Numbered from the stretch's first letter, positions 1 through 64,000 are shown. The stretch: DNA of 64,000 nt from Dehalococcoidia bacterium (GCA_965197585.1 OZ240215.1:928001-992000), one strand, 5' to 3'. Numbers and translations: made by a program. Notes: generated by a model from the sequence alone, not told the origin.

Positions 1-577
1 GAGTGCGGAACGTGAAATTGCCGGGCGTGATCTCGTTGCGGAAAGACTTACCTATCTGAGCGATGCCAAAAGGTAGCCGCTTTCGGGTGGAATTCAGCAC
101 GTTTTCGAAATTGACGAAGATACCCTGGGCGGTCTCAGGGCGGAGGTAGACGACAGCGACATCTTCTTCGACGGGACCCATGAAAGACTTGAACATCAGG
201 TTGAACATACGAGGTTCGCTCACCTCGCCGTTGCAGTTGGGGCAGCGCCCGTCGGCAAGAGCGTCGTCTCGCCAGCGCAGGTTGCATTCTCGGCACTCGA
301 CCAGTGGGTCGGCGAAGTTATCCAGGTGGCCGCTGGCTTCCCAGACCCTTGGGTGCATCAGGATTGCGGAATCCAGTCCCACAACGTCACCCCTCTGCTG
401 GACCATGGAGCGCCACCATGCATCCTTGACGTTCCTTTTGAGCTCGACTCCCAGGGGTCCGTAGTCCCACACGCTTCCGAGACCGCCGTAGATTTCGGAG
501 TTCTGGAAGATAATGCCGCGGCGTTTGCAGAGGGATACGATCTTTTCCATCGTTACGGAGTGAGTAGTCGGGTCCAA
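1..577 (-). CDS. glyQS: Glycine--tRNA ligase, homodimeric type; N-terminal part, runs off the window edge
   Basis: Manual translation from ATG 550 (in-frame TTG at 577 follows a GGAGG RBS): [46 protein letters not shown]...[24 protein letters not shown], the typical GlyRS N-terminus. Missing from the ORF track because it is truncated. Confidence 0.95.
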
Positions 578-693
578 GGGGGCCTCCAAAGGTTAAAGTT
601 AGCATACGTATTTTAACAACTGGGGTGGGAATAGGGGGGGATCAGGAGCAGGGGTTGACAGAGCATTGTGAAACGGTTAACTATCCCAATAAC

Positions 694-1329
694 ATGCTTA
701 TAGATTTACACAACCACACGTCCAAGTATTCCGATGACAGCCTTTTGCATCCCGAGCACCTGATTGAAGAAGCGAAAAAGGCCGGGTTGGACGGTATAGC
801 CGTTACGGAGCACGATTTCTTCTGGGACCCCGACGAGTTGGTCGGCCTGGGCAAGAAGATGGACTTTCTGGTGATCCCGGGAGTCGAGATCAACACCGAC
901 GAAGGGCACTTGCTGGTTTTCGGGCTGGACCACTACGTGTTTGGGATGCACAAGACATGGTTTCTTAAGGACTTGGTAGACAAGAGCGGTGGGGCAATGT
1001 TGGCGGCGCATCCATACCGCAGAAGGTTCAGGCCCGAGTTCAAGAACGCCGAGGAATACGAGCGCATGCTCCAGAAGGCCAGCACCAACAGCATGCTCGC
1101 AATTGTTGAGGGCGCCGAGGTGAATAATGGGCGCGGGTCTGAGCAGGAGAACGCATTCGCGACGGAGCTTTGCCGCAGGCTTAACCTAAAAGGAGTCGCG
1201 ACCAGCGATTCGCACCAGACCCACGACATTGCCAAGAACGGTACGCGGTTTGAGCGTCGGATCTCGGGTTTGGAAGACCTGATTACCGAGTTGAAGGCCG
1301 GGAGGTTTCAACCCGAGCCGCTAAGGTGA
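694..1329 (+). CDS. PHP domain metal-dependent phosphoesterase
   Basis: DLHNHT..SDDS, AVTEHD, GVEINT..GHLL, AAHPYR and SDSH motifs. Start placed at ATG 694 (ORF track begins at 625). Confidence 0.85.
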   Translation: MLIDLHNHTSKYSDDSLLHPEHLIEEAKKAGLDGIAVTEHDFFWDPDELVGLGKKMDFLVIPGVEINTDEGHLLVFGLDHYVFGMHKTWFLKDLVDKSGGAMLAAHPYRRRFRPEFKNAEEYERMLQKASTNSMLAIVEGAEVNNGRGSEQENAFATELCRRLNLKGVATSDSHQTHDIAKNGTRFERRISGLEDLITELKAGRFQPEPLR

Positions 1330-1377
1330 GGGTAGTTCGCTGCTCTTCATGCCCTGGCATGTCGCGCAGGGGATGGC

Positions 1378-2403
1378 CTATTTCTTGGGATGGAGGGTGG
1401 TGGACAGGTCGCCGATGAGCATCTCCAGAGCGATTCCCTCAGGCATGTCTGTGGACTTCAACTGTAGGTCCGTGTTCAGGACGTTCTCGTAGGCTTGGGT
1501 CACGGCGGGTAGGGTGGTGGTCGAGGCTTGGTCCATGACCTTGTCCAACGCAAAGCGAGATGACATCCCAAGATGCTTCGGAAACTCGGAGGGTGGGACG
1601 CGGCGGGCGCGTAGGTCGATGGCCAGGGCAATAAGGCGAAGCTGCCGTCCGATCATCGTGAGGATATGAAAGCCAGAGATTCCGTCGTCCATGAGAGCTG
1701 AGAGCTGACGGAATGCCCTGGTACGATTCCCCTGTATGACTGCATCCACCAAGGCGAAAATGTTGGAGTCCTGGGTGCTGTTGACCAGCTTTCTGACATC
1801 CTGTTCATCAATGGCTCGGCCTGCTGCATAGAGGCTGAGTTTTTCTATATCCCCAGCCAACCTCCAGAGGGAACCGTCGAAAGAGGCCATTAGGAGTGAG
1901 ACGGCCTTTTCGGATATCCGGCCTCCGGTGTTTAGGACTCGTTCATGAATCCAACGCTGCAGGTTGGCTCCGCGCAGGGGCTCGAAAGCTTTCACCTGTG
2001 CCTCGGGAGCGAGAGCCTTAAGCAGGGGGTTATCTCTATGGAGGGGCCCGTCTTCTAGAACCAGGACGGTTGTGGAGGGCATGACTTTTACTGCGTCGGG
2101 GAGTTGGTCCCATTGAGCGGCTTCCTTGGACCCTTTACGTCGTCTTGGAGCAGCGCTGCTGCCGGCTCGCCGACGGTCCGGCGGGTTCGATTTGCTCAGC
2201 AGGCCCTGCACTATGACCAGCCGATACTCGGCGAGAAAGGGCATCGCGTTGATGATGGACATAAGCTGATCGTAGCTAAGGTCCGAGCCATCCAGCTTGG
2301 ACGTGTTGGTGGCCAGGGCTTCCGGCGCGTCTAGGCTTTCGGCTAAGCGGGTAAGGGCTTCCCGTCGGGTGAAATCGTCTTCTCCGTAAAATATGTAGAG
2401 CAC
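1378..2403 (-). CDS. holA: DNA polymerase III subunit delta
   Basis: 341 aa; YIFYGED N-terminus, MPFLAEYRLVIV, DIEKLSLY, NIFALVDAV, DLQLKS. Confidence 0.9.
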   Translation of the reverse strand: MLYIFYGEDDFTRREALTRLAESLDAPEALATNTSKLDGSDLSYDQLMSIINAMPFLAEYRLVIVQGLLSKSNPPDRRRAGSSAAPRRRKGSKEAAQWDQLPDAVKVMPSTTVLVLEDGPLHRDNPLLKALAPEAQVKAFEPLRGANLQRWIHERVLNTGGRISEKAVSLLMASFDGSLWRLAGDIEKLSLYAAGRAIDEQDVRKLVNSTQDSNIFALVDAVIQGNRTRAFRQLSALMDDGISGFHILTMIGRQLRLIALAIDLRARRVPPSEFPKHLGMSSRFALDKVMDQASTTTLPAVTQAYENVLNTDLQLKSTDMPEGIALEMLIGDLSTTLHPKK

Positions 2404-2404
2404 T

Positions 2405-3649
2405 TTATTCTCGGGAGGGGCGCCTCGGGGGCCGGGATACGAGGATAAATACTGCGGACGCGAGAAACGCAGTGAGAAGGACTAAAAAGGCGGGCCTATA
2501 GGTGCCGGTAGCTTCAAAGATGGCAGCCACCAGCAAAGGCGAACCTGCTATGGATACCATGTTCGTCATGGTCACGAATCCCCTAATCGAACCTATGAAT
2601 CGACGGCCAAAGAACCGCGCCCACAGCAGTGAGGTCATGGGGTCCATGCCCCCGATTCCGATACCAAATGATAATCCCCAAAGCACCATCATGACCACGT
2701 TGTCGGCGTAGAGGAAGAATAGCATTCCAGAGGCGGACAGAAGGAAGCTGATGGCGGCGGAGTAGCGAGGGTTGAGGCGGTCGGCGACGAGCAGCCAGCC
2801 AAATCTGCCGAACAGGCTCGATGTCGTGACCAGCGTGGCTCCCCCGACGGCCCACCCATCGCTGTAAAACTCCTTCAAGTAGGCGACCTGGTTGACCAGA
2901 ACACCAATGATGCCCGAGCCGCTGAGGTTGGTGGCAAGAAGGACCATCCAGAAGGCCCGGGTACGGAGCGCGAGGCCAAGGGTCCAGCTTGATTCGACCG
3001 GTTCAGTGGAGTTGGGTAGACGGATTGGTTCTGGATCTCCGTCGGGGAGGAGGCCGCGGTCCTCGGGGCGGCGGTGCAAGAACAGAGCGTTGAGCGGGAT
3101 AATTATAGCCACGATGGCGATTCCAAGGATCAGCCACGTCGTGCGCCAGCCTACTGCGGACATGAGGACCTGGGTCAGAGGGAGCATTAGCAGGCCGCTC
3201 GCGGGTCGGCCCATGGTAGAGAAGATCAGGGCTCGGCCCCGTTTGCGTATGAACCATTTGGATACGACGGTCGGGACGACCAGGAAAATGGTGGTGTGGA
3301 GGAAGAACGCCGAGACGACGCCGAAGAACAGATAGTATTGCCACAGATGCTCAACCCGGCTGGTTAGGATGAGGCCCAGGGCGCCCATCAGCGCGAAAAC
3401 GAGCATGAGGAGCCGGGGCCCGTGCCGCTTGTCCAGGAAGATGCCGAAGAGAGGCCCGGTGCTGGTGGCTACGACGATGCCGATGGTGATGCCCCAAACA
3501 AGCTGAGTTGAGGACCACCCCAGGTCAGCATCATCGGACATGGGCTTGACGAGGACGCTGAAGGCGTATACGCCGAAGCCGGCGGCGGTGAACTGGTCGA
3601 TGAAGCCGGTCAGGACAACCCACCAACCGTAGAAGGGCCGCCGTTTCAT
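2405..3649 (-). CDS. MFS transporter (OFA/monocarboxylate-like)
   Basis: About 12 hydrophobic segments; FYGWWVV start, VSKWFIRKRGRAL, RRPEDRGLLPDGD. Confidence 0.9.
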   Translation of the reverse strand: MKRRPFYGWWVVLTGFIDQFTAAGFGVYAFSVLVKPMSDDADLGWSSTQLVWGITIGIVVATSTGPLFGIFLDKRHGPRLLMLVFALMGALGLILTSRVEHLWQYYLFFGVVSAFFLHTTIFLVVPTVVSKWFIRKRGRALIFSTMGRPASGLLMLPLTQVLMSAVGWRTTWLILGIAIVAIIIPLNALFLHRRPEDRGLLPDGDPEPIRLPNSTEPVESSWTLGLALRTRAFWMVLLATNLSGSGIIGVLVNQVAYLKEFYSDGWAVGGATLVTTSSLFGRFGWLLVADRLNPRYSAAISFLLSASGMLFFLYADNVVMMVLWGLSFGIGIGGMDPMTSLLWARFFGRRFIGSIRGFVTMTNMVSIAGSPLLVAAIFEATGTYRPAFLVLLTAFLASAVFILVSRPPRRPSRE

Positions 3650-3652
3650 TGG

Positions 3653-4999
3653 TTAGCTCGCTACTTCCCTGACGACTGTGTCCGGGAAGAGCCGTTGGCT
3701 CTCGGGTTTCGGGAGGGGGGAGGGGGGCACGGGCTTTCGGGCGAAGAGCATGAGGCAGCCTGAGAAAAGGAACAGGCCGATGAAAACGGAGAAGGAGGCT
3801 TGGTAACTCTCCAAATTGTCGTACAGGAAGGCCGCAAAGAGGGGGCCCGAAGCCTGGGCCAGGAAAGCGATGGGAGATGTCACGCCTCTTATGGAGCCGA
3901 GGAAAGTACGACCATAATATGAGCCCCAGGCCAAGGCTGGGAGAGGGGCAATACCGGAGATGCCGGTCCCGAAAACGATACCCCAGAGCAAAAGCATCCA
4001 GAATGCATCGGCGTTGATGAGAAGGGCGATACCGAGAGCAGGAACCGTATACGTGAAAACGGTGGAGATTCGAATGTCTATCCGGTCGGAGAGGTAGGCC
4101 CACGGGAGCTTGCCTATGAGGGAAAAGCCGGAGAAGGCGACGAAAGCTATGGAGGCCTGGTTAGTGGTGAATCCGACATCTGTGTCGGTGGCGAAGGCAA
4201 AGAAGTTGATCAGTATGCCCATGAAACACATCATCCCCAGGCTGCTGGAGACGAGGATGAGCCAGAATGAACGAGTGGCGACGGCCTGACGGATGGTCCA
4301 GGAGTGTTCGTCAGGCAGCACCGGGGCGAACTCGCCGGACAGTAAGCGCGAAGCCGGTTCGTCATTGTCGGTGCGGAGACCTATGTCTTCGGGGCGTCGG
4401 CGCATAAATAGGGCGCACAAGGGGACCGTGACAACCAGGGCCGTAATGCCGAGGACCATCCAGGCATCGCGCCAGCCCAGGTACGCTATGAGTAAACTGG
4501 CATAAGGGCTAAGCAGAAACCCGCTGGAGGGCAGACCCATACTGGCCAAGGAGATGGCCATGCCCCGCCGACGCACGAACCACTTGGAGACGATGGTCGG
4601 CGTCAGGAGGCCGGGGTAGGCGTAGAGTCCGACAGCGCCGCCGATGAAGAAAAGCCCGTAAAGGTGCCAGGTCTCCTGGACGAATCCGAACAGGATGGCG
4701 CAGACGCCGATTGTGATCATTCCGCCGGTGGTTAGAAGCCGGGCCCCGTGCCTCTTGTCCAGCACTGTGCCGAGAAAGTGCCCGAATACGGCCGCCGCAA
4801 CAGTCCCGGTGGTCGTGGCGAGTATCGTGGATGACCGGGACCAGCCGAGGTCGTCACCCATGGGCTTTACGAAGACGGAGAAAGTCGAGGAGCTCAGCCC
4901 CGCGGTCATGAGGTTGAGTAGGTAACCGAGGGCTACGATTCGCCAACCGTAGAAGAATGTGAGCCGACCGGCCGGAGAGAGCTTGGAGGGGAGGGGCAT
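3653..4999 (-). CDS. MFS transporter (paralog 2)
   Basis: FYGWRIV, VSKWFVRRRGMAIS, RRRPEDIGL; closely similar to 5061-6407. Confidence 0.9.
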   Translation of the reverse strand: MPLPSKLSPAGRLTFFYGWRIVALGYLLNLMTAGLSSSTFSVFVKPMGDDLGWSRSSTILATTTGTVAAAVFGHFLGTVLDKRHGARLLTTGGMITIGVCAILFGFVQETWHLYGLFFIGGAVGLYAYPGLLTPTIVSKWFVRRRGMAISLASMGLPSSGFLLSPYASLLIAYLGWRDAWMVLGITALVVTVPLCALFMRRRPEDIGLRTDNDEPASRLLSGEFAPVLPDEHSWTIRQAVATRSFWLILVSSSLGMMCFMGILINFFAFATDTDVGFTTNQASIAFVAFSGFSLIGKLPWAYLSDRIDIRISTVFTYTVPALGIALLINADAFWMLLLWGIVFGTGISGIAPLPALAWGSYYGRTFLGSIRGVTSPIAFLAQASGPLFAAFLYDNLESYQASFSVFIGLFLFSGCLMLFARKPVPPSPLPKPESQRLFPDTVVREVAS

Positions 5000-5060
5000 A
5001 TGCGTCAGTTTACAGCGAATCAGGGGTGGGGTCGAATCGGCAGAGTGCGATCTTCCAAGG

Positions 5061-6407
5061 CTAACCGGCGATGTTCCGGGCTGCGTCTTCGGGGAAGAGG
5101 CGTTGGCTTTCGGGTGTTGGGGCGGGGGCGGGTGGCACGGGCTTCCGGGCGAAGAGCATTAGAACGGCGGAGAGCAGGAATAGCCCGATGAAGACCGTGA
5201 AGGGGACTTGGTAGCTGTCCAACTTGTCATAAAGCAGAGCGGCAAATAGCGGGCCCGTGGCCTGACCGAAGAAGGTCATGGGGGATGTGATGCCCCTTAT
5301 GGAGCCCAGGAAGGTCCTTCCGAAGTATGCCCCCCATGCGAAGGAAGGCAGTAGAGATATCCCCGATGCACCCGTTCCGTATATGAGACCCCACAAAACG
5401 AGCATCCAGAATGAGTCGGCGTTTATCAGGATGGCCATTGCAATGGCGGGCACTGCATAGGTGAAGGCAGTAGTCGCCCGGATATCGAGTCGGTCGGCGA
5501 GGTAGGCCCAAGGGACCTTGGCAGCAAGGGAAATGAACGAGAAAGTTGCGAATGCCCACCCTGCCTGACCAGAGGTAAATCCGATAGAGGCGTCGGATGC
5601 AAAAGCAAAGAAGTTGATCAGGACACCGATGAAGCAAAACATCCCGAGGCTGCTGGAGATGAGCATGAGCCAGAATGCCCGGGTGCGAATGGCCTGTGGG
5701 ATGGTCCAGGAATGCTCGTCGGGAATTACGGGCATCATTTCACCGGCGCCTCTTTGGGCTGCAGGGTCATCACCGTCGGGCCGGAGGCCGATGTCCTCGG
5801 GACGGCGGCGCATGAACAGGGCACAGGCGGGGACCGTAACGGCCAGGGCCGTCAACCCAAGAACAATCCAGGCGTCGCGCCACCCCAACTGGTCAATGAG
5901 CAAGTTGGCATATGGGCTCAGGATGAATCCACTGGAAGGCAGGCCCATACTTGCAAAGGAAATGGCCATGCCCCGCCGACGAACGAACCACTTGGAGACT
6001 ATGGTGGGTGTAATGAGGCCCGGGTATGCGGCGAGACCGACGGCTCCTCCGATAAAGAAGAGGCTATAGAGATGCCAACTCTCACGCACCTGGCCAAAGA
6101 ATATGGTGCTGATTCCGATTGTTAGCATGCCGCCTGTAGTGAGAAGCCGAGCCCCGTGTTTCTTGTCCAGGGCCAACCCGAGGAAATGGCCGGATATTGC
6201 AGCTGCCAGTGTCGCTATCGTAACGCCGAGGACGATGGAAGCCCGTGACCAGCCGAGGTCGTCGCCCATGGGCTTGACGAAAACGGAGAAGGCGGAGGAA
6301 CTAAGGCCCGCGGTCATCAGGTTGAGCAACAAGCCGAGGGCTACGATGCGCCAGCCGTAGTAGAAAGTGAGCCGACCGGCGAGGGGAAGCTTGGAGAGGC
6401 CCGACAT
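5061..6407 (-). CDS. MFS transporter (paralog 3)
   Basis: Same length (448 aa) and motifs as 3653-4999. Confidence 0.9.
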   Translation of the reverse strand: MSGLSKLPLAGRLTFYYGWRIVALGLLLNLMTAGLSSSAFSVFVKPMGDDLGWSRASIVLGVTIATLAAAISGHFLGLALDKKHGARLLTTGGMLTIGISTIFFGQVRESWHLYSLFFIGGAVGLAAYPGLITPTIVSKWFVRRRGMAISFASMGLPSSGFILSPYANLLIDQLGWRDAWIVLGLTALAVTVPACALFMRRRPEDIGLRPDGDDPAAQRGAGEMMPVIPDEHSWTIPQAIRTRAFWLMLISSSLGMFCFIGVLINFFAFASDASIGFTSGQAGWAFATFSFISLAAKVPWAYLADRLDIRATTAFTYAVPAIAMAILINADSFWMLVLWGLIYGTGASGISLLPSFAWGAYFGRTFLGSIRGITSPMTFFGQATGPLFAALLYDKLDSYQVPFTVFIGLFLLSAVLMLFARKPVPPAPAPTPESQRLFPEDAARNIAG

Positions 6408-6507
6408 ATCTGGGAGTGTACTCTGAATTGGGGGTATGGTCGAATAGACGGGCAGGGTGGGTGATATGATGGGCGCCTATGCAATACCGCCTTCGAAAGA
6501 GTGAAGC

Positions 6508-7449
6508 GTGCCGGTAGGCGAGCTCTTCGCAATCGGCGCGGCGATAAGCCACTCGATAGGCTCGCTGATTGACAAGGCGCTGACCCGACGCCTGCCTCCT
6601 ATGAAGCAGGCTGCCTTGGCCGCTCTCGGCGGGTCTCTATTCTCCTTCGTATTGATGGCAGTGTTGGGTAAATACCAGGAATTACCCGACGTCCACAAAC
6701 TCTCTCTGGTGTTAGGCATTTGCGGTGGGCTGGTATCTTTCGGGATTGGCTTCACCCTGTTTCTGATATTCCTGAAGTCGGTGGATGCGAACAAGGCTAT
6801 TCCCCTGTCGGGCGGCATCTCAGCGATTCTTTCCGTACTTTCCGGACTATTTTTCCTGGATGAGGACTTGTCGGCAATGACATTGGGCGGAATTGCCATA
6901 ATCCTGATCGGGATCTACGCGCTGAGCTTTTTTCAGAGGAACGAGACGGACCTGGCGCAGTCGGTGTGGTTGGGGTTCAAGGGGATGGCGTTCCTGGTAT
7001 TCGCCGCATCGTTCTGGGTTACGGGGTTTTCGATGCAGGCCGTGGCCCTGCGAGAAGTAGACGCGGTCATCCTGAACTCCGCCCGACTGCCAGCTATCTT
7101 CATCTTCCTTACGGTGTTGTCCCTGGCCGGCGTGGGGAAGCTGCTCAGGCCTCGCGGGGCAGCCGCACAGCCCCCGCTCGAGAGCGCGGCACTCAGCGAG
7201 GGATTTCGGGCGAGGGCCCGGGGCTACGTAGTGCCCATTTTGAACGGGAGCCTGAACCTGGGCGTCGGCAGTCTGTTCATACTTCTAGCCGTTGAGAAGG
7301 CAGGGCTGGCAGTGGCCTTCACTCTCAGCAACACCTCCCTGCTCTGGTTAGTACTGGCGAGTCCGATCTTCCTGAGAGAACGGCTTACCTTGAAAACGCT
7401 GGCGGGAGCACTAGTGACCCTCGTCGGAGTGATTATGGTGGTGCGCTAG
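6508..7449 (+). CDS. DMT/EamA family transporter
   Basis: About 10 TM helices in two repeats ending FFLDEDLS and IFLRERLT. Confidence 0.85.
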   Translation: MPVGELFAIGAAISHSIGSLIDKALTRRLPPMKQAALAALGGSLFSFVLMAVLGKYQELPDVHKLSLVLGICGGLVSFGIGFTLFLIFLKSVDANKAIPLSGGISAILSVLSGLFFLDEDLSAMTLGGIAIILIGIYALSFFQRNETDLAQSVWLGFKGMAFLVFAASFWVTGFSMQAVALREVDAVILNSARLPAIFIFLTVLSLAGVGKLLRPRGAAAQPPLESAALSEGFRARARGYVVPILNGSLNLGVGSLFILLAVEKAGLAVAFTLSNTSLLWLVLASPIFLRERLTLKTLAGALVTLVGVIMVVR

Positions 7450-8120
7450 GGAGGGGTGATCCTCTCCAGGATGCCGAGCCGTGCCTCGGTGGTGACGGCG
7501 TGCATGCGCTGGGCCCACTCGGTCTCGTTGGCTTCCTTGACCTTGGGGTGGCGCAGGGTCTCGGGCCCCGACATCTCGTAAATAGAGACCCACGTGGGGT
7601 CGAGACAGGGTGTCCGGGGATGCACGGCGGTTCGTCGGCAGAGCCTTCCGGCCAGCATCCCTTCTGCCTGCATCAGCGTAGGCATGTGCTCAGTTCGGTG
7701 CCACTCGATAAGCTCGTCCTCGTGGCCCTCCTGAACTTCCAATTGAACGGCTATGAGGTGGCGGGACCGGATGCCCGGGACCCACTCCCCGTCCCCGCCG
7801 GCTTCCGGAGATGGCAAGTTGACGACCTGCTCATATAGCGAAGCGGAGTGGTTCATAAGGCCGGTGCGGACCTGGGTGATGTAAGGGTCATTCTTGGCGA
7901 CGGCAGCGTAAGCGTCGGTGTGGAGAAGGTCAATGCTCGCCAGCTCATAGAGGTGAAGAAACTCGGGTTTCCCCTTGGAGGCGCGGAAGCGTTGTGCGCT
8001 GAGGAATCCGGTAGCGAGCAGGTCTTCGGTGTGCCTGCCGGAGGCCCACTCTTCGAAGAGGTCACGGACTTCTGGAGTAACGTCCATTCGGACGGTGTAG
8101 ATGATAGGGAGCTTGGCCAT
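7446..8120 (-). CDS. Two-domain dimeric alpha/beta-barrel protein (EthD/DUF4286-like)
   Basis: Internal repeat FEEW...H..DLL..GFLSAQRF / LIEWHRTEHMPTL....GMLAGR; AAGGAG RBS before MAKLP at 8120. Confidence 0.65.
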   Translation of the reverse strand: MAKLPIIYTVRMDVTPEVRDLFEEWASGRHTEDLLATGFLSAQRFRASKGKPEFLHLYELASIDLLHTDAYAAVAKNDPYITQVRTGLMNHSASLYEQVVNLPSPEAGGDGEWVPGIRSRHLIAVQLEVQEGHEDELIEWHRTEHMPTLMQAEGMLAGRLCRRTAVHPRTPCLDPTWVSIYEMSGPETLRHPKVKEANETEWAQRMHAVTTEARLGILERITPP

Positions 8121-8441
8121 TCGATGTCTCCTTTTGATTCTGGTGAGAGACACGTTAGCACAAATCAGGCTGGGATTCATGGGTATGCACTCGTTTGGTA
8201 GATTAGTGACACGCCGGGATTTTCTTTAGTCCTCCAGAGGCGGATGTTCCATCTTCGATTGTGGGGTTTCGGTTTTGGTTCTGTCTGTTGGGAAGGGGAT
8301 GGCGATGGAAGAGGCCCTCTTGCCCTCTAACTGGCTTTGCATCTCTCTTTGCGGGTGTTCCGGCTGTCGGGGGACCTGAAGGGTAGGCCCCGCCTGAGAG
8401 GGAGGGACTTGCAGCCGGCCGTGCCCTCTGCTCGATTATAT

Positions 8442-8677
8442 TCACGGACCGATCCAGGGCAGGATGTCCGTCAGAGGCTCCTTAGGGGTTGTATGCCGCT
8501 ATGGGCACAACGGGGCCAGGGATCCAGCTGTGGCCCCACAGCCTAACTAATGATGTCCTAGTTTGCCGGAGCGATTCGGAGCAAATCCTCCGGCACCCCC
8601 TCGCCGTAGCGCGCTAACTCTTACAATGCGGCCCGAACTTCGAGGCGAAGCTCTATGGGGGTTCTCTCGGTCCGCGA
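8442..8677 (+). ncRNA. Candidate structured non-coding RNA, family not recognised
   Basis: Terminal helix CGGACCGA (8445-8452) / TCGGTCCG (8667-8674), extended by G-U-containing pairs, enclosing 5-6 hairpins; no credible ORF. Confidence 0.45.
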
Positions 8678-9152
8678 GTACAGCTCCTGTCACCCTTGTT
8701 GTAATCTCTCTGTGCACCCCGCCCCTGGATTCACGCCAATGGCGCACTTACAGCCCGACTACTCGGGAATGACGGGGGGATGGTGGGAGAGGGGTGGGAG
8801 TAGAAAGCCAGGGCGTCTTCCATCGCCTGGGTGTCAGGGAAGAGTGCACGGGACCCGATGGGATGAGAAGATGGCGCCGGTCGCTTGTGCCGCGGGTCGC
8901 TAGGCGACCGTTGGGATGGGCTTAGGCGTTGAGTCCTCGGGTGGGTCGGGTGGGCTTCCCTGGGTGTTTGGTTCCTCCTTGAGATAGTTAGGTTGGTGTT
9001 CGAACGGTGAGGATAATAGCACTAATGTTCAGGTAGGATCAAGGGGTTCGTGTCACAGTTGGGGAGACACCGCCCCAGCCCCACAGGGGAACCCTCACCC
9101 CCTTGATCCCCCTCTCCCTTAGGGCCTTCAAGGGAGAGGGGGAGAGAAGAAC

Positions 9153-9192
9153 AGAGGGATACGTTGGCGCAGACGCGCCAACGTATCCCTCT
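9153..9192. repeat. Perfect 18-bp inverted repeat within a REP cluster
   Basis: AGAGGGATACGTTGGCGC-agac-GCGCCAACGTATCCCTCT. Confidence 0.8.
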
Positions 9193-9217
9193 AGTTCGGT
9201 ACTGGGGGAAAGGGGAT

Positions 9218-9244
9218 GGATTCCCGATCGGGGTCGGGAATGAC
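9218..9244 (+). repeat. REP-like family 1 (GGATTCC..hairpin..GGAATGAC), intact copy
   Basis: GGATTCCCGATCGGGGTCGGGAATGAC; related copies at 8727-8773, 37394-37465, 48207-48255 and 62904-62952 all carry a 22-nt insert. Confidence 0.75.
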
Positions 9245-9304
9245 GGGGGGGTGGGGGGTGATGTCACTCCTCTATCTGAACGAGATAGGGGTACAACGAC
9301 ATGA

Positions 9305-9332
9305 TTGACAGTTAAGGATGGCGTCGTATCAT
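9305..9332 (+). promoter_or_regulatory. Sigma70-type promoter of the first M24 gene
   Basis: TTGACA-16 nt-TATCAT, conserved upstream of the paralog (10567-10594). Confidence 0.7.
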
Positions 9333-9360
9333 TCGGGCAGCCGTTTCCACCGGAGGACAT

Positions 9361-10524
9361 ATGTCAGAGCCAACCATTTACTTCACCCGAGAAGAGTTCG
9401 CCGAACGCCAGGCCCGAGTCAGGGCAGCGCTGTCCGAGCAGGGTCTAGAGGGGATGCTGCTGTTCAAGATCGAAGACATGTACTGGCTCAGTGGCCTCGA
9501 CACGCAGGGCTGGAAAATCTTTCACGCCATGTATATAGGGGTGAACGGAGAACTGACTCACATCACCCGCTCTGCCGATGTCCCCAGCATCGAATATTCC
9601 TCGGTGTGTGACGACGTGCATCTCTGGGTGGACAGTCTGGATAACTCTCCAATGAACGCGGTAAGGAAGGTGCTGGAAAGGTTCAACGTGAAAGGCAAGC
9701 GTATTGGCGTACAGCACGACACCTACGGCCTCTCCAGCAAGATGGGACAGGAATTGGCCGCGGCGGTCGGCGGCTACTGCGAGCTCGTTGATGCCTCAGA
9801 CATCATCCGCCTGATGAGGGTTGTGAAGAGCCCCCAGGAGCTCGAATACATCCGGCATGCGGGAAAGATTATGGACCAGGTCATGGCCAAGGCCATTGAT
9901 ATGACCAAGGCAGGGGTGTACGAGGGCGATATCTGGGCTGAGCTGTACGGCATCGTATTGAGGTCGGGCGGCGATCCTCCGGCGGCCCACTGGCCCGTTG
10001 GATCCGGCAAGAAGGCAATGCTTGTGCGCTACGCCACGGGTCGGGGCACGGTTGGAGAGAACGACCAGGTAACATATGAGATTGGCTGCGGCTACCGACA
10101 CTATCACGCGGCCAACATGACTGCCGTTGTAACCGGCCCGAATGTCGATGATCGGCACCGCAGAATGCACGAAGCCTGCCTGGCTGCCCTGGAAGGCGTG
10201 CAAGGGGCACTCAGGCCCGGCAACACCGTCGGAGATGTGTTTGAAGCCCACGTCAAAGCATTCACCAAGCACGGGTATGGACATGCACTGCTGAATGCCT
10301 GCGGCTATACCATGGGGGCTACCTGGTCGCCATCCTGGATGGAGCAGCCGCTGATTCTAAGAAATAACCCCCACGTCATCGAACCTAACATGACCTTCTT
10401 CACCCACATGATACTGGTAGACCGGGAGTCGAGACTGACCATGTCTCTCGGAGAGCAGGTCATAGTCCAAGAAGATGGAGTTGAGGTCATTACACACGTG
10501 CCCCACGAGTTGGTCGTGAACTAA
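9361..10524 (+). CDS. M24 family hydrolase (creatinase/ectoine hydrolase DoeA-like)
   Basis: Creatinase_N-like start (FTREEFAERQARVR), RVVKSPQELEYIR, YRHYHAA, GYTMG..W.P.WME, EPNMTFFTH. Confidence 0.85.
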   Translation: MSEPTIYFTREEFAERQARVRAALSEQGLEGMLLFKIEDMYWLSGLDTQGWKIFHAMYIGVNGELTHITRSADVPSIEYSSVCDDVHLWVDSLDNSPMNAVRKVLERFNVKGKRIGVQHDTYGLSSKMGQELAAAVGGYCELVDASDIIRLMRVVKSPQELEYIRHAGKIMDQVMAKAIDMTKAGVYEGDIWAELYGIVLRSGGDPPAAHWPVGSGKKAMLVRYATGRGTVGENDQVTYEIGCGYRHYHAANMTAVVTGPNVDDRHRRMHEACLAALEGVQGALRPGNTVGDVFEAHVKAFTKHGYGHALLNACGYTMGATWSPSWMEQPLILRNNPHVIEPNMTFFTHMILVDRESRLTMSLGEQVIVQEDGVEVITHVPHELVVN

Positions 10525-10566
10525 GCAGCACAAGTCTGTTCTGCTTAATTGGCGCGTGAAAGGCGA

Positions 10567-10594
10567 TTGACAGTCCAGCGTGGCGTCGTATGAT
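10567..10594 (+). promoter_or_regulatory. Sigma70-type promoter of the second M24 gene
   Basis: TTGACA-16 nt-TATGAT, homologous to 9305-9332. Confidence 0.7.
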
Positions 10595-10622
10595 TCGGGG
10601 AGCCGTTCCATAGGGAGGACCC

Positions 10623-11786
10623 ATGCCGGAACCTACGATTTACTTCACCAGGGAAGAGTTCGCCGAACGCCAGGCCCGAGTCAGGGCAGCGCTGTCCGAG
10701 CAGGGCCTCGAAGGGATGCTGCTCTTCAAGATTGAGGATATGTACTGGCTGTGCGGGCTCGACACCCAGGGCTTCGTCATTTTCCACGCCATGTATATTG
10801 GTGTGAACGGAGAGCTTACACACATCACCCGGTCGGCGGATGTGCCCAGCATCGAATACTCGTCGGTCTGCGACGACGTACATCTCTGGGTGGACAGTTT
10901 AGGTAACTCTCCATTCAATTCGGTTCGGGAGGTGCTGGAAAGGTTCAACCTGAAGGGCAAACGGATCGGTGTCCAGCACGACACCTACGGCCTCACCAGC
11001 AAGATGGGCCGGGACTTGGCCGCCGCGGTAGGAGACTATTGTGAGCTGGTCGACGCCTCGGACATGATCAGGCTAATGAGAGTGGTAAAGAGTCCAAAGG
11101 AACTCGAATACATTCGAGAGGCAGGAAAGATCATAGATCAGGCGATGGCGAAGGGTATTGAGTTGACACGGGCCGGGGCGTATGAAGGCGATATCCTTGC
11201 CGAGATGCACAGCATCATCTGGAAAGCGGGCGGAGATCCTCCTGCCAGCCACTGGCCCGTGGGCTCCGGCGACAAGGCCCTGCTGGTGCGCTATGCCACG
11301 GGTCGGGGCACGGTGAGTGAGAACGACCAGGTCACCTATGAGATCGCCTGCGGATATCACCACTATCATGCCGCCAACATGGCGGCCGTGGTCACCGGGC
11401 CGAGAGTCGACGATCGACACCGCCGCATGCACGAGGCCTGCCTGGATGCCCTGACCTCAGTCCAGGCGACCCTGAGGCCCGGCAATACCGTCGGAGATGT
11501 ATTCAAGGCCCATGCTGATGCTTACACAAGGCACGGATACGGCCACGCATTCCTGAAAGCATGTGGCTACACTATGGGTGCAACGTGGGCGCCCTCCTGG
11601 ATGGAGCAACCCATGATAGTGGGCGATAACCCGCTAGTGCTGGAACCCAACATGACCTTCTTCACCCACATGATCCTCGTGGACAGCGAGTCGGGGCTGA
11701 CCATGTCCCTGGGAGAGCAGTCGATAATCCATGAGGACGGCGTTGAGGTCATTACACACGTGCCCCATGAGTTGGTCGTGCAGTAG
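10623..11786 (+). CDS. M24 family hydrolase (tandem paralog)
   Basis: 387 aa, collinear with and highly similar to 9361-10524. Confidence 0.85.
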   Translation: MPEPTIYFTREEFAERQARVRAALSEQGLEGMLLFKIEDMYWLCGLDTQGFVIFHAMYIGVNGELTHITRSADVPSIEYSSVCDDVHLWVDSLGNSPFNSVREVLERFNLKGKRIGVQHDTYGLTSKMGRDLAAAVGDYCELVDASDMIRLMRVVKSPKELEYIREAGKIIDQAMAKGIELTRAGAYEGDILAEMHSIIWKAGGDPPASHWPVGSGDKALLVRYATGRGTVSENDQVTYEIACGYHHYHAANMAAVVTGPRVDDRHRRMHEACLDALTSVQATLRPGNTVGDVFKAHADAYTRHGYGHAFLKACGYTMGATWAPSWMEQPMIVGDNPLVLEPNMTFFTHMILVDSESGLTMSLGEQSIIHEDGVEVITHVPHELVVQ

Positions 11787-11831
11787 GGTAGCCTCAGGAC
11801 TTGGTAATCTCCGGGAACTAGGGAAGGAGTA

Positions 11832-12884
11832 GTGATGGGTGAAAATGGGCATGAACACAGCGGGGCACATCTCTTTGTAGGGCTGGCGGGAGAGACGGCT
11901 CCCGGCAAGCCGATAAACTCGGGGTTGTACAGGGTGCACCACGGGGCCGGTGGCTGGAACCTTGCGGTTTCAGGCCTGCCTCAGGCCCCGGAAGTAAGGG
12001 CTATCGTTCCCCACCCCTCCCGACACCGGACGGTTTATGCGGGGACGCAGGACGGCCCCTACGTCAGCGAGGACTGTGGGGACTCATGGGCTCGGGTGCC
12101 GGGTGTCGAGAGCGGCTTGCCCGTCTGGTCGATCCTGTTCGATCCTCGGGACCCTATGACAATGTATACAGGCGGCGAAGATGCCCAGGTCCATGCTAGC
12201 GCCGACGGCGGGGAAACCTGGACTCGTCTCTCTACGGAAATGCGATTTCCTGAGATTATGATGAGGCCGGGGGCGAATCCTGCGAAACGGCTCCTGATGA
12301 TGGGAGCCAGCCCGTTCGACCAGGAAATCCTGTACGGCGCTATCGAGGTGGGAGGGGTGATGCGGACTCGGGACGGAGGTAAATCGTGGGAGAACTTGAG
12401 CCACGGGATGTACCAGAGCGACCAGCCGGTAGACACTCACGGCGTCCTGGCGAGCAGCGTGAGCCCGGGGCTGGTGTTCTCCATAACCGGCGCAGGACTG
12501 TTCAGGAGTAGAGATGAGGGCGACCATTGGGGACACGTGCCGCTGCCTCCCCTGGACGTTACGGGGAGGCTGTACACCCGCGCCATTCAGGAGTCCCCGA
12601 GGGACCCGAAGGTCATCTGGGTAGGTGCTGGCAACGGCTTCGACGGCGACCTGGGTGGACTATTCAAAAGCGAGGATGGCGGTGAGACCTGGGCAAGTGT
12701 GGACATGGGAGTACGGCCGCCAAGCTCCATCTTCTGCATAGCATTCGACCGGTCTAACCCGGACCTGATGGCGTGCGCGGCGTATCAAGGGCAGGTGTAC
12801 GTGAGCGAGGACGGGGGTGTGTCATGGCAGGAACACCCTCTGCCACAAGGAGCGACGCAGGTCTACGCGCTGGCTTGGGCCTAG
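11832..12884 (+). CDS. BNR/Asp-box repeat beta-propeller protein
   Basis: Repeated SxDxGxxW motifs (SEDCGDSW, SADGGETW, TRDGGKSW, SRDEGDHW, SEDGGETW, SEDGGVSW). Confidence 0.85.
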   Translation: MMGENGHEHSGAHLFVGLAGETAPGKPINSGLYRVHHGAGGWNLAVSGLPQAPEVRAIVPHPSRHRTVYAGTQDGPYVSEDCGDSWARVPGVESGLPVWSILFDPRDPMTMYTGGEDAQVHASADGGETWTRLSTEMRFPEIMMRPGANPAKRLLMMGASPFDQEILYGAIEVGGVMRTRDGGKSWENLSHGMYQSDQPVDTHGVLASSVSPGLVFSITGAGLFRSRDEGDHWGHVPLPPLDVTGRLYTRAIQESPRDPKVIWVGAGNGFDGDLGGLFKSEDGGETWASVDMGVRPPSSIFCIAFDRSNPDLMACAAYQGQVYVSEDGGVSWQEHPLPQGATQVYALAWA

Positions 12885-13594
12885 CCCCGAGGGGCGTACC
12901 AGGAGTCACCTGCTGTCTGGATGAAATCAGCACTCTCTTCCAGGTCCTTGTGGGTGTCGACGGAGCGCCAGAATCGAGGGTGGAGCCTGGCCCCGCCGAG
13001 AAGGCCCTTTTCCACCAGGGCCGGGAAGACGTCCCGCTCCAGGCTTCCCTTCTCCGGCAGGTAGTCGAACACGTCCTGTGAGAGGGAGTAGAAGCCCGCG
13101 TTTATCCAGTGCGGCAGAAGCGGCTTCTCCCTGAAGGCAGTGACGAGTCCGTTGTCCTGCGCCTCGATGATGCCATACGGGGAGGGCAGGGGCACCAGCG
13201 CCAGCGCGGCGACCAGACCTTGATTTGATCTAAGACTTTCGCACCGCTGGGGGTTGATATCTGTGAGGACATCCCCATTACCGGCATAGAAGGGGCCACT
13301 AATGTCACCCTCGGTCATGGCGTTTCTCAGGGCGCCGGCGGTGCCGAGGGGCTCGTGCTCCATGGCATAACGGATGGAAACGCCGATGCCCGCGCCATCC
13401 CCCAGGACTGCCTGTACCTTATCAGCCAGGTGCCCGATGGACAGCACGAATTCCTCGACTCCGGCGTTCTTGAGCCATTCCATCTGCCACTGGATGATCG
13501 GCTTGCCGGCTACGGGGAGGAGGGGCTTGGGGGTGGAGTCAGTCAGGGGCCTGAGCCTCGAGCCCAGGCCCCCGGCCAGAATAATCGCTTTCAT
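12881..13594 (-). CDS. Sugar-phosphate nucleotidyltransferase family protein
   Basis: AIILAGGLGSRLRPLT..PKPLLPV, EPLGTAGAL, NGD, FREKP, INAGFY. Confidence 0.9.
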   Translation of the reverse strand: MKAIILAGGLGSRLRPLTDSTPKPLLPVAGKPIIQWQMEWLKNAGVEEFVLSIGHLADKVQAVLGDGAGIGVSIRYAMEHEPLGTAGALRNAMTEGDISGPFYAGNGDVLTDINPQRCESLRSNQGLVAALALVPLPSPYGIIEAQDNGLVTAFREKPLLPHWINAGFYSLSQDVFDYLPEKGSLERDVFPALVEKGLLGGARLHPRFWRSVDTHKDLEESADFIQTAGDSWYAPRG

Positions 13595-13668
13595 AGGGTG
13601 AGTGGGGTCTCTGAGAGACCATGACGACAGTCTAGTCGGGTCACCCTGTCACCCTTACATATCGTGCC

Positions 13669-14814
13669 TTATACGCCATTAGTGGCTGCGCCGTTGCGGA
13701 GCCGGTTTCCGTAGAGCGCCTTGGAGTTGTCCCACAGAATTTTCCGCCGGTGGCTGTCCTCCAGGGGTTGGGCCAGGAACTTGTCCACCGAGCCGGGGAA
13801 GGGCGCGTCGGGGTGGGGGTAGTCGGTGTTGAAAACGATGTTATCGCCGTCCAGCCACTCGACTGCGGAGCGCAGGGTGCCTTCGTCAGGGTCGCAGGCG
13901 ACGAAGCACTGGCGCATGAAATACTCACTAGGTTTTAAGGGCATGTGGTGACCCTGTAGGAAAACGCCCTGGCGGCCGGGGCCGTGGTCGTCCATCCGGG
14001 AGAGCCAGAAGGGAGTCCAACCGGCATTTGCTTCGTAGAAGCCACAGCGCATGTTCGGGAATTTCTCCAGCACGTCACCGAATATCAGGTCGCCAATGGA
14101 TAGCATGCAGTCAACGGGGAAGGATATGGCATGACTCACGGAGTAAAGCTGCCCAGTATAGTCGCCGAACAGGCGCTGTTGGGCTCCGCCACCGTGGAAT
14201 GCGGCGGTGATGTCGTGCTTAGTGATCGCTTCCCAGAGAGGAGTGAAGTTGTCGTCAGACCAGTGCTGGCCCGCGCCGTCATCCCCGAATCCCATGAGCA
14301 TGATACCAGCCACCTCGGGTGTGGGGGCGACCCGGCTAATCTCTTCTACGGCGAGGCCGATGTCCTTGAGCGTGATCTGCGCTATGTACTGGACCCGGCC
14401 TTCGGAGGGGCGGCAAAAGTCCTCGCACCATCGGTTGTAGGCTCGGCACAGGGCTGCCTGAAGGCTGAAGTCGGTAATATGAGCGGACGTAGCGACACTT
14501 CCGTTAGTGGGGAAGCAGACCTGGTTGTCCACGCCATCCTGGTCCAGGTGGGCGAGGCGGGTATCGAGGCTCCACCAGGAGCGGTAGGCGTCGCCATAGC
14601 GCTCCTCCATGTCCGCGAAGACCGAATCTTCGTAGATGACTGAATGGCCTTCGGGGAAGGCCTCGCAGGGATCGTAGCTGTAAATGGCGCGTCCCAGGTG
14701 ACCACTGACCTTGGGTATGCGTTCACGGTAGGCGGGTTCGGTGTAGGTGGCCCAAATGTCCATCGGTTCCTGCATGTGGCCGTCGCCGTCTATTACACGA
14801 AAGCCGTTTTTCAT
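13669..14814 (-). CDS. Amidohydrolase_2 family protein
   Basis: IDGDGHMQEP, AFHGGG, YEANAGW, NTDYPHPD. Confidence 0.85.
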   Translation of the reverse strand: MKNGFRVIDGDGHMQEPMDIWATYTEPAYRERIPKVSGHLGRAIYSYDPCEAFPEGHSVIYEDSVFADMEERYGDAYRSWWSLDTRLAHLDQDGVDNQVCFPTNGSVATSAHITDFSLQAALCRAYNRWCEDFCRPSEGRVQYIAQITLKDIGLAVEEISRVAPTPEVAGIMLMGFGDDGAGQHWSDDNFTPLWEAITKHDITAAFHGGGAQQRLFGDYTGQLYSVSHAISFPVDCMLSIGDLIFGDVLEKFPNMRCGFYEANAGWTPFWLSRMDDHGPGRQGVFLQGHHMPLKPSEYFMRQCFVACDPDEGTLRSAVEWLDGDNIVFNTDYPHPDAPFPGSVDKFLAQPLEDSHRRKILWDNSKALYGNRLRNGAATNGV

Positions 14815-14946
14815 AGCCTCACACCTCCGTTGCTTGCTCCAGGGCCTTACGTGGCATTAGACCATTGGGAATGTCGGGTGTCAACGGATTCTCGGGGGGC
14901 GGGGGTTGACATATAATCGACGGAGTCACTTTGGAGAGGAGACGGA

Positions 14947-15612
14947 ATGCCACGGTATGAAGTTCTGACATTCGACTGCTACGGGACGCTCATCGACTGG
15001 GAAGGGGGGATGCGGGCCGCACTGGCGAGCGTAATCGAAAAGAGAGGGTTGTCCCTCGGTGCGGAAGAGGTCCACAGAAAATACGCCGAGATAGAGCCTT
15101 CGATACAGGAGGGAATCGGTGGGAAATACGTGGAGGTGATGCGGATGGGGGTGGAGCAGACTTTCAGACATTATGGCGTGGAAGTTAGCGAAGAGGAGGC
15201 GGGGATATTCGGGAACACTCTCGGGAGTTGGCCGAAGTTCTCGGATACTACGGAGGCGCTGACGGAAATGAAGGCCCGAGGCTACAAACTGGTGATCCTA
15301 TCCAATACCGACGAAAACTTCATACGTCAGTCGATAGAGACCATAGGCGTTGAGTTCGACGAGGTGATAACCGCGCAGGCGGTGGGGTCGTACAAACCGG
15401 CGCGGGGTCACTGGGACCGGATGCTGGCGACTCTCGACGTATCTAAGGAAGTCGTGTTGCACGTGGCGCAGAGCTACTACCACGACGTTGTTCCGGCCAC
15501 GGGTCTCGGGTTCGATATGGCATGGATTAACCGCAAGGGCCAGAAGCCATGGGGTGAGGCGAGGCCCGACTATGAGTTTCGGGACTTGAAGAGCCTGCTA
15601 GGGATGTTGTGA
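14947..15612 (+). CDS. Haloacid dehalogenase type II (HAD superfamily)
   Basis: TFDCYGTLIDWE, ILSN, YKP, HVAQSYYHDV, AWINR. Confidence 0.9.
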   Translation: MPRYEVLTFDCYGTLIDWEGGMRAALASVIEKRGLSLGAEEVHRKYAEIEPSIQEGIGGKYVEVMRMGVEQTFRHYGVEVSEEEAGIFGNTLGSWPKFSDTTEALTEMKARGYKLVILSNTDENFIRQSIETIGVEFDEVITAQAVGSYKPARGHWDRMLATLDVSKEVVLHVAQSYYHDVVPATGLGFDMAWINRKGQKPWGEARPDYEFRDLKSLLGML

Positions 15613-15913
15613 GCGGTCAGAGAGTCCTGCGAGTCTAGGGTCGGAAGGCCGGAAGCACTCTCTCCAAGCAGACGGAGGCAGTTCAAGGCCTGCTCTCCCC
15701 CAAGACCCGCGGTCTGTTAGAAGAACATGATGTGGGTAAAGCCTATGTCCATGAGCTTCTGAACTTCCCGGGTGACCGTCTCCGGGCTCAGGGGCCAGGC
15801 GGGCAATTAGAGGGAATGTGTGTATGTGCCCTCGTCTGTGGATGGCCGGCTTTAGCACTTGCGGGTGAGTTCCCGGCCGTGGGAACATAATGGCCTTGGA
15901 GGAAGGACTGACA

Positions 15914-16732
15914 ATGAAGGTGACCATCATCCCATCGAAGACTCTCTTGCCTCAATACGCCCTGGACCCCGCCTTTTACGATGAAGTTCGAAACGCGAAA
16001 CCCGATTACGCCCTGGTTGAAAGATCTGTCATCCCACCAAACAACGGTAAGGGCTTTGAAGTCAAAAAAGGCCAACTCTTCCGAATCATCCAGGAGACCG
16101 GGCCGCAAGTGGTCGATGTTGTGCTCTGGAACCTCCATGACCCCAGGGAGATATTCAGGCCCGAGCACAGCTTTCTAATCGAGGGATGGTTTGTCGAAGA
16201 GAATACGCGACTCTGGTCCGACGTACCGTACTTCAGGCCTATGGCCACTTGTATAGAAGACACTGTCGAAAGGCAGAGGGGTTGGCACAACCATCTGGTA
16301 TTAGGGTCTCATTGCACTTCCGAATTTCTGGAGATGAGGTCAGAACGAAAAGGGCTCAACTCCTGCCATCTGAACTTCCTCCAGGCCATCGAGCCCTTTG
16401 GCTTGGGCGAAGAGAACATACAGGACAACTTTTGTCTTTGCATGCCGTCCCGGATAAACGCTGAGACAGGAAAAATGGAGATCACTGCGACCAAGGCCAG
16501 AGCAGGTGATTACGTTGCCTTCTACGCGGAGATAGACCTACTGGTTGCGGTATCCGTGTGTCCGATGGGTGACGGCAGCTTTGCCGCCACGACTCCGGAG
16601 AAGATTATAGTCAGGCCATTGGGTGTCGAGATTCTGGACACGGGCATCGAGCCCCGGGAGTTTCCAAAGCGGTATGATTGGAGACCTCATTGGGGAGGTC
16701 ATTGGGAGCCTGGCCTGGGGTCGGGGTCATGA
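15914..16732 (+). CDS. DUF1989 / urea-carboxylase-associated family protein
   Basis: GPQVVDV..WN, HN.LVLGSHC, NSCHLNF, GDYVAFYAEIDLLVAVSVCP; GGAGG RBS before ATG 15914. Confidence 0.8.
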   Translation: MKVTIIPSKTLLPQYALDPAFYDEVRNAKPDYALVERSVIPPNNGKGFEVKKGQLFRIIQETGPQVVDVVLWNLHDPREIFRPEHSFLIEGWFVEENTRLWSDVPYFRPMATCIEDTVERQRGWHNHLVLGSHCTSEFLEMRSERKGLNSCHLNFLQAIEPFGLGEENIQDNFCLCMPSRINAETGKMEITATKARAGDYVAFYAEIDLLVAVSVCPMGDGSFAATTPEKIIVRPLGVEILDTGIEPREFPKRYDWRPHWGGHWEPGLGSGS

Positions 16733-16788
16733 AGGGGCTGCACGGCTTTCCGACGCCACAATCCAATTTGTTCTTGTAGGAGGTCCGT

Positions 16789-18006
16789 ATGGTCGACTAT
16801 CTAAGGGAATGCTTGAAAGAGCCCGTGCCGCGGGAGTGGAGCTTCCCGGAGTCCGAGTACCGGGCTCGGTTGGAGAAGACTCGGAAGGCGATGGACGAGG
16901 CGGGGATCGACGTGTTGTTGGTCCATGCCATTGTGGACAACTGTTATCTGAGCGGCTACCAGAGCCTGTGGCCCGAGGCCTACGCGTGCCTGATCGTGCC
17001 ACGGGAGGGCGAGCCGTTCATGCAGGTAGGGGAGATAGAGGGTGCGCTGGCCGTGCTGCAGGGCTACGTGAAGGACATCGTGACGTTTTCCTGGGTCGGG
17101 GCGGATGTTGCGCCGACGCAGCTGGCGCAGCTTCTCGCCGAACGGGGCTTTGGGAATCGAAATATTGGAGTGCAGTTGGGCAGTATTGAGATGGGGCTGC
17201 GCGGGCCGCTGGATGCTCGGGCATACCTTCGTCTGAAGGAGATGCTACCCAACGCCCGGTTCATCGATGCTACGACGCTGATGTTCGATATCCGGGTAAC
17301 CAAGTCGGAGGCCGAGCTTGCGCACATGAGGAAAGCGGCAAGTATCACCTCGGCGGGGATGGCGGCGGCGATAGAAGCTACGGAGCCCGGTGTCACCGAA
17401 AACGTCCTTTCGGGTATTGCTGCCAAAGAGATGATCGACCTGGGTTCGGAGCCTTTTTCAATTGACCCGATTACGAGCGCGAGTCACAGGTCGGGGTGGT
17501 TTCACACGACGTTCAAGCGGGCGGATATAGGAGCAGGGGACCACGTTCTGCTGGAGTTTGGGGGGTGCTGGCACCGCTACACCACTCCGATGATGCGCAC
17601 GGTAATCTTGGGTGAGCCGAGCGATATGGCAAAGAGGATCATAGATGCAAACCGGGCCACCCTGGAACTGACGTATTCCAACGTTAGGGCAGGACGCACG
17701 GCCCACGAAGTGGCGGTGGAGGTCAAGCGAGGGGTGAAAGACGTGGATGAAGAGATATTCAGGTCGGGGCACTTCGGCTATTCGATAGGGCTCGGGTTCC
17801 CGCCGACGTGGACCGACGGCCCCATGTACATCGCCGAGGGTAACCACCTGGTGCTGGAAGCAGGGATGACCTTTCACACTCCCCATTCATACCGGATACC
17901 GGCGAAGTTTGTGGTCGGGGCGAGTGAGAGCATCGCAGTGACCGAGACGGGATGTGAAATCCTGACCTCGGGGTGGGAGGGAGAGCGGATAGTGGTGAAG
18001 GGGTAG
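16789..18006 (+). CDS. M24 family hydrolase (creatinase/DoeA-like), third member
   Basis: FPESEYRARLEK, RVTKSEAELAHMR, LEFGGCWHRYTTPMMRT, GYSIGLGFPPTW, GMTFH. Confidence 0.85.
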   Translation: MVDYLRECLKEPVPREWSFPESEYRARLEKTRKAMDEAGIDVLLVHAIVDNCYLSGYQSLWPEAYACLIVPREGEPFMQVGEIEGALAVLQGYVKDIVTFSWVGADVAPTQLAQLLAERGFGNRNIGVQLGSIEMGLRGPLDARAYLRLKEMLPNARFIDATTLMFDIRVTKSEAELAHMRKAASITSAGMAAAIEATEPGVTENVLSGIAAKEMIDLGSEPFSIDPITSASHRSGWFHTTFKRADIGAGDHVLLEFGGCWHRYTTPMMRTVILGEPSDMAKRIIDANRATLELTYSNVRAGRTAHEVAVEVKRGVKDVDEEIFRSGHFGYSIGLGFPPTWTDGPMYIAEGNHLVLEAGMTFHTPHSYRIPAKFVVGASESIAVTETGCEILTSGWEGERIVVKG

Positions 18007-18013
18007 GACAGCT

Positions 18014-18964
18014 CTATTTGAGCAGACTCTCCAAACGAGGCTCGAAGACTTCTTTGAGCTTGGGGAGCAGGTTCAGCATCCAGGCCCTTGTCTCCTCCAG
18101 TTTGTCCTGTGGATCGTCTATGGAGCCGTCTTTTCTTATGCTTATAGTGAAGAAGGAGTAGGGTTCAAATCTGTCCCATACCCATTCAGCGTCGAGGAGT
18201 TGTTCGATTTCAGACTTGGTCGTTTGCAGTTCATCAAATATCCGGTTGTTTCGTTCAATGCTGTCCCACGTTCTAACATGTAGAAATACCCATGAACCCT
18301 TATTCGAGAAGCTGACTGCGTAGCCTGTATCTTTGTCGAAGCAAGAAGGAAAGAACCGGCCGGTATGGTCAGAATAGTGGAGGGCCTTTTCGGCGAAATC
18401 TATCCGAAGCATCTCGTTAATCAACGGCTGGAAGAAGGAGTGGTAGCGCTGGGTTGTCGAAGGCATCTCCCATGACTGCAGTGTGAGCTCCTTGTTCCAG
18501 CCACCGGGGTACACCACCTTGTGAAACTTGGCATCAATGCTGGATTGGGCGTCGTTCTTGATGACCTCGACCTTCACGCCGTAGAACCGGATCCCATCAC
18601 CCGTCCACTTGTTGAGCTGATCCAAGGCCTGGGCATGCTCGAACACGAACTCTGGCGCTACCCATATTGCTATGCCCACACCACAACCGGAGGCATAGGT
18701 AAGCAGTTAGCCGAGATGGGTGTGGTCGGTCTCTTCCAACTGGTTCTCGATAGCGACCTTCATGCCAGTCTCGGTGTCTATTGCTAGTATGTCGAGGGAG
18801 AACGGTCCTACCGGCTTTTCCTCTTGGACCAACTCCAGCCTGACGCCAAGCTCCTCTCCCAAGAGATTGAGGTTCTTGGCGAGCCAGGGCGTGAAGTCTA
18901 ATGCCTCGTCCGGCCATTTCGTGCGGACGGGCACCTGTATCATCTGTTCGTCGGAACCGGTCAT
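18014..18964 (-). pseudogene. DUF4268-type protein with an N-terminal PD-(D/E)XK-like domain, interrupted by an in-frame TAA
   Basis: ORFs 18707-18964 and 18014-18679 share one frame: DFTPWL...VGPFSLDILA...IENQLEETDHTHLG*LLTYASG. The stop (18707-18709) falls where the family motif has Q (CAA->TAA). Confidence 0.75.
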
Positions 18965-18970
18965 GACTGG

Positions 18971-19312
18971 TTATTCTCCTCGCATACCGGAGTCGCCCGG
19001 TTGAATCGCAAAGTCGCGGCGGTCCCTGTAGAGTAGGGCACGGTTAAGAACACTGTCGTAAATATTGGGGTTTATGTCCTCGACCTCATCCATTACCCAA
19101 TACTTGTACTCGCCTAGAAACAGATATGGCCGTGTCTGGTGGAAGAATTGGCATTCGACGCCTTCACCCTTGAGAATGCGCTGGCAAAATGCACTCAGCA
19201 GGGTCTGCTGTTTGTCCTGCTGGATTACAACGTATTCGTGGGGCCACGTATCGCGGTAAGTGACCGCCTCGCGCCAAGGGGCCTGGGCTATCAGAGTAAT
19301 GATGTCAGGCAT
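18971..19312 (-). CDS. Small hypothetical protein (W...TY...WPHEYV motif)
   Basis: 113-aa ORF from ATG 19312, ending 6 nt before the DUF4268-type gene on the same strand. Confidence 0.6.
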   Translation of the reverse strand: MPDIITLIAQAPWREAVTYRDTWPHEYVVIQQDKQQTLLSAFCQRILKGEGVECQFFHQTRPYLFLGEYKYWVMDEVEDINPNIYDSVLNRALLYRDRRDFAIQPGDSGMRGE

Positions 19313-19344
19313 ATGAGAGTCCAAGGCCGACACGTCGTTTATGC

Positions 19345-19378
19345 AAAGGGGCCTGGGAGTCGACCCCAGGCCCCTTTT
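19345..19378. terminator. Intrinsic terminator, potentially bidirectional
   Basis: AAAGGGGCCTGGG-agtcgac-CCCAGGCCCCTTTT, just downstream of the minus-strand ORF 19391-19624. Confidence 0.75.
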
Positions 19379-19390
19379 CACTTACTCAGG

Positions 19391-19624
19391 CTAGCTGCTC
19401 TTATTGGCCTGCACGCTCACGTAGTGAACAAGTGCGATCAGAGCGGATACAGCCAGGATGGTAATCGAGGCGAATCCCATTGTCTGCATCACTCCTATGA
19501 ATATCCCAAGATTATCGCCGGGAAAGACATCTACCATGCGTGCAATCACCGGAACCAGCGTTCCGACGAAAAGCCAAAAGAAAACGAACAGGCCGATCCA
19601 CAGGAACCGTATCTTATCCGGCAT
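19391..19624 (-). CDS. Small two-helix membrane protein
   Basis: 77 aa with two hydrophobic segments, GGAGG RBS, followed by a terminator. Confidence 0.6.
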   Translation of the reverse strand: MPDKIRFLWIGLFVFFWLFVGTLVPVIARMVDVFPGDNLGIFIGVMQTMGFASITILAVSALIALVHYVSVQANKSS

Positions 19625-19711
19625 TGAGCCCTCCCTGCTGATATAAGACCCTCGAAAACGCTAAGGACGTTGTGTTCTTGGATGTCTTCAGATCAGGGGA
19701 CGGAGCGGGAG

Positions 19712-21079
19712 CTAGGAACGTAGGGGCGCTACCCCGTCTTCCAAAATGGCATCCAGGCCCTTGTTAAAGGCATCCATCGTCTTCTCGATGGCCTCTTCGT
19801 CGTGGGCCATGGAGCAGATGCCGATGCGGAGCCAGCAGTCGACACCGTTATAGAGCATCTGCTTTCTGAGGTTGCCGGTCGCAGCGCCGTTGCCACCCTT
19901 GAAGAGGGTCTCGTCGGTGGCTGCGGGAAGCTTGGAGTACTCGGTGGGGTCGGAGTCAGTGTCGCCGAGGTAAACGTGGAACATTGAGGCGTCGCCGTAG
20001 GCGAACCCAGAGATGCCGCGCTCCTGCAGGGCGGCGTGCATCTGTTGACGTAGGGTCTCGGCGGCGGCGTTGGCGATGCGGTGGGGTTCTCCGGTAGCGA
20101 TTATCTTCAGGCAGGCGATTCCTGCTGCCACGGAGACGGGGTTCGCGTTGAAGGTGCCGGGGTGTGGCATGCGCTTCGCTCGGTCCCGTTCTGCGTCGCC
20201 GGTGTGCTGGATGACGTTTAGGATTTCTTCCTTGCCTGCGACACAGCCACCGGGCATGGCGCCCATGAGTACCTTGGCCATGGTGGAGATGTCCGGCTCG
20301 ACGCCTATGGTCTCCTGCCAGCCGCCGGGGGCCCAACGGAAGCCGCTCACTACCTCGTCGATGATGAAGATGGTGCCGTACCTGGTGCAGAGCTCTCGGG
20401 CGGCACGGGCATACTCGGCGGATGTGGGTATGGTGCCCATGTGAGCGCCCGCTCCCTCGATTATGAAGGCAGCGACGTCGCGGTTTGAGAGTGCATTTTC
20501 AAGGGCTTGAACGTCGTTGGTTGGGAGGGTGATAACACTTTCGTGCACACCGGGGGGCAGTCCCGCCGACGGCATTTCGAAGGGCGGGTCGATGCCAGCG
20601 AACAGGGCGTCGGCCCAACCGTGGAAGTTGCCCTGGAGCTTCACCAGCTTGGGTCTTCCGGTCGCGGCTCGGGCCAGGCGGACGGCCATCATGTTGGCCT
20701 CGGTGCCAGAGTTGGTAAAGCGAAGTTTCTCGGCGGAGGGGAATAGCTTGAGAATAAGTTCCGCCAGCTCGATCTCCTGGGCGCTGGAGCCGCTGGCGTG
20801 GCTCCCCAGAGCAACTTGCCGCTGGACGGCCTCCACGACCTCGGGGTGGCTGTGACCCAGGATGCTAGCCCCGTGCCCCGTGACGTAGCAGACGTACTCG
20901 TGGCCATCTACGCACCACTTCTTCGCGCCCTGCAATCGGTCGATATACATGGGGAAGGGTGCGAACATGCGGCCGTCGTGGGTGACGCCGTCGGGGAAAA
21001 GGTTCCTGGCCCGTTGGGCGAGGGCCTGTGACTTAGGGTGGGCCTGAACAAACTGCTCTTGTGCTAACGAGGTCTTCAT
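19712..21079 (-). CDS. Class III PLP-dependent aminotransferase (GSA-aminomutase-like)
   Basis: DGHEYVCY..GHG..ILGH, RFTNSGTEA, FHG, IIDEVVSGFR, STMAKVLMG, GTFNANP. Confidence 0.88.
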   Translation of the reverse strand: MKTSLAQEQFVQAHPKSQALAQRARNLFPDGVTHDGRMFAPFPMYIDRLQGAKKWCVDGHEYVCYVTGHGASILGHSHPEVVEAVQRQVALGSHASGSSAQEIELAELILKLFPSAEKLRFTNSGTEANMMAVRLARAATGRPKLVKLQGNFHGWADALFAGIDPPFEMPSAGLPPGVHESVITLPTNDVQALENALSNRDVAAFIIEGAGAHMGTIPTSAEYARAARELCTRYGTIFIIDEVVSGFRWAPGGWQETIGVEPDISTMAKVLMGAMPGGCVAGKEEILNVIQHTGDAERDRAKRMPHPGTFNANPVSVAAGIACLKIIATGEPHRIANAAAETLRQQMHAALQERGISGFAYGDASMFHVYLGDTDSDPTEYSKLPAATDETLFKGGNGAATGNLRKQMLYNGVDCWLRIGICSMAHDEEAIEKTMDAFNKGLDAILEDGVAPLRS

Positions 21080-21158
21080 TGTCCCTCCAGGGATGAGCTA
21101 CCGATCGGGCCCCGAGTATGCGAATAGACTCGCGTTGCCGGGGGCGGATTCGTGGGCG

Positions 21159-21167
21159 ATTATAGCA
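21159..21167 (-). promoter_or_regulatory. Extended -10 promoter element for the aminotransferase gene
   Basis: Minus strand reads TGcTATAAT about 80 nt upstream of the start codon. Confidence 0.55.
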
Positions 21168-21209
21168 TAGCGGGTGCAGGTAGCTTGGGCAGGTCAGTGA
21201 GAAATCCGG

Positions 21210-21668
21210 TTAACCTCCGACTCCACCCGGCTCACGAATCCCGTCTTTAAGAAGCGTCTCCAGCGACATGGATTCCGTGCCTGGGGCCAGGGCATACAGT
21301 TCGACTTCGTTGCCATCCGGGTCGAGAAGATAGAGACCCTTAGTGTCTCCGTGGTCGCCGTATCCGGCTATGCGCACGTTGTTTTCTACGACTAGCTGGT
21401 AGGCATTCCTCAGTTCTTCTAAAGACCCGAGCTCGTACGCGAAGTGGTATAGGCCGACGCTGTTGGCGTCGGGGCCCGGGGCTTCTTCCCCGATAGCCAC
21501 CAATGCGAGGTCATGGTCGACGTCAGGGTTGCTTCTCAAGAACACCATCTTGTCCTCATGCCGCCCCTTGACCTCCAGCCCCAGTATCCCGCTGTAGAAC
21601 TCCTCCGATCGGTTGATATTCCTAACTCTGAGCACGATGTGCCCCAGTCTTGTTGGGCTAATCTTCAT
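21210..21668 (-). CDS. VOC family protein (glyoxalase/catechol dioxygenase fold)
   Basis: LGHIVLRV, DHDLAL, GLYHFAYE, DHG...LYLLDPDGNEVELY. Confidence 0.88.
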   Translation of the reverse strand: MKISPTRLGHIVLRVRNINRSEEFYSGILGLEVKGRHEDKMVFLRSNPDVDHDLALVAIGEEAPGPDANSVGLYHFAYELGSLEELRNAYQLVVENNVRIAGYGDHGDTKGLYLLDPDGNEVELYALAPGTESMSLETLLKDGIREPGGVGG

Positions 21669-21793
21669 GATATCCTCCGGCGAATCTAGCGTTGGCCTGC
21701 ATACATTTTAGCGCGGTTGCCACGTTCGGGAACCGGCCTGTATATTACCGGTCTGGTTGGGCCTTGCGAAAGGGCCCCAAGGAGGTTAATCGC

Positions 21794-22819
21794 ATGGGCA
21801 GATACGGATACGCGCTAGGCGACAACATGGACCCTCAAGCGCTGATAGCACAGGCGCGCAAGATTGAGGATGCGGGGTTCGAAGCGGCCTGGTCAAATGA
21901 GCTGTTCACATCCCCATTTGTACCACTGGCGGCGGTGGCCTCCCACACGAGCAACATAAAGCTGGGTTCGAGCATCGCATACGGCTTTACTCGCAGTCCC
22001 CTGGAAACGGTTATCACCTCCCTGGACCTGGACGCCGTAACCAATGGGCGGTTCATTCTGGGTCTGGGCTCGGGGGTAAGGCGGCTGAACGAGATGTGGC
22101 ACGGAGTGCCGGATTACGGCAGGCCTGCTACTCACCTCAAGGAGTGTGTCCGGGCCATCCGGGCGATTGTGGACGGGGTATCGACAGGGGAGCCGGTGAG
22201 ATTCGAGGGCGAGTACTACGACATAGACATGCGGGGCTGGGAGGGGCCACACAAGCCGGTCAACGGCAGTATTCCGATTTATATGGCTGCAGTTAGAGAC
22301 GGGATGCTCCGGGCCGCCGGTGACGTCGCTGACGGAGTGTTGGGCTTCCCGATGTGGTCTTTGCAATGGGTCAAGGAAATGGTGATCCCGAACATTGAGA
22401 AAGGGTTGAGCAGGTCGGGGAGGGAGAGGAAGGACTTCGAGATCCGGGCGGCTGTGACCGTCGCCATAACGAATGACAAGAAGCAGGGATACCGGGACTC
22501 CAGGGGAACCCCCGGCTTTTACACGACGATACGCACCTACCAGCCCCTGGTTAACTGGCACGGCTATGAGGAGGAGGCTGAGAAGATCAGGGAGGCGTTT
22601 GTAAAGCTGCAGGGCTTCGGGGACGAGGTTCTGGAGCCCATCACCGACGAGATGGTGGACACCTTCGTGGTGGTGGGTACTGCGGACGAGGCCCGGGCAA
22701 GGGTGGCCGAGTTCGAGGAGATTTGCGACGCGGTAGACCTGGAAGTGCCACACAACTTCATCCCGGAAGAGGTGCACAACGAATACGAGAACCGGTTGTT
22801 CGAGGTGTTTGGGAACTGA
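21794..22819 (+). CDS. LLM-class flavin/F420-dependent oxidoreductase
   Basis: AGFEAAWSNE, IKLGSSIAYGFTRSP, GRFILGLGSG, PIYMAAV, GDVADG; AAGGAGG RBS before ATG 21794. Confidence 0.88.
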   Translation: MGRYGYALGDNMDPQALIAQARKIEDAGFEAAWSNELFTSPFVPLAAVASHTSNIKLGSSIAYGFTRSPLETVITSLDLDAVTNGRFILGLGSGVRRLNEMWHGVPDYGRPATHLKECVRAIRAIVDGVSTGEPVRFEGEYYDIDMRGWEGPHKPVNGSIPIYMAAVRDGMLRAAGDVADGVLGFPMWSLQWVKEMVIPNIEKGLSRSGRERKDFEIRAAVTVAITNDKKQGYRDSRGTPGFYTTIRTYQPLVNWHGYEEEAEKIREAFVKLQGFGDEVLEPITDEMVDTFVVVGTADEARARVAEFEEICDAVDLEVPHNFIPEEVHNEYENRLFEVFGN

Positions 22820-22868
22820 AAAGCCCAGCGGGATGATTAAAGTACTCGGACTAAACATAAGAGTATAG

Positions 22869-23891
22869 ATGCCGATGAAATACTACCTGGGACTGGACCT
22901 CGACTTGGGCATGGAAGGCCAGATTGCGGCGGCAGTGCGGGCCGAGGCCGCGGGCTTCGATGGGTTATGGTCCACCCACTACTACAACTCGCCATTCATC
23001 CCCTTGGCGGCAATTGCCAGAGAGACGAAGTCGATAGGACTGGGCACGAACATCGCCTATGCCTTCACACGCAGCCCGATGGAAACCGGGTTGTCGGCGC
23101 TGGACCTGGATGCCTTGTCGAACGGTAGATTTTCCCTGGGTCTGGCCCCGGGATTCCGCACCATCAACGAAAGGTGGTACGGCGTGCCGCACGGCCGTCC
23201 GGCGCCGCACATGAAAGAGTGCATTCAGGTAACCAGGGCAGTGATAGAAGAGGCGTCGCAGGGTACTCCGGTCAGGTTCGAAGGCAAGTATTACGATATC
23301 GATATAGAGGGTTGGAGCAGGGTTCACTCGATGCCGAGGGAACGCATTCCCATCTACGCCGGGGCGATGCGGGAAGGAATGTGTCGGATGGCGGGAGACG
23401 TGGCCGACGGCCTAATGCCTCATTCGATATGCTCCGCACAATGGATCAAGGAAGTGATGCTGCCCAACGTAAACATAGGGTTGGAACGCTCGGGGCGGAA
23501 GAGGGAAGACTTCGACTTTGCCGCCTGCCTCAGCGTTGCAATCACTGAAGACAAGAAGCAGGCACTCCACGATTTCAAGGACACGATTGCCTTTTCTGCC
23601 GTCACCAAGCCGTACCAGACTATATTCTCGTGGCACGGGTTCGGTCGGGAGGCGGAGGCCATCAGGGACATGTTCCTGGAAAAAGGGTACGGCCCTGAAG
23701 TCATCGAAATGGTCCCTGACGAGATGGTGGAAGCGTTTACCATCATTGGGTCGGTGGATGAAGTGCGGCGCAGGGTCGGCGAATTCGAAGAGTTCGTGGA
23801 CTCCATACTCTTTGCACAGAACAGCTACGGGTCGGGGCCGGAGGGCAAAGTCCGGTACCTGGACGCCGTCTACGACGTATTCGGCCGATAA
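22869..23891 (+). CDS. LLM-class flavin/F420-dependent oxidoreductase (tandem paralog)
   Basis: AEAAGFDGLW, LGTNIAYAFTRSP, GRFSLGL, PIYAGAM, GDVADG. Confidence 0.88.
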   Translation: MPMKYYLGLDLDLGMEGQIAAAVRAEAAGFDGLWSTHYYNSPFIPLAAIARETKSIGLGTNIAYAFTRSPMETGLSALDLDALSNGRFSLGLAPGFRTINERWYGVPHGRPAPHMKECIQVTRAVIEEASQGTPVRFEGKYYDIDIEGWSRVHSMPRERIPIYAGAMREGMCRMAGDVADGLMPHSICSAQWIKEVMLPNVNIGLERSGRKREDFDFAACLSVAITEDKKQALHDFKDTIAFSAVTKPYQTIFSWHGFGREAEAIRDMFLEKGYGPEVIEMVPDEMVEAFTIIGSVDEVRRRVGEFEEFVDSILFAQNSYGSGPEGKVRYLDAVYDVFGR

Positions 23892-23903
23892 GCCCGGTTG
23901 TCC

Positions 23904-23932
23904 TTGACCCGGTTATGGCCGATTGCTAAAGT
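23904..23932 (+). promoter_or_regulatory. Sigma70-type promoter upstream of the PHP/MaoC genes
   Basis: TTGACC-17 nt-TAAAGT with an extended TG. Confidence 0.55.
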
Positions 23933-24001
23933 AGCGACGCACGTGTGCCCGCTTCCTTAGCCGAAGTCGGGCAAGCGAACCTAAGCTAGCAAAGGCCGGC
24001 A

Positions 24002-24658
24002 TTGATGATCATTGATATGCATTCCCACTCCGTGTTCTCTGACGATTCGCGCGCCACGGTTGAGCAGTACGCCAAATGGATCAGCAAGGTGGTGAAGAAG
24101 AAGGGGGCGCTGGACGCGATAGTCCTGACCGAGCATCGGGGCTTTGACAAAGATGGAGACTACTCGGAGCTTGAGGCGGAGTACGATATCAGGATATTCA
24201 AGGCCACGGAGCTGGACACCAACCGGGGCCACATCCTCCTTTACGGCGTCAACGATTATCTGCTGAACAAGTTCGATTTTACGGACGTGACCATGGATGC
24301 GGTGTCGCTGGTGCGGGAAGCCAAGGCGTCGGGAGCTTTCACGGTACCGGCTCATCCGGGACGGAAGAGGATCGGGTTGCGAGAGTTCGTGGAGAGCGGG
24401 GTGTCGGTGCCCGAGGTGGAAGTGGTGGAGATATTAAACGGCGGCAGTTCCACGGCGGAGAATGAAAGAGCCCGGGAGTTGGCGGAGGAGAAGGGGTTCA
24501 AGGGAGTCGGGGGGAGCGATGCGCATTTCGTCAACGCCATCGGCAAATACGCGACGGAGTTCCGCAATCCCGTCAACAGCATAGAAGAGTTGGTAGAGGA
24601 GCTGAAGTCGGGCGCCTTCGAGCCGGTGAGGCTCGAAGATCTGTCGCCGGCCCGGTAG
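24002..24658 (+). CDS. PHP domain protein (paralog of 694-1329)
   Basis: IDMHSHS.FSDDS, LTEH, GHILLYG, PAHPGR, GGSDAH. Confidence 0.85.
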   Translation: MMIIDMHSHSVFSDDSRATVEQYAKWISKVVKKKGALDAIVLTEHRGFDKDGDYSELEAEYDIRIFKATELDTNRGHILLYGVNDYLLNKFDFTDVTMDAVSLVREAKASGAFTVPAHPGRKRIGLREFVESGVSVPEVEVVEILNGGSSTAENERARELAEEKGFKGVGGSDAHFVNAIGKYATEFRNPVNSIEELVEELKSGAFEPVRLEDLSPAR

Positions 24659-24663
24659 TCGTT

Positions 24664-25104
24664 ATGGCTGAAGAGTTCGAGTTCAAATTCAACCGAGACA
24701 TTCTGAATACGACCTTTAAGGCAGGGCCGTTTCGCATAACGCAAGAGATGATCGCGCTGCACACAACTTCCACGGGCGAAACGAACCCGAAATTCGTGGG
24801 AGACGGCAACTCTCACGGAATGACCGCTCCACCCTCCCTTCCCGTCCTGCTAATCGACGATTGGGAACCCCCAGATTTGCAACTGGACTTCGACGGGGTG
24901 CTTTACCTTGCGGGGTACTGGGTAGAGCCCATCGGCGCGGTCAGGCCGGGAGACGTGCTGGACGCCTCAATAACGGTGACCGACGTTTACGCGAAGACCG
25001 GGCGCTCGGGGCCCATGGTGTTTCTGAAGAAGGAAGCTCTGTTCACCAATCAGGACGGGGTCCCGGTTGTGAAGGTGGGCGCGACCTCGGTGTGGCGGAA
25101 GTAG
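24664..25104 (+). CDS. MaoC-like hot-dog fold dehydratase
   Basis: TGETNP, APPS, VRPGDVL, KTGRSGPMVF, FTNQDG. Confidence 0.8.
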   Translation: MAEEFEFKFNRDILNTTFKAGPFRITQEMIALHTTSTGETNPKFVGDGNSHGMTAPPSLPVLLIDDWEPPDLQLDFDGVLYLAGYWVEPIGAVRPGDVLDASITVTDVYAKTGRSGPMVFLKKEALFTNQDGVPVVKVGATSVWRK

Positions 25105-25154
25105 GGCTTAGACGAGAGGGGACCTGCCAGTCTGAGACTGAGTGAGAATGGGAT

Positions 25155-25192
25155 CACCCTCACCCTAGCCCTCTCCCGTCAAGGGAGAGGGG
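25155..25192 (+). repeat. REP-like family 3 (CACCCTCACCCTAGCCCTCTCCC..GGGAGAGGG), intact copy
   Basis: CCCTCTCCC-gtcaa-GGGAGAGGG hairpin; relatives at about 9092-9143, 33788-33857 (two inserts) and 36157-36183 (truncated). Confidence 0.75.
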
Positions 25193-25270
25193 ATTGGACC
25201 TCCCCTCAGCCGCCCGGAATAAGGGATATGCAAAAGTTCCATTGAGGGAGAGGGTATTTTGTTGGGAGGG

Positions 25271-27016
25271 CTACTTGGCGGGTTCCTGTGATGCGCCGCA
25301 GTAGGGGCAGCGCATGTCCTCGGGGTTGGCGCCGTAGTCCTGGGAGGCTGATTCCTCGGAGACGTATTCGTTGATAACGTCGTTGCGCAGGGCTTCGGGG
25401 TCCCGTTGCTCGGGGTTGCCGTAGCCGCCGGAGCCCGCAACATCGTACCAAATTTCGCTGCCGTCGCCGATGGCGAAGGGCGGCCCCTTGCCTGCTACTT
25501 TGCTCTTGTTGCCCTCTTTATCGATCATCTGGATGCTGCTGACCGCTCCGGGCATCCCTCCCCGTAGACCGAAGGGCGCCGAGGTCATCCGTTCGCAGCA
25601 GGTGGTGACCATAGCGGTATGCCCCATGACACGGGTCACGCGCCTGGCGCCCAGCCCGCCACGGTACTTGCCCGGGCCGCCTGAGTCGTTGATCAACTCG
25701 TAGCGGTCGATCATTATCGGGAAGCGCATCTCGATCTGCTCTACGGGAGAGTTCATGGTGTTGGAGATGCCGACCTTGACGCTGTTGATGCCGTCCTGGT
25801 TGGGTCGGGCGCCCATGCCACCGGCCACGGTTTCGTAGCTGACGTAGCGGCGCTTGGTCCTGGGGTGCAGTCCGCCGACGGTCAGGATGGCGGAGGTGCC
25901 CTGGGAGCCTGCCAGCACGTTGTTGGGGTAGCCGGGGGCCACTGCCCCGAAAACCATGTCGCAGATACGGTGGGTCATCTCGTGGTTGGCGAAGACGACC
26001 GGGGCAGGAGGCAGGACGTTGACGACTGAGCCCTCCGGGGCGTTCACGCCGATTGCGCGCCAGGCGCCGGAGTTGGGGGGAATTAGGTCGTTGGGGTCGG
26101 CGATCATCTTGACGGCTGTGTAGACGCCGGAGGCCGTGACGGCAAGGGGTGCGTTCATGGGACCGTCCACCTGGCCATCTGAGCCCGTGAAATCTACCGT
26201 CAAATGGTCGTCTACCTTGTTGACGCGGAGGCGGATGTTGATGGGTTCGTCCTCGGTCTGCCCGATGCCCAGAATGCCGTCGCCATCGCAGAAGTCCTCG
26301 TAGTAGAACTCGCCATCGTCGAATCGTTCGAGCTGGTGTCGGATCATGCGCTCGGAATAGTCCTGGATGCCCTGCATCATCTCGCGTATGAGGTCTACGC
26401 CATACTTCTCGGCGAGAGCCTGGACCCGGATTGCGCCGCGGTGATTTGCGGCTACCTGGGCGCGGAGGTCTCCTCGACGCTCCTCGGGGGTGCGGACATT
26501 GGCAAAGATCAGGTCGTCTATATCCCGGTTTAGCTCGCCCTGGGTGAACAGGCGGACACCGGGGAGCCGGAGACCCTCGCCGTAAATCTCGGTGGTAGCC
26601 CCGTAAGAGCCGGGACTGGCAGAGCCTATGTCGGGCCAGTGGGCACGGACGCAGGTAAATCCGAGGAGCAGGTCGTCGTTGAGATAGATGGGCGTGATGA
26701 CGTTGACGTCTGGGAGATGAGACCCTCCGAAATAGGGGTCGTTGTGGATGAACACGTCGCCGGGGGCTATGTCGTTGGCCCTTGCGAGGATAGCTTTAAC
26801 TGAGAGGGGCATGGAGCCAAGGTGGATGGGGATGTCGGGGCCCTGGGCCACCATATTGCCGGACGCATCGAAGATGCCGCAAGAGTAATCGCCGGCTAAC
26901 TTCAGGATAGGGGAATAGGCGGTCTTGGCGAGGACGACTTTCATCTCCTCGGCGGCGGACAGGAGGCTGTTCTTGATAACCTGGAAGGTGATGGGATCAA
27001 TGTCCTGGTGCATCAT
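25271..27016 (-). CDS. Hydantoinase B / oxoprolinase subunit
   Basis: DPITFQVI, TAYSPIL...DYSC, PIHLGSM, NDPYFGGSHLPD, AHWPDIG, DSGGPGKYRGGLG. Confidence 0.92.
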   Translation of the reverse strand: MMHQDIDPITFQVIKNSLLSAAEEMKVVLAKTAYSPILKLAGDYSCGIFDASGNMVAQGPDIPIHLGSMPLSVKAILARANDIAPGDVFIHNDPYFGGSHLPDVNVITPIYLNDDLLLGFTCVRAHWPDIGSASPGSYGATTEIYGEGLRLPGVRLFTQGELNRDIDDLIFANVRTPEERRGDLRAQVAANHRGAIRVQALAEKYGVDLIREMMQGIQDYSERMIRHQLERFDDGEFYYEDFCDGDGILGIGQTEDEPINIRLRVNKVDDHLTVDFTGSDGQVDGPMNAPLAVTASGVYTAVKMIADPNDLIPPNSGAWRAIGVNAPEGSVVNVLPPAPVVFANHEMTHRICDMVFGAVAPGYPNNVLAGSQGTSAILTVGGLHPRTKRRYVSYETVAGGMGARPNQDGINSVKVGISNTMNSPVEQIEMRFPIMIDRYELINDSGGPGKYRGGLGARRVTRVMGHTAMVTTCCERMTSAPFGLRGGMPGAVSSIQMIDKEGNKSKVAGKGPPFAIGDGSEIWYDVAGSGGYGNPEQRDPEALRNDVINEYVSEESASQDYGANPEDMRCPYCGASQEPAK

Positions 27017-27034
27017 GGCGTCAGTCCCTCGTGC

Positions 27035-29122
27035 CTAGACGGTAATCTCTATAGTCCCGAACTCGGTTGCCGCGGCCCGTTGGCCCGGGTATACGATGAC
27101 GGTGGAGCTGGACTCCTGTATGACGGCCGGGCCTTCGATCTCTGCGCCCGCGGACAGGTCTCCCCTGTCATATACGGGGCATGAAGTCTGTCCCGACTCC
27201 TTGAAATAGACCTCACGGTGAGATCGAGGGCTAATGTCTTTGCCGTCATTGCTGGAAGAGGATCGCGTGGCGATGAAGTCCGCTCCGAACTTGCCGATGG
27301 CCGAAGCCCGCATGTTGACTAGCTGGATTGGTTCGTCGGGGGCGTTGTAGTCGTACGTGGTGAAGTGCTGGGCATGGTAACGTTCTGCGATGGCACTCAG
27401 GGCGCCTTCTTCGATCTCCGAGGACTCGACTGGTACCGTGAGCTCGTAGGCCTGGTTGCCGTAGCGAATGTCGAGGTAATAGCGGAAATTCCAGTTTTCC
27501 TCGGGAATACCGGACCGGGAGAGCATGGCCCGGGCCTCGGCGGTGATATCCCGATACACGTGGCGCATCCGGTCATCCACGCCTTCCACATCGAGAAGGG
27601 TGTACAGGCTGCGAACGTAGTCTCGCTTCAGGTCCGTGCACACGAGGCCCATGGCAGAAAAGACGCCGGGGTTGGGAGGGATGATGACTTTCTTGATGCC
27701 CAGCTCCTCACCAATACGGCCTGCGTGAACGGGGCCCGCACCGCCGAAGGCGACGAGGGAGTAGTCCCGTGGGTCGTGGCCCCGCTCTATAGAAATCATA
27801 CGTATGGCGTCGGCCATGTTGGAGTTGACGATGTCCACGATGCCCTGGGCAGCCTGCATCAGGTCGAGGCCCAAGGGTTTTCCAACGACGCGATTTATAG
27901 CTGTGGAAGCGCCGTCAATGGAGAGGGGCATGCGCCCGCCGAGGAAGTGGCCGGGATCCAGGTAGCCGAGAACGGCGTCGGCGTCGGTCACAGTCGGGTC
28001 CTGGCCCCCGAGGCCGTAACAAGCGGGGCCGGGTGCTGCGCCTGCACTCTGAGGACCGACCCTGAGGCCGCCTGCGTCGTCGAGCCAGGCTATGCTGCCG
28101 CCACCAGCGGAAACCTCGGCGAGGTCTACGACCGGGACCTTGATGGGGTAGCCGGTGCCCTGGAGCCAGCGCCGTACGTTACCGGAGCCGCCGACCTCGT
28201 ATTCCGTAGTGACACTCACCTCGCCGTTGTTAATCAAGGAGGCCTTGGCCGTGGTGCCTCCCATGTCGAAGGAGATGAGTTGATTTAGCCCGAGGACATT
28301 GCCCAGGGCGACGCTGGCTGTGACACCGGCGGCGGGGCCCGACTCGGTGAGCATGGCGGGGACTCGGAGACCTTCGTCGATGTTGAATACGCCGCCGCTG
28401 GAGCCTGTCAGGTAGAGGGGAGGATAGTCGTCGGTGGCCAGGAAGTCGTTGAGCCGGTTTAGATAGCCTTCCAGGACGGGCGCCACATATGCGCATACGG
28501 CAACGGTGCTGGTGCGCTCGTATTCCCGCATTTCGGGGAGGACTTCGGAGGAGAGGAAGGTTCGGACTTCTGGAAGCTCGCGGCGGAGAATCTTGCCGAT
28601 AGCCTGCTCGTGGACCGGGTTCAGGAAGGAGAAGAGCAGGGATACGGCAATAGCCTTGACCTCGTGGGCCTTTAGAAAGGCGACGATGGGGGCAAGCTCG
28701 GACTCGTCGAGTGGCTTGTATATGTCGCCGTAGGCGTCCACACGTTCGGAGACTTCGAGACGCAGGTGCCTGGGAATGATTACCTGTGGCGGGGGTTGGA
28801 ATATATCGTAGAGCTTGGCCCGGGACTGGCGTCGAATTTCGAGAACGTCTCGGAATCCATCGGTGGTGATGAGGGCGGCTCGGGCGCCCTTGGACTCCAG
28901 GATGGCGTTGGTGACGACGGTGGTAGCGTGGGAAAGAAAGGTGAGGGAGGATGGGGCAATGCCGTGGTCGGTTGAAAGGGCTTTTATGGCGTCGACGACG
29001 GCGGTTGAGTAGTCGGAGGGGGTAGAGGAGACCTTAAATGTGGTCTGCCGACCGGAGTCCTCGTCAACAAGAGCGAGGTCAGTAAAGGTTCCGCCGATGT
29101 CTACGCCGAGTCTAAGGCCCAT
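27035..29122 (-). CDS. Hydantoinase A / oxoprolinase ATP-binding subunit
   Basis: GVDIGGTFTD, HATTVVTNA, SGPAAG, DMGGTTAK, AGGGSIAW, PGPACYG, FGGAGPVH. Confidence 0.92.
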   Translation of the reverse strand: MGLRLGVDIGGTFTDLALVDEDSGRQTTFKVSSTPSDYSTAVVDAIKALSTDHGIAPSSLTFLSHATTVVTNAILESKGARAALITTDGFRDVLEIRRQSRAKLYDIFQPPPQVIIPRHLRLEVSERVDAYGDIYKPLDESELAPIVAFLKAHEVKAIAVSLLFSFLNPVHEQAIGKILRRELPEVRTFLSSEVLPEMREYERTSTVAVCAYVAPVLEGYLNRLNDFLATDDYPPLYLTGSSGGVFNIDEGLRVPAMLTESGPAAGVTASVALGNVLGLNQLISFDMGGTTAKASLINNGEVSVTTEYEVGGSGNVRRWLQGTGYPIKVPVVDLAEVSAGGGSIAWLDDAGGLRVGPQSAGAAPGPACYGLGGQDPTVTDADAVLGYLDPGHFLGGRMPLSIDGASTAINRVVGKPLGLDLMQAAQGIVDIVNSNMADAIRMISIERGHDPRDYSLVAFGGAGPVHAGRIGEELGIKKVIIPPNPGVFSAMGLVCTDLKRDYVRSLYTLLDVEGVDDRMRHVYRDITAEARAMLSRSGIPEENWNFRYYLDIRYGNQAYELTVPVESSEIEEGALSAIAERYHAQHFTTYDYNAPDEPIQLVNMRASAIGKFGADFIATRSSSSNDGKDISPRSHREVYFKESGQTSCPVYDRGDLSAGAEIEGPAVIQESSSTVIVYPGQRAAATEFGTIEITV

Positions 29123-29157
29123 AGTTGGGTAAGGATATCATAGGTGGGGTGGGGGAG

Positions 29158-29574
29158 TTATGTTTGAGCATCCAACCAATTCTCTACACTCAGGTCAGGA
29201 ATTCTCTGGAAATGGCGGACGTTGCCCGTGACGACCGTGAGGCCACGGGCCAGCGCTATGGCGCCAATTCTGAGGTCAGCGTCAGCCAACGGGGTGCCGC
29301 GACGCTCCAACTCGGCTCGCAACTCACCGTAGCGATGTGCGGCGGAGCGGTCAAAAGGGAGTACACGCATGCTTGCTGGAAAGATACCGCGGATGCGCTG
29401 CAAGAAGAGATCCGTTTGCTGTCGCATGCGGTAGGCTCCGTAGAGTAATTCTCCAAGGGTAATACTAGATGTAAATTGTTGCTCTCCTGGTAATGACGAT
29501 AGCTTGGCAATGAGAGAGGCCGAAGGTTTGCGTTTCAGCAGATTGCTCAGGATGTCCGTGTCTAGCAGGTACAT
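29158..29574 (-). CDS. vapC: VapC-type PIN-domain toxin
   Basis: YLLDTDIL, ITLGELLYG, DLRIGAIAL, VVTGNVRHF, ENW. Confidence 0.9.
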   Translation of the reverse strand: MYLLDTDILSNLLKRKPSASLIAKLSSLPGEQQFTSSITLGELLYGAYRMRQQTDLFLQRIRGIFPASMRVLPFDRSAAHRYGELRAELERRGTPLADADLRIGAIALARGLTVVTGNVRHFQRIPDLSVENWLDAQT

Positions 29575-29876
29575 CAGAGCTCAAGCTGTACAGACCGCAG
29601 AGTGTCGTTTTCTCGGGATTTGTAAACATCCTCTATGAATGCGTCGATTTCGACATCGCTCGCCTCTTGCCATGCTCCTACCAGGGCCAGGGCTCCTAGA
29701 GGGCTTTGAGAATTCGTTTGATCGTCATGCAGAAGTTCCAAGTCGGCTATGCTTACCAGGGCAACAAGTGGCACTCCACGACGTTCTATAATGATGTGCT
29801 CACCCCCAGAGGCCACCTCTTCTGAAAGAGATGAAAGCCTTGCTTTTGCCTCTGTTGTGCTAACTCTCTTGGCCAC
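29574..29876 (-). CDS. Phd/YefM family antitoxin
   Basis: VSTTEAKARLSSL...GEHIIIERRGVPLVALV; AAGGAGG RBS before GTG 29876; stop overlaps the toxin start. Confidence 0.88.
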   Translation of the reverse strand: MAKRVSTTEAKARLSSLSEEVASGGEHIIIERRGVPLVALVSIADLELLHDDQTNSQSPLGALALVGAWQEASDVEIDAFIEDVYKSRENDTLRSVQLEL

Positions 29877-29976
29877 AGTGTGAACCTCCTTGGGCATGAC
29901 CAATTGGTCACGACAAGTAACATTATATCTCCCGGGCAAGGACCAAGATAAAACGCATCACCTTGGAGCTTAGATT

Positions 29977-31110
29977 CTAGGTAAACCCGTATATCCGAGC
30001 CGCGTTTCGGAAGGCCATCTTTTCTGCTTCGTCCTGGGGGACTTCGGCTAGCAGTTTGGTGAGTACGGGGAGGGAGTTGGGCCAGGTGGACTCGGTGTGG
30101 GGGTAGTCGGAGCTCCAGAGGATATTGTCTACGCCGACGACGTGTCGGGTGGCGATGCCCGCTACATCCTCCTGGAAAGTGACGAAGACGTTGCGGCGGA
30201 AAAAGTCGCTGGGCAGGGCGTCGCTCTTGTACCGGATCTCCTTGACGTATCGATGCTCTTCGTAGTGACGGTCCATCTGTTGGATGAAATAGGCCGCCCA
30301 ACCGAGTTCGAATTCAACGGCTCCGATGGTAAGGCCGGGGAAGCGTTCGAAGACGCCGGAGAACATCATGTCGCCGATGGCGCGGCGGGGCCAGTAGTCC
30401 TCACTGGCGCGGAAGGAAGAGGTGCCGCCGACGGAGATGTCGTTGGCGAAGGAGCCTATGACCCCGGGCCCCGGGCGATAGGACCCCGAGTGCATTGCCA
30501 ACGGAATTCCCAAGTCCTGGGCCAGAGCCCAGAACCGGTCGTATCTGGGCAGGTCGTAGGTGCGGCCCACGCCGGGATAGGCGGGGATAGCAATACTGGA
30601 CAGTCCTAGGTTGGCGCAGCGTTCCAATTCGGAAAGGGCGTCGTCCATGTCATCGACGTTGATGACGCCGCTTCCCTTGATGGAGTTGGGATATGCGGAG
30701 GAGAACTCGGACATCCAGTCATTCATGGCACGGAAGCATGCGGACATTAGGTCGGAGTCGATGTCGGTCTCGACCAGGCGGACGGCGATGGTGGGGTAGG
30801 TGACCTCCCCGACAACACCGTCGACAGCCATGGCCTTGACCCTCGCATGGGGGTCGTAGGCTGCCTTGGGGGTGTCCTGGAAGGGGGCCTCGATGGTGAG
30901 GGAGTCGGGGTCTTCGAATCGGCGTCCGGCCTGGGAGGGTGCGCCGAGAGACCCGACGTTGATGTCCTTATCCGCAATCCAGCGGTGAACGTCGCCGTCG
31001 AGATACATCCTGGGTCGGCGGTCCCTGAATGGGGCGTCGATACGGGAGTCCCATAGGTCCGGGGGTTCCACCACGTGAGAGTCGGCAGAGATGAGTTTAT
31101 CGATAGTCAT
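29977..31110 (-). CDS. Amidohydrolase_2 family protein
   Basis: ISADSHVVEPPDLW, PLAMH, GVFERFP, WSSDYPHTESTWP. Confidence 0.88.
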   Translation of the reverse strand: MTIDKLISADSHVVEPPDLWDSRIDAPFRDRRPRMYLDGDVHRWIADKDINVGSLGAPSQAGRRFEDPDSLTIEAPFQDTPKAAYDPHARVKAMAVDGVVGEVTYPTIAVRLVETDIDSDLMSACFRAMNDWMSEFSSAYPNSIKGSGVINVDDMDDALSELERCANLGLSSIAIPAYPGVGRTYDLPRYDRFWALAQDLGIPLAMHSGSYRPGPGVIGSFANDISVGGTSSFRASEDYWPRRAIGDMMFSGVFERFPGLTIGAVEFELGWAAYFIQQMDRHYEEHRYVKEIRYKSDALPSDFFRRNVFVTFQEDVAGIATRHVVGVDNILWSSDYPHTESTWPNSLPVLTKLLAEVPQDEAEKMAFRNAARIYGFT

Positions 31111-31219
31111 GGGAGGAGTATAAAAGCCGCATGAAAAGGGTGTCAAAGGAATAGCGAATACGTGGGATTCGGCTAGCCGTCAAGAATGGCGGAAGGTAGG
31201 GGTGTGTTAGAATTTTCAC

Positions 31220-31978
31220 ATGGATTGTGTGATCCGGGCCTCGGGGCTGACAAAACGGTATGGCGATTTGACGGCTGTGGACGACGTGAGCTTCGAAGTG
31301 GAGCGGGGTGAGATATTCGGGCTTCTGGGGCCCAACGGTGCGGGCAAGACCACCACGGTGGAGATTCTGGAAGGGATGAGGAGTCCCAACGAGGGCACGG
31401 CGACGATAGACGGCATAGACGTCACCAAGGACCCGAGGGGTGTCAAAGCCAAAATCGGCGTCCAACTCCAGTCCTCCGCGTTCTTCGGCAATCTGGTAGT
31501 ACTTGAGCTCGTGAGTCTGTTCGGGCACCTCTATGGTCGAAGCATAGATGCCAGGGAAATCTTGGAGAAGGTGGAACTGCTTGACAAGGGGAAAGCGCAG
31601 TACAGGCAGCTGTCCGGCGGGCAGAAACAACGCCTTTCCCTGGCCACCGCTCTTGTGAATGATCCGGTGGTGATGTTCCTTGACGAGCCGACCACGGGCC
31701 TCGATCCCCAGGCCCGCCGCCATATGTGGGACCTCATCAAACGGCTTCGGTCGGACGGTAAGACCATCATGATGACCACCCACTACATGGAAGAGGCTGA
31801 GGAGCTGTGCGACAGGGTTGCTATCATCGACAAGGGTTCGATTGTGGCGCTGGACAGCCCCGACTCCATGATAGACGGCCTCCTGGACACGGGTTTCCGC
31901 AAGGAGAGGGCCAGCAAGTTGGCCAACCTCGAGGATGTCTTCCTGAACCTGACCGGCAAGAGCCTGCGAGAGAACTAG
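31220..31978 (+). CDS. ABC transporter ATP-binding protein (DrrA-like)
   Basis: GPNGAGKTT, LSGGQKQR, FLDEPTTGLD, TTHYMEEA. Confidence 0.95.
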   Translation: MDCVIRASGLTKRYGDLTAVDDVSFEVERGEIFGLLGPNGAGKTTTVEILEGMRSPNEGTATIDGIDVTKDPRGVKAKIGVQLQSSAFFGNLVVLELVSLFGHLYGRSIDAREILEKVELLDKGKAQYRQLSGGQKQRLSLATALVNDPVVMFLDEPTTGLDPQARRHMWDLIKRLRSDGKTIMMTTHYMEEAEELCDRVAIIDKGSIVALDSPDSMIDGLLDTGFRKERASKLANLEDVFLNLTGKSLREN

Positions 31979-31979
31979 T

Positions 31980-33053
31980 TTGCACCCTACCTTCGCCCTG
32001 ACGATTGCATCTCTGAAGATGTATTACCGCAATCGCCAGGCCATCTTCTGGACGCTTGTCCTGCCCCTGATGTTCATAGTCATCTTCGGGCTGCTCAATT
32101 TCGGCTCCTTTTCGAATGTCGACATGGGTGTCGTTGACGAGGCGGAGACCCAGGCTGCGGACATCCTGACCGGTGTGCTGGAAGACTCCGAGGTTGTCGA
32201 GTTGTCGCTCGGGGCGAAGGATGCGGAGATGCAGGCCCTGGAAGACGGGGACCGGGACATAGTGATAGTCATCCCGCCGGGCTTCGGGGAGTCAGCCGCC
32301 TCGCCCTCAGTTCAGGCCTTCTATGCTGAGGACCGGTTCCAGCAGGCCCAGGTCGGGCAGGGAATTGTGCAGGGAGTCCTGGATGAGATAACCCTCCGCA
32401 GGGCGGGCGTCGAGCGCGGGCTAAGCATCGAGGCCCAAGCCGTCGATAGCAAAGGGCTGGAGTACGTCGACTTCCTGGTACCGGGCATCATATCCATGGC
32501 CATCATGCAGATGGGCATATTCAGTGTTGTATTCTCGTTGATCCAGTTCCGCCAGCAGGGCGTGCTTCGCAGGCTGTACGCGACGCCCATCAGGCCTTAC
32601 AACTTCCTGATCGGCCAGGTGTTCACCCGGCTCCTGGTATCCATAGTCCAGGTTGCAGTGTTGCTGGGAGTCAGTGTGCTGATATTCGACGTGAAAGTAG
32701 AAGGGAATCTCGGGTATCTGTTCGTGCTGGCCGTGCTCGGAGGGGCGTTGTTCATAGCAATCGGGTTCGTGGTGTCCGGGTTTGCGAAGAACGAGGAAGT
32801 CGGGGCTCCGTTGGCAAACATCATCGCATTGCCTATGATGTTCCTCTCCGGGGTCTTCTTCCCTACGGACACACTGCCCGGCTTCCTGGAGGACATAGTC
32901 CAGTACCTGCCGCTGACTTTCCTGGCAGACGGGATGCGGGAAGTGGCCATCCAGGGCGCAAGCCTTACGGAGATTCCCTGGGAGTTGTTGGGCCTGGTGG
33001 TATGGCTCGTGATAGCTTTCATAGCGGCTACCAGGGTTTTCAGGTGGGAGTGA
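31980..33053 (+). CDS. ABC-2 type transporter permease
   Basis: N-terminal TM helix, extracellular loop, YVDFLVPG, FLSGVFFP, C-terminal FRWE. Confidence 0.92.
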   Translation: MHPTFALTIASLKMYYRNRQAIFWTLVLPLMFIVIFGLLNFGSFSNVDMGVVDEAETQAADILTGVLEDSEVVELSLGAKDAEMQALEDGDRDIVIVIPPGFGESAASPSVQAFYAEDRFQQAQVGQGIVQGVLDEITLRRAGVERGLSIEAQAVDSKGLEYVDFLVPGIISMAIMQMGIFSVVFSLIQFRQQGVLRRLYATPIRPYNFLIGQVFTRLLVSIVQVAVLLGVSVLIFDVKVEGNLGYLFVLAVLGGALFIAIGFVVSGFAKNEEVGAPLANIIALPMMFLSGVFFPTDTLPGFLEDIVQYLPLTFLADGMREVAIQGASLTEIPWELLGLVVWLVIAFIAATRVFRWE

Positions 33054-33075
33054 GCTTAAATCAGGAGGGTTAGGC

Positions 33076-33747
33076 ATGCATGATTTTCAGGGTCGGGAGA
33101 TATTCGAGTCAGTAGCGGAGATGGTGAATCCGAAGCACACGGTGGTCATGGTCCACGACATGCAGAACGACTTTCTGCACGATGACGGCATCTTCAAGAA
33201 GGCCGGAGAGAGCATCGACGTGTCGGGGTTCTTGGGCAACCTGGTGGACTTTGTGGCGAAGGCCCGAAGCCACGGGGTGAGGATTTGGCAGACCAACTTT
33301 ACCAGCCTGCCCAACCTGGGTGCCTACGATGATCCGCTGGCCAACAAGAGGTGGAACCTGGTCGGGGACCCGGCCAAGCACAAGTACGCCAACCCGACGG
33401 TGCTCGGGAGCTGGGGCTGTCAGACGATTGACGAGCTGAAGGCCCAGGAAGGCGACATAGTAATCAATAAGTACCGCACAAACACGTTTGTGCATTCTAC
33501 TTTCGAACTCATACTGCGAAGCCATGGGATAAAAACGTTCATCTCGACAGGCGTGGCGACGGAGGTCGGCATACTGCCGACGGCGTGGACGGGGACTCAG
33601 CTGGGCTTCTTCCCGGTGATACCGAGGGACCTGGTCGGGGCACGGGTGGCGGAGCTGCACAACGACGCGATGAAGTTCATGGAACGGCTGGTTTGGGTAA
33701 CGGACTCGTCGGAGATACTGGAGGCCTGGGAGCGGGGGTACGAATAG
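33076..33747 (+). CDS. Isochorismatase-like hydrolase
   Basis: VHDMQNDF, DIVINKYR..TF, GVATEVGI (Gly at the usual Cys position). Confidence 0.8.
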   Translation: MHDFQGREIFESVAEMVNPKHTVVMVHDMQNDFLHDDGIFKKAGESIDVSGFLGNLVDFVAKARSHGVRIWQTNFTSLPNLGAYDDPLANKRWNLVGDPAKHKYANPTVLGSWGCQTIDELKAQEGDIVINKYRTNTFVHSTFELILRSHGIKTFISTGVATEVGILPTAWTGTQLGFFPVIPRDLVGARVAELHNDAMKFMERLVWVTDSSEILEAWERGYE

Positions 33748-33857
33748 TGGGGTGGCCTGTTGTTAGGGCCTCTTCCGGCGCTAGGAACACCCTCACTCTC
33801 CTCGGCGAGCCTACGGCCCTAGCCCTCTAACGCGCTGGTGCATCTACGGCCCATCAA

Positions 33858-33993
33858 GAGACCTTTACGAAACTGCGGGTCGCGCCTTTGGTGTCAACCA
33901 GACCAGCTTATCCCCCTCCCCCCGCTCACACTTCGACGGGGCTCAGCACGAGCGGCCCCCCGGCCCCTTCGGCACGGGTCATACAAAGGTCAC
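33858..33993. mobile_element. Possible MITE with IS5-like ends, inserted at a REP loop
   Basis: GAGACCTTT at 33858 and AAAGGTCAC ending at 33993 form imperfect terminal IRs; a second GAGACCTTT end at 36184 also abuts a family-3 REP loop. Confidence 0.4.
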
Positions 33994-34475
33994 TATTCGT
34001 CAGGTGGTGGGGGCGTTTCATCAATGTCGGGGGGAGGGGTGAGGAGGGCTTCGCAACGAGCCTTTAGGGCCTCGTTCATTCTTTCGAAGCCTCGGCGGGT
34101 GGCGCCGCCGATGAGCCAAATGATCGGGATGACGAAGAAGCCGGATACCTCCTCGCCCTGTACGAAGCGGCAACGGGTGTCGTCTATGGGGTCGATGATG
34201 AAGTAGTGCTCCACGTCGAAGAGGCCGGGGAAGAGGATATTGCTCCTCCAGCTGAAGCCTCTTCCCTCTTCGACGAGTACAACACGGGGAGTTATCGTCG
34301 TGCCCTTGGCCCGAGGGGGTTTGATGAAGACCTCGATGCGCTCCCCTTCGACTATGTTGCCGGAGGCAAGGGGGAGGAAGGGGTTCCAATCAACGTATGA
34401 ATCGAGGTCTGAGAGTACGTCCCAAATGACGGACACAGGGGCCTCGATCTCGATTTCAGCGGCGATTATCCGCAA
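33993..34475 (-). CDS. SRPBCC (polyketide cyclase/START-like) domain protein
   Basis: EIEIEAPVSVIWDVL.D..SY.DWNPF, PGLFDVEHYF, GFERMNEALKAR. Confidence 0.85.
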   Translation of the reverse strand: MRIIAAEIEIEAPVSVIWDVLSDLDSYVDWNPFLPLASGNIVEGERIEVFIKPPRAKGTTITPRVVLVEEGRGFSWRSNILFPGLFDVEHYFIIDPIDDTRCRFVQGEEVSGFFVIPIIWLIGGATRRGFERMNEALKARCEALLTPPPDIDETPPPPDE

Positions 34476-34478
34476 GAC

Positions 34479-35291
34479 TTAGCGGCCCTTGTAGTTCGCC
34501 TTACGCTTGTCCCGGAAGGCGGCTACACCCTCGACGTGGTCCTCGGAGGTGAGGGTGATGGTCTCGAGGGCGGCGGACATTTGCATTGCCGTTTCCAGGT
34601 CCATGCTCAGAGCCTTGTATAGCATCAACTTGGATAGCCGTAGGGCGATGGGGGGGCCATCAGCGATCTTCCGGGCCATCTCCATAGTAGTGGCTTCCAG
34701 CTCTTCTTCAGGCACGAGCTTGTTGAGCATACCGAGACGATAGGCCTCGTCGGCCTGCAGGAAGTCGCCTGTGAACACCAGCTCGGCGGCCTTGGGAATG
34801 CCGAGGGTCTTGGCGTAGAGCCACATGCCGCCCCAGCCGGGGAAGAGCCCGACGCGGATGAAGGCTGCGAGGAATCGGGACTTGGGCGTACCGACTCGGA
34901 GGTCGCAGGCGCAGGCCAAGTCGAATCCCGCGCCGGCGGCTACACCGTTGATCATCCCTATGACCGGCTTCTGCATCCGGTGCACGCCAAGGACGATGTC
35001 CATGGCCTTGCGGAAGTTTCGGCGGATCGCCTCGGGGTTGGCCCCCCTGCCGTTGGCTGCGTTGCTGGACTCGTTGCCCGGGAGCTCGGAGACATCTGCA
35101 CCGGCTGAGAATGCCCTGCCGGCACCGGTAAATACCACGACGCCGACGGAGTCGTCATCACCCAGTTCCTTGATGGCCAGGCCCATCTCCTCTTCCATAT
35201 GGTCGGTGATGGCGTTTAGTTTTTGAGGGCGATTGAGGATGAGCTTGGCGATGCGGCCATCTCTTTCGATGAGAATGTCATCGTAAGACAT
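34479..35291 (-). CDS. Enoyl-CoA hydratase/isomerase family protein
   Basis: LNRPQKLNA, GRAFSAGAD, KPVIGMINGVAAGAG, CDLR, EGVAAF. Confidence 0.92.
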   Translation of the reverse strand: MSYDDILIERDGRIAKLILNRPQKLNAITDHMEEEMGLAIKELGDDDSVGVVVFTGAGRAFSAGADVSELPGNESSNAANGRGANPEAIRRNFRKAMDIVLGVHRMQKPVIGMINGVAAGAGFDLACACDLRVGTPKSRFLAAFIRVGLFPGWGGMWLYAKTLGIPKAAELVFTGDFLQADEAYRLGMLNKLVPEEELEATTMEMARKIADGPPIALRLSKLMLYKALSMDLETAMQMSAALETITLTSEDHVEGVAAFRDKRKANYKGR

Positions 35292-35466
35292 CTGTGGTCT
35301 CCTTATGGTTTAAGGCGTGAGAAGGTCAAACAGGAATGAAAAGGTCTTGCCTGGATGCAATGATAAGCGGGCGCGTCGGGTCGGGCAAGGGGTGGGGAGG
35401 TGGGATGGATGCAGGACTCGGCCCCGCTCATATTGGACGGGTCCGGCAGGCGCCGTCCCCCACTCC

Positions 35467-35491
35467 AGGGCGACCGGCCGATCTCCCCTAC
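35467..35491 (+). repeat. GTAG/CTAC-type REP (RAYT-associated class)
   Basis: AGGGCGACCGGCCGATCTCCCCTAC, an imperfect hairpin ending in CTAC. Confidence 0.5.
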
Positions 35492-35594
35492 AGGGGGGAG
35501 GGTATTCAGTTGTGGGGGAATGAGATGGGGGTGAGGTCGGTTAGGCAGTCTCCTTAGTTGGCTGAGAAGGGGGACGAGGTGAGGATGAGGGTTG

Positions 35595-35894
35595 CCAGCG
35601 CTCCCTCTGCGGCCCGGGACGGGGCGTGGGAAATCATCTGCGGGTAAGCGCAGGCATCCGCATCTACGCCGGTGAGGGCGGAGCGGGAAATCATCCGCGA
35701 CGTATAGCCGCAGGCATCCGCATCTACGCCAAGGGAGGCGGAGCGGGAAATCATCCGCGATAAAACGCGGGCATCCACGGTCGTGGGGCAAGCTCGCATG
35801 GGGTATGAGCCGTGGGTAATCATCCGCGGCGAGGGTACGCGGGCATCCGCAGCGTTGTGGCGTTGCGGGGAAGTGGGCCGAGAGGGAGCGCTGG
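35595..35894. repeat. Inverted-repeat-bounded array of four hairpin units with variable loops
   Basis: Terminal IR CCAGCGCTCCCTCTGCGGCCC / GGGCCG-AGAGGGAGCGCTGG; units GGGWAATCATCYGCG-N6..9-CGCRGGCATCC start at 35628, 35685, 35745 and 35814. Confidence 0.7.
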
Positions 35895-36285
35895 TCTTCA
35901 GGTACATCCTCGGTGGTCTAAGGGACTGGGAAGGGACACGAGGTTGGGAAAGGAGGGTGGGAGGAGGCGCGTGCCGGTTGCCGTGCGGTCCCATACCGCT
36001 CGGGTTCGACGGGGCCTTGTTAGGCTTGTGCGACTCATGGGACTCCTTGGTCCTTTCCTTTGGTAGGCCCGGCGTGGGGCGCCGGTACCTAGTGGGCAAT
36101 ATAGCACGAATGTTCATATCGAGTCAAGGGAGTGGGGGCACAGCTATCGGGGTGATCACCCTCACCCCAGCCCTCTCCCATCAGAGACCTTTGCGTAACT
36201 CCTAGAACGGGGCCAGATTTAGCGTCTCAGTCAAACTGTCCAATCCTGAATCCCCAGCCCCAGATTCCTCGCGGGGCCTCGGAAT

Positions 36286-37341
36286 TGTGGATGTCAGGTA
36301 ATTCGTTGACAGAATTAGGTGGATTTAAGGGTCTCCAAAGGGGTCTTTCCGTCCATTGCCTGGTGGGGTCTCTGAGTATTGTAGTAGATCAGGTATTGCT
36401 GAAGCTCGTCCTTCAGTTCCGAGACCGATTCGAAGGTTGTCCCCTCCAGCAGGTCCTCGTTCAAGGTTCTCCAGAACCGCTCTATCTTCCCGTTGGTCTG
36501 GGGCCTATAGGGTCGGGTGTAGCGGTGCTTTATGCCCAGCTCATTGAGCATCCGTTCCATGGGGTGGCCCTCGGTGTTCCTTGGGGAGGCCATCTCGGGG
36601 CCGTTGTCGGTGAGGATGGCCTCGAATTGGATGCCGTACTCCACGTTAAGGAAATTGATGGACTTCAGAGTAGCAAACATAACGGAGAGACTCTTGATGT
36701 CTCCGACCACTTCGGCCCAGGCCAGACGGGTGTAGGCGTCGATGAGGCCCACCAGGTAGTAGCGGTGCTTGGTGCCCACGATGGTATCCCGGCTGAGGTA
36801 GTGGCTGTCCAGGTGGCCCAGCTCTCCTGCCCGGGTCTTGATGATCTTGCGCTTCGACTGCTGCATCGGCTTTGTGAGCCTATTGAAACCGTGGCGTCTG
36901 GTGATGGCGTAGATGGTGGAGGGCTTAGGGGTGTTGTGTTTAAGGATGGGTTTGAGTATGGCATAGATCTCGTAACGGTTGGTACCGTTAAGGCGCTCGT
37001 TGATGACCTTCTGCTCAATGTAGGGCAGGGTGCGGCGGGACTTCCACCCGGGACCCCGCTTACGGGGGAGGAAGGCGTTGTCGGAGGGGGAGAGGAGGAA
37101 CCGGTTGTAGTACTTGGCGAAGGTCTGACGGCTAGTGCCGTGGAAGGAGTAGAAGTCCTGGGCGAAGCGGAAACGGGGATGCTTCCCTGCCTTGACCAGT
37201 TGATACTCATGGATGAGGAACCGCCACTTCTGAATGTAGTTACGTTCAAGGGTGAGGTCCTTGCTATTGTCTCGCATTCTCGCCTCCAGATTGGTGTTGG
37301 CCTCTTATACCAATCTGTCAACGAATTACCTAACACTTACA
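36286..37341 (-). mobile_element. IS481-family insertion sequence, copy A (1056 bp)
   Basis: TGT...ACA ends with IRs containing AGGTAATTCGTTGACAG; single DDE transposase; near-identical inverted copy at 46723-47778. Confidence 0.92.
36315..37277 (-). CDS. IS481-family DDE transposase (integrase core)
   Basis: GELGHLD, IDAYTR, ILTDNGPE, RPYRPQTNGKIERFWRTL, YN..RPH. Confidence 0.92.
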   Translation of the reverse strand: MRDNSKDLTLERNYIQKWRFLIHEYQLVKAGKHPRFRFAQDFYSFHGTSRQTFAKYYNRFLLSPSDNAFLPRKRGPGWKSRRTLPYIEQKVINERLNGTNRYEIYAILKPILKHNTPKPSTIYAITRRHGFNRLTKPMQQSKRKIIKTRAGELGHLDSHYLSRDTIVGTKHRYYLVGLIDAYTRLAWAEVVGDIKSLSVMFATLKSINFLNVEYGIQFEAILTDNGPEMASPRNTEGHPMERMLNELGIKHRYTRPYRPQTNGKIERFWRTLNEDLLEGTTFESVSELKDELQQYLIYYNTQRPHQAMDGKTPLETLKST

Positions 37342-37561
37342 CTCCCGCAATAGACGGATCTGCGACAGGGTGAGCGGCCCCACCCCTGGGGATGGATTCC
37401 GGCTCTCGGCGCATGCCAAAGGCGTATCTTCGACATCTTCGTCCGGCTCTCGGTAGCGGGGATGATCCGCCTAAGTCGGACAGGCTCCCCTCATGGGGAT
37501 GGGGTGGGGGTGTGCTATCATGTCGAGCGAAAAATCGGGAGCAAACGAGAAGGAGAAACAG

Positions 37562-39256
37562 ATGACCACGGCTGCAAAATTCGACGTTAGGCATCGGAGC
37601 AGAATTGTCGCGGACGGGCCGGACCGGGCGGCGGCTCGGGCGATGCTAAGGGCGGTCGGCGTCGGGGACAAGGAGTTTGAGCAGCCGTTCATCGGGGTGG
37701 CGAACACGGCGTCGGATGTTACGCCATGCAACGTGCACCTGGACAAGCTGGCGGAGCGAGTCAAGGCGGGTGTGAAGTCGGCGGCGGGTACGCCCTTCGA
37801 GTTTGGGGTGCTGACCGTGAGCGACGGGATATCGATGGGTACGGAGGGGATGAAGGCGTCGCTGGTGAGCCGGGAGCTGATCGCCGACTCCATTGAGTTG
37901 GTCTCCCACGGCGAATACTTCGACGGCCTCGTGACGATTGCGGGCTGCGACAAGAATCTGCCGGGGGCGATGATGGCCGCGGCACGGCTGAACATTCCGA
38001 CAGTCTTCCTATACAGCGGTACGATAATGCCCGGCAGATACGCCGGAAGAGACATCAGTATCCAGGATGTTTTTGAGGCCATAGGCGCGCATAGCAAGGG
38101 CCGGATCAGCGACTCCGATTTGAAGGACATCGAGTGTGCGGCGTGCCCGGGAGCGGGGTCGTGCGGGGGGATGTTTACGGCCAACACCATGTCCTCGACC
38201 ATCGAGGCTATGGGTATGGCACTGCCGGGGGCGTCGTCGGAGCCGGCGGTGGAAGAAGGGATATTGCAGAAGTCGTACGAGGCAGGCCGGACTGTGATGA
38301 GGCTGTTGGAACAGGGGATAAGGCCTCGAGACATCCTGACTAAGGAAGCGTTCGAAAACGGGATTGCAGTCGCTGTATCGATGGGCGGCTCAACTAACGT
38401 CGTTCTCCACCTACTAGCCATAGCTTACGAAGCCGGGGTGGACCTCAGCATCGAGGACTTCCACAGGATCAGCGAGCGCACGCCGTATATCGCGGACATG
38501 AAGCCAGGAGGCCGGTACCTCATGGTCGATCTGCACCGGGAAGGCGGCGTCCCGACGGTCATGAAGCGGCTCCTGGACGCAGGACTGCTGCACGGGAGTG
38601 CGATGACGGTTACGGGCAAGACTGTCGAGGAGAACTTGGCGGATGTGGAGATTCCGACCTCCGGCAAGGTAGTCCATCCCGTGGCCGAGCCCCTGAGTCC
38701 TCACGGTTCCATGGTGATACTGAAGGGTAATCTCGCACCCGAGGGAGCGGTGGTGAAGTTGGCTCATCCGGAGGATCTGAGCAAGGTCCACCGGGGCCGG
38801 GCGAGGGTGTTCAACAGGGAGCAGGACGCCTTCCGAGCCGTGGACAACCAGGAAATTGTGGCAGGAGACGTAGTCGTGCTGCGCTACGAGGGGCCCAAGG
38901 GCGGGCCCGGAATGAGGGAGATGCTCCACGTGACCGCCGCCATTGTAGGGCAGGGGCTGGGGGAGGACGTGGCTTTGATAACCGACGGCCGGTTCTCGGG
39001 GGCGACGCAGGGGTTCATGGTTGGGCACGTGGCTCCGGAGGCGATGGTCGGTGGGCCGATTGCGGTGGTTAAGGAAGGCGACACGATTGTCCTTGACATC
39101 CCCAACGCCCAGCTCAACCTGGACATTTCACAAGAAGATTTTGACCGGAGGCTGGCGGCGTGGGTCCCGATTCCGCCGAACTACACAACGGGTGCGCTGG
39201 CGAAATACGCCAAGCTGGCGACTTCCGCGTCTCAGGGGGCGGTGACGATGGGGTAG
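37562..39256 (+). CDS. ilvD: Dihydroxy-acid dehydratase
   Basis: [72 protein letters not shown]; AAGGAG RBS before ATG 37562. Confidence 0.95.
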
Positions 39257-39348
39257 ATTGAGTCCCCGCCGATAAGGTATTAGAATAAGCTGGGTTTGCT
39301 GCCCGCAGACCGAGCGATGAGACCCTAAAGCTTGGAGGCCTGCCTCGT

Positions 39349-39600
39349 ATGACCTACATAATCGCCGAGCCCTGCATCGGAGTCAAAGACCTGGCCTGCG
39401 TTGAGGTCTGCCCAGTCGACTGTATCCACCCCTCCGACGGTGAAGGGTACGATATGCTGTTCATCGACCCCGACGAGTGCATCGACTGCGCAGCGTGCGA
39501 ACCCGTGTGCCCGGTGACCGCCATCTTCGAAGAGTCCGAGGTGCCGGAGTACTGGGCCCAGTACTACGACATCAACATCAACTTCTTCAAAAGCGACTAG
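39349..39600 (+). CDS. 7Fe-type ferredoxin
   Basis: [17 protein letters not shown] and [12 protein letters not shown] cluster motifs. Confidence 0.92.
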
Positions 39601-39616
39601 CCCGGCCTTACGCCGG

Positions 39617-40021
39617 TCAATCGCGCCCGCGTCCTTTTGTGAGCGCTTGCGCGGCGTTGGCGTCGGGCTTACCCCACGCAATGATCAGCTTGAGGGGCGA
39701 ATCGGAGTTGTTGCGCATGCCGTGGTCTATGCCCTCGGGCACCAGAACGGCCTCGCCAGCCTGCACTTCCAGGGTCTCATCCCCGAACCACATCTCGCCG
39801 CGGCCTTCGAGGAAGTAGTAGAGCTCTTCTAGGGAATTTTCGCCTTCGTGAGTGTGGGCACCTTCACTGACTCCCGGGGCCAGCTCCCATAGCTGAAACT
39901 TGACCGGCAGGCGGGAGATCTCGTCGAAGAAGCCGCGCATGTCGATGTTACCGTCGCCGTGGTGGACCGGCCGAGAGATGATGCCGGTCGAGTCTTTCTC
40001 TTTCCAATAATTGGGAGCCAT
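39617..40021 (-). CDS. Cupin domain protein
   Basis: GAHTHEG...EELYYFLEGRG, P.G.DHGMRN. Confidence 0.88.
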   Translation of the reverse strand: MAPNYWKEKDSTGIISRPVHHGDGNIDMRGFFDEISRLPVKFQLWELAPGVSEGAHTHEGENSLEELYYFLEGRGEMWFGDETLEVQAGEAVLVPEGIDHGMRNNSDSPLKLIIAWGKPDANAAQALTKGRGRD

Positions 40022-40049
40022 GCTGCCCTCCTTGGATGGGTATCGGGGT

Positions 40050-41135
40050 TTAGGCTTGAATCAGCCACTCGTCGTACGGGTCTCCAGCGGATAGCATAGC
40101 AGTCATTTTGACGTCCATGCCGAACTGTAATTCGTGTGCCAAGAGCCGCCAGCCCTGGAGCATTGCGTCTTCCATCTCCGGGGGCCGAGGGTTTGAAGGA
40201 GGGAAGAGGCGGGGATTTCGCTTGTGCTGGCGGACCTTAATCAGGGTGTCGCTGACGGTTTCAATATCGACTTCTTCGTGAAGGGACTCGCGGTCCCGCT
40301 TGATGAAAAGGGCAAAGGCCTGAGGGGCGGAGTCCACATCTTCCAAGTTGTAGTCCCGCATTATCTTGCGGGCTAGCTGGACATGGGTGACCCGGCTGGC
40401 GTGCTCTACAATCGCTCGGGCCCCGCTAACTCCGTACATTTCCAGAAGGGCGATGATGTGACTGGTGACATATTCCACGGAGTAGTTCCGAAGGGCGCGG
40501 GCAGAGCGTTCCTCCGTCCAGTCTTCCACCGGAAGCTTCGGTCCATTTGCCGGATCGAAGGCGGGACCGCGCTCGGTGGGGCTGAACTGGAGCCGTTCAT
40601 CGGGTTCGAGGTCCCGGTCGAAGATCTTGAAGTATCCCTCGTAGCAGGAATCGCCCTGCTGGGAGGGCTGGGTGAGGACGAACCCGAGCCTCGGGTTGCC
40701 CAGGGAAACGCCATTGTGAGCGTGCCACGCCCAGAAAGTTGCGCGCCCTGTCTTGGGAGCGTAGGCGGCAATGCTGACTGCGGGGGAGAAGGGGCTGTCC
40801 GACATGGCGTAAGGAGGCGGGTAGCGGACCCAGACCTTCTCGGGGGTCTCCTCTATGTAATGGACGTCAAGGCCGCCCAGGATGTTGGAGAAATAGTGGT
40901 ATTTCCCGGCCTTCACGGCGTCGGAGGGTTCCTTATCCAGGCCAAGCTTTTGGAGGCCGGGGAGGAAATAGTTGAGCTGGTGACGTCTCAGCATCTTAAA
41001 CTTCAGGGTAGCGACGGCGTCCTGGCCATGAGCGCGGATTGTGGCCAGCTCCAGAGCGGAACATATGGTCATGTACGTATCGTTGGCGAGTTGGCACTTG
41101 CCCATGAGGGACTTGTTCCATTCGGGGACGTGCAT
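40050..41135 (-). CDS. Conserved hypothetical protein (tandem paralog 1)
   Basis: 361 aa with motifs YHYFSN.LGG, WVRYPPP, WHAHNGVSLGNPRLGFV; conservation with 41169-42254 supports coding. Confidence 0.85.
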   Translation of the reverse strand: MHVPEWNKSLMGKCQLANDTYMTICSALELATIRAHGQDAVATLKFKMLRRHQLNYFLPGLQKLGLDKEPSDAVKAGKYHYFSNILGGLDVHYIEETPEKVWVRYPPPYAMSDSPFSPAVSIAAYAPKTGRATFWAWHAHNGVSLGNPRLGFVLTQPSQQGDSCYEGYFKIFDRDLEPDERLQFSPTERGPAFDPANGPKLPVEDWTEERSARALRNYSVEYVTSHIIALLEMYGVSGARAIVEHASRVTHVQLARKIMRDYNLEDVDSAPQAFALFIKRDRESLHEEVDIETVSDTLIKVRQHKRNPRLFPPSNPRPPEMEDAMLQGWRLLAHELQFGMDVKMTAMLSAGDPYDEWLIQA

Positions 41136-41168
41136 AGTTGACCTCTCTTCAGATTGGGAGTTGAGGGT

Positions 41169-42254
41169 CTAGGCGCGAATCAGCCATTCGTTGTACGGGT
41201 CTCCTGCGGCGAGCATGGACATCATCTTGACGTCGAGGCCGAACTGAAGCTCGTGGGCCATGAGCCGCCAGCCCTGGGGCATAGCGTCTTCGATTTCAGC
41301 GGGCCAGGGTATGGAGGGTGGGAATAGGCGGGGGTTTCGGGTCTTCTGGCGGACCTTTATCAAGGTGTCGCTGACGGTTTCAATCTCCACTTCTTCGTCA
41401 AGCGACTCCCGGTCCCGCTTGATGAAGAGGGCAAGGGCTTCGGCGCCGGAGTCGGCGTCATCCAAGTTCATGTCCCGCATGAGCTTCCGGGACAGCTGTA
41501 CATAGGTAACCCGGCTAGCGTGTTCGACGATGGCGCGGGCCCCGCTTACCCCGTACATTTCCAGAAGGGCAGTCACGTGGCTGGTAACGTATTCGACGGC
41601 GTAGTTACGAAGAGCGCGGGCGGCGCGGACCTCGGTCCAGTCTTCAACGGGGAGCATGGGGGCGGTGGTCGGGTCGAAGGCAGGGCCTCGCTCGCCGGGG
41701 CTGAACTGGAGACGCTCTTCGGGTTCAAGGTCACGGTCGAAAATCTTGAAATATCCCTCGTGGCAGGCGTCTCCCTGCTGGGCGACCTGGGTGAGAACGA
41801 ACCCGAGCCTGGGGTTGCCCAGAGATACGCCGTTGTGGGCGTGCCATGCCCAGAAGGTGTAGTGCCCGACCTTGGGCCCAAACGCGGCGATGCCGACGGT
41901 CGGGGAGAAAGGGCTGTCGGACATGGCGTAGGGCGGCGGGTATCGGACCCAGGCCTTCTCGGGGGTCTCCTCGATGTAGTGCACGTCCAAGCCGCCGAGG
42001 ATGTTGGAGAAGTAGTGGTACTTCCCGGACTTCACCGCGTCGGAAGGGTCTTTGTCGATGCCGAGCTTTCGGAGGCCGGGGAGGAAATGGTCGAGCTGGT
42101 GCCGGCGGAGCATTTTGAACATAAGGGTTGCGGCGGCGTCCTGGCCATGGGAGCGCAGGGTGGAGAGCTCCAGGGCGTTGCATATAGACAGGTAGGTGTC
42201 GTTGGCGATCTGGCACTTTTCGATGAGGGACTTGTTCCATTCGGGGACTTGCAT
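41169..42254 (-). CDS. Conserved hypothetical protein (tandem paralog 2)
   Basis: 361 aa, collinear with 40050-41135, many third-position differences. Confidence 0.85.
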   Translation of the reverse strand: MQVPEWNKSLIEKCQIANDTYLSICNALELSTLRSHGQDAAATLMFKMLRRHQLDHFLPGLRKLGIDKDPSDAVKSGKYHYFSNILGGLDVHYIEETPEKAWVRYPPPYAMSDSPFSPTVGIAAFGPKVGHYTFWAWHAHNGVSLGNPRLGFVLTQVAQQGDACHEGYFKIFDRDLEPEERLQFSPGERGPAFDPTTAPMLPVEDWTEVRAARALRNYAVEYVTSHVTALLEMYGVSGARAIVEHASRVTYVQLSRKLMRDMNLDDADSGAEALALFIKRDRESLDEEVEIETVSDTLIKVRQKTRNPRLFPPSIPWPAEIEDAMPQGWRLMAHELQFGLDVKMMSMLAAGDPYNEWLIRA

Positions 42255-42466
42255 GGGTCACCTGCTTTGGGGTGGGGTGTGGGGGGGATGTTACAACATT
42301 TTTTGGAGGGGTGGGGGGTATCGGTTTGGCTGTCCGGGGGTCTCCTCCCGTTTGACGCTTCGAGAGCCTCACGCCTGAGACGGATCTGCGACAGGATGAG
42401 CGGCCCCGCACCTGGATTCGGGTGAGGAGTGTGAGGGTATGGCTGTCGGGGACCGCCCCCGCTCGA

Positions 42467-42496
42467 CCCTTCGAGTGCCTCAGGGTGAGCGGCCCC
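42467..42496 (+). repeat. REP-like family 4 (CTTCGA..CTCAGG..GAGCGGCCCC), intact copy
   Basis: CCCTTCGAGTGCCTCAGGGTGAGCGGCCCC; relatives at 33931-33960, 37342-37380 and 42358-42407 (last two carry a 22-nt insert). Confidence 0.7.
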
Positions 42497-42541
42497 GCAC
42501 CCGGATTCCGGATGGAGGAGGAATGGACGGAGAGGCGGGGA

Positions 42542-44938
42542 TTAGGGCCGGAAACCGCGGAGGCGGAGAGCGTTGGTTAGGACCGATAGTGAACTGGCGG
42601 CCATGGCGAGGGCGGCGATGCCGGGGTTCAGCTGTAGCCCTATGAAGGGGAAGAGGACTCCGGCGGCTATGGGGATGCCGGCGGTGTTGTAGACGAATGC
42701 GAAGAAGAGGTTCTGCTTGATGTTTCGCATGGTGGCGGCGCTCAGCTTGATGGCCGTGACTACTTCCCCGAGCCGCGTGCCCATAAGGGTCACGTCAGCG
42801 GCCTCGATGGCGATGTCGGTGCCGGCGTCTATGGCTATGCCCACGTTGGCCTGGGCGAGGGCCGGGGCGTCGTTGATTCCGTCCCCGACCATGGCGACGG
42901 TCCTGCCCTGAGACTGGAGCTTCTTTATCTGATTCACCTTGTCCTGGGGCATAACCTCGGCGAGGACGGAGTCTATTCCGACCTGGTTGGCTATGGCCTG
43001 GGCGGCGTAGCGGTTGTCGCCGGTGATCATCACAGTGCGTATTCCCATGCGCTTGATTTCGCTTACGGCGTGGGCTGCATCTTCCTTCAAGGTGTCTGCC
43101 ACGGCTATTACCGCTGTGGGCATGCCGTCGATGGATGCGAACATGGGGGTCTTTCCGTCTTTGGCGAGGGCCTCGAATTGGGCTTCAAGGGCATCAAGTG
43201 GGATGCCCAGGTCCTGCATCAACGCTCGGTTCCCGACGGCGACGACGTGCCCATCCACCAGCGCACGTATCCCTTGGCCCGGCTTCATTTCGAAGTCCGA
43301 GGGCTCGGAGAGGGTGAGCCCGCGGCCTATGGCGGCGGAAGTAATGGCACGGGCCACGGGGTGTTCGGAGGAGCGTTCGGCGGAGGCGGCCAGGGCAAGG
43401 ACCTGATCAGACGTGAAATCAGAGATGGTATAGACGTCGGTGAGAGAGGGTTGGCCGAGGGTTAGGGTGCCGGTCTTATCGAAGACTATGGTATCGACGC
43501 TGTGGGCGGTCTCCAGGGCCTCGGCGGAGCGTATGAGAACGCCGAACTCGGCGCCTTTTCCCGTGCCCACCATGATGGACGTGGGCGTCGCCAGGCCGAG
43601 GGCGCAGGGGCAGGCGATGATGAGGACTGCGACGGCGGCGGCCAGGCTGCGGTTGAACTCTGAGTTCTCGGGGGCGAGGGTCCAGGCTGCGAAGGTAGCC
43701 AGGGCGACAAGCATTACGACAGGCACGAAATAACCGGCGACCACATCTACGAGGCGCTGAATCGAGGCTCGGGAGCCCTGGGCGTCACGGACCATGAGGG
43801 CAATCTTGCCAAGCAGCGTCTCCTCGCCGACCCGAGTGGCCTCCATCTTGAAAGCGCCTATGGTGTTGAGCGTAGCGCCAGTCACACGGTCACCGGGGCC
43901 CTTGTCGACGGGAATGCTTTCGCCGGTCACCATCGACTCGTCGATTGAGGTTGATCCGGAGACAATCAGGCCATCGACAGGCACCTTTTCGCTGGGTCGG
44001 ACAAGGAGGTGGTCGGCGACCCGGACCTCGGCGATGGGCACTTCCATCTCTTCGCCGTTTCTTATTACCCTCGCCGTACGGGCCTGGAGGCCAACAAGCT
44101 TGCGGATGGCCTCGGAGGTCTTGGCTTTGGCTCGGGCCTCCAGGAGCCGACCAAGGAGGATGAGGGAGACGATTATGGCCGCAGTGTCGAAATAGACTTT
44201 GCCTGAGGCCGAGTCGGGGAGGAGGTTTTCTGCAAAGGTCGCCACCGCACTGAAGAGGAAGGCTGAAAGAGTCCCGGCTGCGATCAAGGTGTTCATGTCG
44301 GCCATGCGGCGTCGGGCAGTCTTCCAAGCTGAGGCTAGGAACTGCCACCCTACCCAGAACTGGACGGGCACGGCGACCCCGAACTGGAAATAGTGGTTGG
44401 CAAGGAACCCGGGTTCCCATCTGAACAGATCGCCGCTGCTTCCGATGAACAGAATGACCGCAAATGGGGCCCCGACTGCGAATTTCAGCATCAGCAGGCG
44501 GAGAGCTCGGACGCGGGCGCGCTCATCGGATTCCTGGGCCTCTTCTATTCCACCTGCAACCCGTGCGCCGTAACCGATGCCCTTTATTGTGGAGATCATC
44601 TCGGCGGGGGTGACGTGTCGGGGGTCGAAGGAGATGGTGGCCTGCTCGGCGGCGAGGTTGACGTTGGCTTCGGAAATGCCGGGGACGGCTCGGAGGGTGC
44701 GGTCGATGGCCATGACGCAGGAGGCGCAGGTCATGCCGGAAATGGAAAGGCGGGTCAGGTCAAGGGCAGCGGGCGGGTAGTCCTCACCCGTCTCGTTTGA
44801 CCCATCGACACGTTCGAGATGGGCCGTATTCGGACTCAGGCCTGTAGCAGGTGCGGGAGCCCTCTTGCCGAGGAAAAACCACAAAAGCACAGCCCCGAGA
44901 GCCAGCGCTCCGAGGGACAATGTGAGATCGAGAGCCAT
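42542..44938 (-). CDS. copA: Cu(I)-translocating P1B-type ATPase
   Basis: HMA GMTCASC, TGES, CPC, DKTGT, SEHP, GDGIND, YN...MAASS. Confidence 0.93.
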
Positions 44939-44953
44939 TGCTGGGCCCGAGCC

Positions 44954-45157
44954 CTACATCTCTATGGCGGGCTTTTCGGAGCCGATGTGCTTAGCGGGGT
45001 CTTCTTCGAAGAAGAGCTTGCAGCCGGGAGCGCAGAAGTAGTAGGTCGTACCTTCGTACTCGCTGGTGGCCCTCGCCTTGGACACGTCCACCATCATGTG
45101 GCAGACCGGGTCCTGGGCCAGCTCGGGTTTCTTCTTGAAGATGGAAAGAATGCTCAT
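44954..45157 (-). CDS. YHS domain protein (putative copper chaperone)
   Basis: DPVCHMMV...YEGTTYYFCAPGCK. Confidence 0.88.
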   Translation of the reverse strand: MSILSIFKKKPELAQDPVCHMMVDVSKARATSEYEGTTYYFCAPGCKLFFEEDPAKHIGSEKPAIEM

Positions 45158-45181
45158 TGTGGTGACTCCAATGGGTCCGGG

Positions 45182-45448
45182 TTAGTTGTCGGCCAGCTTG
45201 TATAGTTCCTTTAGCTCTTCGACTATCTGTTCCTGGCGGCCCTGCTGAATGCCGGGGATTACGCAAGTCTCCATGTGACTGCCGAGCATGAGCTGCTCCA
45301 GCTTTTCGATGGCCTTTCTGACGGCGTAGGTCTGCTTGAGGATGTCGACGCAGTACTTGTCCTCCTGGACCATGCGGCGTATGCCGTCGAGATGTCCGTC
45401 GATGTAGCTGAGGCGGCGGAGGCTGGCTTCTTTGGCGTCGGGTTTCAT
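45182..45448 (-). CDS. csoR: Copper-sensing repressor, CsoR family
   Basis: RLSYIDGHLDGIRRMV..DKYCVDIL.Q...HMETC (Cys-His-Cys ligands); AAGAGG RBS before ATG 45448. Confidence 0.9.
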   Translation of the reverse strand: MKPDAKEASLRRLSYIDGHLDGIRRMVQEDKYCVDILKQTYAVRKAIEKLEQLMLGSHMETCVIPGIQQGRQEQIVEELKELYKLADN

Positions 45449-45461
45449 GTGAGACCTCTTG

Positions 45462-45488
45462 TATCCCATACCCCCTGGGTGGGGGTTT
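45462..45488. promoter_or_regulatory. Candidate CsoR operator
   Basis: ATACCCCC-TGGGT-GGGGGT C/G-tract pseudo-palindrome directly upstream of csoR. Confidence 0.6.
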
Positions 45489-45563
45489 CACGTGTATTTT
45501 AGATGAAAGTGGGCGTGGGGGGAAGGGGATAACTGGGAATAGAGGGATGTGAGTGGGCAAGTC

Positions 45564-46700
<1,137 letters not shown>

Positions 46701-46722
46701 ATCCCTCGCGGAGCCTCGGAAT

Positions 46723-47778
46723 TGTAAGTGTTAGGTAATTCGTTGACAGATTGGTATTCAATGGGTAAACCAATCTGGGGGCGAAGATGCGAGACAACAG
46801 CAAGGACCTCACCCTTGAACGTAACTACATTCAGAAGTGGCGGTTCCTCATCCATGAGTATCAACTGGTCAAGGCAGGGAAGCATCCCCGTTTCCGCTTC
46901 GCCCAGGACTTCTACTCCTTCCACGGCACTAGCCGTCAGACCTTCGCCAAGTACTACAACCGGTTCCTCCTCTCCCCCTCCGACAACGCCTTCCTCCCCC
47001 GTAAGCGGGGCCCCAGGTGGAAGTCCCGCCGCACCCTGCCCTACATTGAGCAGAAGGTCATCAACGAGCGCCTTAACGGTACCAACCGTTACGAGGTCTA
47101 TGCCATACTCAAACCCATCCTTAAACACAACACCCCTAAGCCCTCCACCATCTACGCCATCACCAGACGCCACGGTTTCAATAGGCTCACAAAGCCGATG
47201 CAGCAATCGAAGCGCAAGATCATCAAGACCCGGGCAGGAGAGCTGGGCCACCTGGACAGCCACTACCTCAGCCGGGATACCATCGTGGGCATCAAGCACC
47301 GCTACTACCTGGTGGGCCTCATCGACGCCTACACCCGTCTGGCCTGGGCCGAAGTGGTCGGAGACATCAAGAGTCTCTCCGTTATGTTTGCTACTCTGAA
47401 GTCCATCAACTTCCTCAATGTGGAGTACGGCATCCAATTCGAGGCCATCCTCACCGACAACGGCCCCGAGATGGCCTCCCCAAGGAACACCGAGGGCCAC
47501 CCCATGGAACGGATGCTCAATGAGCTGGGCATAAAGCACCGCTACACCCGCCCTTATAGGCCCCAGACCAACGGGAAGATAGAGCGGTTCTGGAGAACCT
47601 TGAACGAGGACCTGCTGGAGGGGACAACCTTCGAATCGGTCTCGGAACTGAAGGACGAGCTTCAGCAGTACCTGATCTACTACAATACTCAACGACCCCA
47701 CCAGGCAATGGATAGAAAGACCCCTTTGCAAACCCTTAAATCTCTCTACTGCTGTCAACGAATTACCTGACTTCTACA
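46723..47778 (+). mobile_element. IS481-family insertion sequence, copy B (1056 bp), with 5-bp target duplication GGAAT
   Basis: GGAAT|TGTAAGTGTTAGGTAATTCGTTGACAG...CTGTCAACGAATTACCTGACTTCTACA|GGAAT. Confidence 0.93.
46787..47770 (+). CDS. IS481-family DDE transposase
   Basis: About five substitutions relative to copy A, plus a short C-terminal extension into the IR. Confidence 0.92.
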   Translation: MRDNSKDLTLERNYIQKWRFLIHEYQLVKAGKHPRFRFAQDFYSFHGTSRQTFAKYYNRFLLSPSDNAFLPRKRGPRWKSRRTLPYIEQKVINERLNGTNRYEVYAILKPILKHNTPKPSTIYAITRRHGFNRLTKPMQQSKRKIIKTRAGELGHLDSHYLSRDTIVGIKHRYYLVGLIDAYTRLAWAEVVGDIKSLSVMFATLKSINFLNVEYGIQFEAILTDNGPEMASPRNTEGHPMERMLNELGIKHRYTRPYRPQTNGKIERFWRTLNEDLLEGTTFESVSELKDELQQYLIYYNTQRPHQAMDRKTPLQTLKSLYCCQRIT

Positions 47779-47825
47779 GGAATGACACGCAAAGTGGGGG
47801 AGGCAAAGGCGAACGCGGTTTGCGT

Positions 47826-48173
47826 TTACTCGGGAGAGAGGAGTGCGGCGACGGCGTCGGGGTCTGGGGTGAGGTAGGTGAAACCGGCCTTTTCTGCGTA
47901 CATGCGGTCCACGTGGGAATCTCCGACATGGATTGCTCGGTCGGAGGGGAAGCGGGCGAGGACCTCGGGAAGCTCGTATTTCAGGGACGTGAATTCTACT
48001 TCGATGCCGTGAGTGCGCCAGAGGTTGGCCTGGTCGGAGTGGGTGCGGTCTGAACAGCTGCCGATGACGTGGCCGAGGGCCTTGGCCTGCTTTACGAGGG
48101 CCAAGGTGATGGGTCCCGGCGGATCTCCGACTTCCAATGTGCCGTCCACGTCGAAGCTGATTAGGTATCTCAA
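47826..48173 (-). CDS. Small capless HAD-family hydrolase
   Basis: ISFDVDGTLE, GSCSDR, HVGDS..D...AEKAGF; start uncertain (TTG 48173). Confidence 0.75.
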   Translation of the reverse strand: MRYLISFDVDGTLEVGDPPGPITLALVKQAKALGHVIGSCSDRTHSDQANLWRTHGIEVEFTSLKYELPEVLARFPSDRAIHVGDSHVDRMYAEKAGFTYLTPDPDAVAALLSPE

Positions 48174-48304
48174 GGGAGGGTATGATACTACGGATGGGGC
48201 GGGGATGGATTCACGCCAAAGGCGCATCTTTGACCGGCTCGGGGGCCGGAATGACGTGATAACGGGACGGTGGGTAGGGGAACAATTTCAAAAGGGAGAA
48301 AAAT

Positions 48305-48673
48305 ATGTCGATTGTACGTTTGTACCAAGGAGAGGATGGCCGTTCGCACTTCGAGGATATCGAGCCGGAGCTTGAGCCGTTGGAGGGTGGGTGGCCACAG
48401 GATGCTCGGGCGGTTATACATGGTGGGATAGTGGTGCAGCGTTTTGACCCAGAGCGGTCTAACCCGTGGCACCACGCCCCGGGACAGGTTGCCGTATTCA
48501 CGCTGACCGGGTCGGTTGAGATAGAAGTTGGGAATGGCGATAAACGGGTGATAGGTCCGGGTGACGTTCTGATTGCCGAGGATGTAGCAGGGGAGGGACA
48601 CTACACGCGGGAGGTCGGGCCCGAGGCCCGGATTTCGATATTCGTGCCTTTGCGGGAACATCCTGAAGTTTGA
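48305..48673 (+). CDS. Cupin-fold protein
   Basis: GEDGRSHFED, WHHAP, EIEVGNG....GPGDVLIAED..GEGH. Confidence 0.8.
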   Translation: MSIVRLYQGEDGRSHFEDIEPELEPLEGGWPQDARAVIHGGIVVQRFDPERSNPWHHAPGQVAVFTLTGSVEIEVGNGDKRVIGPGDVLIAEDVAGEGHYTREVGPEARISIFVPLREHPEV

Positions 48674-48744
48674 CAGGTCGGCGGCATAAGGATATTTTTC
48701 GGGGAGCGAGGAGCCCGTAAGCAGGATGAGCCAGGAGGGATGCA

Positions 48745-49800
48745 ATGGCGAGGATGGACTTTGGGATCGGGCTGGGGGCAGAGCTGCGGTTTGATGAAAT
48801 CGCAGAGCATTCAAGAATCGCCGACGAGGCGGGATACAGCCACCTGACATTCGTCGACCAGAGCAACGTGTCGAGAGAATGCTTCGGTATGATGACCATC
48901 GCAGCGATGAACACTCGCCGAATCCACATAGGGCAGGGTGTGTGCGACCCGTTTATGTACCACCCGGCGGTCATCGCTAACTTCACGGCCAGCGTGCGGG
49001 AGCTTACCGGGGGAAGGGCGTTCATTGGTCTTGGGGCGGGGACGAGGCAGGCCGGCAAGGCGACTCGGGGGCCGGTTAGCCTGAAGATGCAACGAGAGAC
49101 GGTAAACTTTCTGAAGTCCTACACCTCAGGAGGAGATGCGGAGCTGTGGGGCCAGACGTGGCACTCCGAATGGATCAGGAACACGCCGTTCAACGGACAA
49201 TCGATACCCGTGATCATGGGTCCCCTCGGGCCACGAGCTTTGCAGCTTGCCGGCGAAGTTGCCGATGAAATCATGATGTTTGGAGCAGGGGAGCCGGAGT
49301 TAATCAAGTGGAACCTGGAGCAGATCGAGACGGGGGCCAACCGGGCGGGCCGGGACTTCTCGAAGATCAAGACATGGGCTCGTACAGAGGTTTACGTTAC
49401 AGGGTCCAAGGAGGAGGCGAGACACGAGGTAGCTTCTTATGCGGCATCTTGCGCGAGCGAGCTGTACAAAGTGATATTCAAACGCAACACACCCGAGGCC
49501 CAGGACTTGTACCAGAGGCTCGAGAAGAAGAGCCCCGGTCTGGTGGATGAATACAAAAAGATCCACGAGGGTTTCAACCCCTACGAGCACGAGTCCTTGC
49601 ATGCCGAACACAAATACCTGGCGACGCAGAGGGTGATCGACTCCATCAACCTGACGGGACGCGTGGAGGACATAGACGAGAGAGTTTACGACCTGCACGA
49701 GCTAGGGATCAGCGGAGTCTCATGCGTCCAATATGCAATCATCGACCAGAAGAACAATATGCGGGAGATTTCCAACAGCATCATGCCCCAGTTCAGATAG
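48745..49800 (+). CDS. LLM-class flavin/F420-dependent oxidoreductase (Mer-like)
   Basis: TRRIHIGQGV.DP...HPAV.A, GGRAFIGLGAG, GPRALQLAGEVAD. Confidence 0.88.
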   Translation: MARMDFGIGLGAELRFDEIAEHSRIADEAGYSHLTFVDQSNVSRECFGMMTIAAMNTRRIHIGQGVCDPFMYHPAVIANFTASVRELTGGRAFIGLGAGTRQAGKATRGPVSLKMQRETVNFLKSYTSGGDAELWGQTWHSEWIRNTPFNGQSIPVIMGPLGPRALQLAGEVADEIMMFGAGEPELIKWNLEQIETGANRAGRDFSKIKTWARTEVYVTGSKEEARHEVASYAASCASELYKVIFKRNTPEAQDLYQRLEKKSPGLVDEYKKIHEGFNPYEHESLHAEHKYLATQRVIDSINLTGRVEDIDERVYDLHELGISGVSCVQYAIIDQKNNMREISNSIMPQFR

Positions 49801-49935
49801 ACTCTCGCATGATTACAACCAGAATGGGCCTAATGCCGCTACGCTACGGCGCCTGGTAATGTCTGGGGACGCCGAGACAGGACGCAGAGCCCATTCACGT
49901 GGGGCCTACCAACAGGACGAAATAGGAGAAATGCA

Positions 49936-50991
49936 ATGGCGAGAATGGACTTCGGGATCGGGCTTGGGGCGGAGCTGCGGTTCGATGAGATCGCGGACCA
50001 TGCGAGGGTTGCCGACGAAGGTGGTTACACTCACCTGACGTTCGTCGATCAGAGCAACGTGTCGAGGGAATGCTTCGGCATGATGACCATCGCGGCGATG
50101 AACACGCGGCGGATCCACATCGGCCAGGGTGTGTGCGACCCGTTCATGTACCACCCGGCGGTCATCGCCAACTTCACTGCGAGCTTGCGGGAGCTTACCG
50201 GAGGCAGGGCGTTCATCGGTCTTGGGGCGGGGGCGAGGGAGGCGGGGAAGGCGACCCGGGGGCCGGTTAGCCTGAAGATGCAACGGGAGACCGTAAACTT
50301 CTTGAAGTCATACACCTCGGGAGGAGATGCCGAGTTGTGGGGCCAGACGTGGCACTCGGAGTGGATCAGGAACACGCCGTTCAACGGTCAGTCGATACCC
50401 GTGATCATGGGGCCTCTCGGGCCGAGAGCGATGCAGCTTGCCGGCGAGGTCGCAGACGAGATTCTTATGTTCGGGGCAGGGGAGCCGGAGATCATCAAGT
50501 GGAACCTGGAGCAGATTGAGACAGGGGCCAATCGGGCGGGTCGTGACCCTTCCAAGATCAAGACCTGGGCTCGGACAGAGGTGTACATCACCGGTTCCAA
50601 GGAGGAGGCGAAACATGAGGTCGCCTCCTATGCGTCGTCGTGTGCGAATGGACTCTACCGCTCGATTTTCAAACGCAACACACCCGAGGCCCAGGAACTG
50701 TACCGGCGGCTGGAGAAGAAGAGTCCGGGCCTGGTGGACGAATTCAAGAACATACACGAGAACTTCAACCCCTACGAGCACGAATCGCTGCATGCCAAGC
50801 ACAAGCTCCTAGCGTCACAGAGAGTGATCGACGCCATCAACTTGTCGGGGCCCGTGGAGGACATTGACGAGAAGATATACGACCTTCAAGAACTGGGCCT
50901 GAATGGGGTCTCCTGCGTCCAGTACGCGATCATCGACCAGAAGAGCAACATGCGGGAGATTTCCAACAGCATCATGCCCCAGTTCCGGTAG
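49936..50991 (+). CDS. LLM-class oxidoreductase (recent tandem duplicate)
   Basis: 351 aa, nearly identical to 48745-49800. Confidence 0.88.
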   Translation: MARMDFGIGLGAELRFDEIADHARVADEGGYTHLTFVDQSNVSRECFGMMTIAAMNTRRIHIGQGVCDPFMYHPAVIANFTASLRELTGGRAFIGLGAGAREAGKATRGPVSLKMQRETVNFLKSYTSGGDAELWGQTWHSEWIRNTPFNGQSIPVIMGPLGPRAMQLAGEVADEILMFGAGEPEIIKWNLEQIETGANRAGRDPSKIKTWARTEVYITGSKEEAKHEVASYASSCANGLYRSIFKRNTPEAQELYRRLEKKSPGLVDEFKNIHENFNPYEHESLHAKHKLLASQRVIDAINLSGPVEDIDEKIYDLQELGLNGVSCVQYAIIDQKSNMREISNSIMPQFR

Positions 50992-50999
50992 ATGCCATC

Positions 51000-52337
51000 A
51001 TGACCACCACGAGACCGGCGTTCCTGACCGAGCCCTATGGCTCCTACTACCATAGTGAGGTGCCGGAGGAAGACGCGGAGCTTACGCACACGGGCCCCGG
51101 GACTCCGTGCGGCGAGTACCTGCGCAGGTTCTGGCAACCCGTGGCCCACTCGGATGAGCTACGGGACTTGCCGTTGCGGATTCAGATAATGGGTGAGGAT
51201 CTGGTCGCGTTCAGGGACAAGGGCGGGAAAGTTGGGGTGCTGGAACTGCATTGTCCGCATCGTGGCACTTCGTTGGAGTTCGGGGTGGTCGAGGAGAAGG
51301 GAATCCGGTGCTGTTATCACGGCTGGCAGTTCGACGTGGATGGCACGATCCTCGACACGCCGGGAGAACCTACGGGCTCGACGCTCAAGGACCGTCTGCG
51401 CCAGGGCTCGTACCCCGTACATGAGTACCGTGGGCTGGTGTTCGCCTACATGGGCCCGCCCGATAAGCGGCCCCCGTTTCCCGTGTATGACGTTTTCGAC
51501 AGGTCGGGGTTCCGGCTGGAGGTCGGGACCAAGAACGTAAAGCACTGCAACTGGCTGCAGATCATGGACAACGTAGTTGACCCGGTGCACGAGAGCTTTC
51601 TCCATGCCCGGGTGAGCAACGTGCAGTTCACGGATGTCGAGGGCCGGCCCATGGAAGGGCTGAAGGACGTCGGCGCATTCGACGTGATGGAGACGCCCGT
51701 GGGTCTGAGTTGCTTCCAGACTCGGCGTGTTGGGGAAGATATCTGGTCGCGGACTATCGAGTGGGTGATTCCCAACATTGCCCAGATACCCGATCCACGG
51801 GCTTTGCCTCCCGAATACGTGAATGGCCAGGAGATGCTCTGCGCACTGCCCCGCATTTTCCGTTGGCGGGTGCCCAAGAACGACACTGAAACCCTGGAAT
51901 TCACCTTCGTTCGGGTGCCGGAAGGCGAGGAGGACGAGTACACGAAGAACCCAGGATTTGCGGTAGCGGCCCAACTCGCCGGCCGGGCCCGGTCCTATGA
52001 AGACCGACAGCGGTATCCTGCGGACTACGATGCGCAGGTCGGGCAGAGGTTGATAGCCAGACACGCCCTGGAACACCTGGTGACTACGGACCGCGGTGTA
52101 ATCCAGATGCGAAAGATGATGCGGCAAGGGATACGGGCGGTGGCCCGGGGGGAGGACCCGAAGGGGCTGGATACCGAAGGCGAAGGCCCGGTCTCGACAT
52201 ATGGAAGTGACACGATTTTGCGGGTTGCAGCTGAGAGATCTGAGGACGAAGACAGGGAGTTGGTGAGGGAGACGGGGCTCAGGTTGGCGGCTGCGTTCTT
52301 GGAGAGGCCGCCGAGTCGGGTGGCGGGGAGCTGGTAG
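51000..52337 (+). CDS. Rieske non-heme iron oxygenase subunit (phthalate dioxygenase-like)
   Basis: GPGTPCGEYLRRFW, CPHRG...CCYHGW Rieske motif, NWLQ..DN.VDPVH..FLH, EHL...D.GV...R. Confidence 0.9.
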   Translation: MTTTRPAFLTEPYGSYYHSEVPEEDAELTHTGPGTPCGEYLRRFWQPVAHSDELRDLPLRIQIMGEDLVAFRDKGGKVGVLELHCPHRGTSLEFGVVEEKGIRCCYHGWQFDVDGTILDTPGEPTGSTLKDRLRQGSYPVHEYRGLVFAYMGPPDKRPPFPVYDVFDRSGFRLEVGTKNVKHCNWLQIMDNVVDPVHESFLHARVSNVQFTDVEGRPMEGLKDVGAFDVMETPVGLSCFQTRRVGEDIWSRTIEWVIPNIAQIPDPRALPPEYVNGQEMLCALPRIFRWRVPKNDTETLEFTFVRVPEGEEDEYTKNPGFAVAAQLAGRARSYEDRQRYPADYDAQVGQRLIARHALEHLVTTDRGVIQMRKMMRQGIRAVARGEDPKGLDTEGEGPVSTYGSDTILRVAAERSEDEDRELVRETGLRLAAAFLERPPSRVAGSW

Positions 52338-52504
52338 GCCCGACTCGCTCTTAAATCCTCGAAAAGAGGACCTTCAGCTCGCTCAGGGCTCCGGGATTGG
52401 GGGCGATCCTACCCTAGATTTAACCTTGCGGCTTCGGTGGGAGTAGACTCCTAGATTAACGCCTTAGTTCCCTCGCGGAGCCTCGGGATGACACAAAGAA
52501 GGGT

Positions 52505-53449
52505 CTAGTTTGGGGTGGTGGCGGGGCAGGGGGTGTTGGGTTCTAGCTCGGCGTAGAACTCGAGGAGGAAGTTGTCCGGGTCTCGGATGAAGAGGGAGTC
52601 GCGGGTGTCGGAGGTTGTTTCCCGTTCGATGGACAGCCTTGCTTTTTGAAGATTGAATTTGCTTTGGTCCAGGTCGGCGTTGCTCGACATTTCGAAGCCG
52701 GCGTGGTGGAGGCCCGTGGCTTCTGAGTCGGGGGTGGGGATGAGGATGATGTGCTCCCCGCCGGTCGTTCCGCCGAGCACGACGTAAGCGTCGGCGGGGC
52801 TGCCTCGGAGGACTTGAAGTCCCAGGATGCCGGTATAGAAGGCCAGGGAGGCTTCCACATCACCGACATTCAGGACGGCGTGGGTGATGCGTTTCGGATG
52901 GAAAATCGCTTGGCCGACGCGGCGCAGTTCCGGGTCTTCGTGGTAGTTTCGGGAGTCGACTGTGGTGAAGCGGGGTGGGTCGCCGGGGGTCCAGGGAGCT
53001 TCGCCGTAGCGGACGGTTCGGCCATCGCCGCGGAGTTTGCGCCACTCCTTGGTGGAATCGGAGTAGATTTCGATGCCGTTGCCATCGGGGTCACGGGTAT
53101 AAAGGCTGCGGGTAATGTCGTGGTCGGAGACGCGAAAAGTTGTACCGGCGTCAGCTGCAGCGCGGTAACCTTCGATCAAGTCGGCCTCACACTCAAGCTC
53201 GAAGGCAAGGTGATTGAGGGTGGGAGCGGAGGGGTGTCGGAATACGGCGATATCATGGTGGGTGTTGCCGTTGCTGAGGAAGCCCCCGACCGTGGGCCCC
53301 TGAAGGTCAGTCGGGGCGGCCTTGCGATAGACCTCCTCGATGCCGACGACATGGTTGTAGAAGTCGAGAGACCTTTCGACGTCGGTGACGAAGAGGTTGG
53401 CGTGCCCGAGCCTTCGGGCGCGGAAGAAGGGGGCCCTGACCTTGGTCAC
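52505..53449 (-). CDS. Two-domain VOC family protein (extradiol dioxygenase-like)
   Basis: LGHANLFV, THHDIA, NHLAFE, DH....LY.RDPDGNGIEIY; second VOC repeat ITHAVLNV...RDPDNFLLEFY. Confidence 0.85.
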   Translation of the reverse strand: MTKVRAPFFRARRLGHANLFVTDVERSLDFYNHVVGIEEVYRKAAPTDLQGPTVGGFLSNGNTHHDIAVFRHPSAPTLNHLAFELECEADLIEGYRAAADAGTTFRVSDHDITRSLYTRDPDGNGIEIYSDSTKEWRKLRGDGRTVRYGEAPWTPGDPPRFTTVDSRNYHEDPELRRVGQAIFHPKRITHAVLNVGDVEASLAFYTGILGLQVLRGSPADAYVVLGGTTGGEHIILIPTPDSEATGLHHAGFEMSSNADLDQSKFNLQKARLSIERETTSDTRDSLFIRDPDNFLLEFYAELEPNTPCPATTPN

Positions 53450-54318
53450 CCGGTACGCTCCTCAAAGTCGCCGCCCCGCATTTCCAGGAACATGCGTCGG
53501 GCGTTTATGTAGGACCTTTCCGGCTCCTCCCAGCCCTCAAGCTCACCTAGAGAGAAGCTCGCGGCGGCGTCATCGGGGCTTTTGCCCAAGCGGAAATACT
53601 CCTTGCAGTGCTTCTTAAGGGCCCTGAAGTAGCGGTGAGTCCACCCGATTGCCTCCTTCTTGGCCACAGGTCCGTGCCCCGTGACCAGGGTTTCGATATC
53701 AATGTCGTTGCGGAGGCGTTTCGTAACCTTGATCCAGTTGGAAACGTGGCCGTCGGCGGCAAGGGGGACGAGGTATTGAAAGGCCACGTCTCCCGTGAAA
53801 AGAATCTTTTCATCTGGGAGGTAAATGAGGGTGTCGCCGAAGGTGTGGGCGGGGCCGGGGTGGATGAGCTCCACGGAGCGGTTGCCCAGGTGAACGGTCA
53901 TATTGCCTTCATAGGTGACGTTTGGAGGAGTCAACTCCAACTGACGCCAGTCGTCTTCGTACTGGGGCCAGCGATTGATGAGGACGTCTGGGTCGGTGCC
54001 CCGACGCATAAGGGAGTTGCGGCAACCATCGTGGCCGATGACGTTGGCCTCCGGGCGGTAGAACTGGTTGCCGAAGGCGTGGTCGGCGTGGTGATGGGTG
54101 TCGACGACATAGCGGACGGGCTTGTCGGTGACCTTGCGGACATCTTCGAGGAAAGTCTTGACCATGCCGCCGACCATCATGGCGTCGACTACAAGGCACT
54201 CCTCGTCGCCGACTATGAGGCCGGAGTTACAGATGTCCCAGCCTATGCCTTCCCGGATGTAGGCAAAGACGCCGTCGCCGATTTCTTGAAGGCCGGTCTT
54301 GTAGTCGTAGGTTGCCAT
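53446..54318 (-). CDS. MBL-fold metallo-hydrolase (cyclase-like)
   Basis: THHHADHAFGN, AHTFGD, LFTGD, VTGHG. Confidence 0.88.
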   Translation of the reverse strand: MATYDYKTGLQEIGDGVFAYIREGIGWDICNSGLIVGDEECLVVDAMMVGGMVKTFLEDVRKVTDKPVRYVVDTHHHADHAFGNQFYRPEANVIGHDGCRNSLMRRGTDPDVLINRWPQYEDDWRQLELTPPNVTYEGNMTVHLGNRSVELIHPGPAHTFGDTLIYLPDEKILFTGDVAFQYLVPLAADGHVSNWIKVTKRLRNDIDIETLVTGHGPVAKKEAIGWTHRYFRALKKHCKEYFRLGKSPDDAAASFSLGELEGWEEPERSYINARRMFLEMRGGDFEERTG

Positions 54319-54479
54319 GTTCTTCTCCCGCGTTTTCGAGATGTAGTGTGAGGACATATTACTCTATGTGTGTGGGGTTATCGATAGGGAGTCATGTCAC
54401 AGCTATGCCAGCGGCCTCCCGTCCCCGTAGGTCTACGAAGACCGTGCCGAAGAAGGGAGTTGGTAAATGGCCGACGCTT

Positions 54480-54506
54480 AGATTTCTCGCGGAGCCTCGA
54501 AATGAC
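54480..54506 (+). repeat. REP-like family 2 (AGATTYCTCGCGGRGCCTCGRAATGAC), intact copy
   Basis: AGATTTCTCGCGGAGCCTCGAAATGAC; other copies at 52466-52492 (intact), 36262-36285 and 46699-46722/47779-47786 (IS-interrupted). Confidence 0.8.
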
Positions 54507-54635
54507 ACGCAAAAGGTGGAATGACACGTAAACCGTGGAGTGGGTTGGGATGCAAGGGTGGGAAAGTGAGAATACATGATAATATGGGCCGAGCCGCGAG
54601 GCAGGAAATGGAAGCCTCGGGTACAGGAGTTAACA

Positions 54636-55487
54636 ATGGGTAAACTGGACGATAAAGTTGCGATAGTTACGGGCGCGAGCAGGGGGATCGGGGCGGAGAT
54701 CAGCCGGTTGTTCGCGCAGGAAGGCGCCCGGGTGGTATGTGTGGCGCGAACCCTCAAAGAGGGAGACCACATCCTCGAAGGCTCGCTGGAATTGACGTGC
54801 GCCCAGATCCGGGAGTCGGGAGGCGAGGCGACGGCTATTGCGGCGAACATCTCTCTGCCGGAGGACTGCGAGCGGCTGGTTGAGGAGACCAAAACGGCCT
54901 ACGGCCCCGCCGACGTGCTGGTCAATAACGCCGCCCTGACCTACTTCATCCCGATCAAGGACTTTCCCCTAAGCCGGTGGCTACGCACATGGTCGGTGAA
55001 CGTGCATGCACCGTTTCTCCTGAGCCAGCTTGTCCTGCCCGACATGATCGAGGCCAAGGGCGGCAGCATCGTGAACATATCCTCGAGTTCAGCCATTGGG
55101 CCCGGTCGAGGGCCGTATAACGATGAGTCAAAGGAAAATATAGGGGACACTACCTACGGGGCAGAGAAGGCGGCTTTGGAGCGGTTCACGCAGGGGCTGG
55201 CACTGGAGGTATTCGAGTACGGGGTGTCGGTGACGTGCCTCTCCCCGTCTGTGGTGGTGCCGACGCCCGGCACCCTCTACCACAAGCTCGTGTCGAGCAT
55301 GGATGACCCGAAGGGAGAGCATCCTGATCTGATGGCAAAGGCCACGCTACTTCTTGCCACCGAGCCCCAGGAGAAGATAACGGGCAGGGTTACCTACACG
55401 CAGGAGATATTGAAAGAATACGGGATGATGGGAGAGGGGCAGGGCGTGGGAGTTACCAAGCCGGGGTCGGGGTACAGCCAGATATAA
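54636..55487 (+). CDS. SDR family oxidoreductase
   Basis: IVTGASRGIG, DVLVNNAA, IVNISS, YGAEK; AGGAG RBS before ATG 54636. Confidence 0.9.
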   Translation: MGKLDDKVAIVTGASRGIGAEISRLFAQEGARVVCVARTLKEGDHILEGSLELTCAQIRESGGEATAIAANISLPEDCERLVEETKTAYGPADVLVNNAALTYFIPIKDFPLSRWLRTWSVNVHAPFLLSQLVLPDMIEAKGGSIVNISSSSAIGPGRGPYNDESKENIGDTTYGAEKAALERFTQGLALEVFEYGVSVTCLSPSVVVPTPGTLYHKLVSSMDDPKGEHPDLMAKATLLLATEPQEKITGRVTYTQEILKEYGMMGEGQGVGVTKPGSGYSQI

Positions 55488-55529
55488 GACCGGCGTTTCG
55501 AGGTACATACGAATGCTGAAATCGCCGAG

Positions 55530-56717
55530 ATGGCTACCTATAAGGGAAGAGTAGAGATGGCAGTAGCGCGCGGCAAAGTCGGGTCATTCCTGGAGGCGGC
55601 GCGGGATCTCGGGCCGTTGATCAGGAAGACGGCTGGGGAAGGCGATCTCAATCGAGAGCTTTCCAAGGAGGTGGCGGAGGCGATCACCGACGGCGGGTTC
55701 TTTCGAATGCTCGTGCCCCGGTCTCTCGGCGGATACGAGATGGAATATCCGGACTACCTGAACGTGGTACAGGCCTTTGCGGAGGCGGATGGCTCGACGG
55801 GGTGGTGCGTTAACCAGAACTCGGTGCTCCCCCTGCAGTCGGTCAAGATCCCGGAGGCTACGGCCCGGGAAATCTGGAGCGACGAGCGGGCTGTCCTGGC
55901 CAACGGCCCGCCGATGAGCACCGAGGCGACACCCGTCGAAGGTGGCTACCGTCTTACGGGCAGCTGGCGTTTCAGCAGCGGGTGTCATCACGCCAACTGG
56001 ATGATTGCCCTGGTCCCGAAGAACAAGATCGGGGCGAGGATGGGGTCCCGGAGCGGGGACGACCTTTTGCTCGTCATGCGCAAAGAGGAAGTGAAGCTGG
56101 TCGACGTGTGGGACGTGAACGGGCTCCGGGGCACGGGAAGCTTCAACTTCGAAATAGAAGACCTCTTCGTGCCGGAATCCTACACCTTCGACTGGGGAGC
56201 GCCGCCCTGGGATGATGGACCGCTGTACGCGATGCCGATGACGCTGATCTTTTGCTCGGGGTTCGGGTGCGTGGCGTTGGGGGTGGCGAGGGCAGCGCTG
56301 GACGCAGCCATCGAACTGGGGTGTACAAAGAAACCGGAGCGCGAGGGCGCGCTGCTCAGGGAGAAGGCGACGTTCCAACGGGCTTTAGGCCAAGCGGAGG
56401 CGACATGGCGGTCGGCGAGGGCGTTTTTGTTTGAGGCTGCGGAGGGGGCCTGGGAGTCGGTGTGTAAGACTGGGGCGCTCACCTTGGAAGAACGCATAAA
56501 GATACGATTAGCTAGCACGCACGCGATTCGGACGGGGGCGCAGGTGGCGGACATGGCGTACAACCTATGCGGGTCGGATGCGATTTTTGAACACAATCCG
56601 ATACAGCGTCGGTTCCAGGATGCCCACGTGATTACTCAGCAGATCCAGGGTAGGTTAGAGCACTACGAGAAGGCGGGTCAGTTCTTCCTGGGCATGGAGC
56701 CTAAGGGGGAGTTTTAG
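55530..56717 (+). CDS. ACAD-fold flavin-dependent monooxygenase (HsaA/group D-like)
   Basis: P..LGG.E, DGSTGW, W.FSSGCHHA.W, WDVNGLRGTGS, QRRFQDAH. Confidence 0.85.
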   Translation: MATYKGRVEMAVARGKVGSFLEAARDLGPLIRKTAGEGDLNRELSKEVAEAITDGGFFRMLVPRSLGGYEMEYPDYLNVVQAFAEADGSTGWCVNQNSVLPLQSVKIPEATAREIWSDERAVLANGPPMSTEATPVEGGYRLTGSWRFSSGCHHANWMIALVPKNKIGARMGSRSGDDLLLVMRKEEVKLVDVWDVNGLRGTGSFNFEIEDLFVPESYTFDWGAPPWDDGPLYAMPMTLIFCSGFGCVALGVARAALDAAIELGCTKKPEREGALLREKATFQRALGQAEATWRSARAFLFEAAEGAWESVCKTGALTLEERIKIRLASTHAIRTGAQVADMAYNLCGSDAIFEHNPIQRRFQDAHVITQQIQGRLEHYEKAGQFFLGMEPKGEF

Positions 56718-56731
56718 GGTCGGGGAGAGGG

Positions 56732-57913
56732 TTACCGGCGCACGCCGCCCGGGTTCAGGATTTCCCTGGCGATGAGGATTTTGTTGACCTCCTGCGCTCC
56801 TTCGCCTATGCGTCGGACTCTTGCTTCGCGATACCAGCGTTCGAAGGGCATTTCCTGGGTCACACCATAACCGCCGTGGACCTGAAGGGATCGGTCGACG
56901 ACGCGGGCCAGGACCTCTGCGGAATGGAGTTTGGCGATTGACGCCTCCTGCCGGAAGTCCTCTCCGGCGTCGTATTTCCAGGCGGCTTCCCATGTGAGCC
57001 AGCGACAGGTGCGGATTTCGACCTCGGAGTCGACGAGCATCCACTGGATCGCCTGTCGAGTGGAGAGGGGCGCGCCGAATGTCTCGCGGGTCTTCGAGTA
57101 TGCGACGGCCATCCTGTGAGCGGCAACCGAAACGCCAAGGTTTGCCGCCGAATAGGGGATACGGCCCCGGGCCAGCAGCTGGTTAGCAAGGATATCCCAA
57201 CCCCCATCCACCTCCCCGAGGACGTTGCGGCCGGGGACGCGCAAGTCCTGAAAGAATAGCTGGGCAGGCGTGTAGGCGCGGATGACGGGAATAGGAGTCA
57301 AGTCGAAGCCGGGCCACGAGTTCTCGACGACGAAGGCGGTGACGCCGCGTCGGGTCTCGGGGTTGGTGCGGGCGAAGACGACACCCCAGTCGCTCCAGAG
57401 CGCTCCTGATATAAAAACCTTGCTGCCGTTAATTACCCAATCGTCGCCGTCGCGGACGGCGCGGGTCTGGATGGCACGGGCGGGGTCGGAGCCACCGCTG
57501 GGCTCGGTGATGGCGAACCACGCCTTACGCTGGCCCTGAACGGTCGGGATGCCGTAGGTGTCGCGCAGGTAGTCGTTGCCGGCGAAGATAATCTCGGGTG
57601 GGGGCTCTCCCATGGTGCCGTATACGGGACAGTAGAGACCGGCGGCGTGCTGGACCATCTCCTCGTCGATGACGACCTGGGAGAAGAGCGAAAGGCCCCC
57701 GCCTCCGAACTCGGTGGGGACGCCGGTGCACCACATGCCCATGTCTTTGGCAACGGGGACCAGCCGGTCATATTCATCTTTGGGTAGATGTATGGAGTCG
57801 TGGGGGATCTGCTGCTCAAGGGGGACGATCTCGTTCCTGACGTAGTCCCGGACGGCGCCAGCGGCCATCCTGAGCTGTTCTGGAAGCTGGTAGCGTTCTG
57901 TGGAGTCGGACAT
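56732..57913 (-). CDS. Acyl-CoA dehydrogenase
   Basis: FAITEPSGGSD, WVINGSKVFIS, RETFG....RQAIQW, QVHGGYG, RIGEGAQE. Confidence 0.92.
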   Translation of the reverse strand: MSDSTERYQLPEQLRMAAGAVRDYVRNEIVPLEQQIPHDSIHLPKDEYDRLVPVAKDMGMWCTGVPTEFGGGGLSLFSQVVIDEEMVQHAAGLYCPVYGTMGEPPPEIIFAGNDYLRDTYGIPTVQGQRKAWFAITEPSGGSDPARAIQTRAVRDGDDWVINGSKVFISGALWSDWGVVFARTNPETRRGVTAFVVENSWPGFDLTPIPVIRAYTPAQLFFQDLRVPGRNVLGEVDGGWDILANQLLARGRIPYSAANLGVSVAAHRMAVAYSKTRETFGAPLSTRQAIQWMLVDSEVEIRTCRWLTWEAAWKYDAGEDFRQEASIAKLHSAEVLARVVDRSLQVHGGYGVTQEMPFERWYREARVRRIGEGAQEVNKILIAREILNPGGVRR

Positions 57914-57941
57914 TTCGGCTCTCCTGGGAGGGGTGCGGGTG

Positions 57942-58715
57942 TCAGCGGCCTTTGAAGTCGGCGGGACGTTTCTCTGCGAAGGCCCTCGGGCCTTCCTTGG
58001 CGTCCTCGGTGGTCATGAGAACCTGCTGTATGGCCTCTTCCATCCGGAGGCCGTGATCAAGGGGCATATACTGGGACCGGACGGCGAGCTCCTTGATGGC
58101 CCTGACGGCGAGGGGGCCGTTCTTGCAGACCACGTCGGCCATTCGCTCCGCCTCGTCCATGAGCCCCGATAGAGGGACCACCTTGTTGACGAGGCCGTAC
58201 TGGTAAGCTTCCTGGGCGGTGAGGCGTTCACCGGAGAGGAGGAGCCACATGGCGACTGGGTAAGGGAGCTGTCGCAGGGTGCGCTGGGTGCCTCCGTTGC
58301 CGGGCAGGATTCCGCGCTTTACCTCTGAGAGACCGAATTGGGCGTTCTCGGCTGCAACCCGGAGGTCGGTGGCGAGGAGGAGTGTCATGCCCCCGGCGAG
58401 GCAGTAGCCGTTAACGGCGGCAATAACAGGTTTCCAGACCTCAAGGCCACGGTTGAGAATCTGCTCATCCTGGGTCTGCCAGAAGCGCCACTTCTCTTGC
58501 TCTCGGGGGATTGTTTTTTTGAGGTCGGCCCCGGCGGTGAAGGCCCGGTCTCCGGCGCCGGTGATGATGGCGCACCAGACATCGGGGTCATCCCTGACGT
58601 CGACCCAAGCCTCGGAAAGCGCCAGGTACATCTCGGGGTCCATGGCGTTCATGACCTCGGGTCGGTTCAGGGTGATATAGGCAATTTTGCCTTTCTTTTC
58701 ATATATCAGGGACAT
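57942..58715 (-). CDS. Enoyl-CoA hydratase
   Basis: AFTAGADL, KPVIAAVNGYCLAGG, FGLSEVKRG, EGPRAFAEKR. Confidence 0.92.
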   Translation of the reverse strand: MSLIYEKKGKIAYITLNRPEVMNAMDPEMYLALSEAWVDVRDDPDVWCAIITGAGDRAFTAGADLKKTIPREQEKWRFWQTQDEQILNRGLEVWKPVIAAVNGYCLAGGMTLLLATDLRVAAENAQFGLSEVKRGILPGNGGTQRTLRQLPYPVAMWLLLSGERLTAQEAYQYGLVNKVVPLSGLMDEAERMADVVCKNGPLAVRAIKELAVRSQYMPLDHGLRMEEAIQQVLMTTEDAKEGPRAFAEKRPADFKGR

Positions 58716-58741
58716 GTCGGGGCTCCTTGTGGGGGGTGGGG

Positions 58742-59152
58742 CTAGGGGCGGGGACGGAACTTGGGCAAAGTGATTTCTTCAGTCACGTCGTCCCAGACAA
58801 CTTCTACGGATAGGCCTGGGCGGATGTCGTCGTTATCGATCTCTACGAGGTTGGTTAGCAATCGAGGGCCTTCTTCAAGCTCGACGATAGTTACGTTGTA
58901 AGGCAGGTCGTCTTCGAAGGCTCTGCTATAGCGCTGGTGCACGACAATCCAGGAGTAAACGCTACCGCGTCCCGAGGCCTCGACCCAATCGTGGTCGGCG
59001 GACCAGCACTCGGGGCAAATGGGCGCGGCGTCCCTAAGATGTCCACACTTTGAGCAGCGTTGGAGAAGGAGCTTGTGTTGCTTGCAGCCCTCCCAGAAGG
59101 GTCGGTTGTCCTCGGTGAGCTCGGGCGGGGGTTTGGCGTAGTCGGTGGTCAT
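58742..59152 (-). CDS. DUF35 Zn-ribbon/OB-fold protein (ChsH2-like)
   Basis: PFWEG, QRCSKCG...CPEC, G.VYSW, VELEEGPR. Confidence 0.9.
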   Translation of the reverse strand: MTTDYAKPPPELTEDNRPFWEGCKQHKLLLQRCSKCGHLRDAAPICPECWSADHDWVEASGRGSVYSWIVVHQRYSRAFEDDLPYNVTIVELEEGPRLLTNLVEIDNDDIRPGLSVEVVWDDVTEEITLPKFRPRP

Positions 59153-59155
59153 GGG

Positions 59156-60286
59156 CTATCTCCGCAAGATCGCCGTGGCGTGGGTGTGCATGATTCCGCC
59201 CTGGCCGCTGACCAGGGCCGTCTCGGCGCCATTAACCTGCCGGTCGCCGCATTCGCCTCTAAGCTGCCGCACACCTTCGACGAGGAGCTGCATTCCAGCC
59301 ATGCCGCTTTCGGAGAGGAGGCCGCCGCCGGTGTTCATGGGTAGGGAGCCGTCGGGGCCCGTGCGTCCGTCGGCGACGAACGCTCCGCCCTCGCCCTTGG
59401 CACAAAAGCCGTAGTCCTCCAGGGTGATGATGGGGACGATGGTGAAGCAGTCGTATATCTCGCAGACGTCGATGTCTCCGGGCTCGATGCCCGCCATACG
59501 GAAGGCCTTTTCGCCGGAAATCTTGGCTCCGCTGGTGGTGAGGGTGGGACGGCGGGGGAGGTCCCAGGCGATATGGTGCTGGCCGATGCCCATGACGTAG
59601 ACGGGAGGCTTGCGGAGGTGTCGGGCCCGGTCGGCAGAGGTGACAACAACGGCAGCCCCGCCGTCGGAGACTAGGCAGCAGTCCAGGAGATGGAGAGGCC
59701 AGGTGACATAACGAGAGGCTTGGTGGTCTTCCAGGGTCAAGGGATCGCGCTTGTGCGCGTTGGGGTTCTTGGAGGCCCAGCCTCGTGTGGAAACAGCCAC
59801 GGCGCCAAGCTGCTCGCTGGTGGTCCCGAACTCGGTCATGTGACGTTGGGCGATCATGGCGTAGCCGCCGGGAGCCCCGATCATGCCGTAAGCGGCGTCG
59901 GTACCGACGGGTCGGCCGTAGGTGCCGGGATTGCCGGAAAGGGGGTTGTCGCCGTAGCAGCAGACGGCGGTGGTGATGAGACCCGCCTCGATGGCCATTA
60001 TTGCGTACTGGACGAGGCCGAGATTCGTCGCACCCGCCTGGTCGATTGTCGCCGCTATGACGGGCTGGATGCCGAGAGCCTGGGAGACCTTGTGTGCCCA
60101 TAGGCCCTTGAAGCCTGTCGGGGGGTACTTACAGAGGACGGCGTCGACGTCGTTCTTTTCAAGGCCGGCGTCCTCGATTGCGAGCTTGGCGGCCTCGACG
60201 GTGAATTGGAGGGGGGAGACGCCCGGGACGCGGCCAAACTTGGTGGTCGCCGCCCCGACGATACAGTACTTGTCTTTGAGGGACAT
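59156..60286 (-). CDS. SCP-x-type thiolase-like protein (Ltp2-like)
   Basis: PLHLLDCCLVSDGG, EIYDCFT, P.NTGGGLLS; adjacent to a DUF35 partner. Confidence 0.88.
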   Translation of the reverse strand: MSLKDKYCIVGAATTKFGRVPGVSPLQFTVEAAKLAIEDAGLEKNDVDAVLCKYPPTGFKGLWAHKVSQALGIQPVIAATIDQAGATNLGLVQYAIMAIEAGLITTAVCCYGDNPLSGNPGTYGRPVGTDAAYGMIGAPGGYAMIAQRHMTEFGTTSEQLGAVAVSTRGWASKNPNAHKRDPLTLEDHQASRYVTWPLHLLDCCLVSDGGAAVVVTSADRARHLRKPPVYVMGIGQHHIAWDLPRRPTLTTSGAKISGEKAFRMAGIEPGDIDVCEIYDCFTIVPIITLEDYGFCAKGEGGAFVADGRTGPDGSLPMNTGGGLLSESGMAGMQLLVEGVRQLRGECGDRQVNGAETALVSGQGGIMHTHATAILRR

Positions 60287-60357
60287 CAGCTTTGTCCTCC
60301 GTTTCGGAGAGGTGAGGGCGTTTGCGAATCTATTGTGCCATTAAGGGGGCCGGTTGG

Positions 60358-61614
60358 CTATTTCCGGGTGACCGGGACGAGGGGAGCGACGCCGTCGGTA
60401 TGGAGGACCTCAGCAGTCTCGGACGGGAGGCCCAGAAGGTTGTCGAGCACCCAATCGCTGTGTTCCGCAAAGAGAGGAGCACGGCGGCCCAAGTCGGCGA
60501 GGGGCCCAGAGGACTTGAAAGACACGCCGGGGTGCTTGAAGTCTCCGGCCTCGGGGTGGTGCGTGTGGTCGATGAAGCCACGGGCCTGGTATTGGGGATC
60601 GGCGAGGGCGTCGGTGGACTTGAGGACTGCCCCCGCCCTGATCCCTGCGGCCTGGAGATGGTGCATCACCTCCTGGGGCGTACGCTCGATGGTCCATTTC
60701 TCAATGAGCGAATCTAGCGTGTCCTGGTCTTGGAGTCGGGCCGACATAGTGGAAAAGCGGTCGTCGGTTTTCCAATGGGCGTTGCCGGTGGCATCGCAGA
60801 GGCTGTCGAACTCGGCATCAGAGGCTACGGCTATGACGACCCAGGCGTCGTCGTCCTTACACCGGTAGACGTTGTGGGGGGCCATGGAAGGGTGCCGGTT
60901 GCCGATGCGGGTCGGGGCCCGGCCCGTGAGCTGATATTCGAGAAAATACTCGCCGATCACGGCCATTGTCACGTCGCGAAGCACTATTTCAAGGCGCTTG
61001 CCCTGGCCTGTGCGTCGTCTCTTCCATATTGCGGCCATGATGGCGGTGGCAACATGGAAGGCGGAGGTCTGGTCGCTGTAGAAGTTGCCGGGCTTGCTGG
61101 GTGCACCGTCCTGGTAGCCGGTGACGTGGCACATGCCGCCCAACCCCTCCGTACCGGGCCCGAAGGATATGTGATTGCTCCACGGGCCGGGCCGCCCGAG
61201 GGCCGGCATGGCGACCATTATTAGGTCGGGGCGGAGGGTGCGAAGGTGATCGTAGGTGAGGCCAAGATTGGGCATGACACGGGGGCTGTAGTTTTCGATT
61301 ACTACGTCGCTGATGAAGACAAGCTCCTCGAACAAGGCCTTGCCGTGAGGGTCGGCGAGGTCCAGGGAGAGGCTGCGTTTGGCGCGGTTGACCTCGTTAA
61401 AGCCTGCATTCTTGTTATAGGAGCGCTCCTGCGACTTGTCGGAAGTGAAGATGGCCATGTTGCCGACGCTGCGGCCCCAGGGGAGTTCAATCTTGATGAT
61501 TTCCGCTCCAAGATGGGCGAGCACCCGAGTGGCTACGGGCCCGGCTATTACGTTCGTCAGGTCCAGAACGCGGACGCCGGTGAGGGGAAGGATGCGTTTT
61601 GCATCGGTGCGCAT
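60358..61614 (-). CDS. Family III CoA transferase (CaiB/BaiF)
   Basis: PLTGVRVLDL...AGP, LGAEIIKIE, NRAKRS, DVVIENY, FYSDQ (catalytic-position Asp), GNRH...APHNVYRCKD. Confidence 0.92.
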   Translation of the reverse strand: MRTDAKRILPLTGVRVLDLTNVIAGPVATRVLAHLGAEIIKIELPWGRSVGNMAIFTSDKSQERSYNKNAGFNEVNRAKRSLSLDLADPHGKALFEELVFISDVVIENYSPRVMPNLGLTYDHLRTLRPDLIMVAMPALGRPGPWSNHISFGPGTEGLGGMCHVTGYQDGAPSKPGNFYSDQTSAFHVATAIMAAIWKRRRTGQGKRLEIVLRDVTMAVIGEYFLEYQLTGRAPTRIGNRHPSMAPHNVYRCKDDDAWVVIAVASDAEFDSLCDATGNAHWKTDDRFSTMSARLQDQDTLDSLIEKWTIERTPQEVMHHLQAAGIRAGAVLKSTDALADPQYQARGFIDHTHHPEAGDFKHPGVSFKSSGPLADLGRRAPLFAEHSDWVLDNLLGLPSETAEVLHTDGVAPLVPVTRK

Positions 61615-61616
61615 GG

Positions 61617-62843
61617 CTAGATAATACCTTGCTCCTGGAGGTGGGCAATCTCGGCGTCAGATAAGGCGAGGGTTTCGCGGAGAACCTCGGTGGTGTGCTC
61701 TCCTAGAATAGGTGCCCGGCTAGGCGATTCATCCTTGGCCCAAGGCGCCAGTGGCGTGCCGGGATATTTGAGGTTTCCCGCGACGGGGTGATCGGCCTCA
61801 CGGAAGAAGGTGCGGGCCTCGTTCTGGGGATCGGACATGACCTCTGGGATGGACTGGACCTTGGTGAATGGTATGCGCAGCTCTTGGGAGAGCGCGTAGA
61901 CCTCTTGGCGGGTCAGGTCTTTCATCCAGTCGACGACCAGTTCGTCAATCTCGTCGGCGTGGCCCGCCATTGCAGTCATCAGGTCATCCTCGGCGAGACG
62001 GTCGTTGCCCGTGAGCGTTGCGAGACCATCCGGGAATGAGGGGGAGTAGTGGATGTGCATCCAGCCGTCCTTGCAGGGGAGGAGGGTGGAAGGGTAGGGG
62101 GCGCGATGGCTGGTGTGGATGAGCCGAGTGCCCTGCCGGCGGGGGAGGACGTTCTCGCGCTCGAACAAGGAGTAGTAAGAGACGCCTTCGAATGTGGAAG
62201 CTATAGCCTCGACGGTCGAAACATCGACGTATTGCCCTTCGCCGGTGAGGTCTCGGTAGTTGAGGGAGGCGAGAACAGCCATGGCGGCGGAGATGCCCCC
62301 GTGGTACTCGGACTGGTAGCCACCGGCCTTGAGTGGTTCACGGTCGGAGTCGCCTGTAATGTACATGTATCCGCTGAAAGCATAGGCCACGATCTCCGAG
62401 CCCTCATATTGGTTGTACGGGCCCTCCTGACCGAAGTATGAGATGGAGGCCATTATCAGCGTCGAGTTGATCTCCGACAGGCTTTCGTAGCCCAGCCCCA
62501 GCCCCGAGAGATAGCCGGGTTTGAAGGACTCAATGATGACGTCTGACTCGGCGATTAGGCACTCTACGATGGGCCGGGCCTCGGGGCGGGCGATGTCAAG
62601 GGTGATGCTCTTCTTGCCCTGGTTGAGATAAAGGAAGGGGGCCGAGGTCTCGGGGTTGGGATCGTCGTGGAGGAAGGGGCCCAGGGACCGGGTGTCGTCT
62701 CCCGTGCCTGGAGGCTCGATTTTGATAACCTCGGCGCCGAGGTCCCGGAGCATCTTGGTGCAGTAGCCGCCTGAGAGCCCGAGGCTCAGGTCAAGGACTT
62801 CAATTCCTTGGAGGGGTCTTTCGGGTGGGGTGGGCGAATTCAT
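61617..62843 (-). CDS. Family III CoA transferase (CaiB/BaiF), partner subunit
   Basis: PLQGIEVLDL, LGAEVIKIEPPG.GD..R, NQGKKSITLD, AP.LGEHT; start set at ATG 62843. Confidence 0.9.
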   Translation of the reverse strand: MNSPTPPERPLQGIEVLDLSLGLSGGYCTKMLRDLGAEVIKIEPPGTGDDTRSLGPFLHDDPNPETSAPFLYLNQGKKSITLDIARPEARPIVECLIAESDVIIESFKPGYLSGLGLGYESLSEINSTLIMASISYFGQEGPYNQYEGSEIVAYAFSGYMYITGDSDREPLKAGGYQSEYHGGISAAMAVLASLNYRDLTGEGQYVDVSTVEAIASTFEGVSYYSLFERENVLPRRQGTRLIHTSHRAPYPSTLLPCKDGWMHIHYSPSFPDGLATLTGNDRLAEDDLMTAMAGHADEIDELVVDWMKDLTRQEVYALSQELRIPFTKVQSIPEVMSDPQNEARTFFREADHPVAGNLKYPGTPLAPWAKDESPSRAPILGEHTTEVLRETLALSDAEIAHLQEQGII

Positions 62844-63023
62844 AGGTTGGGTGGGAGGATAGGCGATGGGTGGATGTTGTGCAAGCGGGGCAAATGGGGG
62901 GATGGATTCACGCCATAGGAGCATCTGCGACCGGCTCGGGGGCCGAGATGACGGTGTGATTGAAGAATGGGGCGGAGAGTATTACCCTTGTCGCACGTTG
63001 TTAACTTCGGAGGGAGGGCTGGT

Positions 63024-64000
63024 ATGGAGAACGTGATTTATTCGTCGGCGAAGACGTTGGCGGGGCTGGTTAGCAAGGGTGAGGTCTCGGCGGTGGAGTT
63101 GGTCGAAGGCTACATGAGCCGCATCGAAGAGGTGAACCCGAAGCTCAACGCGGTGGTGCAGTTCTGCACCGACCGGGCGATGGATGAGGCGAAGGCGGCG
63201 GACGAGTCCCGGGCCAAGGGCGACTCCCTGGGCGCCCTGCACGGAGTCCCGATGACGATCAAAGACTCCCTCGACACACAGGGTGTCATAAGCACGGGCG
63301 GGACCCTCGGCAGGGCCAAGTTCGTGCCCGAAGAGGATGCGACGGTGGTAAAGCGGCTTCGGGAGGCGGGAGCCATCCTGCTGGGGAAGACCAACACGCC
63401 TGAACTAACCCTGCACGGTGAGACGGACAACCTGATCTACGGACGCACCAACAACCCCTACGACTTGGACAGGAACCCGAACGGCAGCAGCGGCGGAGCA
63501 GCGGCAATAGTCTCCTCCGGCGGAGTGCCCTTTGACCTGGGCAGCGACACGGGAGGAAGCATCCGGGCACCGGCCCACGTCTGTGGGATTGCGGGGATCA
63601 AACCGACCTCCGGGCGGGTGTCGAGGACCGGGCACATCGTGCCGTGGGGAATGGGGGCGTTGGACGCGTTGACGACCATCGGACCGATGACTCGGTACGT
63701 TGAAGACCTGGACCTGGTCCTGCGAGTAATTGCGGGGCCGGACGGCCGGGACCCGGGGCTAGTGCCCATGCCTCTGCTTGACCCCTCCGAGGTCTCGATA
63801 AAGGGGCTAAGGGCGGCGTTCCATACCAACAACGGCAACATCGAACCTACGGCGGAAACGAATGCCATGGTCCAGGCTGTGGCCTCGGCGCTGGAGGAGG
63901 CGGGGGTGGAGATTGAGGAATCAGTTCCGGAAGCGCTGAAGCAGGCGACCCGGCTCTACGAAAGCATCGAATACGCCGATGGAGGCGCTTGGATTCAGAG
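63024..64000 (+). CDS. Amidase signature family protein; runs off the window edge
   Basis: Manual translation: MENVIYSSAKTLA...GALHGVPMTIKDS...GKTNTPEL...GRTNNPYD...GSSGG...GSDTGGSIRAPA; GGAGG RBS upstream. Confidence 0.92.
   Translation, partial: MENVIYSSAKTLAGLVSKGEVSAVELVEGYMSRIEEVNPKLNAVVQFCTDRAMDEAKAADESRAKGDSLGALHGVPMTIKDSLDTQGVISTGGTLGRAKFVPEEDATVVKRLREAGAILLGKTNTPELTLHGETDNLIYGRTNNPYDLDRNPNGSSGGAAAIVSSGGVPFDLGSDTGGSIRAPAHVCGIAGIKPTSGRVSRTGHIVPWGMGALDALTTIGPMTRYVEDLDLVLRVIAGPDGRDPGLVPMPLLDPSEVSIKGLRAAFHTNNGNIEPTAETNAMVQAVASALEEAGVEIEESVPEALKQATRLYESIEYADGGAWIQ

Follow-up and report, generated by a model that had tools for sequence, protein, structure and literature searches.

To our knowledge, only one detailed description exists of insertion-like repeats as short as about 20 nt, namely that of the small dispersed repeats (SDRs) of the Nostocaceae, for which no mechanism is known. 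SDR4, SDR5 and SDR6 of Nostoc punctiforme and its relatives (the account is reportedly that of Elhai et al. 2008, Genome Res 18:1484) are said to be 21-27 nt long. They are reportedly dispersed, non-coding hairpin repeats that are inserted into other repeats and into one another. Their mobility is said to have been deduced from comparisons of filled and empty sites in a single lineage, without a known enzyme. In the accessible parts of PMC5861425, PMC3116915 and PMC2884548, the SDRs are attributed to Elhai et al. 2008. REPs, as far as the accessible part of PMC3733652 describes them, are extragenic, GC-rich stem-loops of 20-40 bp with a short tag at one end, which are clustered and present in high copy number. 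Here, a unit of 21-22 nt with two small hairpins is described that resides within many REP families of an uncultured genus of Dehalococcoidia. The first-pass annotation of this DNA knew of no described element class of such a size; in view of the SDRs and of the REPs themselves, that statement had to be given up.

The unit and its copies

The genome is a metagenome-assembled chromosome from the Dehalococcoidia (Chloroflexota), and the window is the stretch of 64,000 nt that was analysed. The genome contains approximately 160 good units of types I and II, next to their relatives of type III (about 36) and type IV (about 30). The set of 160 units is defined by at most one mismatch and comprises 84 units of 21 nt, 71 of 22 nt, three of 20 nt and two of 23 nt. 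The pattern CGCC-N(2-4)-GGCG-S-AYYTNYRRC has 102 matches in this genome and 0 in the backwards control; outside the genus, 0-3 matches per genome are obtained (192 genomes). A relaxed pattern gives 207 matches; three Markov-3 simulations yield 55-63 and the reversed sequence 57. By both counts against their controls, the unit pattern is not due to chance.

The unit is either present as a discrete block or absent altogether. In six host REP families, the spacing of fixed anchors takes the values 0, 20-23, 42-44 or 62-65 nt and hardly any other, which bears out the near-fixed length proposed earlier. Anchors alone define 73 inserts of 20-23 nt; on inspection of the list, 67 of them are the unit (47 in register, 12 in a shifted register and eight degenerate), and the remaining six are something other. 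The genome-wide search and table of host registers that the first-pass annotation had proposed were obtained from sequence patterns, which gave the 160 or so units and 130 contexts; an nhmmer profile of the 22-mer, the power of which is too low, returned no match below E = 0.01. A structural scan for a hairpin plus tail was abandoned for the same patterns, as it missed the type I units and yielded 122 hits versus 55-73 in controls. Rfam gave nothing at gathering score across the window and nothing credible at 8100-9450. No CRISPR array is present, and the unit therefore has no link to CRISPR repeats.

The unit had not been noticed in coding regions during the first pass. This is true only approximately: in a crude ORF map, 60 of the 160 units (at most one mismatch) do fall inside ORFs. 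Inspection of the 36 with 0 mismatches showed REP flanks and ORFs that are short or terminal.

In the window, every micro-insert quoted in the first-pass annotation was recovered at its place on the + strand, with the flanks and the nesting described there. Three type I units directly follow GGATTC of a family-1 REP, at 8733..8754 (with an ACTTACAGC tail), 48213..48234 and 62910..62931. Two units follow CTC in family 4: a type I-like unit at 42371..42392, between GAGAGCCTC and AGGATGAGCGG, and a degenerate type II-like unit at 37345..37366, before AGGGTGAGCGG. In the latter host, the left half is reduced to CTC because an IS481-like element ends at 37341. A single family-3 REP holds two units, namely a type IV unit (TCTCC-TCG-GCGAG-CCTACGGC) at 33797..33817, between CACCCTCAC and CCTAGCCCTC, and a degenerate type I unit at 33829..33850, between CCCTCT(C) and CC. 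The nested pair at 37400..37443 occupies a family-1 REP and consists of an outer copy (37400-37412 plus 37435-37443) with an inner copy (37413-37434) at its head/tail junction. An independent Logan contig (X12) spans 37383-37978, nested pair included, with 0 differences. The earlier list of inserts was incomplete: a type III unit (T-CCTCC-AGA-GGCGG-ATGTTCC-A), followed by TCTTCGAT, is also present on the + strand at 8230..8251, close to the 5' end of a non-coding repeat of 1.1 kb.

Insertion sites, nesting and distribution across the genus

The hosts are far more than the three REP families named at first. In total, 130 distinct contexts of 7+7 nt were counted; grouped from the list, they amount to some 15-20 distinct host registers. 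No context has a purine at position -1, where C accounts for 61% and T for 36%; T also occupies position -2 in 59% of them. On the written strand, the unit is located directly 3' of a pyrimidine, mostly of TC, without a fixed tetranucleotide and in a single orientation relative to the host. It is found at many registers of unrelated REP hairpins. When the host REPs were folded as DNA, no constant structural position of the insertion point was found; it lies in the stem in some families and in the loop in others. A measure of REP context based on repeated 11-mers is positive on both sides for 74% of units versus about 10% of random sites, but it is noisy (about 50% of random sites are positive on one side) and is given little weight.

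Deletion of each insert had been said to restore the host REP. Indeed, for 102 of the 160 units a paralogue spans the junction and lacks exactly the unit, without target duplication. Many of these pairs match over 88-90 of 90 nt with 95-98% identity and 0 gaps, and in the printed examples the flanks of 45+45 nt match and the unit is the sole difference. Filled and empty host sites number 127 and 375, respectively, so that about a quarter is filled. Up to three unrelated host contexts can share an identical unit sequence. The unit also prefers the head/tail junction of an existing unit, resulting in nests that are two and three deep. Excision of 191 units reveals 19 outer units and then one more, and in 16 of the nests formed by these 20 well-formed outer copies, the inner copy is placed at that junction.

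The sub-types of the unit are largely host-specific. At two loci, moreover, the filled copy differs from the empty one beside the unit: at ~42.3 kb the loop reads GAGAGCCTC versus GACGGGGCTC, and at 8733..8754 the whole downstream REP hairpin is unlike that of the empty paralogues. For these two reasons, much of the copy number derives from the spread or conversion of filled REPs rather than from fresh insertions.

Filled and empty alleles, which the first-pass annotation had suggested looking for, were found in related genomes at ~33.8 kb and ~42.3 kb of the window. A single orthologous REP can be empty/empty, filled/empty or filled/filled depending on the species, the difference being an insertion or a precise deletion. 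At ~33.8 kb, G000 and G003 carry both units, G002 lacks the one at 33829..33850, and G005 lacks this one as well as that at 33797..33817. At ~42.3 kb, the site is filled in G003 and empty in G005, G002 and G001. The site of 62910..62931 contains a decayed copy in G005 and a nested double in G001. For 48213..48234, the entire filled REP is missing at the orthologous site in the other 8/8 genus genomes compared, and the whole filled REP (48207-48295) is replaced in other strains. REP clusters turn over between species as whole blocks. Among the listed best-supported differences to short Logan contigs from four public runs, no unit-only indel was found, which is no evidence either way. Public runs labelled sponge metagenome hold only small shares of the words; no conclusion on habitat is drawn.

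Empty host REPs are present in all nine genus genomes (42-136 per family). The units number 102, 159, 90, 159, 143, 84 and 60 in seven of them, but only six in G006 and four in G008. Because the host REPs occur in every genome and the units abound in only seven, the unit is considered separate from its hosts. In both G000 and G003, the family-2/4 register is occupied 12-13 times, whereas none of the 143 units of G004 is found there.

Fold, strand and the explanations weighed

The complementary strand of the unit reads 5'-G-(2 bp)-GNA-(2 bp)-T-(5-bp GC stem, 2-4 nt loop), where a GNA-triloop mini-hairpin stands beside a GC hairpin with G·T or C-G as outer pair. Both helices covary. With the four tail positions left free, the recurrent mini-hairpin states are TC/GA (80), CT/AG (57), TG/CA (10), CG/CG (8) and CC/GG (8), and all five are Watson-Crick. 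Both mini-hairpin pairs are Watson-Crick in 168 of 269 matches, compared to a mean of 48.5 and a maximum of 69 after shuffling. Across six further species, paired cells make up 96.9% versus 83.9% in shuffled data (0/500 shuffles reach it), and the covariation score amounts to 0.409 versus 0.183, with slid controls of at most 0.053. A GNA loop is present in 152 of the 160 units, found with a search pattern that restricted two of the three loop letters. In the predicted fold, the closing pairs of the triloop covary freely. TC/GA, CT/AG or CC/GG take the place of the canonical GC/GC stem. The stems and the GNA loop positions are conserved, while the remaining loop letters are free. The heads of types III and IV pair poorly. 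As outer stem pair, G·U is found in 40 sequences and C-G in 31; G·T is confined to the complementary strand, and the written strand has A·C at this place (69 units). In DNA fragments of the type GCNNNGC, GNA loops alone give an unusually stable mini-hairpin, according to the accessible part of PMC13037366.

The written strand is the locally G-rich strand for 137 of the 160 units, and for 116 of the 125 units with an absolute skew of 0.05 or more (only long ORFs entered the skew). This bias is alike in filled and empty REPs (87% and 90%) and therefore says nothing specific on the insertion of the unit. The better-folding strand is the C-rich strand, hence the template of the leading strand if the usual skew rule applies; this is not what a simple IS608-like model would predict. 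Since the skew minimum (near 2.6 Mb) and dnaA (3.03 Mb) disagree and the origin is uncertain, only the local skew was used.

It is reasonably probable that the unit is a mini-REP or SDR-like, non-autonomous insertion unit, which is moved via a single-stranded intermediate by an enzyme in trans and colonises REPs as well as its own copies. The unit would move, or would have moved, as single-stranded nucleic acid, most likely as complementary-strand DNA in the compact two-hairpin fold. Cutting and joining would be accomplished by the enzyme supplied in trans. Its logic may be like that of HUH/RAYT or IS200/IS605 (structure-specific, strand-specific, no duplication), although it would not be a recognisable Y1 transposase. 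The filled REP might then be copied on by whatever spreads or homogenises REPs, and this further copying would explain the host-specific sub-types. The expansion of the unit family probably took place in one part of the genus, when the host REPs were already there. The ultra-small mobile unit postulated in the first-pass annotation fits the filled and empty paralogues and orthologues, the nesting resolved by excision, the units shared across hosts and the near-absence in two congeners.

Concerning the enzyme, a gene for a Y1 HUH/RAYT transposase (PF01797, Y1_Tnp) was found in 0/1 genomes here and in 0/12 of the family, compared to 6/14 reference genomes as control; the searches for TnpB (PF07282) and reverse transcriptase (RVT_1) found 0 as well. 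More tentatively, and with some doubt, the units could be true micro-transposons that parasitise the REPs (a parasite of a parasite) and would move as a nuclease-resistant single strand of 21-23 nt, folded into the GNA mini-hairpin and the GC hairpin. The enzyme family that cuts and pastes them would then be one not yet linked to transposition, given that the searches for Y1, TnpB and reverse transcriptase genes found none. If this were true, the occurrence of 4-6 versus 60-159 copies in the same REP background could allow comparative genomics to find the enzyme, which would perhaps also explain the unsolved cyanobacterial SDRs.

The host-specific sub-types could also have come about without any mobility at the level of the unit. 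The block would then have arisen a few times and passed between REPs of different families in the course of replication, by microhomology-mediated template switching or gene conversion, after which only whole REPs multiply. The turnover of REP clusters as blocks, the replaced REP at 48207-48295, the altered REP sequence adjacent to the filled copies at two loci and the fact that no transposase was found would agree with such a course. It is nevertheless rather unlikely: the 130 contexts in roughly 15-20 registers have only the pyrimidine at -1 in common, and hence no flank homology is left for conversion. It also does not sit well with the all-or-none lengths without partial copies, the exact boundaries with 0 gaps in long paralogue matches, the regular nesting at one internal junction, the identical units in unrelated hosts, or the full number of hosts in G006 and G008 next to six and four units. 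Selection could account for the conserved fold, if the unit were a functional module (a priming or protein-binding signal in single-stranded DNA, or an RNA hairpin pair) whose spread is secondary. The covariation of both helices, the conserved stems and GNA positions amid free loop letters and the orientation bias that tracks GC skew would be in line with this, as would the mini-hairpin sequences in replication and priming signals (accessible part of PMC13037366). However, a conserved structure is equally expected of the recognition signal of a mobile unit. Furthermore, two congeners are almost without units, most host sites are empty, and old copies decay by point mutation (e.g. the G005 orthologue of 62910), which makes a functional module quite improbable.

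The first-pass annotation had also considered a fixed-length scar of a REP-targeting element, or a larger element whose ends equal the unit. The unit would in this case be the excision footprint of an IS110, IS481 or other element. Two IS families do target REPs in this genome. The IS110 type (nine copies) has the ends TGTGTGACG...ACACAGTTGCT and inserts between CCT and AGATTCC; the IS481-like type (21 copies, of which 20, as read from the printed flanks, lie between REP motifs) has the ends TGTAAG...CCACA and inserts between GGAAT and GAC. In the window, they are represented by an IS481-like (rve) element at 36286..37341 (- strand), an IS110-family element inside a family-5 REP at 45566..46698 (- strand) and a second IS481-like copy at 46723..47778 (+ strand), at GGAAT/GAC of a family-5 REP with a 5-bp duplication. 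All three are regarded as context only; the element at 36286..37341 is not the source of the unit, and the ends of the IS110-family element do not match it. The termini and insertion points of both families are unlike the unit and its sites, and the unit does not match their joined ends or attachment site. In the search for a longer autonomous element, no pair of head and tail that encloses longer cargo was found, and the 27 heads without a tail are all nests, degenerate tails or chance matches in genes. Regular nesting and covarying helices would be unexpected of a footprint, so this origin is very improbable. The chance of an assembly artefact or library adapter, which a metagenome-assembled chromosome might suggest, is practically negligible: it is refuted by nine genomes of separate assembly, in which diverged copies occupy orthologous sites, by the Logan contig of another run that is identical across the nested pair, by the lineage-specific counts and by the empty backwards control.

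Comparison with described mobile repeats

As a non-autonomous insertion unit, the 21-22-nt block can be compared to several known systems. It is like the MITEs in being non-autonomous, intergenic and of high copy number, but it displays neither their terminal inverted repeats nor their target duplications nor their length of at least 100 nt. With the IS1397/ISKpn1 type and the IS110 family, it shares REPs as specific insertion targets. The REP-targeting ISs found here, however, are coding elements of 1.06-1.13 kb with ends of their own, whereas the unit is non-coding and unrelated in sequence.

The absence of target duplication, the strand specificity and the hairpin dependence are reminiscent of IS200/IS605, and so may be the position 3' of a short motif, which here is mostly TC without a fixed tetranucleotide. 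The pairing of guide and cleavage site in IS200/IS605 is comparable to a short covarying pairing beside the cleavage end. In contrast, IS200/IS605 elements need TnpA (Y1), which was not found here, and contain two subterminal hairpins and hundreds of bases. In the unit, a single GC hairpin is accompanied by a 2-bp mini-hairpin, and the better-folding strand is on the C-rich strand.

The likeness to REPs is closer in form, as the complementary strand of the unit reads as a tag plus stem-loop. The fold corresponds to that of a palindromic stem-loop of 20-40 bp, with the extragenic location taken from the crude ORF map. However, the tag is not GTAG/CGTC in general and the stem is short (4-5 bp). 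The complementary tail contains GTAG in 23/160 units, and CGTC or GACG stands at an end of 0/160; the units end on CGAC (79), CAGC (59) or CGGC (10). A RAYT or Y1 gene was not found in the 12 family genomes. The units also lie within other REPs and within one another and not side by side; the word 'nested' does not occur in the accessible part of PMC3733652. A literature search on nested REPs in Chloroflexi and on SDR5 found nothing relevant. REPs themselves can thus be colonised, and REP systems can thrive without a recognisable RAYT.

With the SDRs, the unit has most in common by description. It is non-coding and lies in the size range reported for SDRs, its mobility is read from insertions in otherwise conserved paralogues and orthologues, and its copies are found inside other repeats and inside one another, as SDRs reportedly are. 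The differences are that its hosts are REP hairpins and that its phylum is Chloroflexota and not Cyanobacteria. The two-hairpin fold with GNA triloop and G·T strand asymmetry is a feature of the unit, and the SDRs are likened to it by description only. As the host is a Dehalococcoidia MAG, the unit is not a member of the SDRs by taxon. Beside the SDRs of the Nostocaceae, the genus provides a second, independent and very clean case, with exact filled/empty pairs, regular nesting, a covarying strand-specific fold and unit-poor host REPs in two sister species. What moves a 22-nt element thereby becomes a question that can be tested by phyletic profiling and simple oligonucleotide biochemistry. 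On the best reading, the closest described parallel of the unit is formed by the very small mobile repeats (SDRs) of Nostoc cyanobacteria, and the unit is not a new class.

Anatomy and discreteness of the unit

The source genome is a single contig of 3,429,519 bp with 59.3% G+C, in which all the insert sequences quoted in the first-pass annotation were located at their coordinates. The window spans its bases 928,001-992,000. For the REPs of family 1, the intact sequence GGATTCCGGC occurs 56 times genome-wide and GGATTCACGCC, where family 1 runs into the insert, 25 times, including copies that bear two or three stacked inserts. The length of the insert was measured in six host REP families as the spacing of two anchors, one on the left and one on the right, and is therefore blind to the sequence of the insert itself. 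These distances amount to 0, 20-23, 42-44 or 62-65 nt, with almost no intermediate values. Empty, single and double copies number 65, 21 and 9 in family 4, 21, 6 and 4 in family 3c, and 97, 5 and 1 in family 5. The anchors alone define 73 inserts of 20-23 nt; judged by reading, 67 of them are the unit (47 in register, 12 at a shifted register and 8 degenerate), while three of the remaining six are tandem duplications of the host loop.

On the written strand (the + orientation of the quoted sequences), the unit consists of a head and then a tail of nine bases. The head has the form x-CGCC, a loop of 2-4 bases, GGCG-y, with A...C (69 units) and C...G (67 units) as the two main types and G...C in 10 units. 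The tail reads A-YY-T-N-Y-RR-C and its two main types are ATCTNCGAC and ACTTNCAGC. Two diverged relatives were also recognized: type III, with the tail ATGTTCCA (36 matches), and type IV, TCTCCTCAGCGAGCCTACGGC, with about 30 filled sites versus 44 empty host sites. The pattern CGCC-N(2-4)-GGCG-S-AYYTNYRRC yields 102 matches in the source genome and 0 when read backwards; a relaxed pattern yields 207, where three Markov-3 simulations yield 55-63 and the reversed genome 57.

A set of 160 units was compiled from the pattern matches with at most one mismatch, and comprises 111 distinct sequences. The earlier claim that deletion of the insert restores the host REP is borne out here, as the joined flanks recur elsewhere in the genome for 102 of the 160. 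Many of these paralogue matches are gapless and span 88-90 of 90 nt at 95-98% identity. In the printed pairs of filled and empty REPs, the flanks are equal on both sides, the unit is the sole difference and target duplication is absent. Identical unit sequences were found in as many as three unrelated host contexts.

A second kind of 21-22-nt insert, AGGACATGCTTCGA...CTC, occupies the family-2/4 register at positions 1577911, 2229634 and 2872142 of the source genome. Unlike the hairpin unit, it duplicates the loop of the host REP in tandem, and it is also present in three other species of the genus (G004, G006 and G008), the latter two being nearly devoid of the unit.

Fold, insertion sites and nesting

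The pairing of the tail was evaluated with positions p2, p3, p7 and p8 left unconstrained in the search. Five states recur (TC/GA 80, CT/AG 57, TG/CA 10, CG/CG 8 and CC/GG 8), all of them Watson-Crick at p2-p8 and p3-p7, and no other state exceeds 4 occurrences. Of 269 matches, 168 have Watson-Crick pairing at both; shuffling gives 48.5 on average and 69 at most. On the complementary strand, the tail forms a stem of two base pairs around a G-N-A loop. According to passages of a review (PMC13037366), among GCNNNGC fragments only GNA loops form an unusually stable, nuclease-resistant mini-hairpin, and signals for single-strand replication and priming contain such sequences. In heads of the A...C type, a mismatch on the written strand corresponds to a G·T pair on the complementary one.

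A covariance model was derived from the complementary strand of seven window units and searched against 420 kb of other species, in regions picked because earlier listings had matches there. It returned 106 matches, 74 of them distinct. Paired cells reach 96.9% versus 83.9% in shuffles (0 of 500 shuffles reach this value) and the covariation score is 0.409 versus 0.183, or at most 0.053 with the partners slid, statistics that overstate independence because fitting to the model shaped the alignment and the sequences are related to one another. Despite this kinship and model fitting, the alternative pair states are plain: U-A 41 versus C-G 28 at one pair, C-G 49 versus U-A 21 at another, and G·U 40 versus C-G 31 at the outer stem pair.

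A motif resembling the unit tail was also noted at 35648-35730, where two copies ending in GCATCCGCATCTACGCC stand 60 nt apart within a tandem repeat overlapping ORFs. A 12-nt insertion is seen nearby, at 35577, in public contigs.

Across 130 insertion contexts, only pyrimidines occur at position -1 (C 61%, T 36%), and T takes position -2 in 59%; a downstream consensus was sought in the same contexts and none was found. A single host can be entered at several registers, as in family 5, which holds type I units after AGATTC and type II units after AGATTCCTC. When the REPs are folded, the insertion point falls in the stem in some host families and in the loop in others.

Nesting was assessed by cutting out 191 recognizable units and rescanning the genome in rounds. 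The removal of inner copies exposed 19 further well-formed units, and a third round one more. The inner copy lies at the head-tail junction of the outer unit in 16 of these 20 nests, just ahead of the final base of a type III unit in 3, and in the head loop in 1. The nested pair proposed at 37400-37443 is upheld and belongs to the junction class; a contig from another public run reproduces it with zero differences.

Distribution, strand bias and multiplication

The unit was compared with its hosts in nine species of the genus, the source genome (G000) and eight others (G001-G008), of which G002, G003 and G005 share about 91-94% DNA identity with the window. The unit pattern has 102, 159, 90, 159, 143, 84 and 60 matches in G000-G005 and G007, respectively, 6 in G006 and 4 in G008. 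It has 0 matches in the three other genera of the family, and 0-3 in each of the remaining 189 genomes sampled from the class, the same level as the backwards control. Empty hosts are present in all nine species, with 42-127 family-5 and 52-136 family-2/4 REPs per genome. The family-2/4 register contains 0 of the 143 units of G004 and 12-13 in each of G000 and G003. The mobile unit suggested by the first-pass annotation also has filled and empty orthologues: the family-3 REP at about 33.8 kb shows three states, with neither unit in G005, the first only in G002, and both in G000 and G003. The family-2 REP at about 42.3 kb is filled in G003 and empty in G005, G002 and G001, and the adjoining loop differs too. 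The unit is an entity separate from its REP hosts.

With the local skew calculated on long ORFs only, the written strand is the locally G-rich strand for 137 of 160 units, and for 116 of 125 where the absolute skew is at least 0.05. Gene orientation is roughly balanced. Empty REPs (90% co-oriented with the skew) and filled REPs (87%) are alike in this respect, so the bias belongs to the REP system as a whole. As the cumulative-skew minimum (near 2.6 Mb) and dnaA (3.03 Mb) disagree, the leading and lagging strands are not firmly assigned. The genome has an unusually strong GC skew, which reaches about -0.2 across 1.05-2.6 Mb and is mixed between 2.9 Mb and 0.65 Mb (via the coordinate origin).

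Independent insertion is probably not the origin of most copies. The sub-types are mostly confined to particular hosts, and between species REP clusters are exchanged as whole blocks. Seven host registers combined give 127 filled versus 375 empty sites. When the filled REP at 8733 is set against five empty paralogues, the entire downstream hairpin is different as well. At 48207-48295, contigs from two other public runs have a whole filled family-1 REP swapped for 36 other letters. This replaced state agrees with G002, G003 and G005, so whole REPs vary by presence or absence between strains.

A 1.1-kb stretch at about 8185-9290, without an ORF of at least 150 aa, is made of repeat modules and REPs, and Rfam gave no credible match to it. 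It is missing at the orthologous site of G003, G005 and G002 (0-30 nt there) and present whole elsewhere in G005 at 83% identity; it looks like a mobile non-coding composite. Its module at about 8808-9260 (some 250-450 nt) is repeated dozens of times in each genome of the genus that was searched, G008 included, and bears an AGGAGG motif on the minus strand; a MITE, a small ORF and an RNA are its possible identities.

Candidate enzymes and comparison with known elements

No Y1 HUH transposase (RAYT, the REP-associated type, or IS200 type) was detectable in the source genome or in the family at large (12 genomes), nor did the search detect a TnpB or a reverse transcriptase. Two kinds of insertion sequence target the REPs. 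The genome has nine IS110-family genes, and all seven full copies examined lie in family-5 REPs at CCT/AGATTCC, with ends TGTGTGACG...ACACAGTTGCT. The element at 45566-46698 (minus strand) encodes a DEDD transposase in a 349-aa ORF, and two IS110 copies contain an in-frame TAG. The IS481-like element, with a 1,056-bp core, ends TGTAAG...CCACA and one rve-domain ORF of about 320-327 aa, is present in 21 copies, 20 of which have REP motifs on both flanks (judged by reading the printed flanks). Its insertions fall almost exclusively at GGAAT/GAC in REPs of families 1 and 5 and duplicate the 5-bp GGAAT. Window copies lie at 36286-37341 (minus strand) and 46723-47778 (plus strand); one flank of the former is atypical, probably from a later rearrangement. 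Both kinds were rejected as the source of the unit, as their ends and insertion points match neither the unit nor its sites. A head...tail pair enclosing cargo was sought and none was found.

The main rival explanation is that the unit has spread solely by template switching or conversion between REPs. This would account for the host-specific sub-types, but it leaves unexplained why units occupy so many unrelated registers with exact boundaries, why they nest so regularly and why two congeners possess the hosts yet almost no units. The fold asymmetry, the lack of target duplication and the fixed orientation suggest that the unit moves via a single-stranded intermediate, with the cutting and joining enzyme provided in trans.

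Background on such systems can be found in passages on REP definitions and RAYT (PMC3733652), the HUH superfamily (bioRxiv 10.1101/279083) and small dispersed repeats or SDR (PMC5861425, PMC3116915 and PMC2884548). Literature searches on nested REPs in Chloroflexi and on SDR5 found nothing relevant. The observations support a discrete unit of insertion that works like the SDR elements of Nostoc, as these are reported by Elhai et al. 2008; it can also be regarded as a minimal REP colonizing other REPs.
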